In this document: one piece after another, positions 1 through 24,000 of the stretch | How positions within the stretch are numbered: position 1 is the first letter of the stretch | Layout of the letters: each line of letters opens with the position of its first letter | Origin: Candidatus Saccharimonadota bacterium | GTDB lineage: Bacteria > Patescibacteriota > Saccharimonadia > Saccharimonadales > SZUA-47 | Direction: 5' to 3' | DNA: 24,000 nt | Assembly (NCBI GenBank): GCA_020428465.1 | Contig: JAGQMY010000047.1 | Coordinates: forward strand, 1 to 24,000 | Program-made: the position numbers and the translations under genes | Notes under the pieces: generated by a model | What the model saw: only the letters and a program-made list of their open reading frames with translations | Database searches by the model: none | What the model was told of the DNA's origin: nothing

Positions 1-165
1 TAAGTATAGTTTTCCAGTACTTTTTAGCAACAAAACCTCCCGTTTCAACCACATATTTATTTTTAGTTTTTTATCTGTTAAATCTGGTTTTTACACATAT
101 TCCACAGGGCTTATTAATACTACTAAATATATAAATAATACTAATACTTTTAAAGGAGCCGTTCT
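1..165. promoter_or_regulatory. dnaN upstream region; possible truncated oriC fragment (DnaA-box-like 9-mers, AT-rich tract) plus dnaN RBS
   Basis: Abutting 9-mers TTTTACACA (89-97) and TATTCCACA (98-106), plus TCAACCACA (45-53), resemble the DnaA box TTATCCACA or relaxed TTWTNCACA. Positions 111-150 are almost pure A/T. AAGGAG at 153-158 lies 7 nt before the dnaN ATG. The window begins inside this region. Confidence 0.3.
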
Positions 166-1263
166 ATGAAGCTAACAGTAATGCAAGAAAACCTAAGCCG
201 AGCCTTATCTACTGTTTCGCGCGTAGCTAGTAGCCGCTCCTCGTTACCCATTCTTTCCAATGTATTACTGAGAACAGAAGGAAACCGCCTGTTCATAGCC
301 GCAACAAACCTAGACATAGCCATTTCCGAAACAGTTGGAGCTAAAATTGACAAAGCTGGCTCAATAACCGTGCCCGCTAGACTAATGCAAGACTTTATTA
401 GTAGCTTACCAGCCGGAAAACTCGAACTTGAGGCTACCGACAATAAGCTTAAAATAACCGCCGAAAGGTTTGACTCAACTATCAATGGAATATCTGCCGA
501 CGACTTCCCTGTTATGCCGACAATAGAGGGAGGATCAGAGCTAGAGTTTGCAACAGCAGAATTTAAACAAACCCTACAACAAGTTTTGTTCGCTGCTTCT
601 ACAGATGAAGCACGCCCCGTACTAACAGGCGTATATGTATTTTCTTCAGAAGATGGAAAGAATCTCTATATTGCTGCTACCGATTCATATAGGTTAGCTG
701 AAAAAACTCTAAAAAAACCAAGCAAAAATATCTCGTTACTTATTCCTGCCCACTCACTCCAAGAGCTTCTAAGAGCAATCAAAGAGGACACAGAGACTAT
801 TAAAATTACATTTGACGAGCAACAAGCAAGATTTAAGATTTCGGACGTAGAGATTGTAACCAGACTTGTCGACGGAAAGTATCCTGACTACAAAAAACTA
901 TTACCAAAGAGCTATGAAACTACCGCAAGTCTATCGAGACAGTCCCTAACGGAAATAACTAAGGTATCGAGTCTTTTTGCACGAGAAGCAGCCGGGAGCA
1001 TAACGTTGGTAATAGACGAGGATAAAAATCAGCTTAGTATATCTTCAATAGCCTCTCAGGTAGGAGAAAACACTGCTACGGCTCAAGCAGAAGTAAACGG
1101 TTCCGCCACGATCACAATGAATTCGAGATACATTCTTGACGCCCTACAAGCCTTTAATGGCGAAAATATCCAAATTAACGTTAATGGCAAGCTCGACCCA
1201 TGTATTTTAACCGACCCCAAAGACAATAGTTACTTACATGTAATAATGCCAGTTAAAAGCTAA
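166..1263 (+). CDS. dnaN: DNA polymerase III beta subunit (sliding clamp)
   Basis: 365 aa. The N-terminus MKLTV..ENLSRAL..VSRVAS.RSSLPILSNVLL...GNRLFIAATNLDIAI and the later ARPVLTGVY....LYIAATDSYRLAE and VDGKYPDY motifs are typical DnaN. Strong SD. recF follows, as in the canonical dnaA-dnaN-recF order. Confidence 0.95.
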   Translation: MKLTVMQENLSRALSTVSRVASSRSSLPILSNVLLRTEGNRLFIAATNLDIAISETVGAKIDKAGSITVPARLMQDFISSLPAGKLELEATDNKLKITAERFDSTINGISADDFPVMPTIEGGSELEFATAEFKQTLQQVLFAASTDEARPVLTGVYVFSSEDGKNLYIAATDSYRLAEKTLKKPSKNISLLIPAHSLQELLRAIKEDTETIKITFDEQQARFKISDVEIVTRLVDGKYPDYKKLLPKSYETTASLSRQSLTEITKVSSLFAREAAGSITLVIDEDKNQLSISSIASQVGENTATAQAEVNGSATITMNSRYILDALQAFNGENIQINVNGKLDPCILTDPKDNSYLHVIMPVKS

Positions 1264-1348
1264 TAAAAAGCTAGCACACCCTTCATTAAAAAGGACTTAA
1301 AAAACACCAAAACTATATGAGGTCAACTTTCTGCTGTAAACTGTAAGT

Positions 1349-2413
1349 ATGTTAAGCGCCCTTGAACTTACCAACATACGCTCTTACAAGAACGCTGTTT
1401 TTGAGTTTAGTGACGGAGTGAACATAGTCGTTGGTCCTAACGCTAGCGGAAAAACCAATTTGCTCGAGTCAATCTACATGTCAACTCGTGGTGGTTCGTT
1501 TAAAAGTGATGACCAAAACATGATTTTTAGGGGTGAAGCATGGGGGCGAATCGATGCAAATTTTATTGATCACAATAGATCAATACGACTACAAAAAGAA
1601 CCGTTTCTAAAGAAGCTTGTTTTTGATGAGGTAGAAAAAAAGCGCATGCCGAGCGATAAACTTTTGCCTGTTGTCTTGTTTGAGCCAGCGCACCTGATAA
1701 TGTTGAGTGGAGAACCCGAGGGGCGCAGAAGCTATTTCGATAACAGCATTTCACAAGCTAATAGCAGATATTCGACAATTCTAAAAAACTACAAAAGAAC
1801 TCTTCAGCAACGCAACAGGTTACTAAAACAAGACAATATTGCCTCCGGACACCTATTTGTGTGGGATTTAAGACTTAGCGAACTGGCCGGCAAAATCGTA
1901 GAAGAAAGAAAGGCTTACTTAGAATTCTTAAACACCCAAATTAGCAACAACTATAGGGCCGTGAGTGGCAACAAGGAAACAATAGTTTTGGTTTATGAAA
2001 CTAAGCTATCCACCGATCAGTATGTTTCACAAATGTTAAACAAGTTAAAAAACGACCTCGAGCTAGACATACGAAGAGGCTTTACTGGCACCGGACCACA
2101 TAGAGACGACTTTATTGTGATGCTCGACGAAAACGATGCTCGCTATAGTGCATCTAGAGGAGAAAACAGAAGTATAATACTGGCACTAAAAATTAGCGAG
2201 CTAAATCTGTATGAAAATAATCCAGAATCTAGTGATATAAAGCCATTGCTACTTTTAGACGATGTGTTTAGTGAGCTAGACGGAAAGAGACGTAAAACAC
2301 TGTCAGCGAGCCTTAGTAAGTACCAGACATTTATAACAACCACCGACGCAGACGTAGCCATGGATTATTTTAGCCAGAACTGCAATATTATTCCGACCAA
2401 TACAACAATATAG
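1349..2413 (+). CDS. recF: DNA replication/repair protein RecF
   Basis: 354 aa. L.L.NIRSY start, Walker A GPNASGKTNLLESIY, SMC-like signature SRGE and Walker B-like LLLLDDVFSELD. Located directly after dnaN. Confidence 0.9.
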   Translation: MLSALELTNIRSYKNAVFEFSDGVNIVVGPNASGKTNLLESIYMSTRGGSFKSDDQNMIFRGEAWGRIDANFIDHNRSIRLQKEPFLKKLVFDEVEKKRMPSDKLLPVVLFEPAHLIMLSGEPEGRRSYFDNSISQANSRYSTILKNYKRTLQQRNRLLKQDNIASGHLFVWDLRLSELAGKIVEERKAYLEFLNTQISNNYRAVSGNKETIVLVYETKLSTDQYVSQMLNKLKNDLELDIRRGFTGTGPHRDDFIVMLDENDARYSASRGENRSIILALKISELNLYENNPESSDIKPLLLLDDVFSELDGKRRKTLSASLSKYQTFITTTDADVAMDYFSQNCNIIPTNTTI

Positions 2414-2417
2414 AAAT

Positions 2418-2996
2418 CTACAAATTTGCCCCTTCTCCCTTAGCGTTCCGTGTCAAAACAACCTCAAACTCAACGTTCTCTTTATTTATACCAAACCCAG
2501 ACAGTATCTTAGCAGCCATATTTTTAGCACTGTCCTCGCTTATCCCCGGCGAAGTCACATTAACAATATAAATAAACTGGCTTTTAGGATATATATCAAA
2601 ACCCTCACCAGATAATGAGTCTTTATCAAGCGCTAAGCCAGGCTTACCAGGCACCTTATAGGTAAAATCGGTTTTAACACTAAGTGTTTGACCTAGTTCA
2701 TCTTTATATCGGGCGGTTATAATATAGTTTTGTCCATGGCTAAGTATGCTTATAGGCTTTAGCTTGACGGTTTCATCAGCAAAAGAAAGTGTAAAATCAA
2801 AACTTGGGGAAGCTGAAATTTTTAAATCTTCAATACTTTTCGCGTGTGGGGTTTTTAAAATTATTTCTTTTATTTCTTCGGCGGGCACCTCAGAAACACT
2901 ACTATTTTTAAGACCGGTTGATATGATGACTAACAAAATTGCACCAACAAGAAGGCTGGCAAGAAGTTGAGGGTTTCGTCGTAGTTTATCTATCAT
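2418..2996 (-). CDS. Hypothetical bitopic membrane protein (N-terminal TM anchor plus ~160-aa extracytoplasmic domain); last gene of the T4SS-like train
   Basis: 192 aa. Hydrophobic segment LLASLLVGAILLVIISTGL after a basic N-terminus. GGAGG lies 8 nt upstream of the ATG. ATGA overlap with the upstream ORF indicates translational coupling. No recognisable catalytic motif. Confidence 0.6.
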   Translation of the reverse strand: MIDKLRRNPQLLASLLVGAILLVIISTGLKNSSVSEVPAEEIKEIILKTPHAKSIEDLKISASPSFDFTLSFADETVKLKPISILSHGQNYIITARYKDELGQTLSVKTDFTYKVPGKPGLALDKDSLSGEGFDIYPKSQFIYIVNVTSPGISEDSAKNMAAKILSGFGINKENVEFEVVLTRNAKGEGANL

Positions 2997-3970
2997 AGTT
3001 TAACCTCCCATAATCCATTTTCTGCTTCCACTAGGAATTGGCCGTTAATTAATTCGTAAACACCTTTTACCTCATGGAACCTTTTCCCGCTAATTGAACT
3101 AATTTCGGAATCCGTATTGTCGGCTGGAATTACTTTTGTTTTTGTAAAACCAAGCTCATCAAAGACGCACAACCTATCATTAAAAGCGAATGTTTTATCT
3201 AGGTTTATGGAAACACTTAAAACGGATTTTGATTCACCGGTAAGCCTATAAACGAGCTCGTTAGCACCATTCCAAACACTAATATATAATGAGTCGCCCA
3301 GCTTCTTTAGCCCATCTATGCCTAAGGGTAATTTCTGGCAGTTTGTAAGTGGCTCTGATGTTAATGTCTGTAAATCACACAAATACCCAGCACCCTCAGA
3401 CAAATCATTATAGGCTATAAAAGTTTTTTGGCCACTTGGTAATACATATATCCCGCCACCATATGGAACACCATCAATTGCAACCGATTCGTGAGTGTTT
3501 ATGTTGTATGTAGTTAATATGCCGTTTTCGTAATCTTCATCACCCACTTCTGGTGATTGTTGGGTACTGTTTTTATAGTAAAGTATTAACTCCGAAGATA
3601 GCCAGATAGGCGACACTAAACAGTCCATTACTTTATCTCTTAGTTCCAGGTTTTCTAAGTTAAAAACATAACAATTATTACCATCGGTTGCTGATAGCTG
3701 TTCTCCGCCAGGATCAAGTCCGATATTGTAGTACTCAAAGTTTTCGTAAGCACTAGTTTCCCCGTTTATTTTTAATAGTAACTTATCCCCCTCTTTATAT
3801 GCGTAAATCCCGCTTGTAGAAACAGCTACGTCTTTATAGTTGTCAGAGATTTTGTTTAAAACCACAGAGTTTTTGCTGAAGAAACGAGTCGCCGAGTATG
3901 CCAATATAACAAGCAACATAAACAACACCAACGTGTATAGAAATTTAGTGATAGTGTTTGATCTTCTCAT
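2993..3970 (-). CDS. Hypothetical bitopic membrane protein, possibly beta-propeller-like ectodomain
   Basis: The track ORF runs to 4003 but that start is GTG with no SD. The ATG at 3970 gives MRRSNTITKFLYTLVLFMLLVILAYSA, a positive-inside TM anchor, with GAGAG 7 nt upstream. Recurrent short beta-strand-like blocks (IYAYKEGDKLLL, CYVFNLENL, LILYYKN, IYVLPSGQKTFIAY, LYISVWNG) hint at a repeat or propeller fold. Confidence 0.55.
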   Translation of the reverse strand: MRRSNTITKFLYTLVLFMLLVILAYSATRFFSKNSVVLNKISDNYKDVAVSTSGIYAYKEGDKLLLKINGETSAYENFEYYNIGLDPGGEQLSATDGNNCYVFNLENLELRDKVMDCLVSPIWLSSELILYYKNSTQQSPEVGDEDYENGILTTYNINTHESVAIDGVPYGGGIYVLPSGQKTFIAYNDLSEGAGYLCDLQTLTSEPLTNCQKLPLGIDGLKKLGDSLYISVWNGANELVYRLTGESKSVLSVSINLDKTFAFNDRLCVFDELGFTKTKVIPADNTDSEISSISGKRFHEVKGVYELINGQFLVEAENGLWEVKL

Positions 3971-3989
3971 ATATTTACTCTCAGCTTCA

Positions 3990-5720
3990 TTAATATGCTC
4001 CACTCGGAACCGGCTTTACAAGATTTTCATTTAGAAGACTAACGACAGCGTCTGCGTGTTTGTCGAAATATTCAAAAGATTTATCGCTTGAAGCTTCGAC
4101 TAACAATGCCGGTGTACTAGTCTTGTAGTTATACCAGGCTTCGAAAAACCCAGGTCCACTATTCGGACTAGAGGGTTGATTAGTTATTTGAGAATACCGC
4201 AGTGCAAGACTACCGGATTCTGAGTTATTTGGTCCAGAAAAATATACTATATTTGTATTGCTGTGATAACTCAACACAAGACTAGCCTTACCTATACTTA
4301 GTAAAAAGCTTTGAATAGCTTGAGTTTCTGGCTCGCTTGCTGGGCTGGGGCCCTTACAATTGGGACCATCGGCGGGATTTTTTGTACAATCAGCTTGGTC
4401 CCATTTGTAGTCAAAGTTACGATTTAAGTTTACCCCGTTCTTATTAACTCTTCCGGGCGTGTTTTCGTCTGTCAAGCCCGCCCCATTTATTACTGGGATA
4501 GCAATGATTCGGACGTCGGGTGGAAGCTGTTTGTTGTACAAAAGTTCATGTGCTACTATTTGCCCTGCCTCTTCACCACCCGCGTGGATTGTGGCGCCAA
4601 CCACGACAGTCCTAATAGTTGTTTGGCCCGGACATGCATCTCTGATGTAAACGTTTATGTCTTGACCCGCACTATTCTTACCAATAGTCCCTGTTGGCTC
4701 GAGCTCAGACCAGTCAACTCCAACGCCTAGTCTAGTTAGGGTGTGTTGAGTACCTTCACAAGGGATTGCTGAGCCAGTAACTTCGAGATTTCCAAAGCCA
4801 TTACCACTAGATCCAGAACCGCATGCTAAACTATCGCCAGCTAGCTCGACAATAGCATTTATAGTTTCGGTTACGTTATTAAAGTACACGGTATTGTTCT
4901 CTACCCCAGAATACTTAGAAACATATCGTAGTAGATCACCGTTTGCAAATTCGTAGGACAATGAATTTTTAACTGCATCAAACCAACTATATTCACCGTT
5001 TAAACTATTTTCCCAGCTCGACCACTGGTAGACGGACCAAATCTTGTCAGCGCTTGATTGATAGTAGTATACAGTAGGCTGTCCTTTGCCCGCTGTAACA
5101 CCGAATGCATTGTATGAAGAAACTTTTTGTGTGGTGTCCTGTGGACTGGATGATGCCGCCTCACTAGTGGCATAGGTGTTCCATGCCCAACTATCGTTGG
5201 GTCCGGCGACTAGCATGCTGTTTTCTTGTTTCAGCTGAGCAACTGCAAGCATAGGGTTTATCCCACTAGCTGCTCCACCATCTACAAAAGCTTGTCCTAG
5301 GCCCTGAAAAGGTGACGTTTTACTTCCTACGTAGTCGTCTATGTATTGATTGATTGCGGAAGCAAAGCCACCGATACTGTTTATCGTAGGTAAATCTATG
5401 CCTAAGCAACTACTCGAGCCGGATACTCCCGAAGTCTGATTGGGCGTATATGGGTTGAAATAATACGCACCTTGTTTAATGAGCGACTTCACGCAACTAC
5501 TATAGCTTTGTGCATTTACGCGCTCGCAGTAACTATTAATTACTCCGTCTTGTGCTTGACTTATACTTCCGAAAATCATAATAAAACTTACCAGGAGTAA
5601 AAAATAAATATGTAATTTTCGCACAAACAAATAAGCATTGACATAAGACAAAGATGCAAAACTCGACGACACGGTAGTCTCTTCCGCTACCATTGCTCTT
5701 AATCTGGACAAGATAATCAT
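3990..5720 (-). CDS. Secreted or membrane-anchored bifunctional peptidoglycan hydrolase candidate: GH73/FlgJ-type glucosaminidase-like N-domain plus M14 zinc carboxypeptidase-like C-domain
   Basis: 576 aa. Hydrophobic signal/anchor HIYFLLLVSFIMIFGSISQAQ. GINPMLAVAQLKQENS...YNAFGV (about nt 5221-5265) resembles the AQAALESGWG...NNLFGIK pattern of glucosaminidase domains. IHAGGEEAG (His near nt 4584), GVNLNRNFDYKW (nt 4414-4432) and LSYHSNT (nt ~4261-4275) match the M14 HxxE / NRNF / distal-His layout. The start is supported by an ATGA overlap and GGAG 9 nt upstream. Confidence 0.6.
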   Translation of the reverse strand: MIILSRLRAMVAEETTVSSSFASLSYVNAYLFVRKLHIYFLLLVSFIMIFGSISQAQDGVINSYCERVNAQSYSSCVKSLIKQGAYYFNPYTPNQTSGVSGSSSCLGIDLPTINSIGGFASAINQYIDDYVGSKTSPFQGLGQAFVDGGAASGINPMLAVAQLKQENSMLVAGPNDSWAWNTYATSEAASSSPQDTTQKVSSYNAFGVTAGKGQPTVYYYQSSADKIWSVYQWSSWENSLNGEYSWFDAVKNSLSYEFANGDLLRYVSKYSGVENNTVYFNNVTETINAIVELAGDSLACGSGSSGNGFGNLEVTGSAIPCEGTQHTLTRLGVGVDWSELEPTGTIGKNSAGQDINVYIRDACPGQTTIRTVVVGATIHAGGEEAGQIVAHELLYNKQLPPDVRIIAIPVINGAGLTDENTPGRVNKNGVNLNRNFDYKWDQADCTKNPADGPNCKGPSPASEPETQAIQSFLLSIGKASLVLSYHSNTNIVYFSGPNNSESGSLALRYSQITNQPSSPNSGPGFFEAWYNYKTSTPALLVEASSDKSFEYFDKHADAVVSLLNENLVKPVPSGAY

Positions 5721-6349
5721 TGGCTAGCTCCAAAAAGTACGTCAATAATATTTTGAGGTACCCCCAAGTTTACTAGAGACTCCGTGTCAAAGTAACTTCC
5801 GGAAAACAAAATGTCCCAACTGTTATTTCTTAGCCTAGCCAATACTACCTCGCCCTCAACACCTGGACGCGAGCTAAATAATCTACCGGTTGCCCATTCA
5901 TTTTCAATAATTTTGACATTTTTTAAACGATAGCCACCACTAAGTGTGATGACTGAATTTTTTGAGCTTAAAACATCAACCAAATCAGATTCTGTCGATG
6001 TTTTTTTATTAGTAAAGGCAACAGTGCTTTCTACCACTGCATCTTTGTATGTTGTTATGTTTAAGTTTATATCATCAAAATCGGCACTCCTTAAAGTATA
6101 GCTTGCATTACCCAGCGGCAGTCCAACCGCTGCTCCACTTACCGAAATTGATGAGATTAATTGTTCATTACTATCTAATAAATTAATAGGAGAAGCATTC
6201 TCGGGTGTGTAATATAGCCTAAAGTACCCTAAGTTTACATTTGTATCATTACCATTGTTTTTATCATGTTTAACGGAACTCAAATACGAGAATGCAACAA
6301 CAAGCAAAATCGCCACTAACGGCACTATCAATAACTTAATCGTTCGCAT
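5717..6349 (-). CDS. Hypothetical bitopic membrane protein (VirB8-like role possible, unproven)
   Basis: The track ORF starts at 6385, overlapping the upstream gene by 34 nt. The ATG at 6349 gives MRTIKLLIVPLVAILLVVAFSYL, has AGGAG ~10 nt upstream and lies 2 nt after the upstream TAA. Single N-terminal TM plus ~180-aa ectodomain, with no catalytic motif. Confidence 0.6.
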   Translation of the reverse strand: MRTIKLLIVPLVAILLVVAFSYLSSVKHDKNNGNDTNVNLGYFRLYYTPENASPINLLDSNEQLISSISVSGAAVGLPLGNASYTLRSADFDDINLNITTYKDAVVESTVAFTNKKTSTESDLVDVLSSKNSVITLSGGYRLKNVKIIENEWATGRLFSSRPGVEGEVVLARLRNNSWDILFSGSYFDTESLVNLGVPQNIIDVLFGASQ

Positions 6350-6351
6350 GG

Positions 6352-9300
6352 TTACGGCACTCCTGGACCTATGTATCGAGACCAACCACCAGGGTAATCC
6401 GACAGATTACTACTAGTAAACCTAACCGGCTTTCCCCAGGTATTAGTTTCGTAAACTATAATATTGCCACTGGCGTCGGGACTTGAAGCTGCAATGGCAA
6501 CATGTCCACCGGCTGGATTTGACTCGTCGCTATTACATCCAAAACTAATTGTCAAAAAATCTCCGGGGATTATCTCATTTTGATTAACGTGCTCGAATAA
6601 ATCTGGTCTTTGTTGAGATGTCCAGTTCCCTGAGCATCCGACACCTTGATAGTTATATGCTTTAAAAAGCGCAACAGAAGCAAGACCGCTACATTCAAGT
6701 AAGTTATTGGGGCTCAATCCTTCGCTTCTACTTTGTAACCATGATTGTGGTGCTCCGCCATAATTTGAAGATGATGCTGTAAATCCATAAATTTGATTTG
6801 CCGCCACCCCGGAATAGGTGCCATATCCGTTGCCATAGAATGTACCGTCAAACTCCATCGCTGTACATAAAATTCTTTCTGTGTCTGTAACCCCAGATAG
6901 ACATTTTTGTTTAATTTTTAAACAATTATCTTTAATATCCTGACTGTAACTTCTAATGTTAAAGTTATCGGGTGAAAGAACTTCAGTGTATCCATCGCAA
7001 TTTACAATTCTGCCTCCCGCTGTCGAGCTACCTGAGGGTAACGCTATATTATCTAGAAGGTACTGAACCTTTTTTATGTATCCGTCTATTGTGTGATGTA
7101 CGCTATCAGCAAACTCTACATCATCACCGGTGTCCGGTGTAGTTTTTGCATTCTTTACGTATCCATTCCAATCTAGCAATATGATATTTTGACTATCTTG
7201 AAATTGAGAAATTACATCCTCAATTATTGCATTCCTGTCTTCTAGGTTTGAATTGTTATCGGATGACACCAAATTAACGACATAAACGAAAGAATTAGGT
7301 GAAATTTGTTTAATTTGTTTTATCAATTCTGCAAATTTTTCTCTAAAAAGATTCTGGTCAACGTTGCCGCTTGCGTCTACTTCAAGCCTGTTAGTGCCAA
7401 GTCCAACAACAAATGTCCCGGTTTGATTACTCTGTATAATCTGAGTATCGTTTGATAGTGCAGTAATGCCATCAACAATTGTTTCGGAAGGACAGGTTGA
7501 ACCATCACCCGTAATAGGCCCCTGAGTCTGAAATACTGCACGACATCCTTGTGCATTTACTGTGCTTTGCCATCCATGCCCATCAAAAGTTCTTGCAAGA
7601 TAGTTTTTTTCCGGATCGCTACCAGCTAAAGTTTGCATACCCTTAGTTAAAGAGTCTCCCAAAAAATAGATTTGGTTATTAACTGGCGCATCTTCTGGAG
7701 CAGTAAACTCAGACGTCTGAAGCCCAATTTCCGAACAAGATGAATCGTCTCCTTCGCCACATCCTAAACCTAATTCTGTAACTCTATCTGCTAGGTATAA
7801 TCTATAGCGAAGCTGGTCGTCTGTTTTATTGTTGCAATCGGATGAAGTTACGTCATATCTTTCTCTGTCATTATCCACTACGTTAAGTGTTACAGGATCT
7901 ATCTTTTTAGGGAAACATGACCCAAACCTATCATCGAAAGACTGAATATCCGACTCAACAACGTTGGCATTTTCTAATGGATCATCGGCTATCTGACTAT
8001 TTTGTTCAGTTAATGTAAATCCATATTTAGGAAAACCATAGTCAAAGGTATAGTCAGCGGCACTGGCTTTTGTGGTCAAAAAATTAAGTGAATTAAGAGG
8101 GTTTTGAAGTACCAAGCCACCAAATCCCTTCAAATTCATTGGCGTGCTCATTGAAACCCGAGCAACCAAAGAGTCAACATTACTTATGTCAAAATATCTC
8201 TCATAAAGACTTTTTGATTTGTTGTCTAGGGCAATTGTTTGCATCTGGTCTGCGACTAAGGCCTGTTCGTCGCTTTCAGACATTTCTGAACCACCAAAAG
8301 CAAATGATGCCATGTTTGAGGCTATCCTAGCTCCATACATAAGATAATTTCCAAGTTCAGCCCCGACTGCGTATAGATTAATACCTGAACCCGCCAATAT
8401 GTCAACTAACTTTCCTGCAAGCTGATCAGGTGAGAGACCCAAAGGACCGAGAATTGCATTTAGCCCCGCCTGTGATGCTTCGCCTATTTGCTTAAGAACT
8501 GGAAGTCCACCGATAAAATCCTGAACACTACAAATTGTTCCTAATAGCGGAATGTCATCTATTGCCCTGAAAAAGGCTGGCTTCTCGCCTAACTTGCCTG
8601 GCTTTAACTCACTATCTAAATCGGGTCCAGAATCTACACCATTTAGTGATTTTTGAAACGGCTGAGCCATAATTGCATCGGAATTGTTAAGCACATCAAA
8701 TAAATCTTGAGAATAGACCCCAATCTCATCGCTGCTGACATCTTCTCCTGACATTATTTGTGCCCCAAGGGACATGTATGAAGTTGCAACTCTAGCCATG
8801 GGTAAAATTACGTTGGTGTACTGTAAAATTTCCGCTGCATTTCCAAGAGCCTTGACTCCGCATAAAAGAGCAGCGGCTGCTGCTGCGCTTCCGGCGATTC
8901 TACCCGCCACCTTTAGTTTGGCGGCTGCCTTATCGGATATAAAGCTTGGTTTAAGACGATTTTTTTCAGCGGTTTGTGCTACTTCTTCAGCGATATCGTT
9001 TGCTTCGCCAGCAGCAATACTTTCTGGCGTGGTGTCCGGTGTAGTATCAATGTTCCCGTCCCCGTTTGTATCGGTGCCGGTTTTTGGTAGATTAACATCC
9101 GTACTACCATTTGCTACTCTCGCAGCTCTATCTTCTTTGAACTTTAACGCCCACTCAACGAACCTATCGGTCGCCGCTCTTCTCACACTTTGTAACGGAT
9201 GAAGGATATGAAAATCCATCCCGCCATATTTTATTAACAAACGACTTGCTAACTTATCTGGGACACCTTCTATTTCAGCGCCTGCAGTTACAACACGCGC

Positions 9301-10146
9301 CAATGACCTTCGTTTACTTAGCTTTTCGTCGGATACATCTATTATTCTTGAGCCTTGACCCACTCTGTTATTGGAACCATCAAAACTATCTCTTGCTAAC
9401 GATCCGTTTGTGTTATAGCCTTCAGCCTCCAACTTTTTAAGCAAAGGATCAGCTTTTGCAGGATCAACGACCTCATATCCAATAAATCGACGTGTAATTG
9501 GTGAGTAAACAGATTTCAAGCCCGTATTCTTTAGAACGGCCTGGTCCCACTTAACTGCATACCTGCTAGCTATTCTGCCTAATCTTAGATTTTGTACAGA
9601 GTGGGTTTTCAATACTTTATATAAGCTCCAGGTTCTGCCATCCATAAACTCAGAGTTACTTTGAAAGTGAAACCTTTGAAGTAAATTTGCGAAGTGGAGC
9701 ACCTTAAAAGGAGCAAAAGATGCAAATAGTAGGTAAAAAGTAACCACTACGCCACCCAAGCCAACTCCACCTGCAATTGATTTTTTTCTATTTCTCAGTA
9801 TGCCATTTACCAGTTTTGCTGCCGGGTTGGTCCCTTGATTATCTAGCGAAAGGTTGTTAGAAAAAGACTTATCTGGTGTCAGCTTTGATTCAGCATCAGA
9901 ACGCCCAGCATCGTTATTTCCCGATAATGGGTTAATATCCATTTCTTCTACTCCGATGTTTTGACCGGGGCTTTTATTGGGGCTTACTGGTTCGTCGCCA
10001 GATTCATCACTCCAGCCATCGGGATTCCAGAATCCATCAGCGGAGGTGTTATCAGGATTCTGTCTGTTAGCGGGATTCAAAGAATCATCATTATTGTCGG
10101 GTGCGAATCCTTCTTCCTCGCGCTTTTTTAGTGAACCTGGCTGCAT
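6352..10146 (-). CDS. Large membrane-anchored multidomain cell-wall hydrolase (VirB1-analogue candidate): disordered N-terminus, TM, ~650-aa unknown region, SGNH/GDSL esterase, C-terminal NlpC/P60 cysteine peptidase
   Basis: 1264 aa. TM segment GGVGLGGVVVTFYLLFASFAPF. SGNH blocks IYFLGDSLTKG (GDS codons at nt 7651-7659), VVGLGTN and DSVHHT (nt ~7094-7108). NlpC/P60 hallmarks are LLECSGLASVAL (Cys codon 6691-6693), PGDFL and GGHVAIA (His codon 6502-6504). Located immediately downstream of virB4. Confidence 0.75.
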   Translation of the reverse strand: MQPGSLKKREEEGFAPDNNDDSLNPANRQNPDNTSADGFWNPDGWSDESGDEPVSPNKSPGQNIGVEEMDINPLSGNNDAGRSDAESKLTPDKSFSNNLSLDNQGTNPAAKLVNGILRNRKKSIAGGVGLGGVVVTFYLLFASFAPFKVLHFANLLQRFHFQSNSEFMDGRTWSLYKVLKTHSVQNLRLGRIASRYAVKWDQAVLKNTGLKSVYSPITRRFIGYEVVDPAKADPLLKKLEAEGYNTNGSLARDSFDGSNNRVGQGSRIIDVSDEKLSKRRSLARVVTAGAEIEGVPDKLASRLLIKYGGMDFHILHPLQSVRRAATDRFVEWALKFKEDRAARVANGSTDVNLPKTGTDTNGDGNIDTTPDTTPESIAAGEANDIAEEVAQTAEKNRLKPSFISDKAAAKLKVAGRIAGSAAAAAALLCGVKALGNAAEILQYTNVILPMARVATSYMSLGAQIMSGEDVSSDEIGVYSQDLFDVLNNSDAIMAQPFQKSLNGVDSGPDLDSELKPGKLGEKPAFFRAIDDIPLLGTICSVQDFIGGLPVLKQIGEASQAGLNAILGPLGLSPDQLAGKLVDILAGSGINLYAVGAELGNYLMYGARIASNMASFAFGGSEMSESDEQALVADQMQTIALDNKSKSLYERYFDISNVDSLVARVSMSTPMNLKGFGGLVLQNPLNSLNFLTTKASAADYTFDYGFPKYGFTLTEQNSQIADDPLENANVVESDIQSFDDRFGSCFPKKIDPVTLNVVDNDRERYDVTSSDCNNKTDDQLRYRLYLADRVTELGLGCGEGDDSSCSEIGLQTSEFTAPEDAPVNNQIYFLGDSLTKGMQTLAGSDPEKNYLARTFDGHGWQSTVNAQGCRAVFQTQGPITGDGSTCPSETIVDGITALSNDTQIIQSNQTGTFVVGLGTNRLEVDASGNVDQNLFREKFAELIKQIKQISPNSFVYVVNLVSSDNNSNLEDRNAIIEDVISQFQDSQNIILLDWNGYVKNAKTTPDTGDDVEFADSVHHTIDGYIKKVQYLLDNIALPSGSSTAGGRIVNCDGYTEVLSPDNFNIRSYSQDIKDNCLKIKQKCLSGVTDTERILCTAMEFDGTFYGNGYGTYSGVAANQIYGFTASSSNYGGAPQSWLQSRSEGLSPNNLLECSGLASVALFKAYNYQGVGCSGNWTSQQRPDLFEHVNQNEIIPGDFLTISFGCNSDESNPAGGHVAIAASSPDASGNIIVYETNTWGKPVRFTSSNLSDYPGGWSRYIGPGVP

Positions 10147-10158
10147 TTAAACCCCAAA

Positions 10159-12063
10159 TTATTGCTTTAACTCTACGGTATTATTATACCCCGTTTGGTT
10201 GAGGTCTACTTGCTCGGTTTTGACTGGTGGTCTTTTTTCATTTGGGTTAGTTGTTATCAGGTTTGTTTCAGTTGGACTTGCCACAATCTGCATGTGCACA
10301 TGGTTAGATCCGGCGAAGAATAATCCTTGACCAACCGGGAATTGACTAAGGCGTTTTTTCTCTTCACTGGTTAACTTGAAGGTTTGCGCCAGGACATCAA
10401 CAGCAGACGTTGATTGCTTTAACAGAATCTGCATACTTGCATTAGCTACGATTGCTCGTCCCATTCGAGACCCCATAAAGTCCTCGACATCCTGGGTAAT
10501 TGTCGTAATGCCCAGATTATATTTACGAGCTCGTTTGGCTAAACTGAATAAGAAACTAGCGCTATCTTCATATTTCATTAACTGCCACGCCTCATCAACA
10601 ATCAAAATTCTTCGTTTCTGGTCGACTTTAGTCTTATTCCAGATGAAATTCAGCACGATATACATTGCTACCGGGCGAAGCTCATCTTCTAGATCACGAA
10701 TATTAAACACGACCAGAGGGTTGTTAATCTCAATGTTACTAGGTTGGCTAAAAATACCCGCGAACGTTCCGGTTGTATATTTTCGCAACCTTTGAGCTAG
10801 TTGCGGCCCAGAACCTCCAGAGTGCAAAAGTGTATCATACAAACTTGCGATAGTTGGTGCAGGAGAATTATGAGTAAGCGGGTCATTAGTTATGCCAGCT
10901 TTGGCGTATGTTTCTATTAATGCAGCATCAAGATCAGCTTCCTCTTCGGGAGTTAGTGATGGTCGAACTACATCTGATCCTGAAGCCAGAGCTGCGGCTC
11001 CACCCATCATGAGACGCAGTAACCCATGCAATGTGATTAAGTTACTGCGGAGTGCGTTATCGGCCTCTTCAGGGTCAGATACCTTAGGCAAATCGAACGG
11101 ATTTATTCTGGTTTTGCTGTTTAGGCTCAAGCGAACATATGCACCACCGACAGCATCACACATTTTGGCGTATTCATTCTCGGGATCGATAATGAATACC
11201 TCGGTACCGAACATCATACTTCGAAGAGCCTCTAGCTTAACTGTAAAGCTTTTTCCTGCGCCTGATTTGGCAAAGACAACACTGTTACCGTTCTCGAGTG
11301 AGAATCTATCAAAGATAACAAGTCCAGAGTTATGCATGTTTATTCCGTATAAAATACCATTTTCTTGGCTCAAATCAGCACTTGTGAAGGGAAAAGTTGT
11401 ACTTACAGCTCCCGTATTCATGTTGCGTCGAATTTGAAGTTGGTCAGTAAACTGCGGGATTGTTGAGTTGAGTCCTTGCTCTTGTTGGGCTCCTGCTGGT
11501 TTACTATAGACCAGCTGTTGCGCCAAAACGCTCTCAACCTTATGAGATACATACTCCATTTCTTCGGCATCGTTTGCATATATTGTAAAATAAAGACCAA
11601 ATCTAAAGAAGCGCTCTTCTCCAACCTGAAGCTTGTCCCTCAACTCCTCGGCATCGACTATAGCTGCTTGTTTGCCAGGATCGCGCACTTTACCCTTTTC
11701 AGCATCGATTTGCAGACCGGCTTCAAGTTGACCAACTTTCTTACGTAAGTTTTCCAGAACTACTTGGCTTTCAACAGGATATATAAACATCGACATATCT
11801 ATAACTTCATCAAGGTTTATCATACTGCTTAACCAGCCGGTATAAAGTCTACGAGGATAGCCATATACGTAGTACGTTCTTGCTATACGTGTACCGATTT
11901 TGAACTGACTCGATTCGAACTCTAAACTTGCAGGTGCAATGAAATCTCTAAGAGCTGTTACGCCCTTTTCGAATGCAACTTGAACCTCTTGTTGTTCGCG
12001 CAAAGCCTGTGCTTGTGCCTGCGCAACTGGATCGGTTGCTGGTTTTTTGTTAAAAATTCCCAC
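10159..12063 (-). CDS. virB4: T4SS ATPase, VirB4/TrbE/PrgJ family
   Basis: 634 aa. Walker A FAKSGAGKSF (nt ~11248-11268) and Walker B ILIVDEAWQL (nt ~10585-10608). N-domain pattern DFIAP..LEF......IG.R.ART..V.GYPR....GWL is typical of monoderm VirB4 proteins. GTG start with GGGAG 8 nt upstream, overlapping the upstream TAG by 1 nt (TAGTG). Confidence 0.9.
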   Translation of the reverse strand: MGIFNKKPATDPVAQAQAQALREQQEVQVAFEKGVTALRDFIAPASLEFESSQFKIGTRIARTYYVYGYPRRLYTGWLSSMINLDEVIDMSMFIYPVESQVVLENLRKKVGQLEAGLQIDAEKGKVRDPGKQAAIVDAEELRDKLQVGEERFFRFGLYFTIYANDAEEMEYVSHKVESVLAQQLVYSKPAGAQQEQGLNSTIPQFTDQLQIRRNMNTGAVSTTFPFTSADLSQENGILYGINMHNSGLVIFDRFSLENGNSVVFAKSGAGKSFTVKLEALRSMMFGTEVFIIDPENEYAKMCDAVGGAYVRLSLNSKTRINPFDLPKVSDPEEADNALRSNLITLHGLLRLMMGGAAALASGSDVVRPSLTPEEEADLDAALIETYAKAGITNDPLTHNSPAPTIASLYDTLLHSGGSGPQLAQRLRKYTTGTFAGIFSQPSNIEINNPLVVFNIRDLEDELRPVAMYIVLNFIWNKTKVDQKRRILIVDEAWQLMKYEDSASFLFSLAKRARKYNLGITTITQDVEDFMGSRMGRAIVANASMQILLKQSTSAVDVLAQTFKLTSEEKKRLSQFPVGQGLFFAGSNHVHMQIVASPTETNLITTNPNEKRPPVKTEQVDLNQTGYNNTVELKQ

Positions 12064-12869
12064 TATTGTAGCTCCCTCTCAAGTTGTGGCTGAGCAGCGT
12101 GGCCTACGCCCTTTTCAATAACCGGTGCATTCATATCTTCAAAATTCTTGAGCGGCTGACGTGTAGCCGTATCTGGATTGTAGGCATCATAGTAAAGCTC
12201 GATTAATTCCTGGGTATCAAGTGGGATAGAGGCTACGCCAGACTGCTGTAGTCCAGCCATAACGGCTTGGATGCGATTTTTTAACTCTGTTTTTGCTTGC
12301 TCTAGCACCGCTTCGTTGATTACTACTTGTGTATCTTTTTTACCAAATACAGCGGTAAAAAAGTTTTTACTAGCTTTTATGGCTTTCTGCGTGTCCAGTT
12401 GCGGGAAAAAAGGTATAACAACGTAAAATCTCTTATCCATTATGTTGGTCTGCAATGCTAAATTCTCGATAAAGTCTAAGTAGTCGTCCATCAGGAGTGC
12501 GAGCAACATATTATCATGCTCAGAACGAATTTTATCTAGCTTTTCTATATACGGTCGTAGATCGACTTTTTGACTACGGACAAAAATCTGAATCGGAAAG
12601 TATAACGAATTTAGAAAACCTTGGTAGCTGAACTCGACAGCTTCACGCTCCTGGGGGCTCATTAGGTCGAAATTGATACTTTGACAAGCTAAAACAGCTC
12701 GAAAGCTGCCGTCGTTCATTATCACGATACCATCTCGAATCTCGGCAATTTCAAGAGAATTCTGAGTGCTGTTCGGATTCGACTTTACCATAGGTTGAGC
12801 TACAGGTTGACCAGGTACTCCGGGCATGGTCTGCTGAATATTCGGCTGTATCGCTTGGTTTGGATTCAT
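12063..12869 (-). CDS. Soluble T4SS-associated protein of unknown function (reminiscent of a VirB4 N-terminal, non-ATPase domain)
   Basis: 268 aa with no TM and no Walker motif. The Pro/Gln-rich first 40 aa are followed by EIRDGIVIMNDGSFRAVLACQSINFDLMSPQEREAVEFSYQGFLNSLYFPIQIFV, a pattern I associate with N-domains of some Gram-positive VirB4/TraE-type ATPases. AGGTGG SD. Coupled to virB4. Confidence 0.55.
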   Translation of the reverse strand: MNPNQAIQPNIQQTMPGVPGQPVAQPMVKSNPNSTQNSLEIAEIRDGIVIMNDGSFRAVLACQSINFDLMSPQEREAVEFSYQGFLNSLYFPIQIFVRSQKVDLRPYIEKLDKIRSEHDNMLLALLMDDYLDFIENLALQTNIMDKRFYVVIPFFPQLDTQKAIKASKNFFTAVFGKKDTQVVINEAVLEQAKTELKNRIQAVMAGLQQSGVASIPLDTQELIELYYDAYNPDTATRQPLKNFEDMNAPVIEKGVGHAAQPQLERELQ

Positions 12870-12887
12870 TTTCCACCTTTAATCAGG

Positions 12888-14054
12888 TTAGTGTAATTGA
12901 ATAACAACTTCATCTTCATCTGGCTTGTCTCTATCTACCTGCCTAGCTAGAGTGTCCACCGTTAAGTCGTCGTTGCCTGCTAAGTTTAGTATAGCAGGAT
13001 TAACGGGGTGAGTGCTAGGAGTTTGTGTTGTTTGTGGTTGGGATACGGAAGGCTGATTTCCAGATGGATTTTGACCCAAAGGCTGAATGGTTTTCAATCG
13101 ACTATTTGAACTAAACTGAGCATCAAGTTGTTGTTGTTTGTGAACTTTTTGGAGCAAATTTTGCTCATCAGTTGAAGTTATACCAGTATTTGGCTGTATT
13201 GACGGTACTGGCTGGCTTAGCGGAGTTTGTTTTGCAGGAGCTACTAATAAAGGTGGCGTTTTAAAGCTAGCAACAGTAGGATCGGCTTTATTATTCTGGT
13301 TAAGAAACCATAAATCATCGGCGGTCGTTTGATTATTGCTGTTACTTTTTGGTTGAGGAAGTGGCATAGGGTAATTTTGTTGTTGAGTTGCTGGTCCTTG
13401 CTCGGACATCCTTCTCGCCTCTTCAATCATTCCAAGAGTGTCACGGCGGTGTTTCGTATTTGACTGTTCAATCATATTGTCAAATTGACGCGCAAGCGGA
13501 TTGGATGCCTCGTCCATAACATCAACAGTGTTATCTACTAAAACCGTTTTTTCATCTTGTACGTCTGTTGGCAAAGAAACTAACCTATCACTCGTGTCGA
13601 GGTTGCTACGAGTGGATAAACTTGAAAGATTTTTTACTGCCCAGCCCCTACTATCTACAACTGACGCTAGCGCATTAAACCGACTTCTTACTTCGTCAGG
13701 ACTTAGCCCATCAGTTAAATTGTGGTGCTCACGTTTTGGTACGGTTATCTTCACGAGCTCTTTCATCCCGGCTTGATCCCATATGCGTTTTCGCCTTATG
13801 AACATGAACCTAATGTGTGCTGCAAGCCAGAGCTCAGACGGTTGGTCTTTAGTCCAGGGAAATGCCAGGATACCTAATGCTATTGCTGGTAAGCCAAAAA
13901 GCGGAGACAAAAATGCAGCTCCTTTTGAGATGGTGATAAAAGTTAACCAACCGAACATTGCCGTCCCACCAAAGAATAGAAACTGCCGAAATGTTAGGGG
14001 GCCTAAAAACTTATCTTCTGCCTCAACATCTTGAGGTACCTTATACACAGCCAT
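12888..14054 (-). CDS. PrgI-family (VirB3-like) T4SS membrane protein with ~280-aa low-complexity C-terminal extension
   Basis: 388 aa. The N-terminus MAVYKVPQDVEAEDKFLGPLTFRQFLFFGG plus two TM helices (AMFGWLTFITI.., LFGLPAIALGILAF) matches the PrgI-family signature (KVP.D...EDK....LT.RQ). It sits two genes upstream of virB4. The remainder is rich in Q/P/N/S/T. Confidence 0.65.
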   Translation of the reverse strand: MAVYKVPQDVEAEDKFLGPLTFRQFLFFGGTAMFGWLTFITISKGAAFLSPLFGLPAIALGILAFPWTKDQPSELWLAAHIRFMFIRRKRIWDQAGMKELVKITVPKREHHNLTDGLSPDEVRSRFNALASVVDSRGWAVKNLSSLSTRSNLDTSDRLVSLPTDVQDEKTVLVDNTVDVMDEASNPLARQFDNMIEQSNTKHRRDTLGMIEEARRMSEQGPATQQQNYPMPLPQPKSNSNNQTTADDLWFLNQNNKADPTVASFKTPPLLVAPAKQTPLSQPVPSIQPNTGITSTDEQNLLQKVHKQQQLDAQFSSNSRLKTIQPLGQNPSGNQPSVSQPQTTQTPSTHPVNPAILNLAGNDDLTVDTLARQVDRDKPDEDEVVIQLH

Positions 14055-14189
14055 ATGGCTATAGTATAAAACAGTTAATGCATATAAAGAAACCTAAGGA
14101 TGTTATAACAAGTAACTATAAATTCATGTTGTTTTGGTGTGTGGATTTTATTTAAATGACTAGTAGATAACTAATACTTACTGGTTTGA

Positions 14190-15992
14190 CTATGCGTTGT
14201 CAGGATCGCCGTTATTTTGTTGCTGTTCCTGCTGTCTTCTATATTCCTCGCGACGTCGATTTCTCGCATCAATTAGCGCTTGCTCCCACTCTTGTTGTTT
14301 CCGTTGTTTGCGGCCTGCTTTTAGTTGTTCGTTGTTGTCCTCAACGCGCCTTCGTCTTACTTTTCTTGCGTCTGATCTTTGGCGCCTTCTTAGTTGTTTT
14401 AGTTTTCCGCGATCTTCTGGCTTTGCCGGACTCAAAGACGCTCTGCTGTCTTTTGTTGTAATTTTGATATTTTCCCGTCTTATCCTGCTTAAAGCTGCTT
14501 GCTCGTCAAAACCTTTCAAATTTCCGAATGTATCAATCCATTCTTGTCTTTCCGCCTCCAGGAAGTAGTAGTTACTTGCGTTTAAGATCGATAATTCCTT
14601 TTGATCAATATACTTAAGGTTAGGGAACAATTCACACGCGACATCTGTTATAGCTGCAACCTTTTCCCAGTTCTTCTCGGCTAATGCCGTACCACCGGTA
14701 CGTAATGGCTGGCCGTCAAAGAATAACTGACCAGTTTTCTTATTAAATCTCACAGGTGGCATTGATAGTAAACCTCTGGCGCCCAACTTATCTCTAAGTG
14801 CATGCGCACCAGCATCATCCCCTTCGGGATTGATGTTAGATCCATATCTAAGAATTGAGATAATCATCGCTGCTCTTTGCAGAATAAACTGTGACCTAAT
14901 GAATTCTTCCGATGTTGGTTCTACGGCTTTTTCTATGGTGGTCTCAAGTGCTGTATTAACTATTGTAGTTAGGTTCGCTATGTCTACTGCACTAAATCCT
15001 GATAGCTCGTAAGACCTTATCTTCGCAGCCATTTCCTGGATAAATTTAACCCCATCAACACCCCTATACTCATACTCACCCTTTGCGTTAATTGCATAGT
15101 ATAAGTGCCTAAACGACAAGTGCTGACCTTTGTGTGCGTAACCTATTCCCAAAATCAGTCCCGCAATATCTCTATCTGTAAATGGCCCGCCTTCAAACGA
15201 GTATTGCCTTCGTTTAGCGGCTTCGTTTACTAATTCGAATGTTCTCTTGATTGTCTCTATAAATTGAAGTTCATGAGATGATTTGTGTATCTCATACCAA
15301 AAAGCTGCCGCAAACGCTGAAGGGTCTTGGAACCACTGTTGTCTAGCTTGAGCAACTTGTGCTGCATTGTAAGTTTTGTTTGGGTCGTGTATATCAATCC
15401 ATACTCCTGGTCTATCTGGTGACTCTCGAGCGAACAAAGCACGGATTAGTTCATCTGGACCGGTACTTTCCTTATTGTGCATAAGCTCCATGAAAAGTTT
15501 GTTAGCTTTAGCACGTCTTTCGTCTTGGTTTGTAAAGTTTTCGGTGTTACCAAAATAAATAACACCAGCTTTTCTAACGAACCTCTCGAGTCTCCTGAGT
15601 GGTGCGCCACCAGCTCCTTCAGGTTTGATTCCAGCTCTTTTTACTGCTTCCATGGTTGGAATGGGGTAAGCTTTACCGACCTCTGCAGTTTCGTAACTTG
15701 TCGAAATTCTTGCCCTGTCTTTTGACGATGCGGGCACATTTGAATCGCCTATAAACATTCTTTTTGCTGCTTCAGCAAGCATTCTAAACGTATCAGGGTC
15801 GGATGTATCAAGCTCTTCGTTCACGCCGGGCATACTAAGTGCTGATTGACCTATCAATGCTCGTAACATACTCGGATCAACATCACCCAAACGCGCCATA
15901 TCCGACGGCAATACTAACCCTGATTCAGTCTGTTGCCAATCGAGGCGGGGGTCTTGTGGAACCTGGGGGTTCTGTGGATTAGGGCTGTCCAT
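14190..15992 (-). CDS. Soluble 600-aa protein of unknown function with Arg/Lys/Gln-rich C-terminal tail
   Basis: Long ORF with no TM, no signal peptide and no NTPase motif. The last ~100 aa (nt ~14190-14490) read ...KLKQLRRRQRSDARKVRRRRVEDNNEQLKAGRKQRKQQEWEQALIDARNRRREEYRRQQEQQQ. Embedded between the VirB6-like and PrgI-like genes on the same strand. Confidence 0.7.
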   Translation of the reverse strand: MDSPNPQNPQVPQDPRLDWQQTESGLVLPSDMARLGDVDPSMLRALIGQSALSMPGVNEELDTSDPDTFRMLAEAAKRMFIGDSNVPASSKDRARISTSYETAEVGKAYPIPTMEAVKRAGIKPEGAGGAPLRRLERFVRKAGVIYFGNTENFTNQDERRAKANKLFMELMHNKESTGPDELIRALFARESPDRPGVWIDIHDPNKTYNAAQVAQARQQWFQDPSAFAAAFWYEIHKSSHELQFIETIKRTFELVNEAAKRRQYSFEGGPFTDRDIAGLILGIGYAHKGQHLSFRHLYYAINAKGEYEYRGVDGVKFIQEMAAKIRSYELSGFSAVDIANLTTIVNTALETTIEKAVEPTSEEFIRSQFILQRAAMIISILRYGSNINPEGDDAGAHALRDKLGARGLLSMPPVRFNKKTGQLFFDGQPLRTGGTALAEKNWEKVAAITDVACELFPNLKYIDQKELSILNASNYYFLEAERQEWIDTFGNLKGFDEQAALSRIRRENIKITTKDSRASLSPAKPEDRGKLKQLRRRQRSDARKVRRRRVEDNNEQLKAGRKQRKQQEWEQALIDARNRRREEYRRQQEQQQNNGDPDNA

Positions 15993-16053
15993 ATTTAAAA
16001 CATTAGCACATTATTGCAAAAAAGTAAAGAAGTTTATAGTAAAACAATCAATC

Positions 16054-18690
16054 TTATGACGGATTCCAAGGTGTTGCGGTACCCCCTCCATCATCTTCGT
16101 CATCGGGAGTTGCATCGCCTGCAGCTGCTTGAGCAGGATCGGCAAAGTTAGTGTTTTGACCAGCTAATGTTGCTTGACTTGTTGTGGGATCGCTTGGGAT
16201 TGGCGATGGGGCTACGGGGGTTGGAGGGGATTCTAGTGGCGAATCTGGGTTAAATGCACCACTGTTTTCTTCCTCTGTAACGGCTCTGTCTGCTCGCCTG
16301 GCCCTTCTGTCTTGTCTATATTTTCTTGCTTTTTCTCTTGCACCCCTTACTGTTGGGTGCCAGCCTCGAGCTACTTGCACCGCAGCATTATACGTTTTCA
16401 AATCTCTTACATAGGCTTCTTGTTGCCTTGTGTACTCCTCTTTCTCGGCCGCACCAGCATCATCTCTAGGAGGCGTTGGAGCTTCAGGTTTTTTTGGCAT
16501 TCCCTGCTTAAGCAGAGTTAGCCCGCCACGACCCACCCTAAAATCTGCCCAGTGCAAAGCTCTGTTGCTATGCGACTCTAGTCGGGCATCACGCATACTT
16601 GCACGGGTGTGATTAACTTGATGTCGTCTGCTGGATTGATCATACTCGCTTCCCATGAATTTCTCGTATCGCTTCTTGTTAAAGCCAGTTATAGCACCTG
16701 ATATTGACGATATTGCGCCCCCAGCGAGCTTAAAGGCAAACGGTATTAAGAAAAACGGTATAAAGAGCACTACCAAAGCTACAAACTGATTTATTGTATA
16801 CGAGCCCCCATCACCAGCTGCACTGAACATCATCATTGATAGAAGATCGGCTATAGCAAAAATAGCCATTATTATCGGATAAACCATAAGTGTTTTGATA
16901 AACAAATCAAACCATTTTTTAGCGTACTTTTCCGTACCGGGAATAGCATATAAAGCTAGCGCTATTGGAGATATGACCGCTAAAAGAATAACTAAACCAC
17001 GACGAATAACTATAGTTCCAAAAATAGCAATAGTAGTTAAAAGCATGGGTATTAAGAACGAGTAAAGTAATAATGTGAAGAAGCCACCGGTTGTGAAGAA
17101 GCCGAGGAGAAACTTGCCGCCCAGATACGTAGCAAAAAGTCCCCCAAGACTGAGTAGTTGATTTGGCTTGAATGAGAAACTCCCAGCCCCACCTAACGGA
17201 GCAGTTATAAGTTGGCCAATACCCCTACCTAACACATTAAACACATCTACCGATAGTGCAACAATGAAATACGATATATTTATAAGAATTGCTGCAATTA
17301 AAATTCTTGGCATTGCCTTTTTAGCCGTGTAAGCATCAACCAGTCCACCACCTATAGCTTGACCGAATACGATTACTAGCAGTGCGATGACGAGTATTAT
17401 ATTGCCTAATGTCCTGAATCCTCTCCACACCTGGTATGCTGTGTCATTTGACTCGGTGGTTAAGGGGCTAGTGACGAGGAAAGGTTCTATAATCGAGTGA
17501 AACATCCAGTCTATGCCATCAAGTGCGCCGTTGACAATGGGACAAAAAAGAAAGGCTAACGAGAACCCAGAACTCTCGCAAGTCGGGGTGTCTTCACCGG
17601 TTTCGAGATTAAAGGAACCTGCTTGTTCCTCACCAGTGCCTGCTTCTTTATTGGCATTTTCGTTATCTAATAGCGGATAGCTCACTCCTGTAATTGGCGG
17701 AACACGATAGTAGTCATGAGATTGAAACGTACCAGCTTTATCTACATCTTCTCTGACATCAACAACCTGACAATCAGAAATATTTATTGCGCTTATACCC
17801 CATTCTGAAGCTGGTTTTTGTGAACCGTAAGCGTCTCCGTCACTAAGTGAACCATTTGCAACTAATATGTAGTATTTCATCGTAGCAGGATTGGTTGATT
17901 TATCGACGATTATTACATCATCACATGGACCCACCTCGTCTGCTCTAAAGACATTAGGTTCGCTTGAGTCTTGAACAAAGGGAGTAGGAATATTTTTTAT
18001 GGAAGTTGCATGATCGCTCTCGACTATTCTAATTGTCAAATCTACTGCTGGTTCAATCTTTGCACTATCTACCCAGCGAAAATAAGCAGTACTGAATTGG
18101 GTGTTTTTAACCGATATGCTACCAGTATTATCAACCTTATTTCCGTCACTGTCTATGTGGGTATTTAAATCACCGGAGTCTTTGCACTCTGTTCCATCAG
18201 AATTGTAGAAATCGATATCGGTTTTAACCTTGGTAAGTGGTGTGTTGTCTAAAAAATTATCTTGATTGGTTATACTATCGGCAATGAATGTAATCTTATT
18301 ATAACAAGACGAAGGCCAGCCCTGTATCTCATAATCTGTACTTTGTCTGTGGTTACCATCAGTAAGGCTCGTTCTCTGGGCGATAACACCTTTGGCATCA
18401 CCATGGCCGTCTTTCGGTACTACGTCATAACTAATTCCTGGTTTTGTTTTAAAAGTTAGTTTAGCAAGACCGGCATTTACCCAAGTAAATTCAAATATAT
18501 CGGCCGGATTGCCAATAATCCTTCCCTTACTGTCTGTGGTTAAACCGTACGTTTCAGGTACAGCTACTCCATTTTCCGCGGCCTTAGCTGTCTGAAATAG
18601 CCCGTTCACAATGAAAGAGTTAAGAATAAATATAATGAATATTAAAAATATAAATATTCTCTTTTGTTTTTTTACGATAGGAAAAACCAT
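16054..18690 (-). CDS. TrbL/VirB6-like polytopic T4SS channel protein with large N-terminal ectodomain and ~200-aa charged C-terminal tail
   Basis: 878 aa. Signal/anchor IFIFLIFIIFILNSFIVNGLFQTAKA, then a ~340-aa ectodomain. At least 6 hydrophobic helices follow, including the ISPIALALYAIPGTEKYAKKW..L...M.YP block typical of TrbL/VirB6. The tail (nt 16054-16680) is rich in R/E/P. Confidence 0.7.
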   Translation of the reverse strand: MVFPIVKKQKRIFIFLIFIIFILNSFIVNGLFQTAKAAENGVAVPETYGLTTDSKGRIIGNPADIFEFTWVNAGLAKLTFKTKPGISYDVVPKDGHGDAKGVIAQRTSLTDGNHRQSTDYEIQGWPSSCYNKITFIADSITNQDNFLDNTPLTKVKTDIDFYNSDGTECKDSGDLNTHIDSDGNKVDNTGSISVKNTQFSTAYFRWVDSAKIEPAVDLTIRIVESDHATSIKNIPTPFVQDSSEPNVFRADEVGPCDDVIIVDKSTNPATMKYYILVANGSLSDGDAYGSQKPASEWGISAINISDCQVVDVREDVDKAGTFQSHDYYRVPPITGVSYPLLDNENANKEAGTGEEQAGSFNLETGEDTPTCESSGFSLAFLFCPIVNGALDGIDWMFHSIIEPFLVTSPLTTESNDTAYQVWRGFRTLGNIILVIALLVIVFGQAIGGGLVDAYTAKKAMPRILIAAILINISYFIVALSVDVFNVLGRGIGQLITAPLGGAGSFSFKPNQLLSLGGLFATYLGGKFLLGFFTTGGFFTLLLYSFLIPMLLTTIAIFGTIVIRRGLVILLAVISPIALALYAIPGTEKYAKKWFDLFIKTLMVYPIIMAIFAIADLLSMMMFSAAGDGGSYTINQFVALVVLFIPFFLIPFAFKLAGGAISSISGAITGFNKKRYEKFMGSEYDQSSRRHQVNHTRASMRDARLESHSNRALHWADFRVGRGGLTLLKQGMPKKPEAPTPPRDDAGAAEKEEYTRQQEAYVRDLKTYNAAVQVARGWHPTVRGAREKARKYRQDRRARRADRAVTEEENSGAFNPDSPLESPPTPVAPSPIPSDPTTSQATLAGQNTNFADPAQAAAGDATPDDEDDGGGTATPWNPS

Positions 18691-18803
18691 AATCTATAGG
18701 TACAACTATATCAAGAAAATAGATAAAAGTTTATTACTTTTTCATAGAATAGGGTTTTTTATGTAATATAATGATTAATTATGCTAGGATATAAATAGTA
18801 GTT
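18691..18803. promoter_or_regulatory. AT-rich divergent promoter region between the VirB6-like operon (-) and the pilin array (+)
   Basis: 113-nt A/T-rich spacer between divergent starts. Plus-strand TATAAT at 18767-18772 and TATAAA at 18790-18795 (8 nt before the ATG at 18804). Minus-strand TATAGT at 18710-18705 (14 nt before the ATG at 18690). Neither first gene has an SD. Confidence 0.4.
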
Positions 18804-19538
18804 ATGCAAAAAATAAAACATATCCAACCCAAAGCAATTCAAATAATATTTACACTTTCCTCGGCTTTATTACTCACATTACTAATCAGACCTAGCTATG
18901 CAAGCGCAGCTCTATCACCAGGCTGTTACATACAAGGACCCTCGGGTGGCTATACAGAGCATGATTGTGTGAATAGTGACACTGACCCAAATACTCAATG
19001 CGAGATTACGATCAGTTCTAGGAGCGGCCCCTCAACTACTACGATTAAAGATTGTGATACTTTAAGTCAGCCGACACAGAGTGATGGGGGTACGAGTGGT
19101 GGTACAGATACTAATCCAGGATCAGCAAACCTAAACTGTACAAGTGGTGGCTCATCTGATATTTGTAGCCCAATAAGTCCTGGAGGCGAAACAAGCACCT
19201 CCACAGGCACCGATGGTAAACAATGCGGTCGCGGTGAATCAGCTGTTGTTTTGAGCATTTCTATCGGTTGTAGGGGTAATGACTGGCCAGGCGTAGATTC
19301 TGTTAATCCTATCATAGATATGGTTTTAGCAGTGGTAAGATTCCTGAGTTTGGGTGTTGGAGTCGTAGTAGTTGGATCGATTATTTGGGCTGGGATCCAA
19401 TATTCCACATCAAGAGGTGACCCCCAAGCAGTTTCAGCATCTATAAATAGGGTTACAAATTCATTTATAGCATTATTGTTGTATATATTTATCTTTGCGA
19501 TTGCAAACTTTTTAGTTCCGGGGGGCATGTTTATATGA
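18804..19538 (+). CDS. T4SS pilin-like protein (VirB2/TrbC topology), enlarged paralog 1 with Cys/Ser/Thr/Gly-rich ectodomain
   Basis: 244 aa. Signal peptide ...LLIRPSYASA, a ~130-aa S/T/G-rich region with about nine Cys, then the TM hairpin LAVVRFLSLGVGVVVVGSIIWAGIQYSTSRGDPQAV...FIALLLYIFIFAIANFLV shared with the downstream paralogs. Confidence 0.7.
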   Translation: MQKIKHIQPKAIQIIFTLSSALLLTLLIRPSYASAALSPGCYIQGPSGGYTEHDCVNSDTDPNTQCEITISSRSGPSTTTIKDCDTLSQPTQSDGGTSGGTDTNPGSANLNCTSGGSSDICSPISPGGETSTSTGTDGKQCGRGESAVVLSISIGCRGNDWPGVDSVNPIIDMVLAVVRFLSLGVGVVVVGSIIWAGIQYSTSRGDPQAVSASINRVTNSFIALLLYIFIFAIANFLVPGGMFI

Positions 19539-19984
19539 TAAAGAAGCTTATTTCTAAGTTTCTATTGTTCCAACTCGGCGTATTTATATTTGTGCCTATT
19601 ACAAACATTGGTGTCGCAAGTGCTGCAGATTCGGGATGTACTGGTGGAAGTTTCTTAGGTTTTCCAACTTGGTATGAGTATTTAGATAAACAATCAGTCC
19701 CAAATGACATTACGACCGACCCAAATGATGAAATATGCGAGCTAAAGGTAGACAATATTAAAGACTTCTGGCTTATCGCACTCGCCGTGATAGAGATACT
19801 GCTTAGGGTAGCATCTATTCTTGCGGTAGGTATGCTAATTTATGGTGGAGTTAGTTATGTGATTAGCGAGGGTAATCCTGAAAAAACTAAAAAAGCACAA
19901 AGCACTATTATTAATGCAATCGTAGGTCTAGCCATAAGTATAGTAGCGGCATCTGTCATCGGGTTCGTTGCGAGGAGTTTTTGA
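19535..19984 (+). CDS. T4SS pilin-like protein, paralog 2
   Basis: 149 aa. Signal peptide ..NIGVASA/AD, Cys pair (SGC...EIC), TM1 LAVIEILLRVASILAVGMLIYGG, loop VSYVISEGNPEKTKKA, TM2 IINAIVGLAISIVAASVIGFV. ATGA overlap with paralog 1. Confidence 0.75.
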   Translation: MIKKLISKFLLFQLGVFIFVPITNIGVASAADSGCTGGSFLGFPTWYEYLDKQSVPNDITTDPNDEICELKVDNIKDFWLIALAVIEILLRVASILAVGMLIYGGVSYVISEGNPEKTKKAQSTIINAIVGLAISIVAASVIGFVARSF

Positions 19985-19987
19985 TTT

Positions 19988-20320
19988 ATGAATTATCTAT
20001 TATTAAATAGTCGTTTATCACAGCTTAAAAATTGTAACCCTGGTTCCGGAAATACGGAAAATGTTAATTGCAATACCACCTTACCTGACGTGTCGGCGAG
20101 TAGTGACACCTTATCTAAAGTTTTGCCTATTTTGTTCGGCACAATTACTGCTATAGCGGTTCTTATTATTGTTGTTCAGGGGATACGTTTTGTTTTGAGC
20201 AAGGGTGAACCGGATAAAGCACTGCAAGCTCGAAAGGGTGTTATTTATGCTGCAGTTGGCCTTGCCGTTGTCTTTATGGCAGACATAATTGTCGCATTTA
20301 TTTTAAAGAGGTTCCTATAA
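19988..20320 (+). CDS. T4SS pilin-like protein, paralog 3 (no recognisable signal peptide)
   Basis: 110 aa. Same C-terminal hairpin (ITAIAVLIIVVQGIRFVLSKGEPDKALQARKGVIYAAVGLAVVFMADIIV) and a Cys pair (NCNPGSGNTENVNC). The N-terminus MNYLLLNSRLSQLK lacks a hydrophobic signal core. GAGGAG SD upstream. Confidence 0.65.
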   Translation: MNYLLLNSRLSQLKNCNPGSGNTENVNCNTTLPDVSASSDTLSKVLPILFGTITAIAVLIIVVQGIRFVLSKGEPDKALQARKGVIYAAVGLAVVFMADIIVAFILKRFL

Positions 20321-20739
20321 TGCGAAAAATTTCACTCTTTATTTTATGCATGCTATCGTTGTCATTTAGTGTTTTTACCACATTCATACCTGTTGCTGGT
20401 GCTGTTGATCTGAATAGTGAAGTATGTACCACTTCAGATCCTGCCAATCGCCCAAGTATCTGTAATGATTTAGATCCCCTTAGTCCTGAAGCCAAAAATG
20501 TAAATCCACTCTATGGTCCCGAAGGCATTATTACTAGGGCAGTCAACGGGCTTTCTCTTTTAGCGGGATTGATATCTGTAATTATGATAATAATCGCCGG
20601 AATAAAGGTTAGCATGTCAACTGGTGATGCTGGTAAGATTAAAGCGGCGCGAGATCAAATTATTTACGCCATAGTTGGGTTGATCGTAGCAGGATTAGCT
20701 CAAGCAATTGTAAGGCTACTGCTAAACAGGATTGGATAA
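20320..20739 (+). CDS. T4SS pilin-like protein, paralog 4
   Basis: 139 aa. Signal peptide ..IPVAGA/VD, Cys pair (EVC...SIC), hairpin LLAGLISVIMIIIAGIKVSMSTGDAGKIKAARDQIIYAIVGLIVAGLAQAIV. TAATG overlap with paralog 3 and AAGAGG SD. Confidence 0.75.
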   Translation: MRKISLFILCMLSLSFSVFTTFIPVAGAVDLNSEVCTTSDPANRPSICNDLDPLSPEAKNVNPLYGPEGIITRAVNGLSLLAGLISVIMIIIAGIKVSMSTGDAGKIKAARDQIIYAIVGLIVAGLAQAIVRLLLNRIG

Positions 20740-20768
20740 TAGAATATGAAAAGGAGTATCAATCAATA

Positions 20769-21233
20769 ATGAAACGAATAATATATGGGTTTTTCGGAAT
20801 TCTTTTATCTGTGGGAATATTTATATTGCCCGTAACAGTTAATGCGAGCCCATTTGACTCGGCAAGAGATACGGCTTGCCAAGGTCTAGAATTTAGCGAT
20901 GGAGACAGCACTACTTGTGATACCAGCGATGGTACAAAGATAAACTCTACCGTGGCAACAGCGATCAACTTAATTTCGCTCGTGGTTGGATTTGTGTCCG
21001 TAATTATGGTAATAGTTGGTGGTCTAAAATACACAACTTCGCATGGTGATTCAAGCGGAATTAGTAGTGCTAAGGACACTATTCTTTATGCAATAATTGG
21101 CCTAATAATCGTCGCAATGGCCCAATTGATGGTAAGGTTTGTACTAAGTAAAACAGCAGATAATAGTTCAGATAGCCCAGGCGTAGGATCGTCCATTAAC
21201 GATTGTGCTCCAGGGCAAACTCCACCATGCTAG
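20769..21233 (+). CDS. T4SS pilin-like protein, paralog 5 (extra Cys-containing C-terminal tail)
   Basis: 154 aa. Signal peptide ..VTVNA/SP, Cys pair (ACQGLEFSDGDSTTC), hairpin LVVGFVSVIMVIVGGLKYTTSHGDSSGISSAKDTILYAIIGLIIVAMAQLMV, then the tail ...SSINDCAPGQTPPC. AAAGGAG SD. Confidence 0.8.
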   Translation: MKRIIYGFFGILLSVGIFILPVTVNASPFDSARDTACQGLEFSDGDSTTCDTSDGTKINSTVATAINLISLVVGFVSVIMVIVGGLKYTTSHGDSSGISSAKDTILYAIIGLIIVAMAQLMVRFVLSKTADNSSDSPGVGSSINDCAPGQTPPC

Positions 21234-21255
21234 GATTGCTATAGTAATCGTGTTA

Positions 21256-21264
21256 TGTTATAAA
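21256..21264 (+). promoter_or_regulatory. Candidate extended -10 promoter element for pilin paralog 6
   Basis: TGTTATAAA, that is TG-n-TATAAA, lies in the 65-nt spacer before the 21299 start. No convincing -35. AT-rich context makes chance matches likely. Confidence 0.3.
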
Positions 21265-21298
21265 CTAATTAAACTAAATAAAAGGAATTAAAAAAGTC

Positions 21299-21715
21299 AT
21301 GAACAGAATCAAAAGAGTAATTATCAGCCTAATAGCGGTACTTGGTTTAGCAGTACCAATGTTCGCACCAGCAGTCGCTTCAGCAGCAGAAATCGACAAT
21401 AACCTATCATGTGGAGCTAACTTAGATTTCACAAATTCTGGTGGTGATTGTGAATCAAATAATAAAGACGGTGATGCAAGCTCAAGAGTTCAAAAAATAG
21501 TTACAAACATTATCAACATCGTATCTCTAGTAGTCGGTGTCGCTGCAGTCATTATGATAATGGTTGGGGGCTTGCGCTATATCACCTCTAATGGTGATTC
21601 TGGCCAAGTTGGAAACGCTAAGAACACAATTCTTTATGCTGTAGTTGGTCTTATTGTTGTAGCTCTAGCTCAAATCATTGTGCGATTTGTAGTTAACAAA
21701 GCAACAACTGCTTAA
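21299..21715 (+). CDS. T4SS pilin-like protein, paralog 6 (candidate major pilin)
   Basis: 138 aa. Signal peptide ..APAVASA/AE, Cys pair (LSCGANLDFTNSGGDC), hairpin LVVGVAAVIMIMVGGLRYITSNGDSGQVGNAKNTILYAVVGLIVVALAQIIVRFV. Has its own upstream spacer and a downstream hairpin. Confidence 0.8.
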   Translation: MNRIKRVIISLIAVLGLAVPMFAPAVASAAEIDNNLSCGANLDFTNSGGDCESNNKDGDASSRVQKIVTNIINIVSLVVGVAAVIMIMVGGLRYITSNGDSGQVGNAKNTILYAVVGLIVVALAQIIVRFVVNKATTA

Positions 21716-21735
21716 TTAAAACAGATAATTCAGAT

Positions 21736-21767
21736 AAAGCACTTTCGCAGAAGCCGGAAGTGCTTTT
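21736..21767 (+). terminator. Candidate intrinsic terminator after pilin paralog 6
   Basis: AAAGCACTT (21736-21744) pairs with AAGTGCTTT (21758-21766) around a 13-nt loop, followed by a short T run. The stem is only moderately GC-rich and the loop is long, so it may be a partial terminator or attenuator. Confidence 0.45.
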
Positions 21768-21823
21768 CAGTTGTATGTAATTTATGCTAATCTTATTCTT
21801 AGAAACAAGGAGTAAATCTAAAA

Positions 21824-22267
21824 GTGAAAAGACTCAAATCAATCATTTATACATTAGCTATCGCAATAGGAATTGCAGCACCATTAGCTATTGCATCGCC
21901 AGCTGGTGCACAAGATATAGAAAAAAATCTACAATGTGGTGCTAATCTCAAATTTTCGATGGCCGATGGCAGCTGTGAAGTGGATAATAACGGTAATACT
22001 GCAGCTGAAAGAATCGACCAGATTGTTTCACAAGTAATCAATTTGCTGTCACTAGCAGTTGGAGTTGTAGCAGTAATCATGATTATCGTCGGTGGATTCA
22101 AATACATTACATCTGGGGGTGATTCAGGTAATGTTACGGGCGCAAAGAACACTATACTTTACGCTGTAGTAGGGCTAATTGTCGTAGCTTTGGCACAAGT
22201 AATCGTAAGATTCGTGGTAGACCGCGCTACACTAACTGGTAATACAACCGGATCAGCTACCGATTAG
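21824..22267 (+). CDS. T4SS pilin-like protein, paralog 7 (close duplicate of paralog 6)
   Basis: 147 aa. GTG start with AAGGAG 11 nt upstream. Signal peptide ..ASPAGA/QD, Cys pair (LQCGANLKFSMADGSC), hairpin LAVGVVAVIMIIVGGFKYITSGGDSGNVTGAKNTILYAVVGLIVVALAQVIVRFV, near-identical to paralog 6. Confidence 0.8.
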   Translation: MKRLKSIIYTLAIAIGIAAPLAIASPAGAQDIEKNLQCGANLKFSMADGSCEVDNNGNTAAERIDQIVSQVINLLSLAVGVVAVIMIIVGGFKYITSGGDSGNVTGAKNTILYAVVGLIVVALAQVIVRFVVDRATLTGNTTGSATD

Positions 22268-22290
22268 AATTTACATTCAATAATGTATTA

Positions 22291-22319
22291 AAAAACGCCC
22301 GGACAAAACCGGGCGTTTT
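22291..22319. terminator. Bidirectional intrinsic terminator between convergent pilin 7 and hsp20
   Basis: AAAACGCCCGG (22292-22302) and CCGGGCGTTTT (22309-22319) form a perfect 11-bp GC-rich stem around the loop ACAAAA. A-run and T-run flanks allow it to work on both strands. Confidence 0.8.
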
Positions 22320-22340
22320 GATTAAACTTGCAAATTTATT

Positions 22341-22832
22341 TTACAAAACCTGGATTTTCTTAATCGTGTCTTGTTTTAGCTTCGTAAACGAAATAGTTAG
22401 GACACCGTCTTTAAGCACGGCTTCAATCTCATCTTCTTTTACTGGTACAGGCAGTGCAATACTCCTGCTGAATTCACCCCAATAACATTCCTGCACAAAG
22501 TAGTTCTCTACCCCGGCCTCTTCACCAGCGGATAATGTTCCTCTAATGCTGAGAGTATTGTCTGCGATACTAACATCTAAATCGTTTTTGTTTACGCCAG
22601 CGGTTCTTGCCTTAACCACCAACTTTTCTTTGGTTTCGAATACATCAACTGCAAGTTGACCAGGAACGGCTTCTTCCTCATCCCAATCTTCTTGCACAGG
22701 TGCCTCATCCATCACCATGTCTTCTTCGACTTCCGGCATTGCTGTCATTGGCGTATTATCTTCTTCACCTAGAAAAGCAGCCGTAAGTTCATCTTCCAAG
22801 AGTAAATCATCGTCTCGAGATTTTCTCGCCAT
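22341..22832 (-). CDS. hsp20: Small heat-shock protein, Hsp20/alpha-crystallin family
   Basis: Alpha-crystallin core GQLAVDVFETKEKLVVKARTAGVNKNDLDVSIADNTLSIRG...FSRSIALPVPVKEDEIEAVLKDGVLTISFTK, preceded by an acidic N-region. The track ORF extends to 22901. AAGGAGG (22847-22841) is 8 nt upstream of the ATG at 22832 (MARKSRDD) and only 2 nt from the ATG at 22838, so 22832 is preferred. Confidence 0.9.
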   Translation of the reverse strand: MARKSRDDDLLLEDELTAAFLGEEDNTPMTAMPEVEEDMVMDEAPVQEDWDEEEAVPGQLAVDVFETKEKLVVKARTAGVNKNDLDVSIADNTLSIRGTLSAGEEAGVENYFVQECYWGEFSRSIALPVPVKEDEIEAVLKDGVLTISFTKLKQDTIKKIQVL

Positions 22833-23054
22833 TTTCATTCCCTCCTTAAAAAATAGAGCTTGTATGGGACAACCTGTTTTGGGTTGCCCCGAGACATTCA
22901 AGCGTGTTTATGTTAAAGATAGTATAACTGAGAAAGACTGCAATGAGCAACATTGTCAAACTTATTTACAACATAATAAAGACAACGGACTGCACATTTA
23001 CGCAAAACCCTATTTACTTTTTTAGATTATATTTTATCGTGTCATAATGCGACT

Positions 23055-23723
23055 ATGAATATTGTCGATAAATTAGTTGGATTGATTGCACCTAATATAT
23101 GTTTTGGGTGCGGTGCGGAAGGCAGTGTGTTATGTGCAGATTGTACTGAGCTTTTCTATAACCCTATCGTGTCTAGGTGTGCCAGCTGTAGAACACTGAC
23201 TGATGATTTTAAAGTTTGTAAAACCTGTAGGTCATGGATGCCAATAAAATCCGTCTACGTAGCATTGGGTTATGACGGGCTTGCCGAGAAACTCATACAT
23301 GCTTATAAATTTGATTGCCAGAGACAAGCGTCTACCCCGATGGCTGATATCATGACTAAAAATTTCTCATTTAATGATGTACTTGTTTGTCCTGTGCCAA
23401 CAGCCCCGAAACGAATAAGGGAGCGAGGCTTCGACCATGCACTACTGCTTAGTAAAAATATCGCTAAAAAACTCGAACTAGAACACAGACAACTGCTAAG
23501 TAGAAGAGATAATATCAGACAGCTTGGTTCAGGTAGAGCTCAAAGAATTAGACAGATGAAGGATGAATTTGAGGTCAATTCAGATGATATTTCTGGTAAG
23601 AAAGTATTACTTATAGATGATGTTGTGACTACTGGAGCTAGCTTAGCGGCTGCTGCTAGAGTTCTAAGAGATGCAGGTGCAAAATCGGTTTCGGCACTGG
23701 TGTTCGCACAAAAGAACAGATAA
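23055..23723 (+). CDS. comFC: ComF-family protein (ComFC-type phosphoribosyltransferase-fold competence protein)
   Basis: 222 aa. N-terminal four-Cys zinc-finger-like CFGCG....LCADC plus CASC...CKTC. C-terminal PRTase motif KKVLLIDDVVTTGASL. Confidence 0.85.
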   Translation: MNIVDKLVGLIAPNICFGCGAEGSVLCADCTELFYNPIVSRCASCRTLTDDFKVCKTCRSWMPIKSVYVALGYDGLAEKLIHAYKFDCQRQASTPMADIMTKNFSFNDVLVCPVPTAPKRIRERGFDHALLLSKNIAKKLELEHRQLLSRRDNIRQLGSGRAQRIRQMKDEFEVNSDDISGKKVLLIDDVVTTGASLAAAARVLRDAGAKSVSALVFAQKNR

Positions 23724-23728
23724 AAAGA

Positions 23729-23983
23729 TTATTTTTTTGCTAATTTTTTACTAAAAACAACAATTAAAATTCCACTGATTGCTATAACAGCACCCAAAAT
23801 CCACGTGAGATACGCTTCAGGACTAGAGTTACCAAAATCACTGCTTAGATATATTAGCCCAACAATAAAAACAGAGCTGATAGATAACAAGGCACCGAAA
23901 ATAACGATAAATATCCATCTACGTCTAAGCAAAGCCATTAGAGTCGGTACTATAACTGCTATTATTATTGCCCACACAAGCAA
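23729..23983 (-). CDS. Small hypothetical membrane protein (about 3 TM segments)
   Basis: 84 aa, almost entirely hydrophobic helices separated by RRRW and SSDFGNSSPE, with a KKLAKK tail. Its stop is 5 nt from the comFC stop (convergent). No homology recognisable by eye, and it lies close to the window edge. Confidence 0.4.
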   Translation of the reverse strand: MLVWAIIIAVIVPTLMALLRRRWIFIVIFGALLSISSVFIVGLIYLSSDFGNSSPEAYLTWILGAVIAISGILIVVFSKKLAKK

Positions 23984-24000
23984 GTCATCTAAATACTGTT

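Follow-up and report, generated by a model that had tools for sequence, protein, structure and literature searches.

RESULTS

Gene organization of the locus

Between dnaN-recF and hsp20-comFC, the 24,000-nt stretch of DNA analysed here (the window) carries ten minus-strand genes, all co-directional, and seven divergent genes for VirB2-like pilins. A first-pass annotation had named dnaN (166-1263, plus strand) and recF (1349-2413, plus; Pfam SMC_N match) on one side, and hsp20 (22341-22901, minus; Pfam HSP20) and comFC (23055-23723, plus; Pfam Pribosyltran/DZR_2) on the other, as housekeeping flanks, and their order and identity were borne out by Pfam and by synteny in related loci. The minus-strand genes had been described as one tightly coupled train. 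Co-directionality and the quoted junctions stand, i.e. ATGA overlaps where the 336-aa gene runs into the 192-aa gene and the 222-aa gene into the 576-aa gene (and, within the pilin array, p1 into p2), a TAGTG junction from the 268-aa gene to virB4, and 12 nt between virB4 and the 1264-aa gene. However, the tightness is not uniform, as the train is broken by 61 nt between the 878- and 600-aa genes and by 135 nt between the 600-aa gene and prgI, giving at least three blocks. Start codons are uncertain for the 336-aa (GTG) and 222-aa (TTG) open reading frames, where internal ATGs are more plausible.

A VirB4 ATPase with a separately encoded N-terminal domain

The product of virB4 (10159-12063, minus strand; 634 aa) scored 356 bits against the NCBIfam model conju_CD1110 (cut-off 325), with model positions 177-733 of 752 aligned, and also matched Pfam P-loop_TraG, AAA_10 and DUF87. 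Its translation contains Walker A (KSGAGKS) and Walker B (ILIVDEAW), so that the original VirB4 assignment and both motifs hold. The CedB and CedD models in NCBIfam were matched weakly (1e-14 and 8e-6), far under cut-off. By these profile matches the protein is an MPF_FATA-type VirB4 ATPase without the usual N-terminal domain. More than 580 relatives were found, and every named one is a Saccharibacteria, Saccharimonadales or Patescibacteria MAG, in agreement with the earlier reading of the locus as a CPR/Saccharibacteria type. Two of the window's proteins also have 100% identical counterparts among NCBI entries for 'Candidatus Saccharibacteria bacterium'.

The 268-aa product of the adjoining gene (12063-12869, minus strand), which is kept in 45 of 45 related loci at 70% identity, had been left as a soluble protein without assignment. 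Its NCBIfam matches, all under cut-offs, were to TrsD (2.1e-6), to VirB4_plasma positions 98-284 (1.7e-5) and to CD1110 positions 2-102 (7.5e-5), and the precomputed annotation on an identical protein is PF26593 (TraC-like). The protein proves assignable after all, as the split-off, TrsD-like N-terminal domain of VirB4.

PrgI and a divided VirB6

The next gene, prgI (12888-14054, minus strand), is likewise kept in 45 of 45 related loci. Its 388-aa product passed the PF12666 cut-off over residues 5-90 (50.4 bits, cut-off 27) and carries a low-complexity C-terminal extension of ~300 aa; the annotation as a PrgI/VirB3-like membrane protein is upheld on this profile match.

The 878-aa protein (16054-18690, minus strand) is polytopic, with a beta-rich extracellular N-terminal domain of ~330 aa. 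As a single sequence it matched Pfam TrbL at profile positions 25-210 of 215 (E 0.0062) and NCBIfam CD3337/EF1877 (3e-4), both sub-threshold, while TrbL was matched by 5 of its 37 homologues, down to 1.6e-6. In the AF2 model the TM region had a pLDDT of 85-96, and the best five Foldseek matches of this model in the PDB were VirB5-VirB6 stalk chains of R388 (E ~0.01, TM-score ~0.4). Each line of evidence is weak alone; the weak sequence hits and the fold point to a VirB6/TrbL-like protein, so that the earlier assignment is supported by family profiles and AF2/Foldseek, with the single-sequence Pfam match below threshold. No VirB8-like (NTF2-fold) component was identified in the window.

Directly downstream lies the gene for a 600-aa protein (14190-15992, minus strand) in which no TM segment was predicted and which ends in a basic coiled tail. 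The earlier description of it as soluble holds, but it is no longer an unknown: aligned by hhalign, its family (A1) matched the fused homologues (A10) over residues 132-343 with a probability of 99.7% (E 1.8e-25). Moreover, phmmer matched the protein to C-terminal parts of VirB6-like ORFs in four related loci (L065, L043, L028 and L008), and a profile search with the 600-aa family matched the C-termini of P0031, P0101, P0059 and P0014. These alignments identify it as what in extended VirB6 proteins is the C-terminal domain, here detached and, as in L003, encoded directly downstream as a free-standing protein of 600-785 aa.

The pilin array

The array (18804-22267, plus strand) comprises p1 (18804-19538), p2 (19535-19984), p3 (19988-20320), p4 (20320-20739), p5 (20769-21233), p6 (21299-21715) and p7 (21824-22267). 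As expected for the VirB2/TrbC-topology pilins first noted here, all seven matched PF18895 (E 1e-4 to 7.5e-14), six of them above the cut-off of 26.6 bits and the first at 22.5. The paralogues share 20-57% pairwise identity. All have two TM helices and a variable region that contains Cys, and all but p3 have a signal peptide. The array is kept in 41-42 of 45 related loci.

Cell-wall hydrolases and small bitopic proteins

Single-sequence Pfam at threshold misses VirB6, GH73 and NlpC/P60, for which family profiles or a structure model were needed. With these, all four domains previously proposed for the two hydrolases found support, from Pfam or from family profiles. The 576-aa protein (3990-5720, minus strand) combines a GH73-like glucosaminidase domain (~95-335) with an M14 carboxypeptidase/MpaA-like amidase domain (345-565). 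It passed the Pfam cut-off for PF00246 (60.6 bits) and matched NCBIfam MpaA under cut-off (2.8e-7); its trimmed family profile (A7) matched only GH73 chains in the PDB (1.3e-3 to 0.075), and PF01832 was matched by 8 of 15 homologues. The evidence supports a predicted secreted or anchored peptidoglycan hydrolase.

In the 1264-aa giant (6352-10146, minus strand), a disordered N-terminus, a TM segment (124-142) and a conserved module of ~680 aa, together an N-terminal part of ~800 aa, precede an SGNH/GDSL esterase domain (826-1024), which passed the Pfam cut-off, and an NlpC/P60 endopeptidase domain (~1090-1264). A profile of the C-terminus (A8) matched structures of the NlpC/P60 family (1.9e-7 to 4e-4), conjugative hydrolases of Tn916-like type among them, and Cys and His are invariant in this domain family. 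In at least 45 loci the N-terminal module, for which Pfam and the PDB gave no match even to a profile, is part of the gene that directly follows virB4, and the hydrolase domains found across lineages include M23, VanY, GH73, C39-like, SLT, phage-tail lysozyme, M14, SGNH and NlpC/P60. As judged from these comparisons, the module is conserved while the attached cell-wall hydrolase domains are shuffled between lineages.

Three further products, of 192 aa (2418-2996), 336 aa (2993-4003) and 222 aa (5717-6385), all encoded on the minus strand, are bitopic as first described, with one N-terminal hydrophobic segment each (11-29, 17-35 and 18-36, respectively). The 192-aa protein gave no match in Pfam, NCBIfam or the PDB and no homologue by jackhmmer across 80 related loci; it appears to be fast-evolving, in the slot of SEML1_0004/0005 of Southlakia epibionticum ML1. 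The 336-aa protein, also without a homologue by jackhmmer in related loci, has as its sole lead a repeat-summed WD40 match (residues 232-269), and its extracellular part is possibly beta-propeller-like. For the 222-aa protein, a homologue occurs at the same position in L003, and part of the hydrolase of L011 also matches. Identity comparison across related loci shows that the peripheral genes evolve fast. The estimate that more than half of the coding capacity has no assignable function was somewhat overstated.

Conservation of the locus and search for mobility genes

Of 45 related Saccharimonadales loci, 42-43 show this arrangement. The locus is adjoined by dnaN-recF in 43 of the 45, VirB6 is kept in 42, and hsp20 and comFC were seen in 29 and 12, counts that are limited by the 10-kb flank; dnaA adjoins dnaN just upstream of the locus in L018 and L003. 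Median identity across the 45 loci is 83% for VirB4 and 70% for the TrsD-like protein, compared with 57.5% for DnaN in the same genomes, and VirB4 thus appears to be under stronger constraint than DnaN.

Pfam and NCBIfam searches found no relaxase, coupling ATPase or integrase in the window, and the absence of mobility genes noted at first holds within it. Neither tRNA genes nor long flanking or attachment repeats were found in the window, and GC (0.36-0.45) shows no step at the locus borders.

DISCUSSION

The region is very likely a chromosomal, vertically inherited Saccharibacteria T4SS, orthologous to SEML1_0004-0019 and proposed to move macromolecules at the epibiont-host interface. Its core, of VirB4, the TrsD-like protein, PrgI/VirB3 and an extended VirB6 split into 878 and 600 aa, is of monoderm (MPF_FATA) ancestry, and a predicted set of membrane-anchored, modular peptidoglycan hydrolases is encoded downstream of virB4. 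The domesticated, non-conjugative T4SS proposed at the outset is the same as the published conclusion (PMC10633639, PMC12102498, PMC12857230), reinforced by the chromosomal synteny kept in 42-43 of 45 related loci. In the mechanism we propose, VirB4 and the TrsD-like protein would energise a VirB3/VirB6 membrane channel, which would also polymerise VirB2-like pilins, giving a filament or conduit at the cell surface. Peptidoglycan would be breached by the anchored hydrolases; it may be that of the epibiont itself but more probably, as the hydrolase domains are shuffled lineage-specifically, belongs to the host. Proteins or other macromolecules may then cross the epibiont-host interface, and DNA conjugation would not be the role.

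An ordinary ICE or its remnant, inserted by the replication origin, could be suspected from a VirB4 closest to those of conjugative transposons (CD1110 family) and an NlpC/P60 domain resembling Tn916-like hydrolases, and since the source contig is only ~24.4 kb, a relaxase or coupling ATPase could sit elsewhere in the genome. However, identical housekeeping flanks on both sides in 42-43 of 45 genomes so diverged that DnaN is only ~57% identical largely refute this, and the lack of integrase, tRNA and direct repeats in the window, the composition without a step, the constraint on VirB4 and the published scarcity of relaxases (found in just 103 Patescibacteria genomes and seldom close to virB4; PMC12102498) make it highly improbable.

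The relaxase- and coupling protein-free block would also suit a machine importing DNA or other nucleic acid, like Helicobacter ComB or archaeal Ced, which would act with comFC to feed a nucleotide-auxotrophic epibiont. The immediate neighbour comFC is kept where the flank reaches, and a 2026 preprint describes another Patescibacterium that feeds on host RNA and suggests that its tubular structures are T4SS pili. Yet the weak CedB/CedD matches are generic P-loop similarity, and in S. epibionticum comEC deletion ends competence with viability kept, whereas the T4SS is essential and comFC (SEML1_0021) is not; we consider import unlikely. Slightly less credit goes to an organelle for adhesion and wall breaching, in which a host-binding pilin fibre and host-wall-digesting hydrolases would work without substrate translocation. 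Seven divergent pilin paralogues with variable Cys-containing exposed regions, rapid domain shuffling in the hydrolases and fast-evolving peripheral genes fit such an organelle, but conservation is highest in the cytoplasmic energising and channel components, i.e. VirB4, the TrsD-like protein and the TM core of VirB6, as expected for a machine doing more than pilin secretion, and published work ascribes adhesion in Saccharibacteria to type IV pili.

The T4SS reading is correct but the locus type is already published: the finding is real and not new, because work from 2023 had already demonstrated that growth on a host bacterium requires this Saccharibacteria cluster. By Tn-seq, the orthologous locus of S. 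epibionticum ML1 is essential for epibiotic growth on Actinomyces (Wang 2023, Cell, PMC10633639), nearly all genes being essential, pilins and hydrolases included; essentiality is known from this one distant relative only. The ML1 order is dnaN, recF, two small exported proteins, lysozyme/cysteine-protease, peptidase, VirB4, an unknown, PrgI, a T4SS protein, VirB6, six pilins, Hsp20 and ComFC (PMC10633639), and the window is syntenic gene for gene with SEML1_0002-0021 (Hsp20, SEML1_0020; ComFC, SEML1_0021), both clusters being without relaxase or coupling protein. The window has seven pilins where ML1 has six, PrgI and VirB6 have no NTF2-like (VirB8-like) gene between them, and the position of the 999-aa SEML1_0011 is taken by the 600-aa VirB6-C-terminal-domain protein. 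The hydrolase domains also differ, with GH73-like+M14 and SGNH+NlpC/P60 here, whereas ML1 has two lysozymes plus cysteine protease and a giant of DD-peptidase type. What we add are the 268-aa and 600-aa assignments and the conserved N-terminal module of the giant with its shuffled hydrolase domains.

Nor does the window differ in kind from the T4SSs surveyed across Patescibacteria (Quinonero-Coronel 2025, Microb Genom, PMC12102498), which are MPF_FATA-like, relaxase-free, furnished with pilin arrays and near dnaA/dnaN. In that survey TrsD, VirB3/PrgI and VirB6 homologues lie close to virB4, VirB2 arrays hold 2-11 genes at a mean identity of ~25%, and many genomes have VirD4-like genes far from virB4 (PMC12102498); the window adds a concrete case of a separately encoded VirB6 C-terminal domain and, in the giant that follows virB4, a conserved N-terminal module. 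In extended VirB6 proteins, e.g. of Rickettsiales, a polytopic core bears large extra hydrophilic domains (reviewed in PMC12857230), and similarly relatives of the 878-aa protein carry a fused C-terminal domain, which here is a separate gene. With Gram-positive MPF_FATA T4SSs (pCF10 Prg, pIP501 Tra, Tn916/CTn) the window shares a CD1110-family VirB4, PrgI/VirB3, a polytopic VirB6-like protein and a membrane-anchored, multi-domain VirB1-like hydrolase with C-terminal NlpC/P60 or CHAP. Unlike those elements, the block lacks relaxase, T4CP, oriT and integrase, lies on the chromosome near the origin, is conserved by vertical descent, splits VirB4 over two genes, and possesses the VirB2-type pilins that Gram-positive conjugative systems lack.

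Gene organization and borders of the locus

ORF listing and translation placed dnaN (166-1263) and recF (1349-2413) on the plus strand, followed by ten co-directional genes on the minus strand (2418-18690), seven small pilin genes on the plus strand (18804-22267), hsp20 on the minus strand (22341-22901) and comFC on the plus strand (23055-23723). The first-pass annotation had described the minus-strand genes as one tightly coupled train, and the junctions that it listed are real, namely ATGA overlaps of 4 nt, a TAGTG in which the stop codon of the 268-aa gene overlaps the start of virB4, and 12 nt that separate virB4 from the gene of the 1264-aa protein. The train is not, however, a single uniformly coupled unit, because gaps of 61 nt and 135 nt flank the 600-aa gene. 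A scan for sigma-70 consensus promoters stayed at chance level (48 found versus 48.2 expected), therefore we claim no operon boundaries from it. TATAAT-like boxes lie 6-8 nt before the starts of prgI (14055-14075), the 600-aa gene (15993-16010), the VirB6-like gene (18691-18710), the first pilin gene (18780-18803) and comFC (23035-23054), with no Shine–Dalgarno sequence, and the transcripts of these genes may be leaderless.

The hsp20 ORF as listed encodes 186 aa from a TTG start, the orthologue in Southlakia epibionticum has 166 aa, and an internal Met about 22 residues in (MKMARKS...) is the more plausible start. At the right end, the minus strand of 23724-24000 holds an open frame for a hydrophobic, membrane-protein-like C-terminus that enters from beyond the window; S. 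epibionticum carries a tRNA-Ser at this position, and none was found in the window.

Chromosomal position and mobility genes

Synteny was compared in 45 related Saccharimonadales loci of at least 20 kb. The dnaN-recF pair lies on the same side in 43 of them, dnaA abuts dnaN, the TrsD-like gene and PrgI are present in all 45, VirB6 and the pilin array in 42, and hsp20 and comFC come next in every locus whose flank extends far enough. The cluster keeps a fixed chromosomal position near dnaA/dnaN and holds neither a relaxase nor a coupling protein. Moreover, Pfam and NCBIfam searches of all 21 window proteins matched no relaxase family, no VirD4/TcpA-type coupling ATPase (VirB4 is the only P-loop T4SS ATPase there) and no integrase domain, which bears out, within the window, the earlier statement that no such mobility gene is visible; a copy of the coupling ATPase may lie at a distance in the genome. 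Rfam gave zero matches in the window and no tRNA gene was found there; candidate attachment sites were likewise missing, as the window has no long direct repeats and only chance-level repeats of 18-27 nt. GC content ranges from 0.36 to 0.45, with no step at the locus borders. The reading of the locus as an integrative conjugative element was rejected because of the synteny and because attachment, integrase and tRNA features are missing from the window.

VirB4, the TrsD-like protein and PrgI

The 634-aa VirB4 clears the NCBIfam equivalog cut-off of the CD1110 conjugative-transposon VirB4 family (conju_CD1110; 356 versus 325 bits), aligning only from model position 177 of 752. Its second-best NCBIfam match is the Mycoplasma ICE VirB4 model, and it also matches Pfam P-loop_TraG, AAA_10 and DUF87. 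Species-representative genomes yielded more than 580 relatives, of which the best 80 share 81-89% identity with it, and the named ones all come from Saccharibacteria, Saccharimonadales or Patescibacteria MAGs. By these matches, VirB4 is related to the MPF_FATA class. The locus is a member of the chromosomal T4SS of Patescibacteria/Saccharibacteria.

The 268-aa protein (12063-12869), whose gene adjoins virB4 in 45/45 loci, had been recorded as a soluble protein only. Its NCBIfam matches are all sub-threshold, to TrsD (2.1e-6), to the Mycoplasma VirB4 model VirB4_plasma (positions 98-284) and to CD1110 (2-102), an identical protein carries the precomputed Pfam label PF26593 'TraC-like', and a phmmer search gave no PDB match. 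Because of the TrsD, VirB4-model N-terminal and TraC-like matches, it is assigned as the separately encoded, TrsD-like N-terminal domain split off from VirB4. The assignment of the PrgI/VirB3-like protein is secure (PF12666, 50.4 bits versus a cut-off of 27).

The VirB6-like protein and its detached C-terminal domain

The 878-aa protein (16054-18690) has no Pfam match at threshold. Its C-terminal half matches TrbL with an E-value of 0.0062 (profile positions 25-210 of 215), and the protein matches the CD3337/EF1877 mobilome membrane family at 3e-4. TrbL is matched individually by 5 of 37 homologues, down to 1.6e-6, and the family profile (A2) found nothing meaningful among PDB sequences. In an AlphaFold2 model built with 70 homologues the membrane bundle is confident (pLDDT 85-96, residues about 370-700), and a Foldseek search of the PDB with this model ranks chains of the R388 TrwJ/VirB5-TrwI/VirB6 stalk complex in all of the first five places (probability 0.90-1.00, E 0.008-0.04, target TM-score 0.34-0.40). 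These four lines, each weak singly, are consistent together, and we accept the protein as VirB6-like on the combined profile and model evidence.

The 600-aa protein (14190-15992) has four word-index relatives among 5.8 billion proteins and 39 HMMER relatives among 1.84 billion cluster representatives, several of which are C-terminal parts of homologues of the 878-aa protein (P0031, P0101, P0059 and P0014). In some related loci one ORF encodes both the membrane core of VirB6 and, after it, the 600-aa core domain; in locus L065 (4376-7861), for instance, residues 476-819 form the membrane core and residues 846-1040 the 600-aa core. Profile-profile comparison aligned residues 132-343 of the 600-aa protein with residues 685-870 of P0059 at a probability of 99.7% and an E-value of 1.8e-25. 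Since the homologous domain is fused to a VirB6 core elsewhere and the profiles match, the 600-aa protein is the C-terminal domain of an extended VirB6, detached from its membrane core. The domain is a separate gene here and in locus L003 (2921-5488 and 5523-7880), and L065, L043, L028, L008 and many database homologues have it joined to that core; because L003 is an independent assembly, the split is not an assembly error. The gene pair presents itself as a gene fission or fusion polymorphism. No fold was assigned to the 600-aa protein because its AlphaFold2 model was poor (5-sequence alignment, mean pLDDT 56) and Foldseek returned nothing from the PDB below E 0.1, only generic helical repeats.

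Pilins, wall hydrolases and small bitopic proteins

All seven pilin genes match PF18895 (T4SS_pilin), six of them exceeding the Pfam cut-off and the other scoring 22.5 bits, and several also match TrbC/VirB2 weakly. Pairwise identity among the pilins is 20-57%, and each has a variable Cys-containing segment and two transmembrane helices. A signal peptide is present in all but the third paralogue (19988-20320, 110 aa); this gene starts 3 nt after the preceding stop codon, leaving no room for a longer ORF.

Peptidoglycan hydrolases are encoded directly downstream of virB4. M14 (60.6 bits) and GDSL/SGNH pass Pfam cut-offs, and GH73-like and NlpC/P60 domains were recognized by profile, both undetected by single-sequence Pfam searches at E<=10; single-sequence PDB searches were near-null. 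The GH73 call that had been made for the N-terminal half of the 576-aa protein was unseen by single-sequence searches and gains support from the family profile: built from six related loci, the profile of this segment matches only GH73 structures (5wqw at 1.3e-3, FlgJ at 0.017, LytB-type at 0.055-0.075), its alignment to them includes the catalytic Glu and the YNxFG motif, and PF01832 is matched by 8 of 15 homologues. The C-terminal segment of about 170 residues of the 1264-aa giant (6352-10146) has invariant Cys and His, and its profile matches NlpC/P60 structures at 1.9e-7; among them, at about 4e-4, are CTn7-Orf16 and CTn1-Orf17, hydrolases of Tn916-like conjugative transposons.

The N-terminal ~820 residues of the giant (7687-10146) form a conserved bitopic module of ~800 aa in which the cysteines C429, C744 and C771 are invariant; in at least 45 loci, the gene immediately following virB4 encodes it. 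Even as a profile this module has no Pfam or PDB match, and its family members are without Pfam matches. The catalytic domains carried on the module and the next gene vary by lineage, among M14, SGNH, NlpC/P60, VanY, M23, GH73, C39-like, SLT and phage-tail lysozyme. By domain comparison, the giant is a conserved scaffold with interchangeable wall-hydrolase domains.

The 192-, 222- and 336-aa bitopic proteins, considered as candidates for a VirB8-like (NTF2-fold) component, had no counterpart in sequence searches of Pfam, NCBIfam and the PDB. The 336-aa protein (2993-4003) matches WD40 proteins over residues 232-269 only, at an E-value of 9e-14 summed over a repetitive target in which no single stretch passes; we did not accept a WD40 identity and treat this match as a hint only, by which the ectodomain may be beta-propeller-like.

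Conservation across the related loci

Median identity to the window is 83% for VirB4, 70% for the TrsD-like protein, 57.5% for DnaN, 46% for RecF and 29-51% for PrgI, VirB6, the pilins and the hydrolases, and is undetectable for the three small bitopic proteins. VirB4 and the TrsD-like protein (10159-12869) are more conserved than DnaN and RecF (166-2413) in the same 45 genomes, a contrast that may be somewhat inflated as the loci were ranked by VirB4 identity. A conserved VirB4/TrsD-like pair set against fast-evolving exposed parts fits a core motor with a host-adapted periphery.

Discussion

Onto the observed parts list and its vertical conservation we place a mechanism whose steps we infer. 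A VirB4/TrsD-like motor with a PrgI/VirB6 channel would assemble a VirB2-type filament, membrane-anchored hydrolases would open peptidoglycan, and macromolecules would be exchanged with the host, not passed on by conjugation. The host wall is the more likely target of the hydrolases, because their domains are shuffled from lineage to lineage and the exposed parts evolve fast. A role in nucleic-acid import is possible; results for comEC and comFC in S. epibionticum speak against classical transformation.

We also put forward a joint proposal, which in our own estimate is rather unlikely to hold. In machines that have no coupling protein, the cytoplasmic C-terminal domain of extended VirB6 (the 600-aa protein here) would replace it as the substrate-docking or gating module, and hydrolase shuffling on the ~800-aa scaffold, together with the pilin array, would determine host range. 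If so, the hydrolase and pilin set would be tuned to host wall chemistry, as phage tail lysins and receptor-binding proteins are. 

Few machines are known to be essential to CPR bacteria for living as epibionts, and the Saccharibacteria T4SS is one of them. The three annotation refinements, for the 268-aa protein, the 600-aa protein and the giant, could guide experiments.

The earlier interpretation of the locus as a non-conjugative, T4SS-derived machine is supported, but both its observation and its inference restate published knowledge, since two papers and a review precede it. Wang et al. 2023 (PMC10633639) reported an 'apparent T4SS (SEML1_0006-0019)' in S. epibionticum, most like Gram-positive conjugative systems, with an essential pilin series and without recognisable coupling or relaxase proteins; almost every gene of this locus was essential in co-culture of strain ML1 by Tn-seq (PMC10633639). 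Quinonero-Coronel et al. 2025 (PMC12102498) extended such T4SS across Patescibacteria, with a VirB4 clade sister to MPF_FATA, homologues of TrsD, VirB3 and VirB6 in the neighbourhood of virB4, arrays of 2-11 VirB2 genes, hardly any relaxases and a location close to dnaA and dnaN. In a 2025 review these systems are listed as the first T4SS essential for their own carrier bacterium, with the pilus as a conduit offered as speculation. S. epibionticum ML1 is the one organism in which a requirement for epibiotic growth on a host is known, from Tn-seq. Gene order and flanks of the S. epibionticum locus (tables of PMC10633639) are the same as in the window, which adds nothing new in kind and is another well-resolved orthologue of this recently characterised locus; what it contributes to the known systems is modest, namely the fission of VirB6, the shuffling of hydrolases on a conserved scaffold, the contrast in conservation and the split VirB4 N-terminal domain.

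Follow-up and report, generated by a model that had tools for sequence, protein, structure and literature searches.

The question raised by this locus is why a gene for a two-domain wall-degrading enzyme should sit in the middle of a T4SS operon, and whose wall its product would cut. A first-pass annotation had seen here more wall-degrading activities than an assembly hole for a secretion machine would need, and had suggested breaching of a host wall or muropeptide scavenging. The window, by which we mean the whole 24,000-nucleotide stretch analysed, comes from a member of Candidatus Saccharibacteria, an ultra-small epibiotic bacterium, and covers the T4SS that lies near the origin of its chromosome; its relevant parts are as follows (coordinates, strand, description, basis).

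18804..22267, plus strand: divergent array of seven VirB2-type T4SS pilin genes (PF18895)
10159..18690, minus strand: core T4SS genes upstream in the operon, encoding VirB4, a 268-aa TraC/TrsD-like protein, PrgI/VirB3, a 600-aa protein and an 878-aa VirB6-like protein (NCBIfam, Pfam)
6352..10146, minus strand: partner hydrolase gene, encoding a 1264-aa membrane protein (Pfam and structure-database match)
5717..6385, minus strand: gene for a 222-aa exported protein, between the two hydrolase genes (ORF list)
5717..5720, minus strand: ATGA start/stop overlap with the upstream 222-aa ORF, indicating translational coupling (sequence read)
3990..5720, minus strand: whole gene under study, encoding a predicted 576-aa exported two-domain peptidoglycan hydrolase (ORF list and translation)
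2418..4003, minus strand: genes for two small proteins of 336 aa and 192 aa, either membrane-bound or exported, downstream, ending the operon beside recF (ORF list)

VirB4 matches NCBIfam conju_CD1110 at 356 bits and PrgI its Pfam family at 50.4 bits; a weak CD3337/EF1877 match was also found within the core genes. PF18895 matches all seven pilins, six of them above the cut-off. The earlier placement of the gene in a T4SS train, joined to it by a coupled ATGA, holds: the overlap lies at 5720-5717, a GGAG is found 7 nt upstream of the hydrolase ATG, and VirB4, PrgI/VirB3, VirB6-like and pilin genes flank it. The reading frame itself is intact at 576 aa and contains every motif previously quoted, namely NPMLAV (aa 155-160), KQENS (164-168) and YNAFG (203-207) in the N-half and IHAGGEE (378-384), NLNRNF (431-436) and LSYHS (483-487) in the C-half. 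It is a 100% match to P0001 (NCBI KC960_04330, annotated 47 aa shorter). Within the gene we distinguish the following parts.

5553..5720, minus strand: N-terminal export signal or anchor, aa 1-56 (translation and homologs)
5418..5552, minus strand: Cys-containing N-terminal helical segment, aa 57-101 (alignments A1 and A4)
4815..5417, minus strand: putative divergent GH73-like (lysozyme-fold) glycosidase core, aa 102-302 (family profile, PF01832 family hits, AF2 model and Foldseek)
5223..5225, minus strand: codon of Glu166, predicted general-acid catalytic Glu (KQ-E-NS) (alignments)
4788..4814, minus strand: Gly/Ser-rich flexible linker, aa 303-311 (pLDDT low here, with a confidently modelled domain on either side)
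4011..4787, minus strand: predicted MpaA-like M14 zinc carboxypeptidase domain, aa 312-570 (PF00246, MpaA relatives, Foldseek)
4572..4586, minus strand: first zinc motif H379-A-G-G-E383, HxxxE (aligned relatives)
4419..4451, minus strand: substrate-carboxylate binding residues R424, N433 and R434, 'NLNRNF' motif (kept in 64-65 of 65)
4263..4265, minus strand: codon of H486, predicted third zinc ligand, LSY-H-S (kept in 65/65)
4095..4097, minus strand: codon of E542, predicted general-base Glu, LLV-E-A (kept in 65/65)

The signal or anchor segment noted earlier consists of a long n-region and a hydrophobic core (aa 38-53) followed by SQA/QD, with cleavage likely after A56; the hydrophobic N-terminus and sites of the A-x-A/Q type are kept in homologs P0002, P0003 and P0006. 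The segment that follows carries the conserved C64, C75 and C104 region and a 'QG.YYF' motif, and is modelled at pLDDT 50-80. The whole-chain model has a pTM of only 0.63, with pLDDT mostly >90 within the M14 domain.

Sequence and model together firmly predict the C-half to be an MpaA-like M14 zinc carboxypeptidase domain, in agreement with the first reading of its motifs. PF00246 (Peptidase_M14) matches aa 345-500 at 60.6 bits against a cut-off of 21.6 (E 2.5e-16), and the domain searched alone scores 62.6 bits. Its closest relatives outside its own group are proteins named MpaA (30-35% identity), and MpaA is the best PDB match both by sequence and by Foldseek (E. coli 5hxd, E 1.6e-10, TM 0.66-0.69 on target); of 105 PDB matches at E<=1e-3, the best 50 are all M14. 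Among aligned relatives H379 is kept in 65/65 and E383 in 64/65. We take R424, N433 and R434 to be the equivalents of CPA R127/N144/R145, and E542 that of CPA E270. The first zinc motif, HxxxE, is one residue longer than the canonical HxxE. We rejected this as a default mark of a dead enzyme: the insertion also occurs in P0002, P0187, P0199 and P0205, the last three being unrelated MpaA-like proteins, and all other catalytic residues are intact. The domain was likewise rejected as an MpaA ortholog, given that the NCBIfam equivalog NF007897 (murein tripeptide amidase) scores 29.8 bits, short of its cut-off of 157, and that here an export signal and a glycosidase precede it in the same chain. 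M14 enzymes are exopeptidases needing a free C-terminal carboxylate, and for that reason the domain cannot break cross-links and would have little lytic power alone. The substrate of MpaA itself is the free tripeptide, not sacculi.

Through transitive evidence, the N-half is confirmed in its predicted identity as a divergent GH73-like glycosidase domain. We base this assignment on family profiles and fold comparison because Pfam gave no match for the isolated N-domain of the window copy at E<=10, nor was the curated threshold of PF01832 reached. Its closest homolog, P0002 (55% identical), scores 21.8 bits with PF01832 against a cut-off of 30.2, and 61/100 family members match PF01832 at E<=1e-3 (best 1.4e-9). 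A family profile that includes the window copy matches GH73 crystal structures only (5wqw at E 4.6e-8, AtlE at 4.1e-6, then Atl, FlgJ and LytB). The AF2 model of the domain (pLDDT 87.6) has GH73 structures as its best 13 PDB matches in Foldseek and phage glucosaminidases as its best BFVD matches, the fold matches being consistent but weak (Foldseek E 1.7e-3, TM 0.35-0.42). Of the two domains first proposed, Pfam recovers M14 above cut-off and misses GH73 in the window copy, and fold comparison recovers both; the zinc ligands H379, E383 and H486 are present in the sequence and kept in 64-65 of 65 aligned relatives. The N-domain family, with at least 303 representatives, is mostly missed by current Pfam thresholds. 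With a family of this size, the M14 match at E 2.5e-16 and synteny in nine related loci, chance is no explanation for the observation.

The conserved Glu expected of such a domain was found at position 166. It is invariant in both the 45-sequence and the 100-sequence alignments and lines up with the Glu in the 'HETG' motif of Acp and the 'VETG' motif of AtlE, presumably the catalytic residue of each; the only other invariant family positions are N155, P156, N204, Y270 and Y279. The residue after Glu166 is Asn, not Ser, and we rejected 'EN' for 'ES' as a mark of a dead GH73 because 'EN' is common in the family alignment. No second invariant Asp or Glu was found in that alignment. A second catalytic carboxylate, on a beta-hairpin, is present in FlgJ and Auto and absent or variable in other GH73 clusters. 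The family motif 'YAP.SDGN..Y' aligns with 'YAT' in Acp and 'YAS' in AtlE. Here the window copy keeps Y270 and Y279 but reads 'YSGVE-NNTVY', with A271, P272 and N274 lost, a 'YSGVE-NN' type of variant that is common to a subgroup of the family. Counting this change and R208V in 'NAFGR', the window copy differs at 4/26 strongly conserved family positions, so its activity or specificity may differ from that of the family.

The neighbouring genes bear on the claim of four wall-degrading activities at the locus. The 1264-aa protein contains a GDSL/SGNH esterase domain at aa 826-1024 (Pfam GDSL_2, 33.5 bits against a cut-off of 32.9), and its C-terminus is weakly CHAP/NlpC-like (endolysin 8tw1 at E 0.01, with a Cys and a His motif aligned). 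The glycan-cleaving, stem-peptide-cleaving and de-esterifying domains stand as predictions, and cross-link cleavage by the 1264-aa protein is hinted at by the weak endolysin match. The 222-aa protein had no family match in Pfam or NCBIfam searches and is 29% identical to the equivalent gene in L002; the 336-aa and 192-aa genes are syntenic in L001-L004. The argument that so many activities exceed the needs of an assembly hole does not by itself show a role on the host wall, since hydrolases combining a glycosidase and a peptidase are normal for monoderm conjugative T4SS, e.g. CwlT and Tn916 Orf14 (PMC9324163), and a several-module hydrolase kit is common across Saccharibacteria T4SS loci. The suggestion of host-wall breaching or muropeptide scavenging stays plausible on other grounds, because Southlakia epibionticum ML1 needs the counterpart for epibiotic growth and different lineages carry different peptidase partners.

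The comparison of related loci bears directly on this. In 9/9 related Saccharibacteria loci (L001-L009) the same operon slot is held by a GH73-like gene, syntenic with VirB4 despite complete turnover of the partner domain. Across these nine loci and ML1 the partner is M14, M23, CHAP, NlpC/P60, a LAS peptidase, or lysozyme plus Cys protease, and M14 modules are also found fused to the large T4SS membrane protein (P0004, P0005, L007). The peptidase partner is thus freely exchanged, moving even between both hydrolase genes; the divergent GH73-like domain is the constant element of the slot and an MpaA-type M14 carboxypeptidase is one partner option. Profile searches of genome contigs with alignment A6 recovered five loci, all from Saccharibacteria, a small sample that says little on taxonomic range; with the broader alignment A1 they recovered no relative. 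Literature searches aimed at other questions returned no description of an M14 domain in any T4SS hydrolase.

Moreover, five genes, from the 1264-aa to the 192-aa gene, diverge together, with 23-60% amino acid identity to a relative whose VirB4 is 97.8% identical. At the DNA level this block of ~7.5 kb can hardly be aligned to L001, whereas its flanks are 84-94% identical. By the Nei-Gojobori method its synonymous sites are saturated (pS 0.74-0.87) and dN of the 576-aa hydrolase gene is 0.38; virB4 has a dS of 1.73 and a dN of 0.016, compared with a dS of 0.25 for dnaN and recF. We considered diversifying selection on the block, but the saturated sites and the high virB4 dS undercut it and we do not claim positive selection. 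Therefore, we take the T4SS locus in its entirety to be an allele that is old or recombined, in which the hydrolase genes are merely much less constrained.

Taken together, we consider it likely that the product of this gene is a two-domain peptidoglycan hydrolase, exported by Sec and dedicated to the chromosomal Saccharibacteria T4SS. We base this dedication on the ATGA coupling within a VirB4/PrgI/VirB6 operon, on the occupation of the same slot in all nine related loci, and on the essential counterpart in ML1. After export, the GH73-like domain would cut the glycan strand with Glu166 as general acid, as family membership implies, with the GlcNAc-MurNAc bond as the predicted site. The M14 domain, on its flexible Gly/Ser linker, would remove the C-terminal diamino acid from uncross-linked stem tripeptides, cutting the gamma-D-Glu-diamino-acid bond if its specificity is that of its nearest characterised relatives. 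Together with the 1264-aa GDSL-esterase protein, this would locally open and thin the wall and let the T4SS channel and VirB2-type pilus pass, a role that we infer from the operon position and the precedents of CwlT, PrgK and TcpG. We further infer, with slightly less than even confidence, that, where the two cells touch, the relevant wall may be that of the host as well as that of the epibiont. An unlikely extension of the same reading would make the GH73-like glycosidase a constant blade and match the peptidase module to the stem-peptide or cross-bridge chemistry of the host. The gene would then determine host range by acting on the host wall at the contact site, and naturally competent Saccharibacteria would change hosts by exchanging modules with one another through recombination.

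Three other accounts of the gene have to be set against the T4SS-dedicated hydrolase. One, which we find quite improbable, is that it serves to scavenge muropeptides and amino sugars from the host wall, the GH73-like domain yielding GlcNAc-ended fragments and the MpaA-like domain free diamino acid, with the T4SS location serving only for co-expression at the contact site. In favour of this, TM7x is unable to make UDP-GlcNAc and has the rest of the peptidoglycan pathway (PMC10768705) and Saccharibacteria lack amino-acid biosynthesis (PMC10633639). The closest characterised relative of the C-domain, MpaA, is moreover a peptidoglycan-recycling enzyme; however, the score against the MpaA equivalog speaks against so specific a likeness, and an adjoining uptake transporter was not seen in the window. 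Elsewhere the slot is filled by M23, CHAP, NlpC/P60 and LAS endopeptidases, which release cross-linked fragments and not free amino acids, and therefore the specific M14 chemistry is not what is conserved.

A housekeeping autolysin for growth, division or budding of the epibiont, merely sited in the T4SS operon, is the least probable account. Roles in separating cells and trimming the wall are common for GH73 enzymes and for M14 enzymes of the MpaA-like or Csd4-like kind, and the export signal of the 576-aa protein is an ordinary one. Nevertheless, its start codon overlaps the preceding gene's stop within the T4SS operon, its synteny with VirB4 is strict in spite of the changing partner, and M14 modules also occur on the large T4SS membrane protein. 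The joint divergence of five genes beside a nearly identical VirB4 and the shuffling of peptidase modules between lineages could instead suggest an anti-host lytic effector or toxin that harms or kills the host in the 'killing phase' of a Saccharibacteria infection, with the small exported 222-, 336- and 192-aa proteins as inhibitors or immunity factors for the producer, and the T4SS genes of TM7x are indeed expressed most strongly at the initial encounter (PMC10768705). Yet with saturated synonymous sites and deep coalescence of the T4SS locus, the divergence needs no positive selection; the small neighbours showed no recognisable inhibitor or immunity fold in Pfam or NCBIfam searches, the signal is of Sec type and not any known T4SS translocation signal, and ML1 depends on its counterpart for growth as such and not for killing alone. 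We therefore regard a toxin as very improbable.

As a T4SS-dedicated hydrolase the protein is, by its domain content, analogous and not homologous to canonical VirB1, TrsG or CD419, which carry SLT and/or CHAP, because the 576-aa protein has no SLT or CHAP Pfam match. Functionally it most likely resembles CwlT or TcpG, by analogy. Canonical VirB1 homologues are poorly associated with virB4 in most Patescibacteria classes, two-domain monoderm VirB1 homologues have been described, and in ML1 the part of VirB1 may be taken by the peptidase and lysozyme homologues encoded directly downstream of virB4 (PMC12102498). In ICEBs1, CwlT combines a muramidase with an NlpC/P60 DL-endopeptidase, and such bifunctional hydrolases are required for monoderm conjugation (PMC9324163). 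We compared the window protein with a monoderm set made up of CwlT (ICEBs1), Orf14 (Tn916), TcpG (pCW3), PrgK (pCF10) and TraG (pIP501), all required for transfer (PMC9324163, PMC12102498). Shared features are a gene in the T4SS operon, an N-terminal membrane or export signal, and a lysozyme-fold glycan cutter joined to a stem-peptide peptidase; that of CwlT acts at the same gamma-D-Glu-diamino-acid bond as would be expected for an MpaA-type M14 enzyme. In the monoderm set the peptidase is a Cys enzyme (NlpC/P60 or CHAP), whereas here it is a predicted zinc M14 exopeptidase, and the glycosidase is usually of SLT or CwlT lysozyme type, whereas here it is GH73-like. The glycosidase of TcpG is a FlgJ-type glucosaminidase. 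Lastly, the monoderm systems move DNA, while in the Saccharibacteria T4SS, on which epibiotic growth depends, no relaxase can be recognised (PMC10633639).

At the level of single domains, the M14 domain resembles MpaA (E. coli 5hxd, Vibrio 4axv) in its short single-domain M14 core and in the 'SEPET', 'NRNF', 'YH' and catalytic Glu motifs. It differs in being only 22-23% identical, in HxxxE for HxxE, 'NGAG' for 'NPDG' and 'VNLNRNF' for 'VDLNRNF', and in being glycosidase-fused and, by prediction, extracellular, where MpaA works on free tripeptide in recycling. Csd4 of Helicobacter and Pgp1 of Campylobacter are non-cytoplasmic M14 DL-carboxypeptidases that trim tripeptide stems to dipeptides on intact sacculi; their role is in setting the cell shape of diderms, they carry extra domains, and they are not known to be linked to secretion systems. 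Sequence and fold searches found no specific similarity of the M14 domain to them. With the GH73 structures compared (C. perfringens Acp, S. aureus AtlE/Atl/SagB, Listeria Auto, pneumococcal LytB and FlgJ) the N-domain shares a Glu in the '..ES/ET-G' context and 'YN.FG', and its family aligns with them at a C-terminal 'YA(P/T)' motif of which the window copy keeps the Tyr. Unlike them it has an extra insertion of ~25 residues after the catalytic helix and a Cys-containing N-terminal segment, and unlike some GH73 its family does not conserve the second carboxylate.

The nearest comparison is ML1, in which SEML1_0006 and SEML1_0007 are essential in Tn-seq and SEML1_0006 is annotated with PF01832, phage tail lysozyme and Cys protease domains (PMC10633639 supplement). 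The annotated gene order is that of the window (dnaN, recF, small exported proteins, GH73-like hydrolase, large hydrolase-bearing protein, VirB4, PrgI), with a second peptidoglycan-hydrolase gene adjoining. By operon position and annotation SEML1_0006 is the counterpart of the 576-aa protein, with an N-terminal PF01832-type domain at aa 110-186, a position similar to that in the window protein. In ML1 the GH73-like domain is followed by a PF18013 phage-tail lysozyme and a Cys protease in place of M14, the large protein ends in a Hedgehog/DD-peptidase fold where that of the window has GDSL and a CHAP-like end, and the window has the extra 222-aa gene between its hydrolase genes. Cultivated Saccharibacteria cannot live as epibionts without the T4SS, and its hydrolases are the parts easiest to test in the tube. 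If the partner domain tracks host wall chemistry, genomes could reveal the host range of Saccharibacteria not yet in culture; if not, the gene would simply be the form taken here by the wall hydrolase with two activities that is usual in monoderm T4SS. The hydrolase slot, essential in a cultivated relative, was already known, and the pairing with M14 described here is a variant of it.

The window holds an origin-proximal chromosomal T4SS of a Saccharibacterium, in whose operon the first-pass annotation had recognised a wall-hydrolase fusion. This observation is borne out by an intact ORF, its motifs, the domain evidence and the operon context, which is as follows.

Plus strand: dnaN
Plus strand: recF
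Minus strand, one operon, in order of transcription:
VirB6-like protein, 878 aa
14190-15992, 600-aa protein
PrgI/VirB3
TraC/TrsD-like protein, 268 aa
VirB4 (CD1110 family, 356 bits)
6352-10146, 3′ of VirB4, 1264-aa GDSL esterase protein (the large protein)
222-aa protein
3990-5720, the hydrolase studied here
two small exported proteins
18804-22267, plus strand, divergent from the T4SS operon: seven VirB2-type pilin genes (PF18895)

The annotated gene order of SEML1_0002-0019 in Southlakia epibionticum ML1 is the same. There, SEML1_0006 (in order, PF01832 at aa 110-186, phage tail lysozyme and Cys protease; PMC10633639 supplement) and SEML1_0007 (C-terminal DD-peptidase fold; same supplement) lie directly 3′ of virB4 and both are Tn-seq essential (PMC10633639), whilst a later survey suggested that the ML1 'peptidase and lysozyme homologues' may take the VirB1 role (PMC12102498). 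Therefore, the existence and importance of a hydrolase slot at this locus were already known. The window's pilin array agrees with the essential array reported for ML1; its first gene is longer (244 aa), with an N-terminal part rich in Cys, Gly, Ser and Thr. The 600-aa protein, encoded between PrgI and the VirB6-like gene, shows 34% identity in the related locus L002, has a highly charged C-terminus rich in Arg, Lys, Glu and Gln and gave no Pfam or NCBIfam match.

Translation of the unbroken ORF at 3990-5720 (minus strand) yields 576 aa containing all of the motifs originally quoted, and the ATGA coupling can be read directly, the start codon lying over the stop of the upstream 222-aa ORF at 5720-5717. 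The NCBI protein KC960_04330 (Candidatus Saccharibacteria bacterium) is 100% identical over 529 aa and its annotated start is Met48, by which most of the hydrophobic signal is lost (window 5580-5720, minus strand). Given the ATGA overlap and a GGAG 7 nt 5′ of the ATG at 5720, the longer protein is more plausible. Export is very likely, judging from a hydrophobic core at aa 38-53 followed by SQA|QD, since the hydrophobic N-terminus and A-x-A|Q-like sites are retained in the three closest full-length homologs.

The C-terminal half (aa 312-570) was confirmed as an M14 domain by Pfam (60.6 bits; curated cut-off, 21.6). Carboxypeptidase B and MpaA are its top PDB sequence matches, the MpaA alignment spanning most of the domain up to the catalytic Glu, and the nearest relatives beyond a small Saccharibacteria cluster are JGI-named MpaA or murein peptide amidase A (30-35% identity across ~80% of the domain). 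The full-length AlphaFold model has a pLDDT of 87.7, mostly >90 in the M14 domain, and structure comparison upholds the assignment: Foldseek places E. coli MpaA (5hxd, E 1.6e-10, TM 0.66-0.69 on the target) first, with only other M14 enzymes behind it among the matches listed. Moreover, the zinc ligands are in place, as H379, E383, R424, N433, R434, H486 and E542, which we take from established M14 knowledge to correspond to the carboxypeptidase A zinc ligands, carboxylate anchor and general base, are each kept in 64-65 of 65 aligned sequences. The first zinc motif, H-A-G-G-E, is one residue longer than HxxE; the same type of insertion recurs in the homolog P0002 and three unrelated MpaA-like proteins and is thus probably tolerated. 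Orthology with MpaA is ruled out (NCBIfam equivalog 29.8 vs 157). M14 enzymes require a free C-terminal carboxylate, and so by analogy this module would be able to trim uncross-linked stems and unable to open cross-links.

The N-terminal half alone gave zero Pfam matches, even at E<=10. A four-sequence profile of the closest homologs marginally matched the GH73 autolysin Acp (5wqw, E 0.0036), with the family 'ESG' on 'HETG' and 'YNAFG' on 'YNLFG', and in an exhaustive HMMER search retrieved 303 cluster representatives at E<=1e-3 (128 at E<=1e-10). PF01832 (Glucosaminidase) matches at E<=1e-3 in 61 of the 100 best family members, whilst P0002, at 55% identity, scores 21.8 bits, under the cut-off of 30.2. 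A 45-sequence family profile, window copy included, matched GH73 structures only: Acp (4.6e-8), AtlE (4.1e-6), Atl (1.4e-4), a phage hydrolase, FlgJ (1.4e-3) and LytB. For the domain model (aa 102-302; pLDDT 87.6, pTM 0.80), the 13 highest-ranking PDB structures are likewise all GH73 enzymes, albeit at modest values (E from 1.7e-3, TM 0.35-0.42), and the best-matching viral models are phage N-acetylglucosaminidases. N155, P156, E166, N204, Y270 and Y279 are invariant in the family, a set in which no second carboxylate occurs, E166 aligning with the Glu of Acp 'HETG' and AtlE 'VETG' that is presumably catalytic in those enzymes. Of 26 positions conserved at >=80%, the window copy retains 22; its departures (V in 'NAFGR', YSGVE-NN for 'YAP.SDGN') and a ~25-residue insertion are common to a family subgroup, which suggests a subtype and not decay, although the specificity may differ. 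The GH73 call thus stands on profile, predicted fold and conserved Glu and falls short in that the window copy itself lacks a Pfam match: we class the domain as GH73-like but divergent (GH73L), with the fold and the putative catalytic Glu, below the curated sequence threshold.

Nine related loci were compared, five from a genome collection (Candidatus Saccharibacteria or Saccharimonas) and four from Logan contigs. Synteny with recF holds in 9/9, with dnaN in 8/9 and with virB4 in 6/9, the other contigs ending early.

Domain arrangements in the hydrolase slot, given from the signal onwards.
Window: GH73L-M14; large protein, GDSL with CHAP-like end
L001: GH73L-M14-PF26571 (LAS-type HxxxxxxD...HxH signature); large protein, GDSL with VanY
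L002-L004: GH73L-M23; large protein, GDSL
L005: GH73L-CHAP
L006, L008: GDSL-GH73L-M23; no other hydrolase domains identified in locus
L007: GDSL-GH73L-Cys peptidase; large protein, M14 at C-terminus
L009: GH73L-NlpC/P60; no other hydrolase domains identified in locus

The constant element of the slot is the GH73-like domain, and the peptidase and esterase form a kit shuffled across two genes. In L007 (5583-6392) and in the fragments P0004 and P0005, all from other Saccharibacteria, this M14 module (38-58% identical) is carried not by the GH73-like protein but at the C-terminal end of the large T4SS membrane protein, and in L006-L008 the GDSL esterase has made the reverse move, onto the GH73-like protein. 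Among 100 family representatives the partners are C39-like (15), CHAP (12), M23 (9), GDSL (9), Amidase_3 (8), phage lysozyme (6), NlpC/P60 (5), SLT (4), Amidase_2 (3), M14 (2), M74 (2) and VanY (2); M14 is rarely the partner. The closest homologs, P0002 (L001 6876-9200) and P0003, carry after M14 a third module, Pfam PF26571 'VldE', whose signature is typical of LAS-type metallopeptidases and which the window protein lacks.

The last ~200 aa of the large protein (window 6352-7000, minus strand) weakly match the endolysin Lys2972 (E 0.01), placing a Cys motif, 'CSG', and a His motif, 'GGHV', there, which suggests a CHAP/NlpC-like peptidase missed by Pfam; the equivalent end is VanY in L001 and a DD-peptidase fold in ML1. 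Cross-link opening might tentatively be assigned to this end.

Divergence from the close relative L001 changes sharply along the locus.

Divergence of window genes from L001.
dnaN: aa identity 98.9%, dS 0.25, dN 0.005
recF: aa identity 98.3%, dS 0.24, dN 0.011
VirB4: aa identity 97.8%, dS 1.73, dN 0.016
GH73L-M14 hydrolase: aa identity 54-56%, dS saturated (pS 0.82), dN 0.38

The large protein is ~34% identical to its counterpart, and within the compared region (window 1-12503) the block ~2436-10001 is hardly alignable as DNA. From this block and the jump in dS between dnaN/recF and virB4, the history of the T4SS locus seems much older than that of the adjacent replication genes, or recombined. 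By these values the hydrolase block is far less constrained than VirB4; positive selection on it is not demonstrated by the dN and dS comparison with L001. Three small exported or membrane proteins flanking the hydrolase (5717-6385, 2993-4003 and 2418-2996, minus strand) are 23-60% identical to L001, diverging as fast as the hydrolase; they may serve in scaffolding, wall binding or inhibition. The ML1 gene positions downstream of the hydrolase are taken by one protein with a PEGA domain and another resembling prealbumin.

The best-supported reading is that the protein would be a Sec-exported wall hydrolase dedicated to the T4SS, with the glycan and stem-peptide specificities expected of its domains, and would cooperate with the GDSL esterase, possibly in peptidoglycan de-O-acetylation. 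That it scavenges, that it is a toxin with an immunity partner or that it is a housekeeping autolysin are each weaker. From the many activities, the first-pass annotation, whose interpretation is supported in part, had argued for host-wall breaching or scavenging, a plausible conjecture; two-activity hydrolases are normal for monoderm T4SS (PMC9324163; PMC12102498), and a multi-module hydrolase kit is the lineage norm. As to which wall would be cut, the odds for the host's are a little under even; this reading is kept alive by the module turnover, by the dependence of epibiotic growth on the T4SS and by the suggestion made for CwlT that the recipient may be acted on by a hydrolase from the donor (PMC9324163).

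Wall hydrolases at this T4SS locus will not surprise a specialist. New here are the M14 partner, a constant GH73-like family mostly under Pfam thresholds and module shuffling across two genes; this pattern of a constant blade with variable partners offers a concrete, testable host-range hypothesis. Functionally, the T4SS-dedicated hydrolase would be analogous to CwlT and Tn916 Orf14, in each of which a muramidase is joined to a DL-endopeptidase; conjugation needs CwlT (PMC9324163). However, where CwlT and Orf14 have a Cys peptidase, the Saccharibacterial protein carries an MpaA-type zinc carboxypeptidase, a non-homologous replacement.

What the first reader, a model, noticed from the sequence alone, without database searches (positions are those of the whole stretch)
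6352..10146. 1264-aa membrane-anchored protein combining an SGNH esterase and an NlpC/P60 endopeptidase behind a ~650-aa unknown region
Seen: the order is a disordered acidic/Pro-rich N-terminus, one clear TM, and a long region with Ala/Gly-rich amphipathic or hydrophobic stretches (GRIAGSAAAAAALLCGVKALGNAAEIL; GSGINLYAVGAELGNYLMYGARIASNMASFAFGG). These are followed by SGNH blocks (GDS at nt 7651-7659, GLGTN, DSVHH) and an NlpC/P60 domain (ECSG, PGDFL, GHVAIA). Established: monoderm T4SSs carry a VirB1-analogue cell-wall hydrolase next to VirB4, and several are bifunctional with a C-terminal NlpC/P60 or CHAP domain. SGNH domains in wall enzymes typically remove O-acetyl groups from peptidoglycan or act as lipases. 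Inference: an esterase-plus-endopeptidase combination would allow attack on O-acetylated, lysozyme-resistant walls. Those could be the cell's own wall or, in an epibiont, the host's. The central region could be a length-determining or membrane-inserting element, somewhat as in phage tape-measure proteins with C-terminal lysins. I do not recognise this domain order from characterised T4SS hydrolases.
Basis: partly seen in the sequence, partly recalled or inferred. Interest (0 to 1): 0.7.

Follow-up and report, generated by a model that had tools for sequence, protein, structure and literature searches.

The report
Swappable wall-cutting protein of Saccharibacteria T4SS
This is a real 1264-residue membrane-anchored protein of the type IV secretion locus of a Saccharibacteria (TM7) epibiont, carrying an esterase and a cysteine peptidase for cutting bacterial cell wall behind a ~690-residue module of unknown fold; it matters because it belongs to an undescribed family whose wall-cutting ends are swapped even between near-identical strains.

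Summary
The ORF (6352-10146, minus strand) is real and is found identically in three independent assemblies. It has an acidic tail, one strong TM helix, and an SGNH domain with all catalytic blocks intact. Its C-terminal domain gets no direct Pfam hit. An exhaustive profile search ties it to NlpC/P60, CHAP and Amidase_5, and the Cys, His and Glu are conserved.

The gene sits directly after PrgI, TrsD and VirB4. That is the slot of PrgK in pCF10 and of the essential SEML1_0007 in Southlakia epibionticum. No sequence homology to PrgK is detectable.

New here: residues ~116-812 form a conserved, family-specific, mostly helical module with no Pfam, PDB, plasmid or phage match. Relatives carry different wall peptidases behind it: VanY/M15B, M14, M23-like, an unassigned type, or the NlpC/P60-like domain, with or without SGNH. 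Module similarities are discordant.

One relative has 98-99% identical DnaN and RecF and 97.8% identical VirB4. Against it, the stretch 2436-10001 (this gene plus four downstream genes) is almost unalignable.

Best reading: a VirB1-type wall-breaching subunit, probably also aimed at the host wall. The tape-measure or membrane-insertion idea remains untested. New variant of a known kind; interest moderate to high.

The parts
6352..10146 (-). Whole ORF, 1264 aa including stop (stop codon 6352-6354); P0001, named 'SGNH/GDSL hydrolase family protein [Candidatus Saccharibacteria bacterium]' at NCBI
9784..10146 (-). N-terminal tail, aa 1-121: acidic, Asn/Asp/Ser/Pro/Gly-rich, no Cys, ends in the basic stretch RNRKK just before the TM helix. 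Inferred to be cytoplasmic. The first ~48 codons are the only part of the gene that aligns at DNA level with the close relative L009
9709..9783 (-). Single strong transmembrane helix, aa ~122-146; present in every family member
7711..9708 (-). Conserved family-specific central module, aa ~147-812 (HMM match 120-812). Predicted mostly helical with one small alpha/beta unit. Contains an acidic linker at aa ~346-395 and ends in LRYRLYLAD...GCGEGDDSSC. No Pfam, NCBIfam, PHROGs, PDB, plasmid or phage match
8824..8916 (-). Conserved semi-hydrophobic Ala/Gly-rich helix, aa 411-441 (KD 1.4-1.8 across the family), containing the invariant Cys429
8290..8421 (-). Second Ala/Gly-rich hydrophobic stretch, aa 576-619, with the best-conserved motif of the module (AVGAELGNYxMYG). 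This is the region shared between the two divergent types of central module
7057..7683 (-). SGNH/GDSL hydrolase domain, aa 822-1030. Ser832 (block I), Gly867 (II), Gly917/Asn919 (III) and Asp1014/His1017 (V) are all present and conserved in relatives
6355..7017 (-). Divergent NlpC/P60-CHAP-superfamily cysteine peptidase domain, aa 1044-1264. Predicted catalytic residues are Cys1152 (ECSG), His1215 (GH) and Glu1233 (YETN). An N-terminal subdomain carries four conserved Cys (1050, 1075, 1082, 1094)
10159..12063 (-). VirB4 ATPase, C-terminal part, CD1110 family, immediately upstream (12-nt gap)
12063..12869 (-). TrsD/TraC-like protein (VirB4 N-terminal part encoded separately)
12888..14054 (-). 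PrgI (VirB3-like) protein
16054..18690 (-). VirB6-like polytopic membrane protein (CD3337/EF1877 family; TrbL_3)
5717..6349 (-). 210-aa exported or anchored protein of unknown function. Its ATG lies 2 nt after the stop of the target, so the two are likely translationally coupled. Only 21% identical to its counterpart in the close relative
3990..5720 (-). Second wall enzyme of the locus: 576 aa with a C-terminal M14 (MpaA-like) carboxypeptidase. The same M14 module is fused to the scaffold protein in relative P0011
2436..10001 (.). Hypervariable cassette: five genes, namely the target minus its first ~48 codons, the 210-aa, M14, 336-aa and 192-aa genes. Flanks are 94% (dnaN-recF) and 84% (virB4) nt identical to L009; inside, only two patches of the M14 gene align

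Best explanation
This is the membrane-anchored cell-wall-breaching subunit of the chromosomal, origin-proximal type IV secretion system of a Saccharibacteria epibiont. It is the positional counterpart of PrgK/VirB1 and of the essential SEML1_0007 of Southlakia epibionticum. Shown: an acidic N-terminal tail is followed by one TM helix. Behind it lie a ~690-aa conserved helical module, an SGNH hydrolase with a complete catalytic set, and a divergent NlpC/P60-type cysteine peptidase with Cys-His-Glu. Inferred: the tail is cytoplasmic, close to VirB4, and everything after residue ~147 is outside the membrane. The peptidase cuts peptidoglycan stem peptides. The SGNH domain most likely removes O-acetyl (or similar ester) groups from the glycan. 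Together with the adjacent M14 enzyme this opens the wall locally so that the T4SS channel and its VirB2-like pilus can pass. The enzymatic end is exchanged between relatives for M15B, M14, M23-like or unassigned modules. The whole extracellular part lies in a cassette that is unalignable between strains with 98-99% identical neighbouring proteins. For these reasons I think the wall being cut includes the wall of the host bacterium at the contact zone, and not only the cell's own wall. The central module would then serve as the family-specific scaffold or spacer that docks the enzymes to the machine and carries them outward.
For: Synteny: the order VirB6-like, unknown gene, PrgI, TrsD, VirB4, target is seen in the window and in five other Saccharibacteria contigs. 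pCF10 has PrgI, VirB4, PrgK in the same order. The counterpart SEML1_0007 (1113 aa, with only a C-terminal DD-peptidase domain) and the next hydrolase SEML1_0006 are scored essential by Tn-seq. They have been proposed as VirB1 substitutes. SGNH: the score is above the Pfam cutoff and all catalytic blocks are conserved. Cys peptidase: the profile finds 66 cluster representatives. Of the 63 scanned, 27 match NLPC_P60, 12 CHAP and 3 Amidase_5, and in the four checked individually the match lies over the same region. Cys is kept in 65/66, His in 65/66 and Glu in 48/58 rows. All 15 Cys lie after the TM helix. Exchangeable ends on a conserved module. Module similarities are discordant. VirB4 is 87-98% identical where the target's centre is 43-52% identical or not alignable. 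DNA breakpoints lie at ~2435 and ~10002.
Against: No enzymatic activity, topology or localisation has been measured. The target itself has no glycosidase domain, whereas in PrgK the muramidase is the active part. No homology to PrgK is detectable. The SGNH match is barely above threshold, and its nearest solved relatives are weak hits (E 1e-3 to 3e-2) that include the OatA acetyltransferase as well as esterases. Domain variety is also seen among T4SS hydrolases of conjugative elements that act on their own wall. Hypervariability could simply reflect surface exposure. I could not compare sequences with SEML1_0007, so orthology rests on position and architecture only. The protein is tethered by a TM helix, so reaching the host wall needs either a long extended module or proteolytic release, and neither is shown.
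Confidence: 0.6

Rival explanations
1. Strictly self-directed VirB1-type assembly factor. The enzymes only open the epibiont's own peptidoglycan so that the T4SS and pilus can assemble. The variability of the C-terminal modules and of the cassette would then be a by-product of weak constraint and surface exposure (phage, host defences), not adaptation to host wall chemistry.
For: The gene occupies the same position as PrgK, which acts on the donor wall. The protein is TM-anchored in the producing cell. Characterised T4SS hydrolases already show several domain combinations. Other extracellular parts of the locus also diverge fast: PrgI is 43-46% and the VirB6-like protein 33% identical where VirB4 is 87-89%.
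Against: Two relatives with 98-99% identical DnaN and RecF should have the same wall chemistry, yet they carry different peptidase classes (NlpC/P60-like versus VanY). Enzymes with different predicted bond specificities (M15B, M14, M23-like, Cys peptidase) replace one another on the same scaffold. That is not expected for one constant substrate.
Confidence: 0.3
2. The central module is a tape-measure-like or pore-forming element. Its conserved semi-hydrophobic Ala/Gly-rich helices insert into the host membrane after the enzymes have cut the host wall, forming or guiding the conduit, as proposed for phage tape-measure proteins with lysin domains.
For: A long, mostly helical module carries conserved moderately hydrophobic helices at aa 411-441 and ~530-620, which are more hydrophobic (KD up to 2.3) in the second type of the module. 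Wall hydrolases sit at the C-terminal end, as in some tape-measure proteins. The top-ranked BFVD matches of the model are tape-measure or minor tail proteins.
Against: Those matches are not significant (E >= 0.028, TM <= 0.12, prob <= 0.13), and the model itself is poor (pLDDT 55, pTM 0.41). There is no sequence match in phage genomes or PHROGs. Invariant Cys429 and Cys539 sit in or near two of the hydrophobic helices, which would fit a disulfide-stapled soluble core at least as well (inference).
Confidence: 0.15
3. Feeding toolkit. The target and the neighbouring M14 enzyme mainly harvest muropeptides and amino acids from host peptidoglycan for an auxotrophic epibiont, and the link to the T4SS is only co-regulation.
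For: Each locus carries several complementary wall enzymes (SGNH, Cys peptidase, MpaA-like M14, and glucosaminidase in relatives). By general knowledge Saccharibacteria lack amino-acid biosynthesis, as cited.
Against: The position between VirB4 and the other T4SS-locus genes is strictly conserved in every contig examined. The TM anchor and the conserved N-terminal tail next to VirB4 argue for a machine-bound protein. No transporter is encoded in the cassette.
Confidence: 0.1
4. The SGNH domain is an O-acetyltransferase of the OatA/PatB type (or a lipase), not a de-O-acetylase. It would modify a wall, for example to protect the cell's own wall near the machine.
For: Profile hits to solved structures include the OatA C-terminal acetyltransferase domain (6wn9, E 0.012) at about the same level as CE2 esterases (E 0.0012) and a chain that I recall as Ape1 but which is labelled only 'GDSL-like Lipase/Acylhydrolase family protein' (4k3u, E 0.026).
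Against: Known OatA/PatB SGNH domains work with a membrane acyltransferase partner that supplies acetyl groups (general knowledge). No such domain is present in the protein or the cassette. All neighbouring modules are hydrolases.
Confidence: 0.12

Closest known systems
PrgK of pCF10 (and TraG of pIP501, Orf14 of Tn916, CwlT of ICEBs1): VirB1-like peptidoglycan hydrolases of monoderm T4SSs
   Same: Encoded directly after PrgI/VirB3 and VirB4. An N-terminal cytoplasmic tail and a single TM anchor are followed by several extracellular wall-enzyme domains, including a papain-like Cys peptidase of the CHAP/NlpC-P60 superfamily.
   Different: No detectable sequence homology to PrgK (hhalign probability ~0.1). 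No SLT, muramidase or LytM domain. An SGNH domain is present, which is not part of the described ALPHA-DELTA classes. A ~690-aa conserved module of unknown fold lies between the anchor and the enzymes. The locus is chromosomal, next to dnaN-recF (with dnaA beyond them in the related contigs), with no relaxase or coupling-protein gene within the 24-kb window.
SEML1_0007 of Southlakia epibionticum ML1 (Wang et al. 2023, PMC10633639)
   Same: A large protein (1113 aa) immediately downstream of virB4 in a Saccharibacteria T4SS locus. Only its C-terminal ~155 aa are annotated, as a Hedgehog/DD-peptidase fold. It is followed by a second multi-domain hydrolase and a ~210-aa exported protein. Tn-seq scores it essential. 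The architecture matches family members P0006, P0012 and P0014 (central module + VanY).
   Different: Its enzymatic end is an M15-type peptidase, not SGNH + NlpC/P60-like. I had no access to its sequence, so homology of its N-terminal 950 aa to the central module is inferred, not tested.
NlpC/P60 and CHAP peptidoglycan peptidases (Pfam clan Peptidase_CA), including the phage Amidase_5 endolysin Lys2972 (PDB 8tw1)
   Same: The (D/E)CSG motif carries the catalytic Cys, GH carries the His, and an acidic third residue follows 18 positions later. There is a weak direct hit to 8tw1 over Cys and His (E 0.16), a PHROG endolysin hit for homologue P0008 (E 0.0017), and a profile chain to NLPC_P60, CHAP and Amidase_5.
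   Different: Too divergent for any Pfam model. It carries an extra ~100-aa N-terminal subdomain with four conserved Cys. It occurs mainly at the C-terminus of Saccharibacteria T4SS-locus proteins, and also as ~300-aa lipoproteins of a high-GC organism.
Phage tape-measure proteins with lysin domains; polymorphic toxins/effectors with a conserved N-terminal part and variable C-terminal domains
   Same: A long helical region with Gly/Ala-rich hydrophobic stretches is followed by wall hydrolase(s). A conserved N-terminal module carries interchangeable C-terminal enzymatic modules, and a small, fast-evolving gene lies directly downstream.
   Different: No significant sequence or structural match to tape-measure proteins. 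Not in a phage tail module. No recognised toxin, immunity or trafficking domains. The downstream 210-aa protein is exported or anchored and of unknown function.

Membership tests
SGNH/GDSL hydrolase superfamily (Pfam PF13472 / PF00657) | HMM score at or above the curated gathering threshold | tested here: met
   PF13472 scores 33.5 bits (whole protein) and 34.4 bits (domain alone) against a cutoff of 32.9. PF00657 scores 26.3 and 31.5 bits against 23.6. Marginal but consistent; relatives score up to 41 bits.
SGNH/GDSL hydrolase superfamily (Pfam PF13472 / PF00657) | Four conserved blocks: GDS (Ser nucleophile), Gly (block II), GxN (block III), DxxH (block V) | tested here: met
   Ser832, Gly867, Gly917/Asn919 and Asp1014/His1017 are present. 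They are invariant or nearly so in 22 related domains.
SGNH/GDSL hydrolase superfamily (Pfam PF13472 / PF00657) | Specific activity as a peptidoglycan O-acetylesterase (Ape-type) | not testable with these tools
   Only weak profile hits to solved structures: CE2 esterase 4xvh E 0.0012, OatA-C 6wn9 E 0.012, 4k3u (recalled as Ape1) E 0.026. The substrate cannot be assigned.
NlpC/P60-CHAP superfamily of papain-like cysteine peptidases | Direct match to a curated family model (NLPC_P60, CHAP, Amidase_5) | tested here: not met
   No Pfam hit for aa 1041-1264 even at E<=10. No NCBIfam hit. No PHROGs hit for the query itself.
NlpC/P60-CHAP superfamily of papain-like cysteine peptidases | Homology through intermediate sequences (profile chain) covering the same region | tested here: met
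   The 4-sequence profile A5 finds 66 representatives at E<=1e-3 in 1.84 billion proteins. Of the 63 scanned, 27 match NLPC_P60, 12 CHAP and 3 Amidase_5. The Pfam matches overlap the profile match in the four hits checked individually, P0030, P0033, P0035 and P0043.
NlpC/P60-CHAP superfamily of papain-like cysteine peptidases | Catalytic Cys, His and a third polar residue in the canonical order | tested here: met
   Cys1152 lies in ECSG (the family has D/E-C-S-G), His1215 in GH, and Glu1233 follows. Conservation: Cys 65/66, His 65/66, Glu 48/58 aligned rows; P0010 has His at the third position.
NlpC/P60-CHAP superfamily of papain-like cysteine peptidases | Papain-like alpha+beta fold | tested here: inconclusive
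   AlphaFold2 with 3 sequences gave pLDDT 40. Only the secondary-structure order (helix at the Cys, then strands at His and Glu) is compatible.
VirB1-like peptidoglycan hydrolases of monoderm T4SSs (PrgK/TraG/Orf14/CwlT) | [quoted passage not shown] | tested here: met
   There is a 12-nt gap after VirB4. The same order is seen on five other contigs and in pCF10.
VirB1-like peptidoglycan hydrolases of monoderm T4SSs (PrgK/TraG/Orf14/CwlT) | N-terminal (cytoplasmic tail +) TM anchor with extracellular enzyme domains | tested here: met
   Hydropathy shows one strong TM helix at aa 122-146, preceded by RNRKK. The topology itself is inferred.
VirB1-like peptidoglycan hydrolases of monoderm T4SSs (PrgK/TraG/Orf14/CwlT) | A glycan-cleaving domain (SLT / muramidase) | tested here: not met
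   No such domain is found in the target. In relatives a glucosaminidase sits in the next hydrolase gene. None was detected in this window.
VirB1-like peptidoglycan hydrolases of monoderm T4SSs (PrgK/TraG/Orf14/CwlT) | Sequence homology to PrgK | tested here: not met
   hhalign of the Cys-domain profile and of the central-module alignment against PrgK gives probability ~0.1.
VirB1-like peptidoglycan hydrolases of monoderm T4SSs (PrgK/TraG/Orf14/CwlT) | Required for T4SS function | not testable with these tools
   Only indirect evidence: the positional counterpart SEML1_0007 is essential in Tn-seq.
Phage tape-measure proteins | Sequence or profile similarity to tape-measure families, and location in a tail module | tested here: not met
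   No PHROGs hit. No tblastn hit in 50,697 phage records. The gene lies in a T4SS locus.
Phage tape-measure proteins | Structural similarity | tested here: inconclusive
   The best BFVD hits are tape-measure proteins, but with E >= 0.028 and TM <= 0.12, and the model has pLDDT 55.
Polymorphic effector-like architecture | Conserved N-terminal module with alternative C-terminal enzymatic domains among relatives | tested here: met
   C-terminal modules seen: VanY in P0002, P0003, P0004, P0005, P0006, P0009, P0012 and P0014; M14 in P0011; M23-like in L002 (by eye); an unassigned type in P0013, P0015 and P0016; NlpC/P60-like in P0001, P0010 and about 26 others; with or without SGNH.
Polymorphic effector-like architecture | Cognate immunity gene directly downstream that co-varies with the C-terminal domain | tested here: inconclusive
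   A 210-aa exported protein follows 2 nt after the stop. It is only 21% identical to its counterpart in the close relative. It matches no known immunity family, and a similar-sized gene sits elsewhere in other loci.

The most novel reading that the evidence does not exclude
The cassette 2436-10001 is a host-specificity determinant of Saccharibacteria. In this reading a T4SS-docked protein has a conserved ~690-aa helical module that carries exchangeable wall-cutting 'warheads' across the gap to the host. The warheads would be matched by recombination to the peptidoglycan chemotype (and O-acetylation) of the host. The semi-hydrophobic helices would then take part in breaching or inserting into the host envelope, making this functionally a bacterial counterpart of a phage tape-measure/lysin device built onto a secretion system.
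Probability: 0.2. Interest if true: 0.85.

Novelty: new variant of a known kind. Interest (0 to 1): 0.58.

Why it matters
The T4SS of Saccharibacteria is the first T4SS shown to be essential for its bearer. What it does at the epibiont-host interface is unknown, and so is what sets host range in these bacteria. The large gene after virB4 is essential in the one strain tested, yet it has been left as a 'hypothetical protein' with only a C-terminal peptidase fold. This analysis defines it as a family. The family has one conserved, structurally unassigned module and interchangeable wall-enzyme modules, and it lies in a cassette that is replaced between strains whose neighbouring genes are nearly identical. 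That yields concrete, testable hypotheses in the now genetically tractable strains: catalytic point mutants, warhead or cassette swaps, and sacculus specificity. It also adds SGNH esterases and a new NlpC/P60-like subfamily to the repertoire of T4SS-associated wall enzymes.

Tried and rejected
1. Direct family assignment of the C-terminal domain failed. Pfam gave nothing at E<=10 and PHROGs gave nothing for the query itself. The 3-sequence profile against PDB returned only low-complexity noise.

2. AlphaFold2 of the C-terminal domain with 3 sequences gave pLDDT 40 and is unusable, so it was not fold-searched.

4. The central module found no match in 72,556 plasmids or 50,697 phage records by tblastn. 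Its profile found nothing in PDB.

5. Homology to PrgK was tested by hhalign and rejected.

6. The SGNH domain alone found nothing useful in PDB. A 10-sequence profile gave only weak, mixed hits, so I do not assign a substrate.

7. I guessed that the C-termini of P0013, P0015 and P0016 are LAS-type zinc peptidases from a G.A.D...D.C.H.H motif. A PDB profile search did not support this, so they are left unassigned.

8. I guessed a GH73-like domain in the N-terminal half of the 576-aa M14 protein. Pfam gave no hit at E<=10, so this is unverified.

9. The search for related loci with broad alignments failed for lack of conserved stretches. A narrow alignment found only two species-representative genomes, so the family census rests on the protein searches and gives lower bounds.

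10. An assembly chimera as the source of the domain combination is rejected, because the identical protein is present in three independent assemblies.

Full report

The minus-strand ORF 6352-10146 encodes 1264 aa.

The first 115 residues are acidic (pI 4.1), rich in Asn, Asp, Ser, Pro and Gly, and free of Cys. A basic RNRKK stretch precedes one strong hydrophobic helix at aa ~122-146 (Kyte-Doolittle 1.99). A second segment at 411-441 reaches 1.64, and two more stay below 1.4.

The start codon is supported in two ways. The N-terminus is shared with P0004 and P0005, and a GGGG lies 8 nt upstream.

The exact protein is on record at NCBI as 'SGNH/GDSL hydrolase family protein [Candidatus Saccharibacteria bacterium]'. 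It also occurs on independent JGI and Logan contigs. It is therefore a real gene and not a chimera.

**2. The two enzyme domains**

*SGNH domain.* Pfam PF13472 scores just above its gathering cutoff (33.5-34.4 against 32.9 bits), and PF00657 scores above its own. Ser832, Gly867, Gly917/Asn919 and Asp1014/His1017 are present. They are essentially invariant in 22 related domains.

A 10-sequence profile of this domain hits solved structures only weakly. The hits are a CE2 carbohydrate esterase (E 0.0012), PAF acetylhydrolase, the OatA C-terminal acetyltransferase domain (0.012) and 4k3u (0.026). I recall 4k3u as the Neisseria O-acetyl-peptidoglycan esterase Ape1, but the database labels it only 'GDSL-like Lipase/Acylhydrolase family protein'. 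The fold and catalytic machinery are therefore shown, while the substrate is inferred.

*C-terminal domain (aa 1044-1264).* This domain gets no Pfam hit at all. It has a weak phmmer hit to the endolysin Lys2972 that aligns the Cys and the His (E 0.16).

Word-based searching found only two close homologues. Both are ~300-aa proteins with N-terminal sequences that look like lipoprotein signals, and the one contig I could examine (P0008) has 73% GC. A third relative came from a family member, P0010.

It found 66 cluster representatives at E<=1e-3. Of the 63 hits scanned against Pfam, 27 match NLPC_P60, 12 match CHAP and 3 match Amidase_5. In the four hits I checked individually (P0030, P0033, P0035, P0043), those matches lie over the same residues as my profile.

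Cys1152 sits in a (D/E)CSG motif and His1215 in a GH motif. Each is kept in 65 of 66 aligned rows, and Glu1233 in 48 of 58.

The domain is, however, a divergent subfamily with an extra N-terminal subdomain carrying four conserved Cys. AlphaFold2 on three sequences failed (pLDDT 40), so the fold itself is not confirmed.

**3. Context**

The window is a chromosomal Saccharibacteria T4SS locus next to dnaN and recF. The gene order is as follows:
- seven VirB2-like pilin genes, transcribed divergently;
- a VirB6-like gene;
- a 600-aa gene of unknown function;
- PrgI (VirB3-like);
- a TrsD/TraC-like gene;
- VirB4;
- the target;
- a 210-aa exported protein;
- a 576-aa protein with an M14 (MpaA-like) carboxypeptidase;
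- two further genes of unknown function.

This core order, from PrgI through TrsD and VirB4 to the family member, followed by a further wall enzyme and then recF and dnaN, recurs on the other contigs that I fetched. Where those contigs extend upstream, a pilin array and large membrane-protein genes precede PrgI, although they carry no VirB6 annotation. This organisation matches published descriptions.

In pCF10 the order PrgI, VirB4, PrgK puts the multidomain hydrolase PrgK in the same slot.

In Southlakia epibionticum ML1 the gene after virB4 is SEML1_0007. It encodes 1113 aa, and only residues 951-1105 are annotated, as a DD-peptidase fold. The next gene, SEML1_0006, carries two lysozyme-like domains and a cysteine proteinase. 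Both are scored essential by Tn-seq. Both have been suggested to replace VirB1.

**4. The family, and what is new**

*A conserved central module.* Word-based searches with the whole protein and with an alignment of residues 116-815 recovered 15 relatives. Thirteen of them align along the whole central module, which ends sharply at LRYRFYLAD...C.EGD..C.

This module has no Pfam, NCBIfam or PHROGs family. It has no PDB relative by profile. It has no tblastn match in the plasmid or phage collections. It shows no similarity to PrgK.

AlphaFold2 with 14 sequences predicts mostly long helices, one small alpha/beta unit and an acidic disordered linker. Confidence is low (pLDDT 55, pTM 0.41). Foldseek finds nothing in PDB. 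In BFVD it finds only non-significant tape-measure proteins at the top of the list.

All members share the strong N-terminal TM helix. They also share one to four moderately hydrophobic Ala/Gly-rich helices in the middle of the module.

A second, strongly divergent type of the module occurs in P0004, P0005, P0018, P0019, P0020 and P0040. It shares only this hydrophobic core region with the first type.

*Exchangeable C-terminal enzymes.* What follows the module differs from protein to protein:
- VanY/M15B in P0002, P0003, P0004, P0005, P0006, P0009, P0012 and P0014;
- M14 in P0011;
- an M23-like sequence in L002, recognised by eye;
- an unassigned domain in P0013, P0015 and P0016;
- the NlpC/P60-like domain in the target, P0010 and about 26 further representatives;
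- each of these with or without an SGNH domain in front.

The target's full combination of long module, SGNH and Cys peptidase recurs in P0018, P0019, P0020 and P0040. SGNH and this Cys peptidase also occur together in 12 shorter proteins.

Modules also move between the two hydrolase genes of a locus. The window's separate M14 module is 38% identical to the M14 end fused to the scaffold in P0011. The target's SGNH domain is 34% identical to the N-terminal SGNH domain of the second hydrolase in that locus.

The best match for each module of the target comes from a different protein:

| Module | Best match | Identity |
|---|---|---|
| N-terminal tail and SGNH | P0004, P0005 | 59-61% |
| Central module | P0002, P0003, P0009 | 50-52% |
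| Cys peptidase | P0018, P0020 | 62-65% |

**5. Hypervariability**

The contig carrying P0005 (L009) comes from a close relative of the window's organism. Its DnaN is 98.9%, its RecF 98.3% and its VirB4 97.8% identical at the protein level.

At the DNA level, window 1-2435 aligns at 94% identity and 10002-12503 at 84%. Between 2436 and 10001, only two patches of the M14 gene align.

Across that cassette the comparison with L009 is as follows:
- The target keeps 63% identity over its first 86 residues.
- It keeps 37% identity over residues 576-1040.
- It has no BLAST-detectable similarity over residues ~90-575.
- It carries a different C-terminal enzyme class (NlpC/P60-like versus VanY).
- The 210-aa, 336-aa and 192-aa neighbours are 21%, 27% and 59% identical to their counterparts.

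Against three more distant loci, VirB4 stays at 87-90% identity while the central module drops to 43-50%.

The right-hand breakpoint lies inside the target's cytoplasmic tail. Everything predicted to be outside the membrane is therefore variable, while the part next to VirB4 is conserved.

**6. Mechanism**

*Shown.* The protein has the domain set, the catalytic residues, the anchor and the position in the T4SS locus described above.

*Inferred.* The topology is N-in. This follows from the basic residues before the TM helix, from all 15 Cys lying after it, and from the fact that wall enzymes must be outside. The Cys peptidase cuts stem peptides and the SGNH domain removes ester-linked acetyl groups. 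Together with the M14 enzyme they open the wall locally for the channel and the pilus.

I commit to a VirB1-type wall-breaching subunit as the core function.

I further judge it more likely than not that the host's wall is a substrate. Strains with near-identical housekeeping proteins should share one wall chemistry, yet they carry peptidases of different predicted bond specificity. Actinobacterial hosts, by contrast, differ widely in peptidoglycan type; that last point is general knowledge and was not tested here.

The strictly self-directed alternative is not excluded. Surface exposure alone could drive the divergence, and T4SS hydrolases of conjugative elements also vary in domain content.

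It has no significant support. The invariant Cys429 and Cys539 in those helices could equally mark a disulfide-stapled soluble core.

**7. Comparison with what is known, and novelty**

The protein works like PrgK, TraG, Orf14 and CwlT, and it sits where PrgK sits. It fails two membership features of that group: it has no glycan-cleaving domain, and it shows no detectable homology to PrgK.

It is most likely the same gene family as the essential but uncharacterised SEML1_0007. That link rests on position and architecture only, because I could not obtain that sequence.

I found no paper describing any of the following:
- the central module as a family;
- SGNH domains in T4SS hydrolases;
- the exchange of C-terminal enzymes;
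- the hypervariable cassette.

I rate the finding a new variant of a known kind. Interest is moderate to high (0.58). The enzyme assignment by itself is ordinary. The modular, hypervariable cassette inside an essential secretion locus gives a concrete handle on how Saccharibacteria breach walls and possibly on host specificity.

**8. Limits**

- Nothing here measures activity, topology or localisation.
- Both structure predictions were of low confidence.
- Family counts come from capped or clustered searches and are lower bounds.
- The M23-like call in L002 was made by eye.
- The hypervariability argument rests on one close pair of metagenomic contigs.

Noticed in passing
window 2436-10001 compared with L009: A five-gene cassette (192-aa, 336-aa, M14, 210-aa genes and the target minus ~48 codons) is almost unalignable with a relative whose flanking DnaN, RecF and VirB4 are 98-99% identical in protein. 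The breakpoints fall at the end of recF and inside the target's N-terminal tail.
   Followed up: yes
window 10002-12503 and 1-2435 compared with L009: VirB4 is 97.8% identical in protein but only 84% in DNA, whereas dnaN-recF is 94% identical in DNA. So virB4 has many more silent changes than the housekeeping flank. This suggests strong purifying selection on VirB4, or a different history for the T4SS block.
   Followed up: partly
window 18804-22267 (+): Seven consecutive paralogous VirB2-like pilin genes (PF18895; six are above the Pfam cutoff and the first, 18804-19538, scores 22.5 bits against 26.6), divergently transcribed from the T4SS operon. This matches the pilin arrays reported for Saccharibacteria.
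   Followed up: partly
window 12063-12869 and 10159-12063 (-): VirB4 is encoded in two pieces: a 268-aa TrsD/TraC-like N-terminal part whose stop overlaps the start of the 634-aa ATPase part. The same split is seen in all related loci.
   Followed up: partly
window 3990-5720 (-): A 576-aa protein has a C-terminal M14 (MpaA-like) carboxypeptidase. That module is 38% identical to the M14 end fused to the scaffold protein in P0011. Its N-terminal ~300 aa have no Pfam hit. A GH73-like motif (AQLKQENS...YNAFGV) seen by eye is unverified.
   Followed up: partly
window 5717-6349 (-): A 210-aa exported or anchored protein starts 2 nt after the target's stop codon, with a GGAG inside the target's last codons. 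It is only 21% identical to its counterpart in the close relative. It could be an accessory or immunity-like partner, but no family matches it.
   Followed up: partly
P0007, P0008, P0021; L006: The closest full-length relatives of the C-terminal Cys-peptidase domain outside the T4SS proteins are ~300-aa proteins (47-53% identical; P0007 and P0008 have lipoprotein-like signal sequences). The one contig examined, that of P0008, has 73% GC, against 41% for this window. This suggests transfer of the domain between very different bacteria.
   Followed up: partly
window 14190-15992 (-): A 600-aa ORF between the VirB6-like gene and PrgI has no family in Pfam, NCBIfam or PHROGs. It is 31% identical to a 781-aa protein at the same position in L003.
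   Followed up: no
window 166-2413 (+) and 23055-23723 (+): dnaN and recF flank the T4SS locus on one side, so the locus is origin-proximal, as published for Patescibacteria. A ComF-like phosphoribosyltransferase lies beyond the pilin array.
   Followed up: no
L002 7803-10541: The family member in this 49.5%-GC Saccharibacteria MAG ends in a sequence with M23/LytM-like motifs (DIHAP.GTPV ... SHVHLDV). This would add another peptidase class to the exchangeable C-terminal modules. It was seen by eye only.
   Followed up: partly

Follow-up and report, generated by a model that had tools for sequence, protein, structure and literature searches.

Genes of the locus

The 24,000-nucleotide stretch of DNA analysed here, referred to as the window, carries a chromosomal type IV secretion system (T4SS) of Candidatus Saccharibacteria, situated at a chromosomal site next to dnaN/recF. 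Among T4SSs, that of Patescibacteria is described as the first found to be indispensable to its own bacterium (PMC12857230, reviewing PMC10633639). The genes of the locus and the parts of the protein of interest are listed in Table 1. No coupling protein is encoded in the 24-kb window.

Table 1. Genes of the secretion locus and parts of the 600-aa protein, with window coordinates.
Feature	Position	Strand	Evidence
VirB4 ATPase, 634 aa	10159-12063	(-)	NCBIfam conju_CD1110, E 4e-106; PF19044
TrsD/TraC-like protein, homologue of the VirB4 N-terminal domain as a separate gene	12063-12869	(-)	NCBIfam TrsD, 2e-6; VirB4 N-terminal matches
PrgI/VirB3-like protein, 388 aa	12888-14054	(-)	PF12666, E 3.4e-13
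600-aa protein	14190-15992	(-)	Intact ORF, ATG start
Arg/Lys/Gln/Glu-rich tail, aa 520-595	14208-14435	(-)	Composition; full-length model
Domain B, helical, aa 351-512	14457-14942	(-)	Common only to standalone members
Domain A, common to the post-TM C-terminal domain of VirB6/TrbL, aa 152-350	14943-15539	(-)	phmmer, hhalign; pLDDT ~85-95
N-terminal segment, aa 74-135	15588-15773	(-)	Consensus of homologue alignment; pLDDT 78-93 for aa ~90-120
Pro/Gln-rich N-terminal region, predicted disordered, aa 1-73	15774-15992	(-)	pLDDT <50, full-length model
VirB6/TrbL-like channel subunit, 878 aa	16054-18690	(-)	TM block match to fused VirB6, E 1e-47 to 1e-100
Seven VirB2-like T4SS pilin genes, divergently transcribed array	18804-22267	(+)	PF18895 on all seven

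The VirB6-like channel subunit is composed of an N-terminal signal or transmembrane (TM) segment, an extracellular domain of ~360 aa, a TM block at aa ~396-661 and a Pro-rich, partly basic cytoplasmic tail of 217 aa, which does not contain domain A. Its match to TrbL (PF04610) is sub-threshold but near full-length, and it is accompanied by a weak match to CD3337/EF1877; TrbL_3 (PF19590) is recorded for its homologues. For the TrsD/TraC-like gene, PF26593 is recorded in relatives.

Between the VirB6-like and PrgI-like genes, on the same strand as both, lies the gene of interest, as a preliminary description of this DNA had indicated. Its product corresponds to NCBI MCA9346697.1 (locus tag KC960_04360, Candidatus Saccharibacteria bacterium), annotated as a hypothetical protein. 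The hydropathy of this protein peaks at 1.06 (Kyte-Doolittle, 19-aa), below the ~1.6 expected for a TM segment, while a sequence scan found no hydrophobic N-terminal h-region or signal peptide and a motif scan found no Walker A motif. Its earlier portrayal as a soluble protein lacking TM segments, a signal peptide and an NTPase motif is thus confirmed. The dN/dS ratio is 0.25 in comparison with a strain of 96% identity, which shows purifying selection on the gene. That the ORF might be a pseudogene or an artefact of a frameshift was considered and is ruled out by this ratio and by the intact ORF in 8 lineages, as well as by the adjoining VirB6, which has a long tail of its own devoid of domain A.

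Organisation of the 600-aa protein

Five parts can be distinguished in the protein. The N-terminal region (aa 1-73) differs between homologues in both length and sequence, as the alignments reveal. The segment that follows, with the consensus F..VA.A....F...TN.P..SKD..RI...YE.A....YPIPTM, is kept in the closer standalone homologues. Domain A is marked by the motifs TG.D..[IV]RALFA, DG.W, [FY]S..DV..AR, PS..QAA..YE[IL].K, G[IV]GY....L.[FL]KH and F.QE.A..F.SY, and domain B by RTGG and W....A...D.A...FPN.KY.

The C-terminal tail holds 18 R, 7 K, 12 Q and 12 D+E in 76 aa, and the last 100 residues comprise 31% K+R, 16% D+E and 12% Q, with a net charge of +15. The dominance of R, K, Q and E described earlier for this region was therefore correct, and the motifs quoted for it (RRRQRSDARKVRRRRVED, RKQRKQQEWEQ and RNRRREEYRRQQEQQQ) are all found in the translation. 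In the best 80-aa stretch K+R reaches 36%, compared with a mean of 9.1% (sd 4.4%, maximum 25%) for the other proteins of the window. The tail is the most basic stretch encoded there, far beyond the background. It is modelled as one long helix (aa 527-593, pLDDT ~90) with few hydrophobic positions. The basic run (aa ~520-585) sits at a distance of 25-80 residues from the C-terminus, and the final 10 positions carry acidic or neutral residues; in the homologue P0002 the basic cluster is terminal, within the last ~30 residues. Such a cluster is kept in the closer standalone relatives (P0002-P0010), down to ~28% identity. Between close strains the tail has accumulated 7 non-synonymous and 2 synonymous changes, and from these small counts its sequence appears to be under loose constraint, as would be the case for any function that depends on charge. 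Pairing of the tail with the acidic end (DDEDD) of the neighbouring VirB6 was also considered and dropped, as that end is not conserved in other split loci.

Searches for known domains and folds gave no assignment. Scans of the protein against Pfam, NCBIfam, PHROGs and PADLOC returned no match, and a sequence search of the PDB returned nothing meaningful (best E 1.5), whether queried with the protein alone or with a profile of 22 sequences. Structural models reached a pLDDT of 67.8 for the full-length protein and 80.8, with a pTM of 0.76, for the core. When the full-length and core models were compared with PDB and BFVD by Foldseek, nothing was found below E 0.2 (TM <0.2), the hits being generic helical-repeat noise. 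The core is thus predicted with confidence, and neither PDB nor BFVD contains a relative.

Homology to the cytoplasmic domain of VirB6

An exhaustive phmmer search of 1.84 billion representative proteins identified 27 homologue clusters, and no homologue outside them was found among these representatives. The protein had been called an orphan, a label that no longer applies, since about half of the clusters (12/27) consist of polytopic VirB6 proteins. In these fused proteins, the match covers aa ~140-350 of the 600-aa protein and lies 60-80 residues past the last TM helix. The phmmer E-values against the fused VirB6 proteins were 1e-12 to 1e-17 locally and 1e-4 to 1e-9 against the 1.84 billion proteins. 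In a profile-profile comparison by hhalign, the standalone family and the fused C-terminal domains matched over 184 columns with a probability of 99.8% and E 7.4e-29. The fused VirB6 proteins are detected by an HMM of domain A with E-values of 1e-66 to 1e-73; with filters off, this HMM found nothing in five split-locus VirB6 proteins (E >0.3), the E-value for the VirB6 of the window being 0.49. It is the TM blocks of the 12 fused proteins that match this VirB6, at the E-values given in Table 1. In a tree of domain A, the standalone and fused forms constitute two separate clades.

These sequence comparisons establish homology between aa ~152-350 of the protein and the domain located past the final TM helix of VirB6 in related loci. 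In model systems, the VirB6 C-terminus faces the cytoplasm (PMC6120205). The protein itself is not a member of the VirB6 family in the Pfam sense (VirB6/TrbL, PF04610/PF19590), because it has no TM-like segment, and so no polytopic block of five or more TM helices, and no TrbL match; its homology is only to an accessory domain of Saccharibacteria VirB6. To that C-terminal cytoplasmic domain, which is unnamed and has no Pfam entry, it does belong by sequence homology. As a result, a previously unnamed, confidently foldable cytoplasmic domain of VirB6, with no solved structural relative, can be defined.

The correspondence is limited to ~200 of the 600 residues. In hhalign comparisons, aa 74-135 had no match in the linker and C-terminus of the fused VirB6 proteins, and domain B had no counterpart in their C-terminus; the basic tail has none there either. 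The last 100 aa contain 5-13 K+R in fused VirB6 versus 21-31 in most close standalone relatives. A basic tail that is kept in the standalone forms and missing from the fused ones suggests a docking tether. With most of its residues unmatched in VirB6, the standalone protein may also have gained a different role.

Split and fused arrangements of one operon position

In the loci examined, PrgI is always encoded directly downstream of either the standalone protein or a fused VirB6. Eight distinct standalone proteins from separate loci represent the split arrangement, with PrgI directly following in 8/8 and VirB6 directly preceding wherever the contig reaches that far. The fused arrangement is represented by six distinct VirB6 loci in which PrgI is the next gene, with nothing between. 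At the VirB6-PrgI junction, domain A thus occurs fused to VirB6 or as the next gene and never as both (8 split and 6 fused loci, no exception). This shows that two mutually exclusive architectures occupy one operon position, namely VirB6-with-domain/PrgI and VirB6-without-domain/standalone protein/PrgI. The Pribosyltran-HSP20-pilin flank of the window recurs in several fused loci with long enough contigs.

Co-occurrence with the secretion locus, which the preliminary description had named as a check on its proposals and whose absence would have counted against them, is therefore complete among the standalone proteins examined, all eight of which are linked to it. Comparisons of gene content are corrected accordingly: loci with a seemingly extra gene hold the same parts in a different arrangement. 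One feature of the split loci is not predicted by a simple one-step fission, which is that their VirB6 proteins keep a long low-complexity tail of 217-330 aa under selection (dN/dS 0.33).

Interpretation and alternative explanations

Domain A homology, together with the complementary distribution of fused and split forms, makes it likely that the protein is the cytoplasmic C-terminal module of an extended VirB6 (TrbL-type), made separately as a "split VirB6". It is most likely a part of the secretion machine, namely a subunit at the periphery of the inner-membrane complex, and not secreted cargo. Either gene fission or gene fusion could account for the two arrangements. From the covalent union of the domain with VirB6 in other lineages, it can be predicted by Rosetta-stone logic that the free protein would assemble non-covalently on the cytoplasmic face of the VirB6/PrgI(VirB3)/TrsD-VirB4 complex. 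The parts specific to the standalone form (aa 74-135, domain B and the basic helix at aa ~520-595) might replace the lost covalent tether by binding anionic lipid, the cytoplasmic tail of VirB6 or a further subunit. A plausible role for the module itself is that of a vestibule or docking platform in the cytoplasm, placed between VirB4 and the channel of a system whose locus encodes no coupling protein. The natural pair of split and fused forms predicts a physical interaction, and the entry annotated as a hypothetical protein can now be described as a probable part of VirB6. As a soluble, expressible piece, the protein should also open the cytoplasmic side of the machine to biochemical work.

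Positively charged C-terminal signals characterise the T4SS substrates of the Agrobacterium VirE2/VirF type, and a secreted substrate or effector, with the folded body as cargo and the Arg-rich tail as a VirB/VirD4-type translocation signal, was among the roles initially proposed. The protein resembles these substrates in its Arg-rich C-terminal region; the tail is strongly basic and evolves faster than the core, and the terminal basic cluster of some homologues, such as P0002, formally resembles the Agrobacterium signals. This explanation is nevertheless unlikely, and apart from tail charge nothing speaks for either it or nucleic-acid binding. Unlike such substrates, the 600-aa protein has for its body a VirB6 domain, whose counterpart in sister lineages is tethered covalently to the membrane subunit. 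The gene has a fixed syntenic place between two core genes in 8/8 loci and is single-copy in the window and in every locus examined, whereas typical effector repertoires are variable. In the 600-aa protein itself the basic run stops short of the C-terminus, although it is terminal in P0002, and the 24-kb window encodes no VirD4-type coupling protein (T4CP), the receptor for such signals, while a distant T4CP homologue in Southlakia epibionticum is reported to be non-essential (PMC12102498).

A second proposal, in which the basic helix would be the DNA- or RNA-binding part and the protein would carry the nucleic acid to the channel in place of a relaxase and a coupling protein, is very improbable. 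It could draw on an Arg-rich helix with a net charge of about +11 to +15 and on a locus that has neither relaxase nor T4CP (window searches; PMC10633639, PMC12102498). Against it, searches with Pfam, NCBIfam and PDB profiles and with Foldseek against PDB brought up no domain known for nucleic-acid binding or for nuclease, relaxase or NTPase activity, and the tail has no recognisable DNA-binding motif beyond its charge. Because the fused orthologues have no basic tail, nucleic-acid binding is not the conserved function of the shared module, and in S. epibionticum ComEC-dependent DNA uptake is separable from the essentiality of the T4SS (PMC12857230, reviewing PMC10633639). Replacement of VirD4 and relaxase functions, as first suggested, thus found no support in searches of Pfam, NCBIfam and PDB, which revealed no NTPase or relaxase domain, and it is at odds with the VirB6 homology. 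What survives of the original set of roles is the cytoplasmic adaptor, in the different sense of a detached piece of a channel subunit; this sense follows from homology to the C-terminal cytoplasmic domain that is covalent to VirB6 in sister lineages, and the same identity of domain A speaks against the other roles.

The protein could, with low probability, also be the remnant of a second VirB6 paralogue that lost its membrane part, instead of the product of a single VirB6 gene that split. S. epibionticum ML1 encodes SEML1_0011 (998 aa), a second VirB6-like protein with a helical-repeat C-terminus directly upstream of PrgI, the same position as that of the 600-aa protein, and the VirB6 proteins of split loci keep long tails. 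Such a history would, however, require VirB6 to have lost the domain and, as a second event, the paralogue to have lost its TM block, and in all six fused loci examined VirB6 is encoded by a single gene, with no second paralogue. On function the conclusion would not change, as the protein would in this case too be a cytoplasmic domain of VirB6 in free form.

The split VirB6 module might also behave in a more dynamic way, although this is improbable: as a mobile subunit cycling between cytoplasm and channel, it could serve as the substrate receptor of a T4SS with no coupling protein, the basic helix binding acidic or nucleic-acid cargo, or the module itself could be translocated. If true, substrates would here be recruited in a way new to type IV secretion, and this in a machine on which the epibiotic life of Patescibacteria depends.

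Comparison with known systems

A comparable Gram-positive protein is TcpH, encoded by plasmid pCW3 of Clostridium perfringens, a VirB6-like protein whose C-terminal cytoplasmic domain contacts other Tcp proteins. Interactions of TcpH with Tcp proteins are mentioned in PMC4840375. The architectural idea is the same: behind a polytopic VirB6-like block comes a large cytoplasmic domain for protein-protein contacts, in a monoderm T4SS. In contrast to the protein described here, to which it has no detected sequence similarity, TcpH is a single polypeptide and works with the coupling protein TcpA.

The closest known relatives are the extended VirB6 proteins of Saccharibacteria and Patescibacteria T4SSs, whose loci have the same operon as the window, the same dnaN/recF chromosomal site, and the same pilin array, PrgI, TrsD and VirB4. 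Named examples of extended VirB6 are SEML1_0011 and SEML1_0013 of S. epibionticum (PMC10633639, PMC12102498, PMC12857230). It is with extended VirB6 proteins of related metagenomic loci that domain A shares homology, in their post-TM C-terminal domain. In comparison with an extended VirB6, the 600-aa protein lacks the TM block, is encoded by a separate gene and carries an additional N-terminal segment, domain B and the basic tail. Epibiotic growth of S. epibionticum depends on its T4SS cluster, which was shown to be essential by Tn-seq and includes two VirB6-like proteins with helical repeats in their C-terminal domains (PMC10633639, Tables S1/S2). What the hydrophilic extensions of extended VirB6 do is described in the review literature as not known (PMC12857230).

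A precedent for a core-subunit domain encoded separately beside its partner exists in the same operon, in the split between TrsD and VirB4 (PMC12102498). That split concerns another protein and fold, and TrsD has already been described and is widespread in Patescibacteria, whereas the VirB6 split is seen only in a subset of Saccharibacteria-like loci. A word-indexed homology search was nearly blind to the family, yielding 4-5 matches with the protein and with profile A1 and none with profile A4. A scan of genome contigs added one further locus (L006, from a Saccharibacteria MAG), with 1 match among 185,579 GTDB species representatives, and a metagenome scan revealed five loci, three of them new.

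Genomic context of the locus

The window comes from the chromosome of a Candidatus Saccharibacteria (Patescibacteria) MAG. Its locus belongs to the chromosomal, MPF-FATA-related type IV secretion systems (T4SS) of Patescibacteria (PMC12102498), a system that Tn-seq showed to be indispensable for epibiotic growth in Southlakia epibionticum (PMC10633639). Neither a relaxase nor a coupling protein (T4CP) is found within the T4SS cluster. The 600-aa protein (NCBI MCA9346697.1, locus tag KC960_04360) is recorded as a 'hypothetical protein'. Its gene lies, as initially proposed, between VirB6-like and PrgI-like genes on the same strand, and both neighbours were identified in the minus-strand operon.

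Features of the T4SS locus and its surroundings
Feature	Position	Strand	Remarks
dnaN, recF			start of the segment
1264-aa GDSL-domain protein, 222-aa protein, M14 peptidase-domain protein	6352-10146 and 3990-5720 (the two large proteins)	-	after VirB4, same operon
VirB4	10159-12063	-	NCBIfam conju_CD1110, E 4e-106
TrsD/TraC-like VirB4-N-terminal homologue	12063-12869	-	
PrgI/VirB3	12888-14054	-	PF12666, E 3e-13
600-aa protein	14190-15992	-	second gene of the operon
VirB6/TrbL-like protein	16054-18690	-	first gene of the operon
Seven VirB2-like pilin genes	18804-22267		divergent from the operon
HSP20, then phosphoribosyltransferase			beyond the pilin genes

Several neighbouring genes have features of their own. 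Annotations disagree on the start of VirB6, giving a protein of 878 aa (JGI, and the longest ORF in this analysis) or 851 aa (NCBI MCA9346698.1). PrgI comprises 388 aa, with the PF12666 match limited to the first ~90 residues and the remaining ~300 being Gln/Pro/Ser/Thr-rich and of low complexity; the PrgI proteins of relatives are comparably long (332-429 aa). VirB4 is also split, as the TrsD/TraC-like gene encodes a homologue of its N-terminal domain, and the stop codon of this gene shares one base with the GTG start of VirB4 (TAGTG). The VirB4 split is already known in Patescibacteria T4SS (PMC12102498) and parallels the VirB6 split described here. The large presumed wall-active proteins downstream of VirB4 are unlike those of relatives: the first combines an SGNH/GDSL hydrolase domain with a C-terminus weakly matching a CHAP endolysin (8tw1, E 0.0095), and the second has an M14 carboxypeptidase domain, whereas relatives encode GDSL+VanY, VanY, Peptidase_C39_2 or SLT domains in the same position.

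Properties and predicted structure of the protein

The preliminary description of a soluble protein agrees with the sequence: the ORF is intact and begins with ATG, the peak 19-residue hydropathy is 1.06, and therefore no TM segment is present, while neither a signal-peptide-like N-terminus nor a Walker A motif was found. The Arg-rich C-terminal tail is equally evident, with 31% K+R, 16% D+E, 12% Q and a net charge of +15 in the last 100 residues. Over 80 residues, K+R peaks at 36%, against a mean of 9.1% (sd 4.4%) and a maximum of 25% in all other proteins of the window; that maximum, the second most basic stretch, is in the cytoplasmic tail of the neighbouring VirB6 (aa 728-807).

In the full-length AlphaFold2 model (18-row alignment, mean pLDDT 67.8), aa 1-73 at the N-terminus are disordered, the core is mainly helical and well predicted, and aa 527-593 form one long helix (pLDDT ~90), whose hydrophobic positions are too few to make it a classical coiled coil. 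Modelled by itself, the core (aa 70-500, 22-row alignment) reached pLDDT 80.8 and pTM 0.76. Foldseek searches of PDB and BFVD with these models returned no relative (best E 0.2, TM <0.2).

Relationship to VirB6

Curated libraries and PDB sequences gave no match to the protein. When 1.84 billion cluster representatives were searched exhaustively with phmmer, 27 clusters of homologues were recovered, so the protein can no longer be called an orphan. They are of two kinds, namely soluble proteins of 320-1078 aa and twelve polytopic membrane proteins of 626-1243 aa. Close soluble homologues cover aa ~70-560, and distant ones match in two blocks (~150-300 and ~315-470). In the polytopic proteins, the match is confined to aa ~140-350 and always starts 60-80 residues past the last TM helix, while their TM blocks match the window's own VirB6 (E 1e-47 to 1e-100).

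Profile-profile comparison of the standalone family with the C-terminal regions of the membrane proteins gave a probability of 99.8% (E 7.4e-29, 184 columns), aligning aa 152-350 (domain A) with positions 75-260 of 386. Common motifs are visible by eye: TG.D..[IV]RALFA, DG.W, AR..[WY]G..PS..QAA..YE[IL].K, G[IV]GY....L.[FL]KH and F.QE.A..F.SY. The distant standalone proteins P0013 (L015:6001-9159), P0012, P0021 and P0022 (586-1078 aa) have a ~100-180-residue insertion in domain A, between the LKH and F.QE.A..F.SY motifs, and some of them have large N-terminal extensions.

PF19590 (TrbL_3) is on record for homologues. In the Pfam copy used, TrbL (PF04610) aligned near full-length but below threshold (E 0.07-1), making the VirB6 assignment weaker there, and CD3337/EF1877 matched only weakly. 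Genomic context and the structure-based annotation in PMC10633639 are therefore further grounds for the assignment.

Split and fused loci

Linkage to T4SS loci is conserved. Eight distinct standalone proteins, from 96% to ~20% identity, were compared in context (the 600-aa protein, P0001, P0003, P0004, P0007, P0008, P0011 and P0013); PrgI lies directly downstream in 8/8 loci, and VirB6 directly upstream wherever the contig reaches. In all six loci with a distinct domain-bearing VirB6 (P0014, P0015, P0016, P0018, P0029 and one in L025), VirB6 is followed directly by PrgI with no gene between, and those on long enough contigs have the same Pribosyltran-HSP20-pilin flank as the window.

The domain-A HMM matches fused VirB6 proteins at E 1e-66 to 1e-73 and, with filters off, finds nothing in five VirB6 proteins of split loci (window, L001, L005, L014, L015; E >0.3). 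Past the last TM helix, the latter have 217-330 aa of Pro- or Ala-rich low complexity, whereas fused proteins have 368-456 aa that include the folded domain. For P0013, the upstream VirB6 ends in an Ala/Lys-rich tail of 330 aa. In a neighbour-joining tree of domain A, standalone copies form one clade and fused copies another, a separation which fits one ancient fission or fusion event. Two short 'soluble' sequences that group in the fused clade are most simply truncated gene calls.

A probable VirB6 module provided in trans

Most simply, the protein is read as the C-terminal cytoplasmic module of an extended VirB6 that is supplied in trans. That sister lineages carry the module fused to VirB6 is a classical kind of evidence for physical association, and a stoichiometric peripheral T4SS subunit rather than cargo would therefore be expected. 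In model systems the C-terminus of VirB6 faces the cytoplasm (PMC6120205), residues past the last TM helix are basic, and the free protein has no export signal, which together place the module on the cytoplasmic side, near PrgI/VirB3, TrsD and VirB4. The standalone-only segment 74-135, domain B (aa 351-512) and the basic helix are natural candidates for a non-covalent tether. At best guess, the module may serve as a vestibule or docking platform placed between the channel and VirB4, and it might help to receive substrates in this system, whose locus has no coupling protein. The earlier idea of a cytoplasmic adaptor survives in modified form, as a VirB6 module.

The effector with an Arg-rich secretion signal, emphasised previously, is not supported: it sits poorly with the homology to a domain of a membrane-anchored subunit, a fixed gene position between core genes and a locus lacking a T4CP, although the sequence itself would allow it, especially as the basic run is terminal in some homologues. 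For a nucleic-acid carrier, the only support is the tail charge. The basic cluster is found in standalone P0002-P0010 in a partly alignable pattern ([KR]-run, HRR, D.R, NN), and the last 100 residues contain 21-31 K+R in most of the close standalone relatives, against 5-13 in fused proteins; since fused orthologues lack the tail, nucleic-acid carriage cannot be the module's conserved function. A second VirB6 paralogue whose membrane part was lost is another possible origin and matches the S. epibionticum layout; it would require more events, and what it implies for function is the same as for a split VirB6. The 600-aa protein represents a known T4SS subunit in split form, carries a previously undescribed domain and does not amount to a new kind of system. 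Its value lies in annotation and in giving soluble access to a machine that is essential yet poorly understood.

Strain divergence

Window 10200-18000 was compared with a strain 97% identical over 7.9 kb (L026:1-7919). The gene of the 600-aa protein has 27 synonymous and 25 non-synonymous differences (dN/dS 0.25) and is therefore functional. Its tail has 2 and 7, respectively (small counts); composition is kept while sequence drifts. PrgI, TrsD and VirB4 are 100% identical at the DNA level (about 3.9 kb, 0 mismatches), the gene itself is 1-6% divergent (dS 0.07), and VirB6 is 3-12% divergent with indels (dS 0.18-0.24). A sharp boundary falls within the intergenic region between the standalone gene and PrgI (~14100-14190). 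The pattern resembles a recombination mosaic, with VirB6 and the standalone gene varying separately from the ATPase module.

The VirB6 tail in split loci (in the window at 16057-16707, VirB6 aa 662-878) is poorly conserved across lineages; between close strains its dN/dS is 0.33, indicating purifying selection. In L002:12000-16200, a JGI contig encoding a protein identical to P0003, PrgI, TrsD and VirB4 are broken into six short ORFs, reflecting a decaying locus or an assembly rich in frameshifts; all three are intact in its sister contig L001.

Follow-up and report, generated by a model that had tools for sequence, protein, structure and literature searches.

An ordered array of seven T4SS_pilin family genes beside the secretion locus of a Saccharibacterium

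Our analysis revealed that seven tandem genes in a 24,000-nucleotide stretch of Saccharimonadales DNA (the window) encode, as judged from their sequences, T4SS-linked members of the CPR-enriched Pfam family T4SS_pilin. They probably supply the pilins for a Saccharibacterial T4SS of the monoderm type (MPF-FATA-like), encoded next to the replication origin, and would form a heteromeric pilus or conduit of ordered, non-interchangeable subunits. Pilin arrays of this kind have already been published, and seven copies is a normal number. What is added here to the published array papers is the positional orthology with its conservation gradient from P1 to P7, a junction between two haplotypes, the absence of a signal peptide from P3 and a double-hairpin gene. 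A secretion machine with a pilin array is needed by the ultrasmall Saccharibacteria for life on host bacteria.

An ORF check of the window found the array as seven plus-strand ORFs at 18804-22267, exactly where the original prediction had placed it. The array adjoins VirB6-like, PrgI/VirB3-like, TraC-like and VirB4-like T4SS genes, with dnaN and recF near. The features are as follows.

10159-12063, minus strand: VirB4-like ATPase (PF19044, 95.9 bits, and AAA_10; 87-89% identity in L001 and L004)
12063-12869, minus strand: TraC-like protein, 268 aa (PF26593 on record for an identical protein; 69-78% identity between genomes)
12888-14054, minus strand: PrgI family protein, VirB3-like (PF12666, 50.4 bits)
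14190-15992, minus strand: 600-aa protein, family unassigned, hypervariable, with a charged C-terminal tail
16054-18690, minus strand: VirB6-like membrane protein (polytopic; large extracellular region at the N-terminus), divergent from the array
18804-19538, plus strand: P1, 244 aa, largest pilin paralog
19535-19984, plus strand: P2, 149 aa, pilin paralog
19988-20320, plus strand: P3, 110 aa, pilin paralog without signal peptide
20320-20739, plus strand: P4, 139 aa, pilin paralog
20769-21233, plus strand: P5, 154 aa, pilin paralog, extra tail at the C-terminus
21215-21233, plus strand: right-hand junction of the haplotype-divergent block, within the end of P5
21299-21715, plus strand: P6, 138 aa, conserved pilin paralog, candidate shaft subunit
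21737-21768, plus strand: terminator-like hairpin and U-run between P6 and P7 (MFE -19.7 kcal/mol, z -3.3)
21824-22267, plus strand: P7, 147 aa, most conserved pilin paralog, candidate major pilin
22292-22319, no strand assigned: strong hairpin terminator common to P7 and the convergent Hsp20 gene (MFE -21.6 kcal/mol, z -5.7)

For a protein identical to the VirB6-like one, PF19590 (TrbL_3) is on record; the TrbL match obtained here was weak (E 0.12). The 600-aa protein gave no match in the Pfam scan and is 16-19% identical to its positional equivalents, the one in L007 having a single database homolog. No Pfam match to a relaxase or coupling protein was obtained among the window proteins scanned. 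Within the array, the P2 start overlaps the P1 stop (ATGA), P3 begins one codon past the P2 stop (TGA) in an unchanged frame, and the P4 start overlaps the P3 stop (TAATG). P7 starts with GTG behind an AAGGAG ribosome-binding site and probably forms a transcription unit by itself. The GC stem and U-run between P6 and P7 lie at the same position in L002, L004, L005 and L006 as well (five genomes with the window). In the annotation of the identical public contig, the P1 gene is uncalled.

With regard to family membership, the C-termini of all seven proteins carry two hydrophobic helices with the loop G[ILF][KRQ][YVF]xxSxG[DNE] between them, as found by alignment and hydropathy, and the helices are strongly hydrophobic in every member (Kyte-Doolittle 2.3-2.9). 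Six proteins passed the 26.6-bit cut-off of T4SS_pilin (PF18895) at 32.7-52 bits (P2, 32.7; P3, 41.1; P4, 41.8; P5, 37.6; P6, 52; P7, 51.7), and P1 scored 22.5, below it. An hhalign comparison joined the P1 family to the P6/7 family over 63 hairpin columns (96% probability, E 2.3e-9), and at the level of sequence the shared C-terminal match is far beyond chance. TrbC/VirB2 (PF04956) was matched by 53 of 66 family relatives at E<=1e-3, and its gathering score of 27.9 was reached by none of the seven window proteins (best, P7 at 24.6). The common hairpin module that had been predicted is borne out by the alignment, the hydropathy and PF18895, and the proposed kinship to VirB2/TrbC and T4SS_pilin by both profiles and the T4SS neighbours; a lack of matches to T4SS pilin profiles, named at the time as grounds for refutation, did not occur, since PF18895 was returned. 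AF2 models showed the hairpin of P7 at H60-96/H101-139 (pLDDT about 90) and, in P1, a small beta domain at residues 38-88 (pLDDT 85-92), disorder at 94-130 and the hairpin at H169-202/H207-237.

Signal-peptide-like N-termini were recognised by inspection in six of the seven proteins, as predicted, with cleavage sites ending in ASA (P1, P2 and P6), AGA (P4 and P7) and VNA (P5). P3 is the exception, and no N-terminal hydrophobic run occurs in the P3 of any of seven arrays. The mature N-terminal segments hold eight cysteines in P1 and two in each of P2 to P7, all even counts; the hairpins hold none in any of the seven, and P5 has an additional pair in its C-terminal tail (NDC....C, kept in L001_5, L002_5 and L007). 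Exactly two cysteines were found in 120/120 P6/7-like proteins. Among the 77 P1-like proteins, the number was even and non-zero in 71, and none had a cysteine within the last 70 residues. A cysteine pair in every paralog had been foreseen correctly; the spacing of 7-30 residues given for it fails for P2, whose pair is 33 apart. Likewise, the N-terminal segment is variable as described, with a length of about 34 to about 133 residues in place of the ~25 to ~150 first estimated. Given the signal peptides, the paired cysteines and the Cys-paired tail of P5, both termini are predicted to be extracellular, as in the topology of VirB2. This is also supported by L003, where one gene at the P2/P3 position holds two hairpin modules, the N-terminal segment of the second directly following the C-terminus of the first.

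The same hairpins could be membrane-embedded parts of a channel or assembly platform that never form an extracellular filament, since monoderm T4SSs are normally pilus-free; we regard this as rather doubtful. The machinery is indeed of the Gram-positive type, generally without pili, and the best NCBIfam match of all seven proteins, over the hairpin, is the pilin-like Mycoplasma ICE conjugal transfer protein Mbov_0395 (NF045849; 19-30 bits against a cut-off of 40). A profile search against PDB sequences found no VirB2 or TraA, and Foldseek gave no significant match in the PDB, solved pili included (E>1; archaeal conjugation pilin 8dfu ranked only 35th and 6th), a helical hairpin being too simple for discriminating folds. 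Nevertheless, the kinship to TrbC/VirB2 pilins speaks against purely embedded parts, and disulfide-bonded ectodomains of up to about 130 residues, fast-evolving in P1, point to exposure outside the cell. Cryo-ET of the Saccharibacterium M. amalyticus revealed a tube of unassigned make-up that measures 8.6-9.0 nm across and 61-70 nm in length and carries a barb at the tip. Its width is like that of conjugative pili, which measure about 8-9 nm. A conduit resembling a pilus has been put forward in reviews.

Ordered subunits are indicated by the comparison of seven arrays from seven genomes, in which 263 of 288 best hits fell at the same ordinal position. Each paralog is closer to its positional ortholog than to any paralog in its own genome; within the array, paralogs are 19-48% identical, except for P6 and P7 (57%, alignable throughout). 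The segments had been called unalignable between paralogs, which does not apply to this last pair. Cross-genome identity climbs from P1 (28-43%) to P7 (56-75%), against 87-89% for VirB4, a second comparison repeated this pattern, and related Saccharibacteria carry six to eight pilin genes at the same place. P1 consists of the signal peptide (ASA, residues 33-35), the eight-Cys ectodomain, a membrane-proximal CG.GE..V..S..IGC.G motif, the hairpin and a C-terminal NFLVPGG; only 77 homologs were found, the closest besides P1 itself 50% identical, and its relatives range from 136 to 421 aa. P2 orthologs are 47-53% identical, share the ortholog-specific ectodomain motif FLGFPTWY(E/K)YLD, and have collinear best hits in 42/42 comparisons. 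The L002 ortholog of P4 is 61% identical, P6 orthologs are 57-67% identical, and P7 has 4697 homologs at E<=1e-5. The ectodomain motif NLxCGANLxF...C is nearly invariant across P6/P7 orthologs, so that the term hypervariable suits the differences between paralogs and between P1 orthologs but not those between orthologs of this pair. Positional orthology and the conservation gradient suit a set of specialised subunits without redundancy better than a set of variants that could replace one another.

Between two haplotypes of the locus, identity is about 97% from P6 to the right and 40-77% to the left, over P5 to P1, the gene for the VirB6-like protein and the gene after that. P5 is the last gene of the divergent block, and the junction is sharp: between the window and L007/L011 the last mismatch is at 21221, the next ~110 aligned bases (to 21330) are identical, and identity in 100-nt windows is 36-77% on the left and 86-100% on the right. 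Differences in P1-P5 affect mostly signal peptides and ectodomains, the hairpins being 85-93% identical. P6 of haplotype L007 is 96% identical, with five of six changes in the ectodomain.

Such divergence, together with the low identity between paralogs other than P6/P7, would suit interchangeable alternative major pilins kept for changing the surface that they expose, either to alter host range or to escape host defences, as proposed for the VirB2 paralogs of Bartonella and Anaplasma and put forward in the published CPR survey. We consider this unlikely. Order and one-to-one orthology persist even though the VirB6-like proteins are only 25-42% identical between genomes (32% between the two haplotypes), individual paralogs have retained distinguishing features (FPTWY in P2, the missing signal peptide of P3, the Cys tail of P5), and the array shows signs of neither gene conversion nor copy-number flux. 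In addition, all six pilins of Southlakia epibionticum ML1 (SEML1_0014-0019) scored as essential by Tn-seq (Wang et al., Cell 2023, PMC10633639), by which none would stand in for another; for the upstream genes the score could reflect polar effects downstream. Antigenic variation, one of the options first offered, is thus disfavoured by positional orthologs being closer than own-genome paralogs, and the division into minor or tip versus major pilins is the best fit among them. It is very improbable that the genes encode Sec-secreted effectors delivered to the host: signal peptides are present and earlier literature describes the 'Sec secreted array' of TM7x as 'six putative effector genes', but two strongly hydrophobic pilin-family helices imply retention in a membrane or polymer rather than soluble release. 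Holins, bacteriocin immunity proteins and other unrelated small membrane proteins, hinted at by the small size, the two transmembrane helices and a very weak holin match of P2 (E 0.27), are effectively refuted by family matches and synteny, with PHROGs matches in 0/7, phage and bacteriocin genes absent nearby, and T4SS linkage kept in every related locus examined.

Under the preferred reading of a heteromeric pilin set, Sec would export every protein except P3 and the signal peptide would be cleaved. The hairpin would then insert into the cytoplasmic membrane with its ends outside and the G-x-K/R-Y-x-x-S-x-G-D loop inside, and disulfides would stabilise the outside segment. The VirB4, PrgI(VirB3) and VirB6-like platform could extract the hairpins and stack them into a short tube, pilus or conduit, reaching the host bacterium. 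In this view the seven represent ancient orthologous groups, kept in order, that do different work. Most of the shaft is most likely made of P6 and P7, since these are the most conserved and P7 apparently has its own transcription unit. P1-P5 evolve progressively faster and are translationally coupled, which makes them probable low-copy, specialised subunits of the tip, adaptor layer or base, the assignment to shaft or tip resting on conservation and operon layout only. The large, variable, Cys-rich ectodomain makes P1 the best candidate for host contact. Filament formation by the seven, the placement of the subunits and a role in host specificity are what we infer from this arrangement.

Like VirB2/TrbC/TraA (PF04956), the window pilins have a signal peptide, two hydrophobic helices, a short basic loop and linkage to VirB3, VirB4 and VirB6 homologs, with weak but consistent sequence similarity. 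In contrast to that system, seven distinct subunits take the place of a single major pilin, their N-terminal ectodomains are long and disulfide-bonded, and the outer membrane, VirB5 tip protein, VirB7/9/10 core and VirB11 of diderm T4SSs are lacking. Mbov_0395 of Mycoplasma ICEs shares the hairpin coverage and monoderm T4SS context, whereas it measures about 80 aa (80-position model) and has no long ectodomain. The minor-pilin sets of type IV pili and type II secretion pseudopili, which offer an analogy only, comprise several low-abundance paralogs of one assembly module, encoded together in conserved order and each required. In fold and assembly machinery these sets are unrelated to the window pilins: a type IV pilin carries one helix, at its N-terminus, and is processed by a prepilin peptidase.

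The ML1 locus is similarly built, with orthology resting on gene order and lengths only: tandem plus-strand PF18895 pilins right after a divergent VirB6-like gene, a convergent Hsp20 gene past the array followed by a plus-strand gene of about 220 aa, a short P3-like member (about 103 aa, pilin domain from near residue 38), and machinery resembling Gram-positive conjugative T4SSs with no relaxase or coupling protein recognised. It differs in having six genes, probably without the P6/P7 duplication, and in its first gene, which encodes only 132 aa where P1 has 244; the Tn-seq data come from ML1. The claim that seven copies are unusually many does not hold, given these six, the six to eight of relatives, and the CPR survey of Quinonero-Coronel et al. 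(Microb Genom 2025, PMC12102498), in which 441 arrays near virB4 comprised 2-11 pilins of PF18895/PF04956 each, with the highest abundance in Saccharimonadia. A search for terms in the paper showed 'ortholog' and 'signal peptide' to be unmentioned, 'cysteine' not tied to pilins and 'recombination' not tied to the array. The identity of 19-57% within our array fits the surveyed range (mean about 25%, maximum 54%; PMC12102498). Host-strain versatility is the reading preferred in the survey, whereas fixed, distinct roles are what the orthology in order described here points to.

There is good support for identifying the seven tandem pilin-like genes, P1-P7, as a T4SS pilin array. The best-supported model of their product, which we hold with moderate confidence, is a heteromeric VirB2-like pilus or conduit. 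Its assembly would be carried out by a platform comprising VirB4, PrgI and the VirB6-like protein; P6 and P7 would build the shaft, and P1-P5 would serve as specialised minor subunits, with P1 being the likeliest host-contacting element. All seven plus-strand ORFs were found exactly at the coordinates of the original prediction, and folding located two hairpins beside them.

Pilin genes and terminator-like hairpins of the array
18804-19538, plus strand: P1, 244 aa
19535-19984, plus strand: P2, 149 aa
19988-20320, plus strand: P3, 110 aa
20320-20739, plus strand: P4, 139 aa
20769-21233, plus strand: P5, 154 aa
21299-21715, plus strand: P6, 138 aa
21737-21768, 3' of P6: terminator-like hairpin with a U-run (folding, z -3.3)
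21824-22267, plus strand: P7, 147 aa
22292-22319, 3' of P7: strong terminator (folding)

Alignment and hydropathy bore out the predicted common C-terminal module in all seven proteins, a short loop connecting two strongly hydrophobic helices (the hairpin). Residues V190, G197, S203, G205 and L224 mark the invariant columns of the seven-protein alignment, and paired hydropathy peaks of 2.3-2.9 in every protein correspond to the two C-terminal transmembrane segments of PF18895 (T4SS_pilin). By inspection, six of the seven carry a signal peptide, as had been proposed, with a basic n-region, a hydrophobic core and an A-x-A-like site (ASA in P1, P2 and P6, AGA in P4 and P7, VNA in P5); the N-terminus of P3 does not resemble a signal peptide. 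The expected Cys pair is present in every mature N-terminal segment, with eight Cys residues in P1 and two in each of P2-P7, but the proposed spacing of 7-30 residues does not hold for P2, whose pair is 33 residues apart. P5 has a second pair in its C-terminal tail, and none of the seven hairpins contains a Cys residue. The variable segments are indeed of very unequal size, spanning about 34 to about 133 residues rather than ~25-150, and the claim that they cannot be aligned between paralogs fails for P6 and P7, which are 57% identical and alignable throughout.

The Cys pattern extends to homologs. Exactly two Cys residues were found in all 120 P6/7-like proteins and an even, non-zero number (2-20) in 71 of 77 P1-like proteins, with none of these 77 having a Cys residue within its last 70 residues. 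Cys parity and the P5 tail argue for a predicted topology in which both termini are outside the cell. In the related contig L003, a single 219-aa gene with two hairpin modules (1211-1870, minus strand) occupies the P2/P3 position, which is consistent with P3 having its N-terminus on the outer side even though it has no signal peptide. The database protein P0053 likewise contains two hairpin modules. In the window, the P2 stop (TGA) is followed by one codon (TTT) and the P3 ATG in the same frame (19982-19990); a conserved programmed read-through of this TGA into P3 was rejected, since P2 and P3 share a frame in the window and in the related locus L002 but not in L001.

In the AF2 model of P7, helices H60-96 and H101-139 form a confidently predicted hairpin (pLDDT about 90), and the ectodomain is of low confidence. 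The model of P1 shows a small beta domain (residues 38-88, pLDDT 85-92) holding four Cys residues, followed by a disordered Ser/Thr/Gly-rich linker and then the hairpin (pLDDT 75-84). Foldseek searches of the PDB with both models gave no match with E<1, the helical hairpin being too generic a fold; amid ATP synthase subunit c and other such hairpins, the archaeal conjugation pilin 8dfu had a TM(target) of 0.58-0.64 and E of 2.5-6.2. No pilin came up in a PDB search by sequence profile, whose only match, to cytochrome bd, was spurious. One alternative, in which the seven proteins would be membrane-only channel parts, we consider unlikely.

All-against-all BLASTP of the arrays gave a clean diagonal, the best match of each window pilin in another genome being the one at the same ordinal position (for instance, P1 with L001_1 at 188 bits, P4 with L002_4 at 135 bits and P7 with L002_7 at 206 bits), and paralogs within a genome scored only 22-99 bits against each other, P6/P7 excepted. 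Among the 288 best hits of the seven arrays, 263 were collinear, compared with roughly one in seven by chance. Individual positions also have conserved features of their own: P1 shows CG.G...V..S..GC.G before the hairpin and NFLVPGG at the C-terminus, P2 the motif FLGFPTWY(E/K)YLD and P5 its Cys-paired C-terminal tail, and P3 is without a signal peptide in seven of seven arrays. Conservation, measured as the identity of proteins from other genomes to their window counterparts, followed a gradient.

Identity of proteins from other genomes to their window counterparts
VirB4: 87-89%
Hsp20: 81-86%
P7: 56-75%
P6: 57-67%
P5: 44-56%
P4: 36-62%
P3: 33-51%
P2: 28-53%
P1: 28-43%
VirB6-like protein: 25-42%
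600-aa protein: about 30% or undetectable

The same pattern was seen in an independent genome trio. P7 has 4697 database homologs forming a smooth identity continuum; P1 has 77, and its nearest non-self match is 50% identical. A reading of the copies as interchangeable variant pilins is, in view of the collinear best hits, decidedly unlikely.

With regard to family membership, six of the seven paralogs exceeded the gathering score of PF18895, 26.6 bits (P2-P7: 32.7, 41.1, 41.8, 37.6, 52.0 and 51.7 bits), which upholds the predicted T4SS pilin identity. P1 scored 22.5 bits, under this threshold, and PF18895 is on record for about half of its orthologs. Given that the aligned P1 orthologs match the P6/7 family profile-to-profile (hhalign, 96% probability, E 2.3e-9, 63 hairpin columns), P1 appears to be a true relative and can best be regarded as a member of a divergent T4SS_pilin subfamily. 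PF18895 was matched by all 66 P6/7-family members, and PF04956 (TrbC/VirB2) by 53 of 66 at E<=1e-3 (best 5.2e-8). Within the window, the PF04956 gathering score of 27.9 bits was not reached, the best three scores being 24.6 (P7), 21.5 (P3) and 19.7 bits (P4); these profile matches indicate a related family, not membership. Against the best NCBIfam match, the Mycoplasma ICE protein NF045849 (Mbov_0395 pilin-like conjugal transfer protein; cut-off 40 bits), the seven scored 19.3-30.0 bits, below the cut-off. A tblastn search of PLSDB plasmids for plasmid-borne relatives gave no match. In earlier papers on TM7x, these genes were described as a Sec-secreted array or as putative effectors; set beside both the signal peptides and the PF18895 matches, secreted effectors are highly improbable. 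Holins have a negligible probability, a phage holin origin having been rejected on 0/7 PHROGs matches and no phage genes in the window, with the sole holin trace in Pfam being a match of P2 to Phage_holin_2_4 at E 0.27.

VirB6-like, PrgI, TraC-like and VirB4-like genes are located within 9 kb of the array, a linkage kept in the related loci L001-L007, which derive from Saccharibacteria/Saccharimonadales MAGs. In addition to the minus-strand genes listed below, a PrgI/VirB3-like protein, a TraC-like protein and a VirB4-like ATPase are encoded on that strand.

Neighbouring genes
166-2413: dnaN and recF, about 4 kb from the first T4SS-linked gene
3990-5720, minus strand: secreted protein with an M14 zinc carboxypeptidase domain, 576 aa, just past the T4SS genes
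6352-10146, minus strand: T4SS-linked protein, 1264 aa, with a GDSL lipase domain at residues 826-1024
14190-15992, minus strand: 600-aa protein of unknown family, between the PrgI and VirB6-like genes
16054-18690, minus strand: VirB6-like protein, 878 aa, divergent from the array; an identical protein is recorded with TrbL_3

The position of dnaN and recF places the locus close to the origin, as already noted in the literature for CPR T4SS loci. On the 3' side, the array is followed by a convergent Hsp20 gene and a ComF-like phosphoribosyltransferase gene. The 1264-aa protein is a possible VirB1-like hydrolase acting on wall or lipid. Towards its C-terminus, the stretch ECSGLAS ... GGHVAI has, by eye, the look of a CHAP/NlpC-type cysteine peptidase, and Pfam gave no match for this part. 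The putative M14 peptidase could act on peptidoglycan peptides. The 600-aa protein has no family match, and its C-terminus is rich in Arg, Glu and Gln and highly charged; between genomes, the proteins encoded at this position are 16-19% identical and essentially unalignable. In the VirB6-like protein, the N-terminal ~400 residues, probably extracellular, are unalignable between the two haplotypes described below, the membrane core shows about 73% nucleotide identity between them, and the last ~200 residues are charged and Pro-rich.

Within the array, P1 and P2 overlap by ATGA and P3 and P4 by TAATG. Since terminator-like hairpins follow both P6 and P7, P7 is probably a separate transcription unit. 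A GC stem with a U-run is also found between P6 and P7 in L002, L004, L005 and L006, its position being kept and its sequence not. Neither of the hairpins confirmed by folding was picked up by a consensus scan for promoters and terminators, which was uninformative. Positions 4556-23030 of the window are 100% identical to the JGI metagenome contig Ga0116244_10003675, in whose record P1 is uncalled and an antisense 153-aa ORF is annotated instead (window 19067-19528, minus strand; 3503-3964 in the contig L019). Since this public record has an antisense ORF in place of P1, annotations and surveys may underestimate the number of P1-type pilins.

A second haplotype, represented by L007 and present in five independent assemblies (L007, L008 and L011-L013), changes in identity to the window at a single point. 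From 21222 to 24000, 100-nt windows are 86-100% identical, giving about 97% identity over 2.8 kb right of the junction; the encoded proteins are 96% (P6), 99% (P7), 100% (Hsp20) and 96% (ComF) identical, with dS of 0.07-0.17. From 15000 to 21221, 100-nt windows are only 36-77% identical, and the proteins show 73% (P5), 61% (P4), 74% (P3), 50% (P2), 47% (P1) and 32% (VirB6-like) identity; the 600-aa gene also belongs to this divergent side. Synonymous sites of P1-P5 are saturated, dS being undefined in four of the five and 1.6 for P4. The last mismatch, at 21221, falls within the final codons of P5, and the junction is sharp. Both junction types recur independently (L007 type in five assemblies, window type in three), which rules out an assembly chimera. 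As the window-type contig L020 is 97% identical to the window over 10208-18096, a value of about 97% represents ordinary within-lineage divergence. With a shared right flank of only 2.8 kb, that the two haplotypes belong to the same species is the parsimonious reading rather than an established fact.

The divergence is unevenly distributed along the proteins. In P3-P5, the hairpins are 85-93% identical between haplotypes and the signal peptides and ectodomains diverge; in P6, five of six changes are in the ectodomain. Searches with L007, PrgI and TraC-like queries did not locate where the divergent block ends on the left: a single match, from another species, was obtained with the L007 homolog of the 600-aa protein, exact look-ups of the window PrgI and TraC-like proteins gave window-type contigs only, and a metagenome scan with the L007 VirB6-like protein gave no L007-type contig. 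In a check of the generality of the mosaic, contigs with an L005-type P7 were all clonal (about 100% identity).

In the Saccharibacterium M. amalyticus, cryo-ET has revealed an unassigned tube that runs from the inner membrane and bears a barb at its tip; it measures 8.6-9.0 nm in width and 61-70 nm in length. This width matches that of conjugative pili, and we infer that the tube may be linked to the pilin array. A more far-reaching joint reading, which we regard as doubtful, would combine a heteromeric, fixed-architecture 'lance', namely this barbed tube of roughly 9 nm by 60-70 nm with a P6/P7 shaft and a dedicated P1-P5 tip or adaptor, with a contiguous host-specificity cassette comprising P1-P5, the VirB6-like gene and the hypervariable 600-aa gene, exchanged en bloc by recombination among strains that are otherwise almost identical. 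If true, the cassette would determine which host bacterium a Saccharibacterium can parasitise.

Patescibacteria, which live attached to their hosts, account for much of bacterial diversity, and the T4SS and its pilins are essential in the one species tested. Our results sharpen the question of pilin structure and copy number in two respects: the copies are a conserved, ordered set of distinct subunits, and sharp differences between haplotypes are seen in the five copies of lowest conservation, in the VirB6-like gene and in the gene next to it. Both results lead to testable predictions on the heteromeric conduit and on host-range determinants. We found no mention of the ordered orthology, the P1-to-P7 gradient or the sharp junction in the published accounts of such arrays that we consulted.

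Arrays of this kind, with VirB2-like pilins in tandem at a T4SS locus of CPR, have been published before. A survey of CPR reported 441 VirB2 arrays of 2-11 genes in 383 assemblies, with a mean identity of 25% and the greatest abundance in Saccharimonadia (Quinonero-Coronel et al., 2025, PMC12102498). The related loci contain 6, 7, at least 5, 7, 7, 8 and 7 genes, the eight of L006 being seven pilin-like genes and one non-pilin. The latter, an extra 193-aa gene between the VirB6-like gene and P1 (L006 6609-7190, plus strand), encodes one transmembrane segment followed by a C-terminal domain. As arrays in the literature and at related loci have comparable gene numbers, the claim that seven copies are unusually many is refuted. 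Southlakia epibionticum ML1 has six PF18895 genes (SEML1_0014-0019), all scored GD/ES/ES by Tn-seq, and it is only for ML1 that the requirement of each pilin for epibiotic growth is known (Wang et al., Cell 2023, PMC10633639). The ML1 array follows a divergent VirB6-like gene and precedes Hsp20 (PMC10633639). The window shows the same S. epibionticum-type layout near the origin, its tandem pilins being flanked by a VirB6-like gene transcribed divergently and an Hsp20 gene transcribed convergently, and the VirB6-like/pilins/Hsp20 synteny is likewise found in L004-L007.
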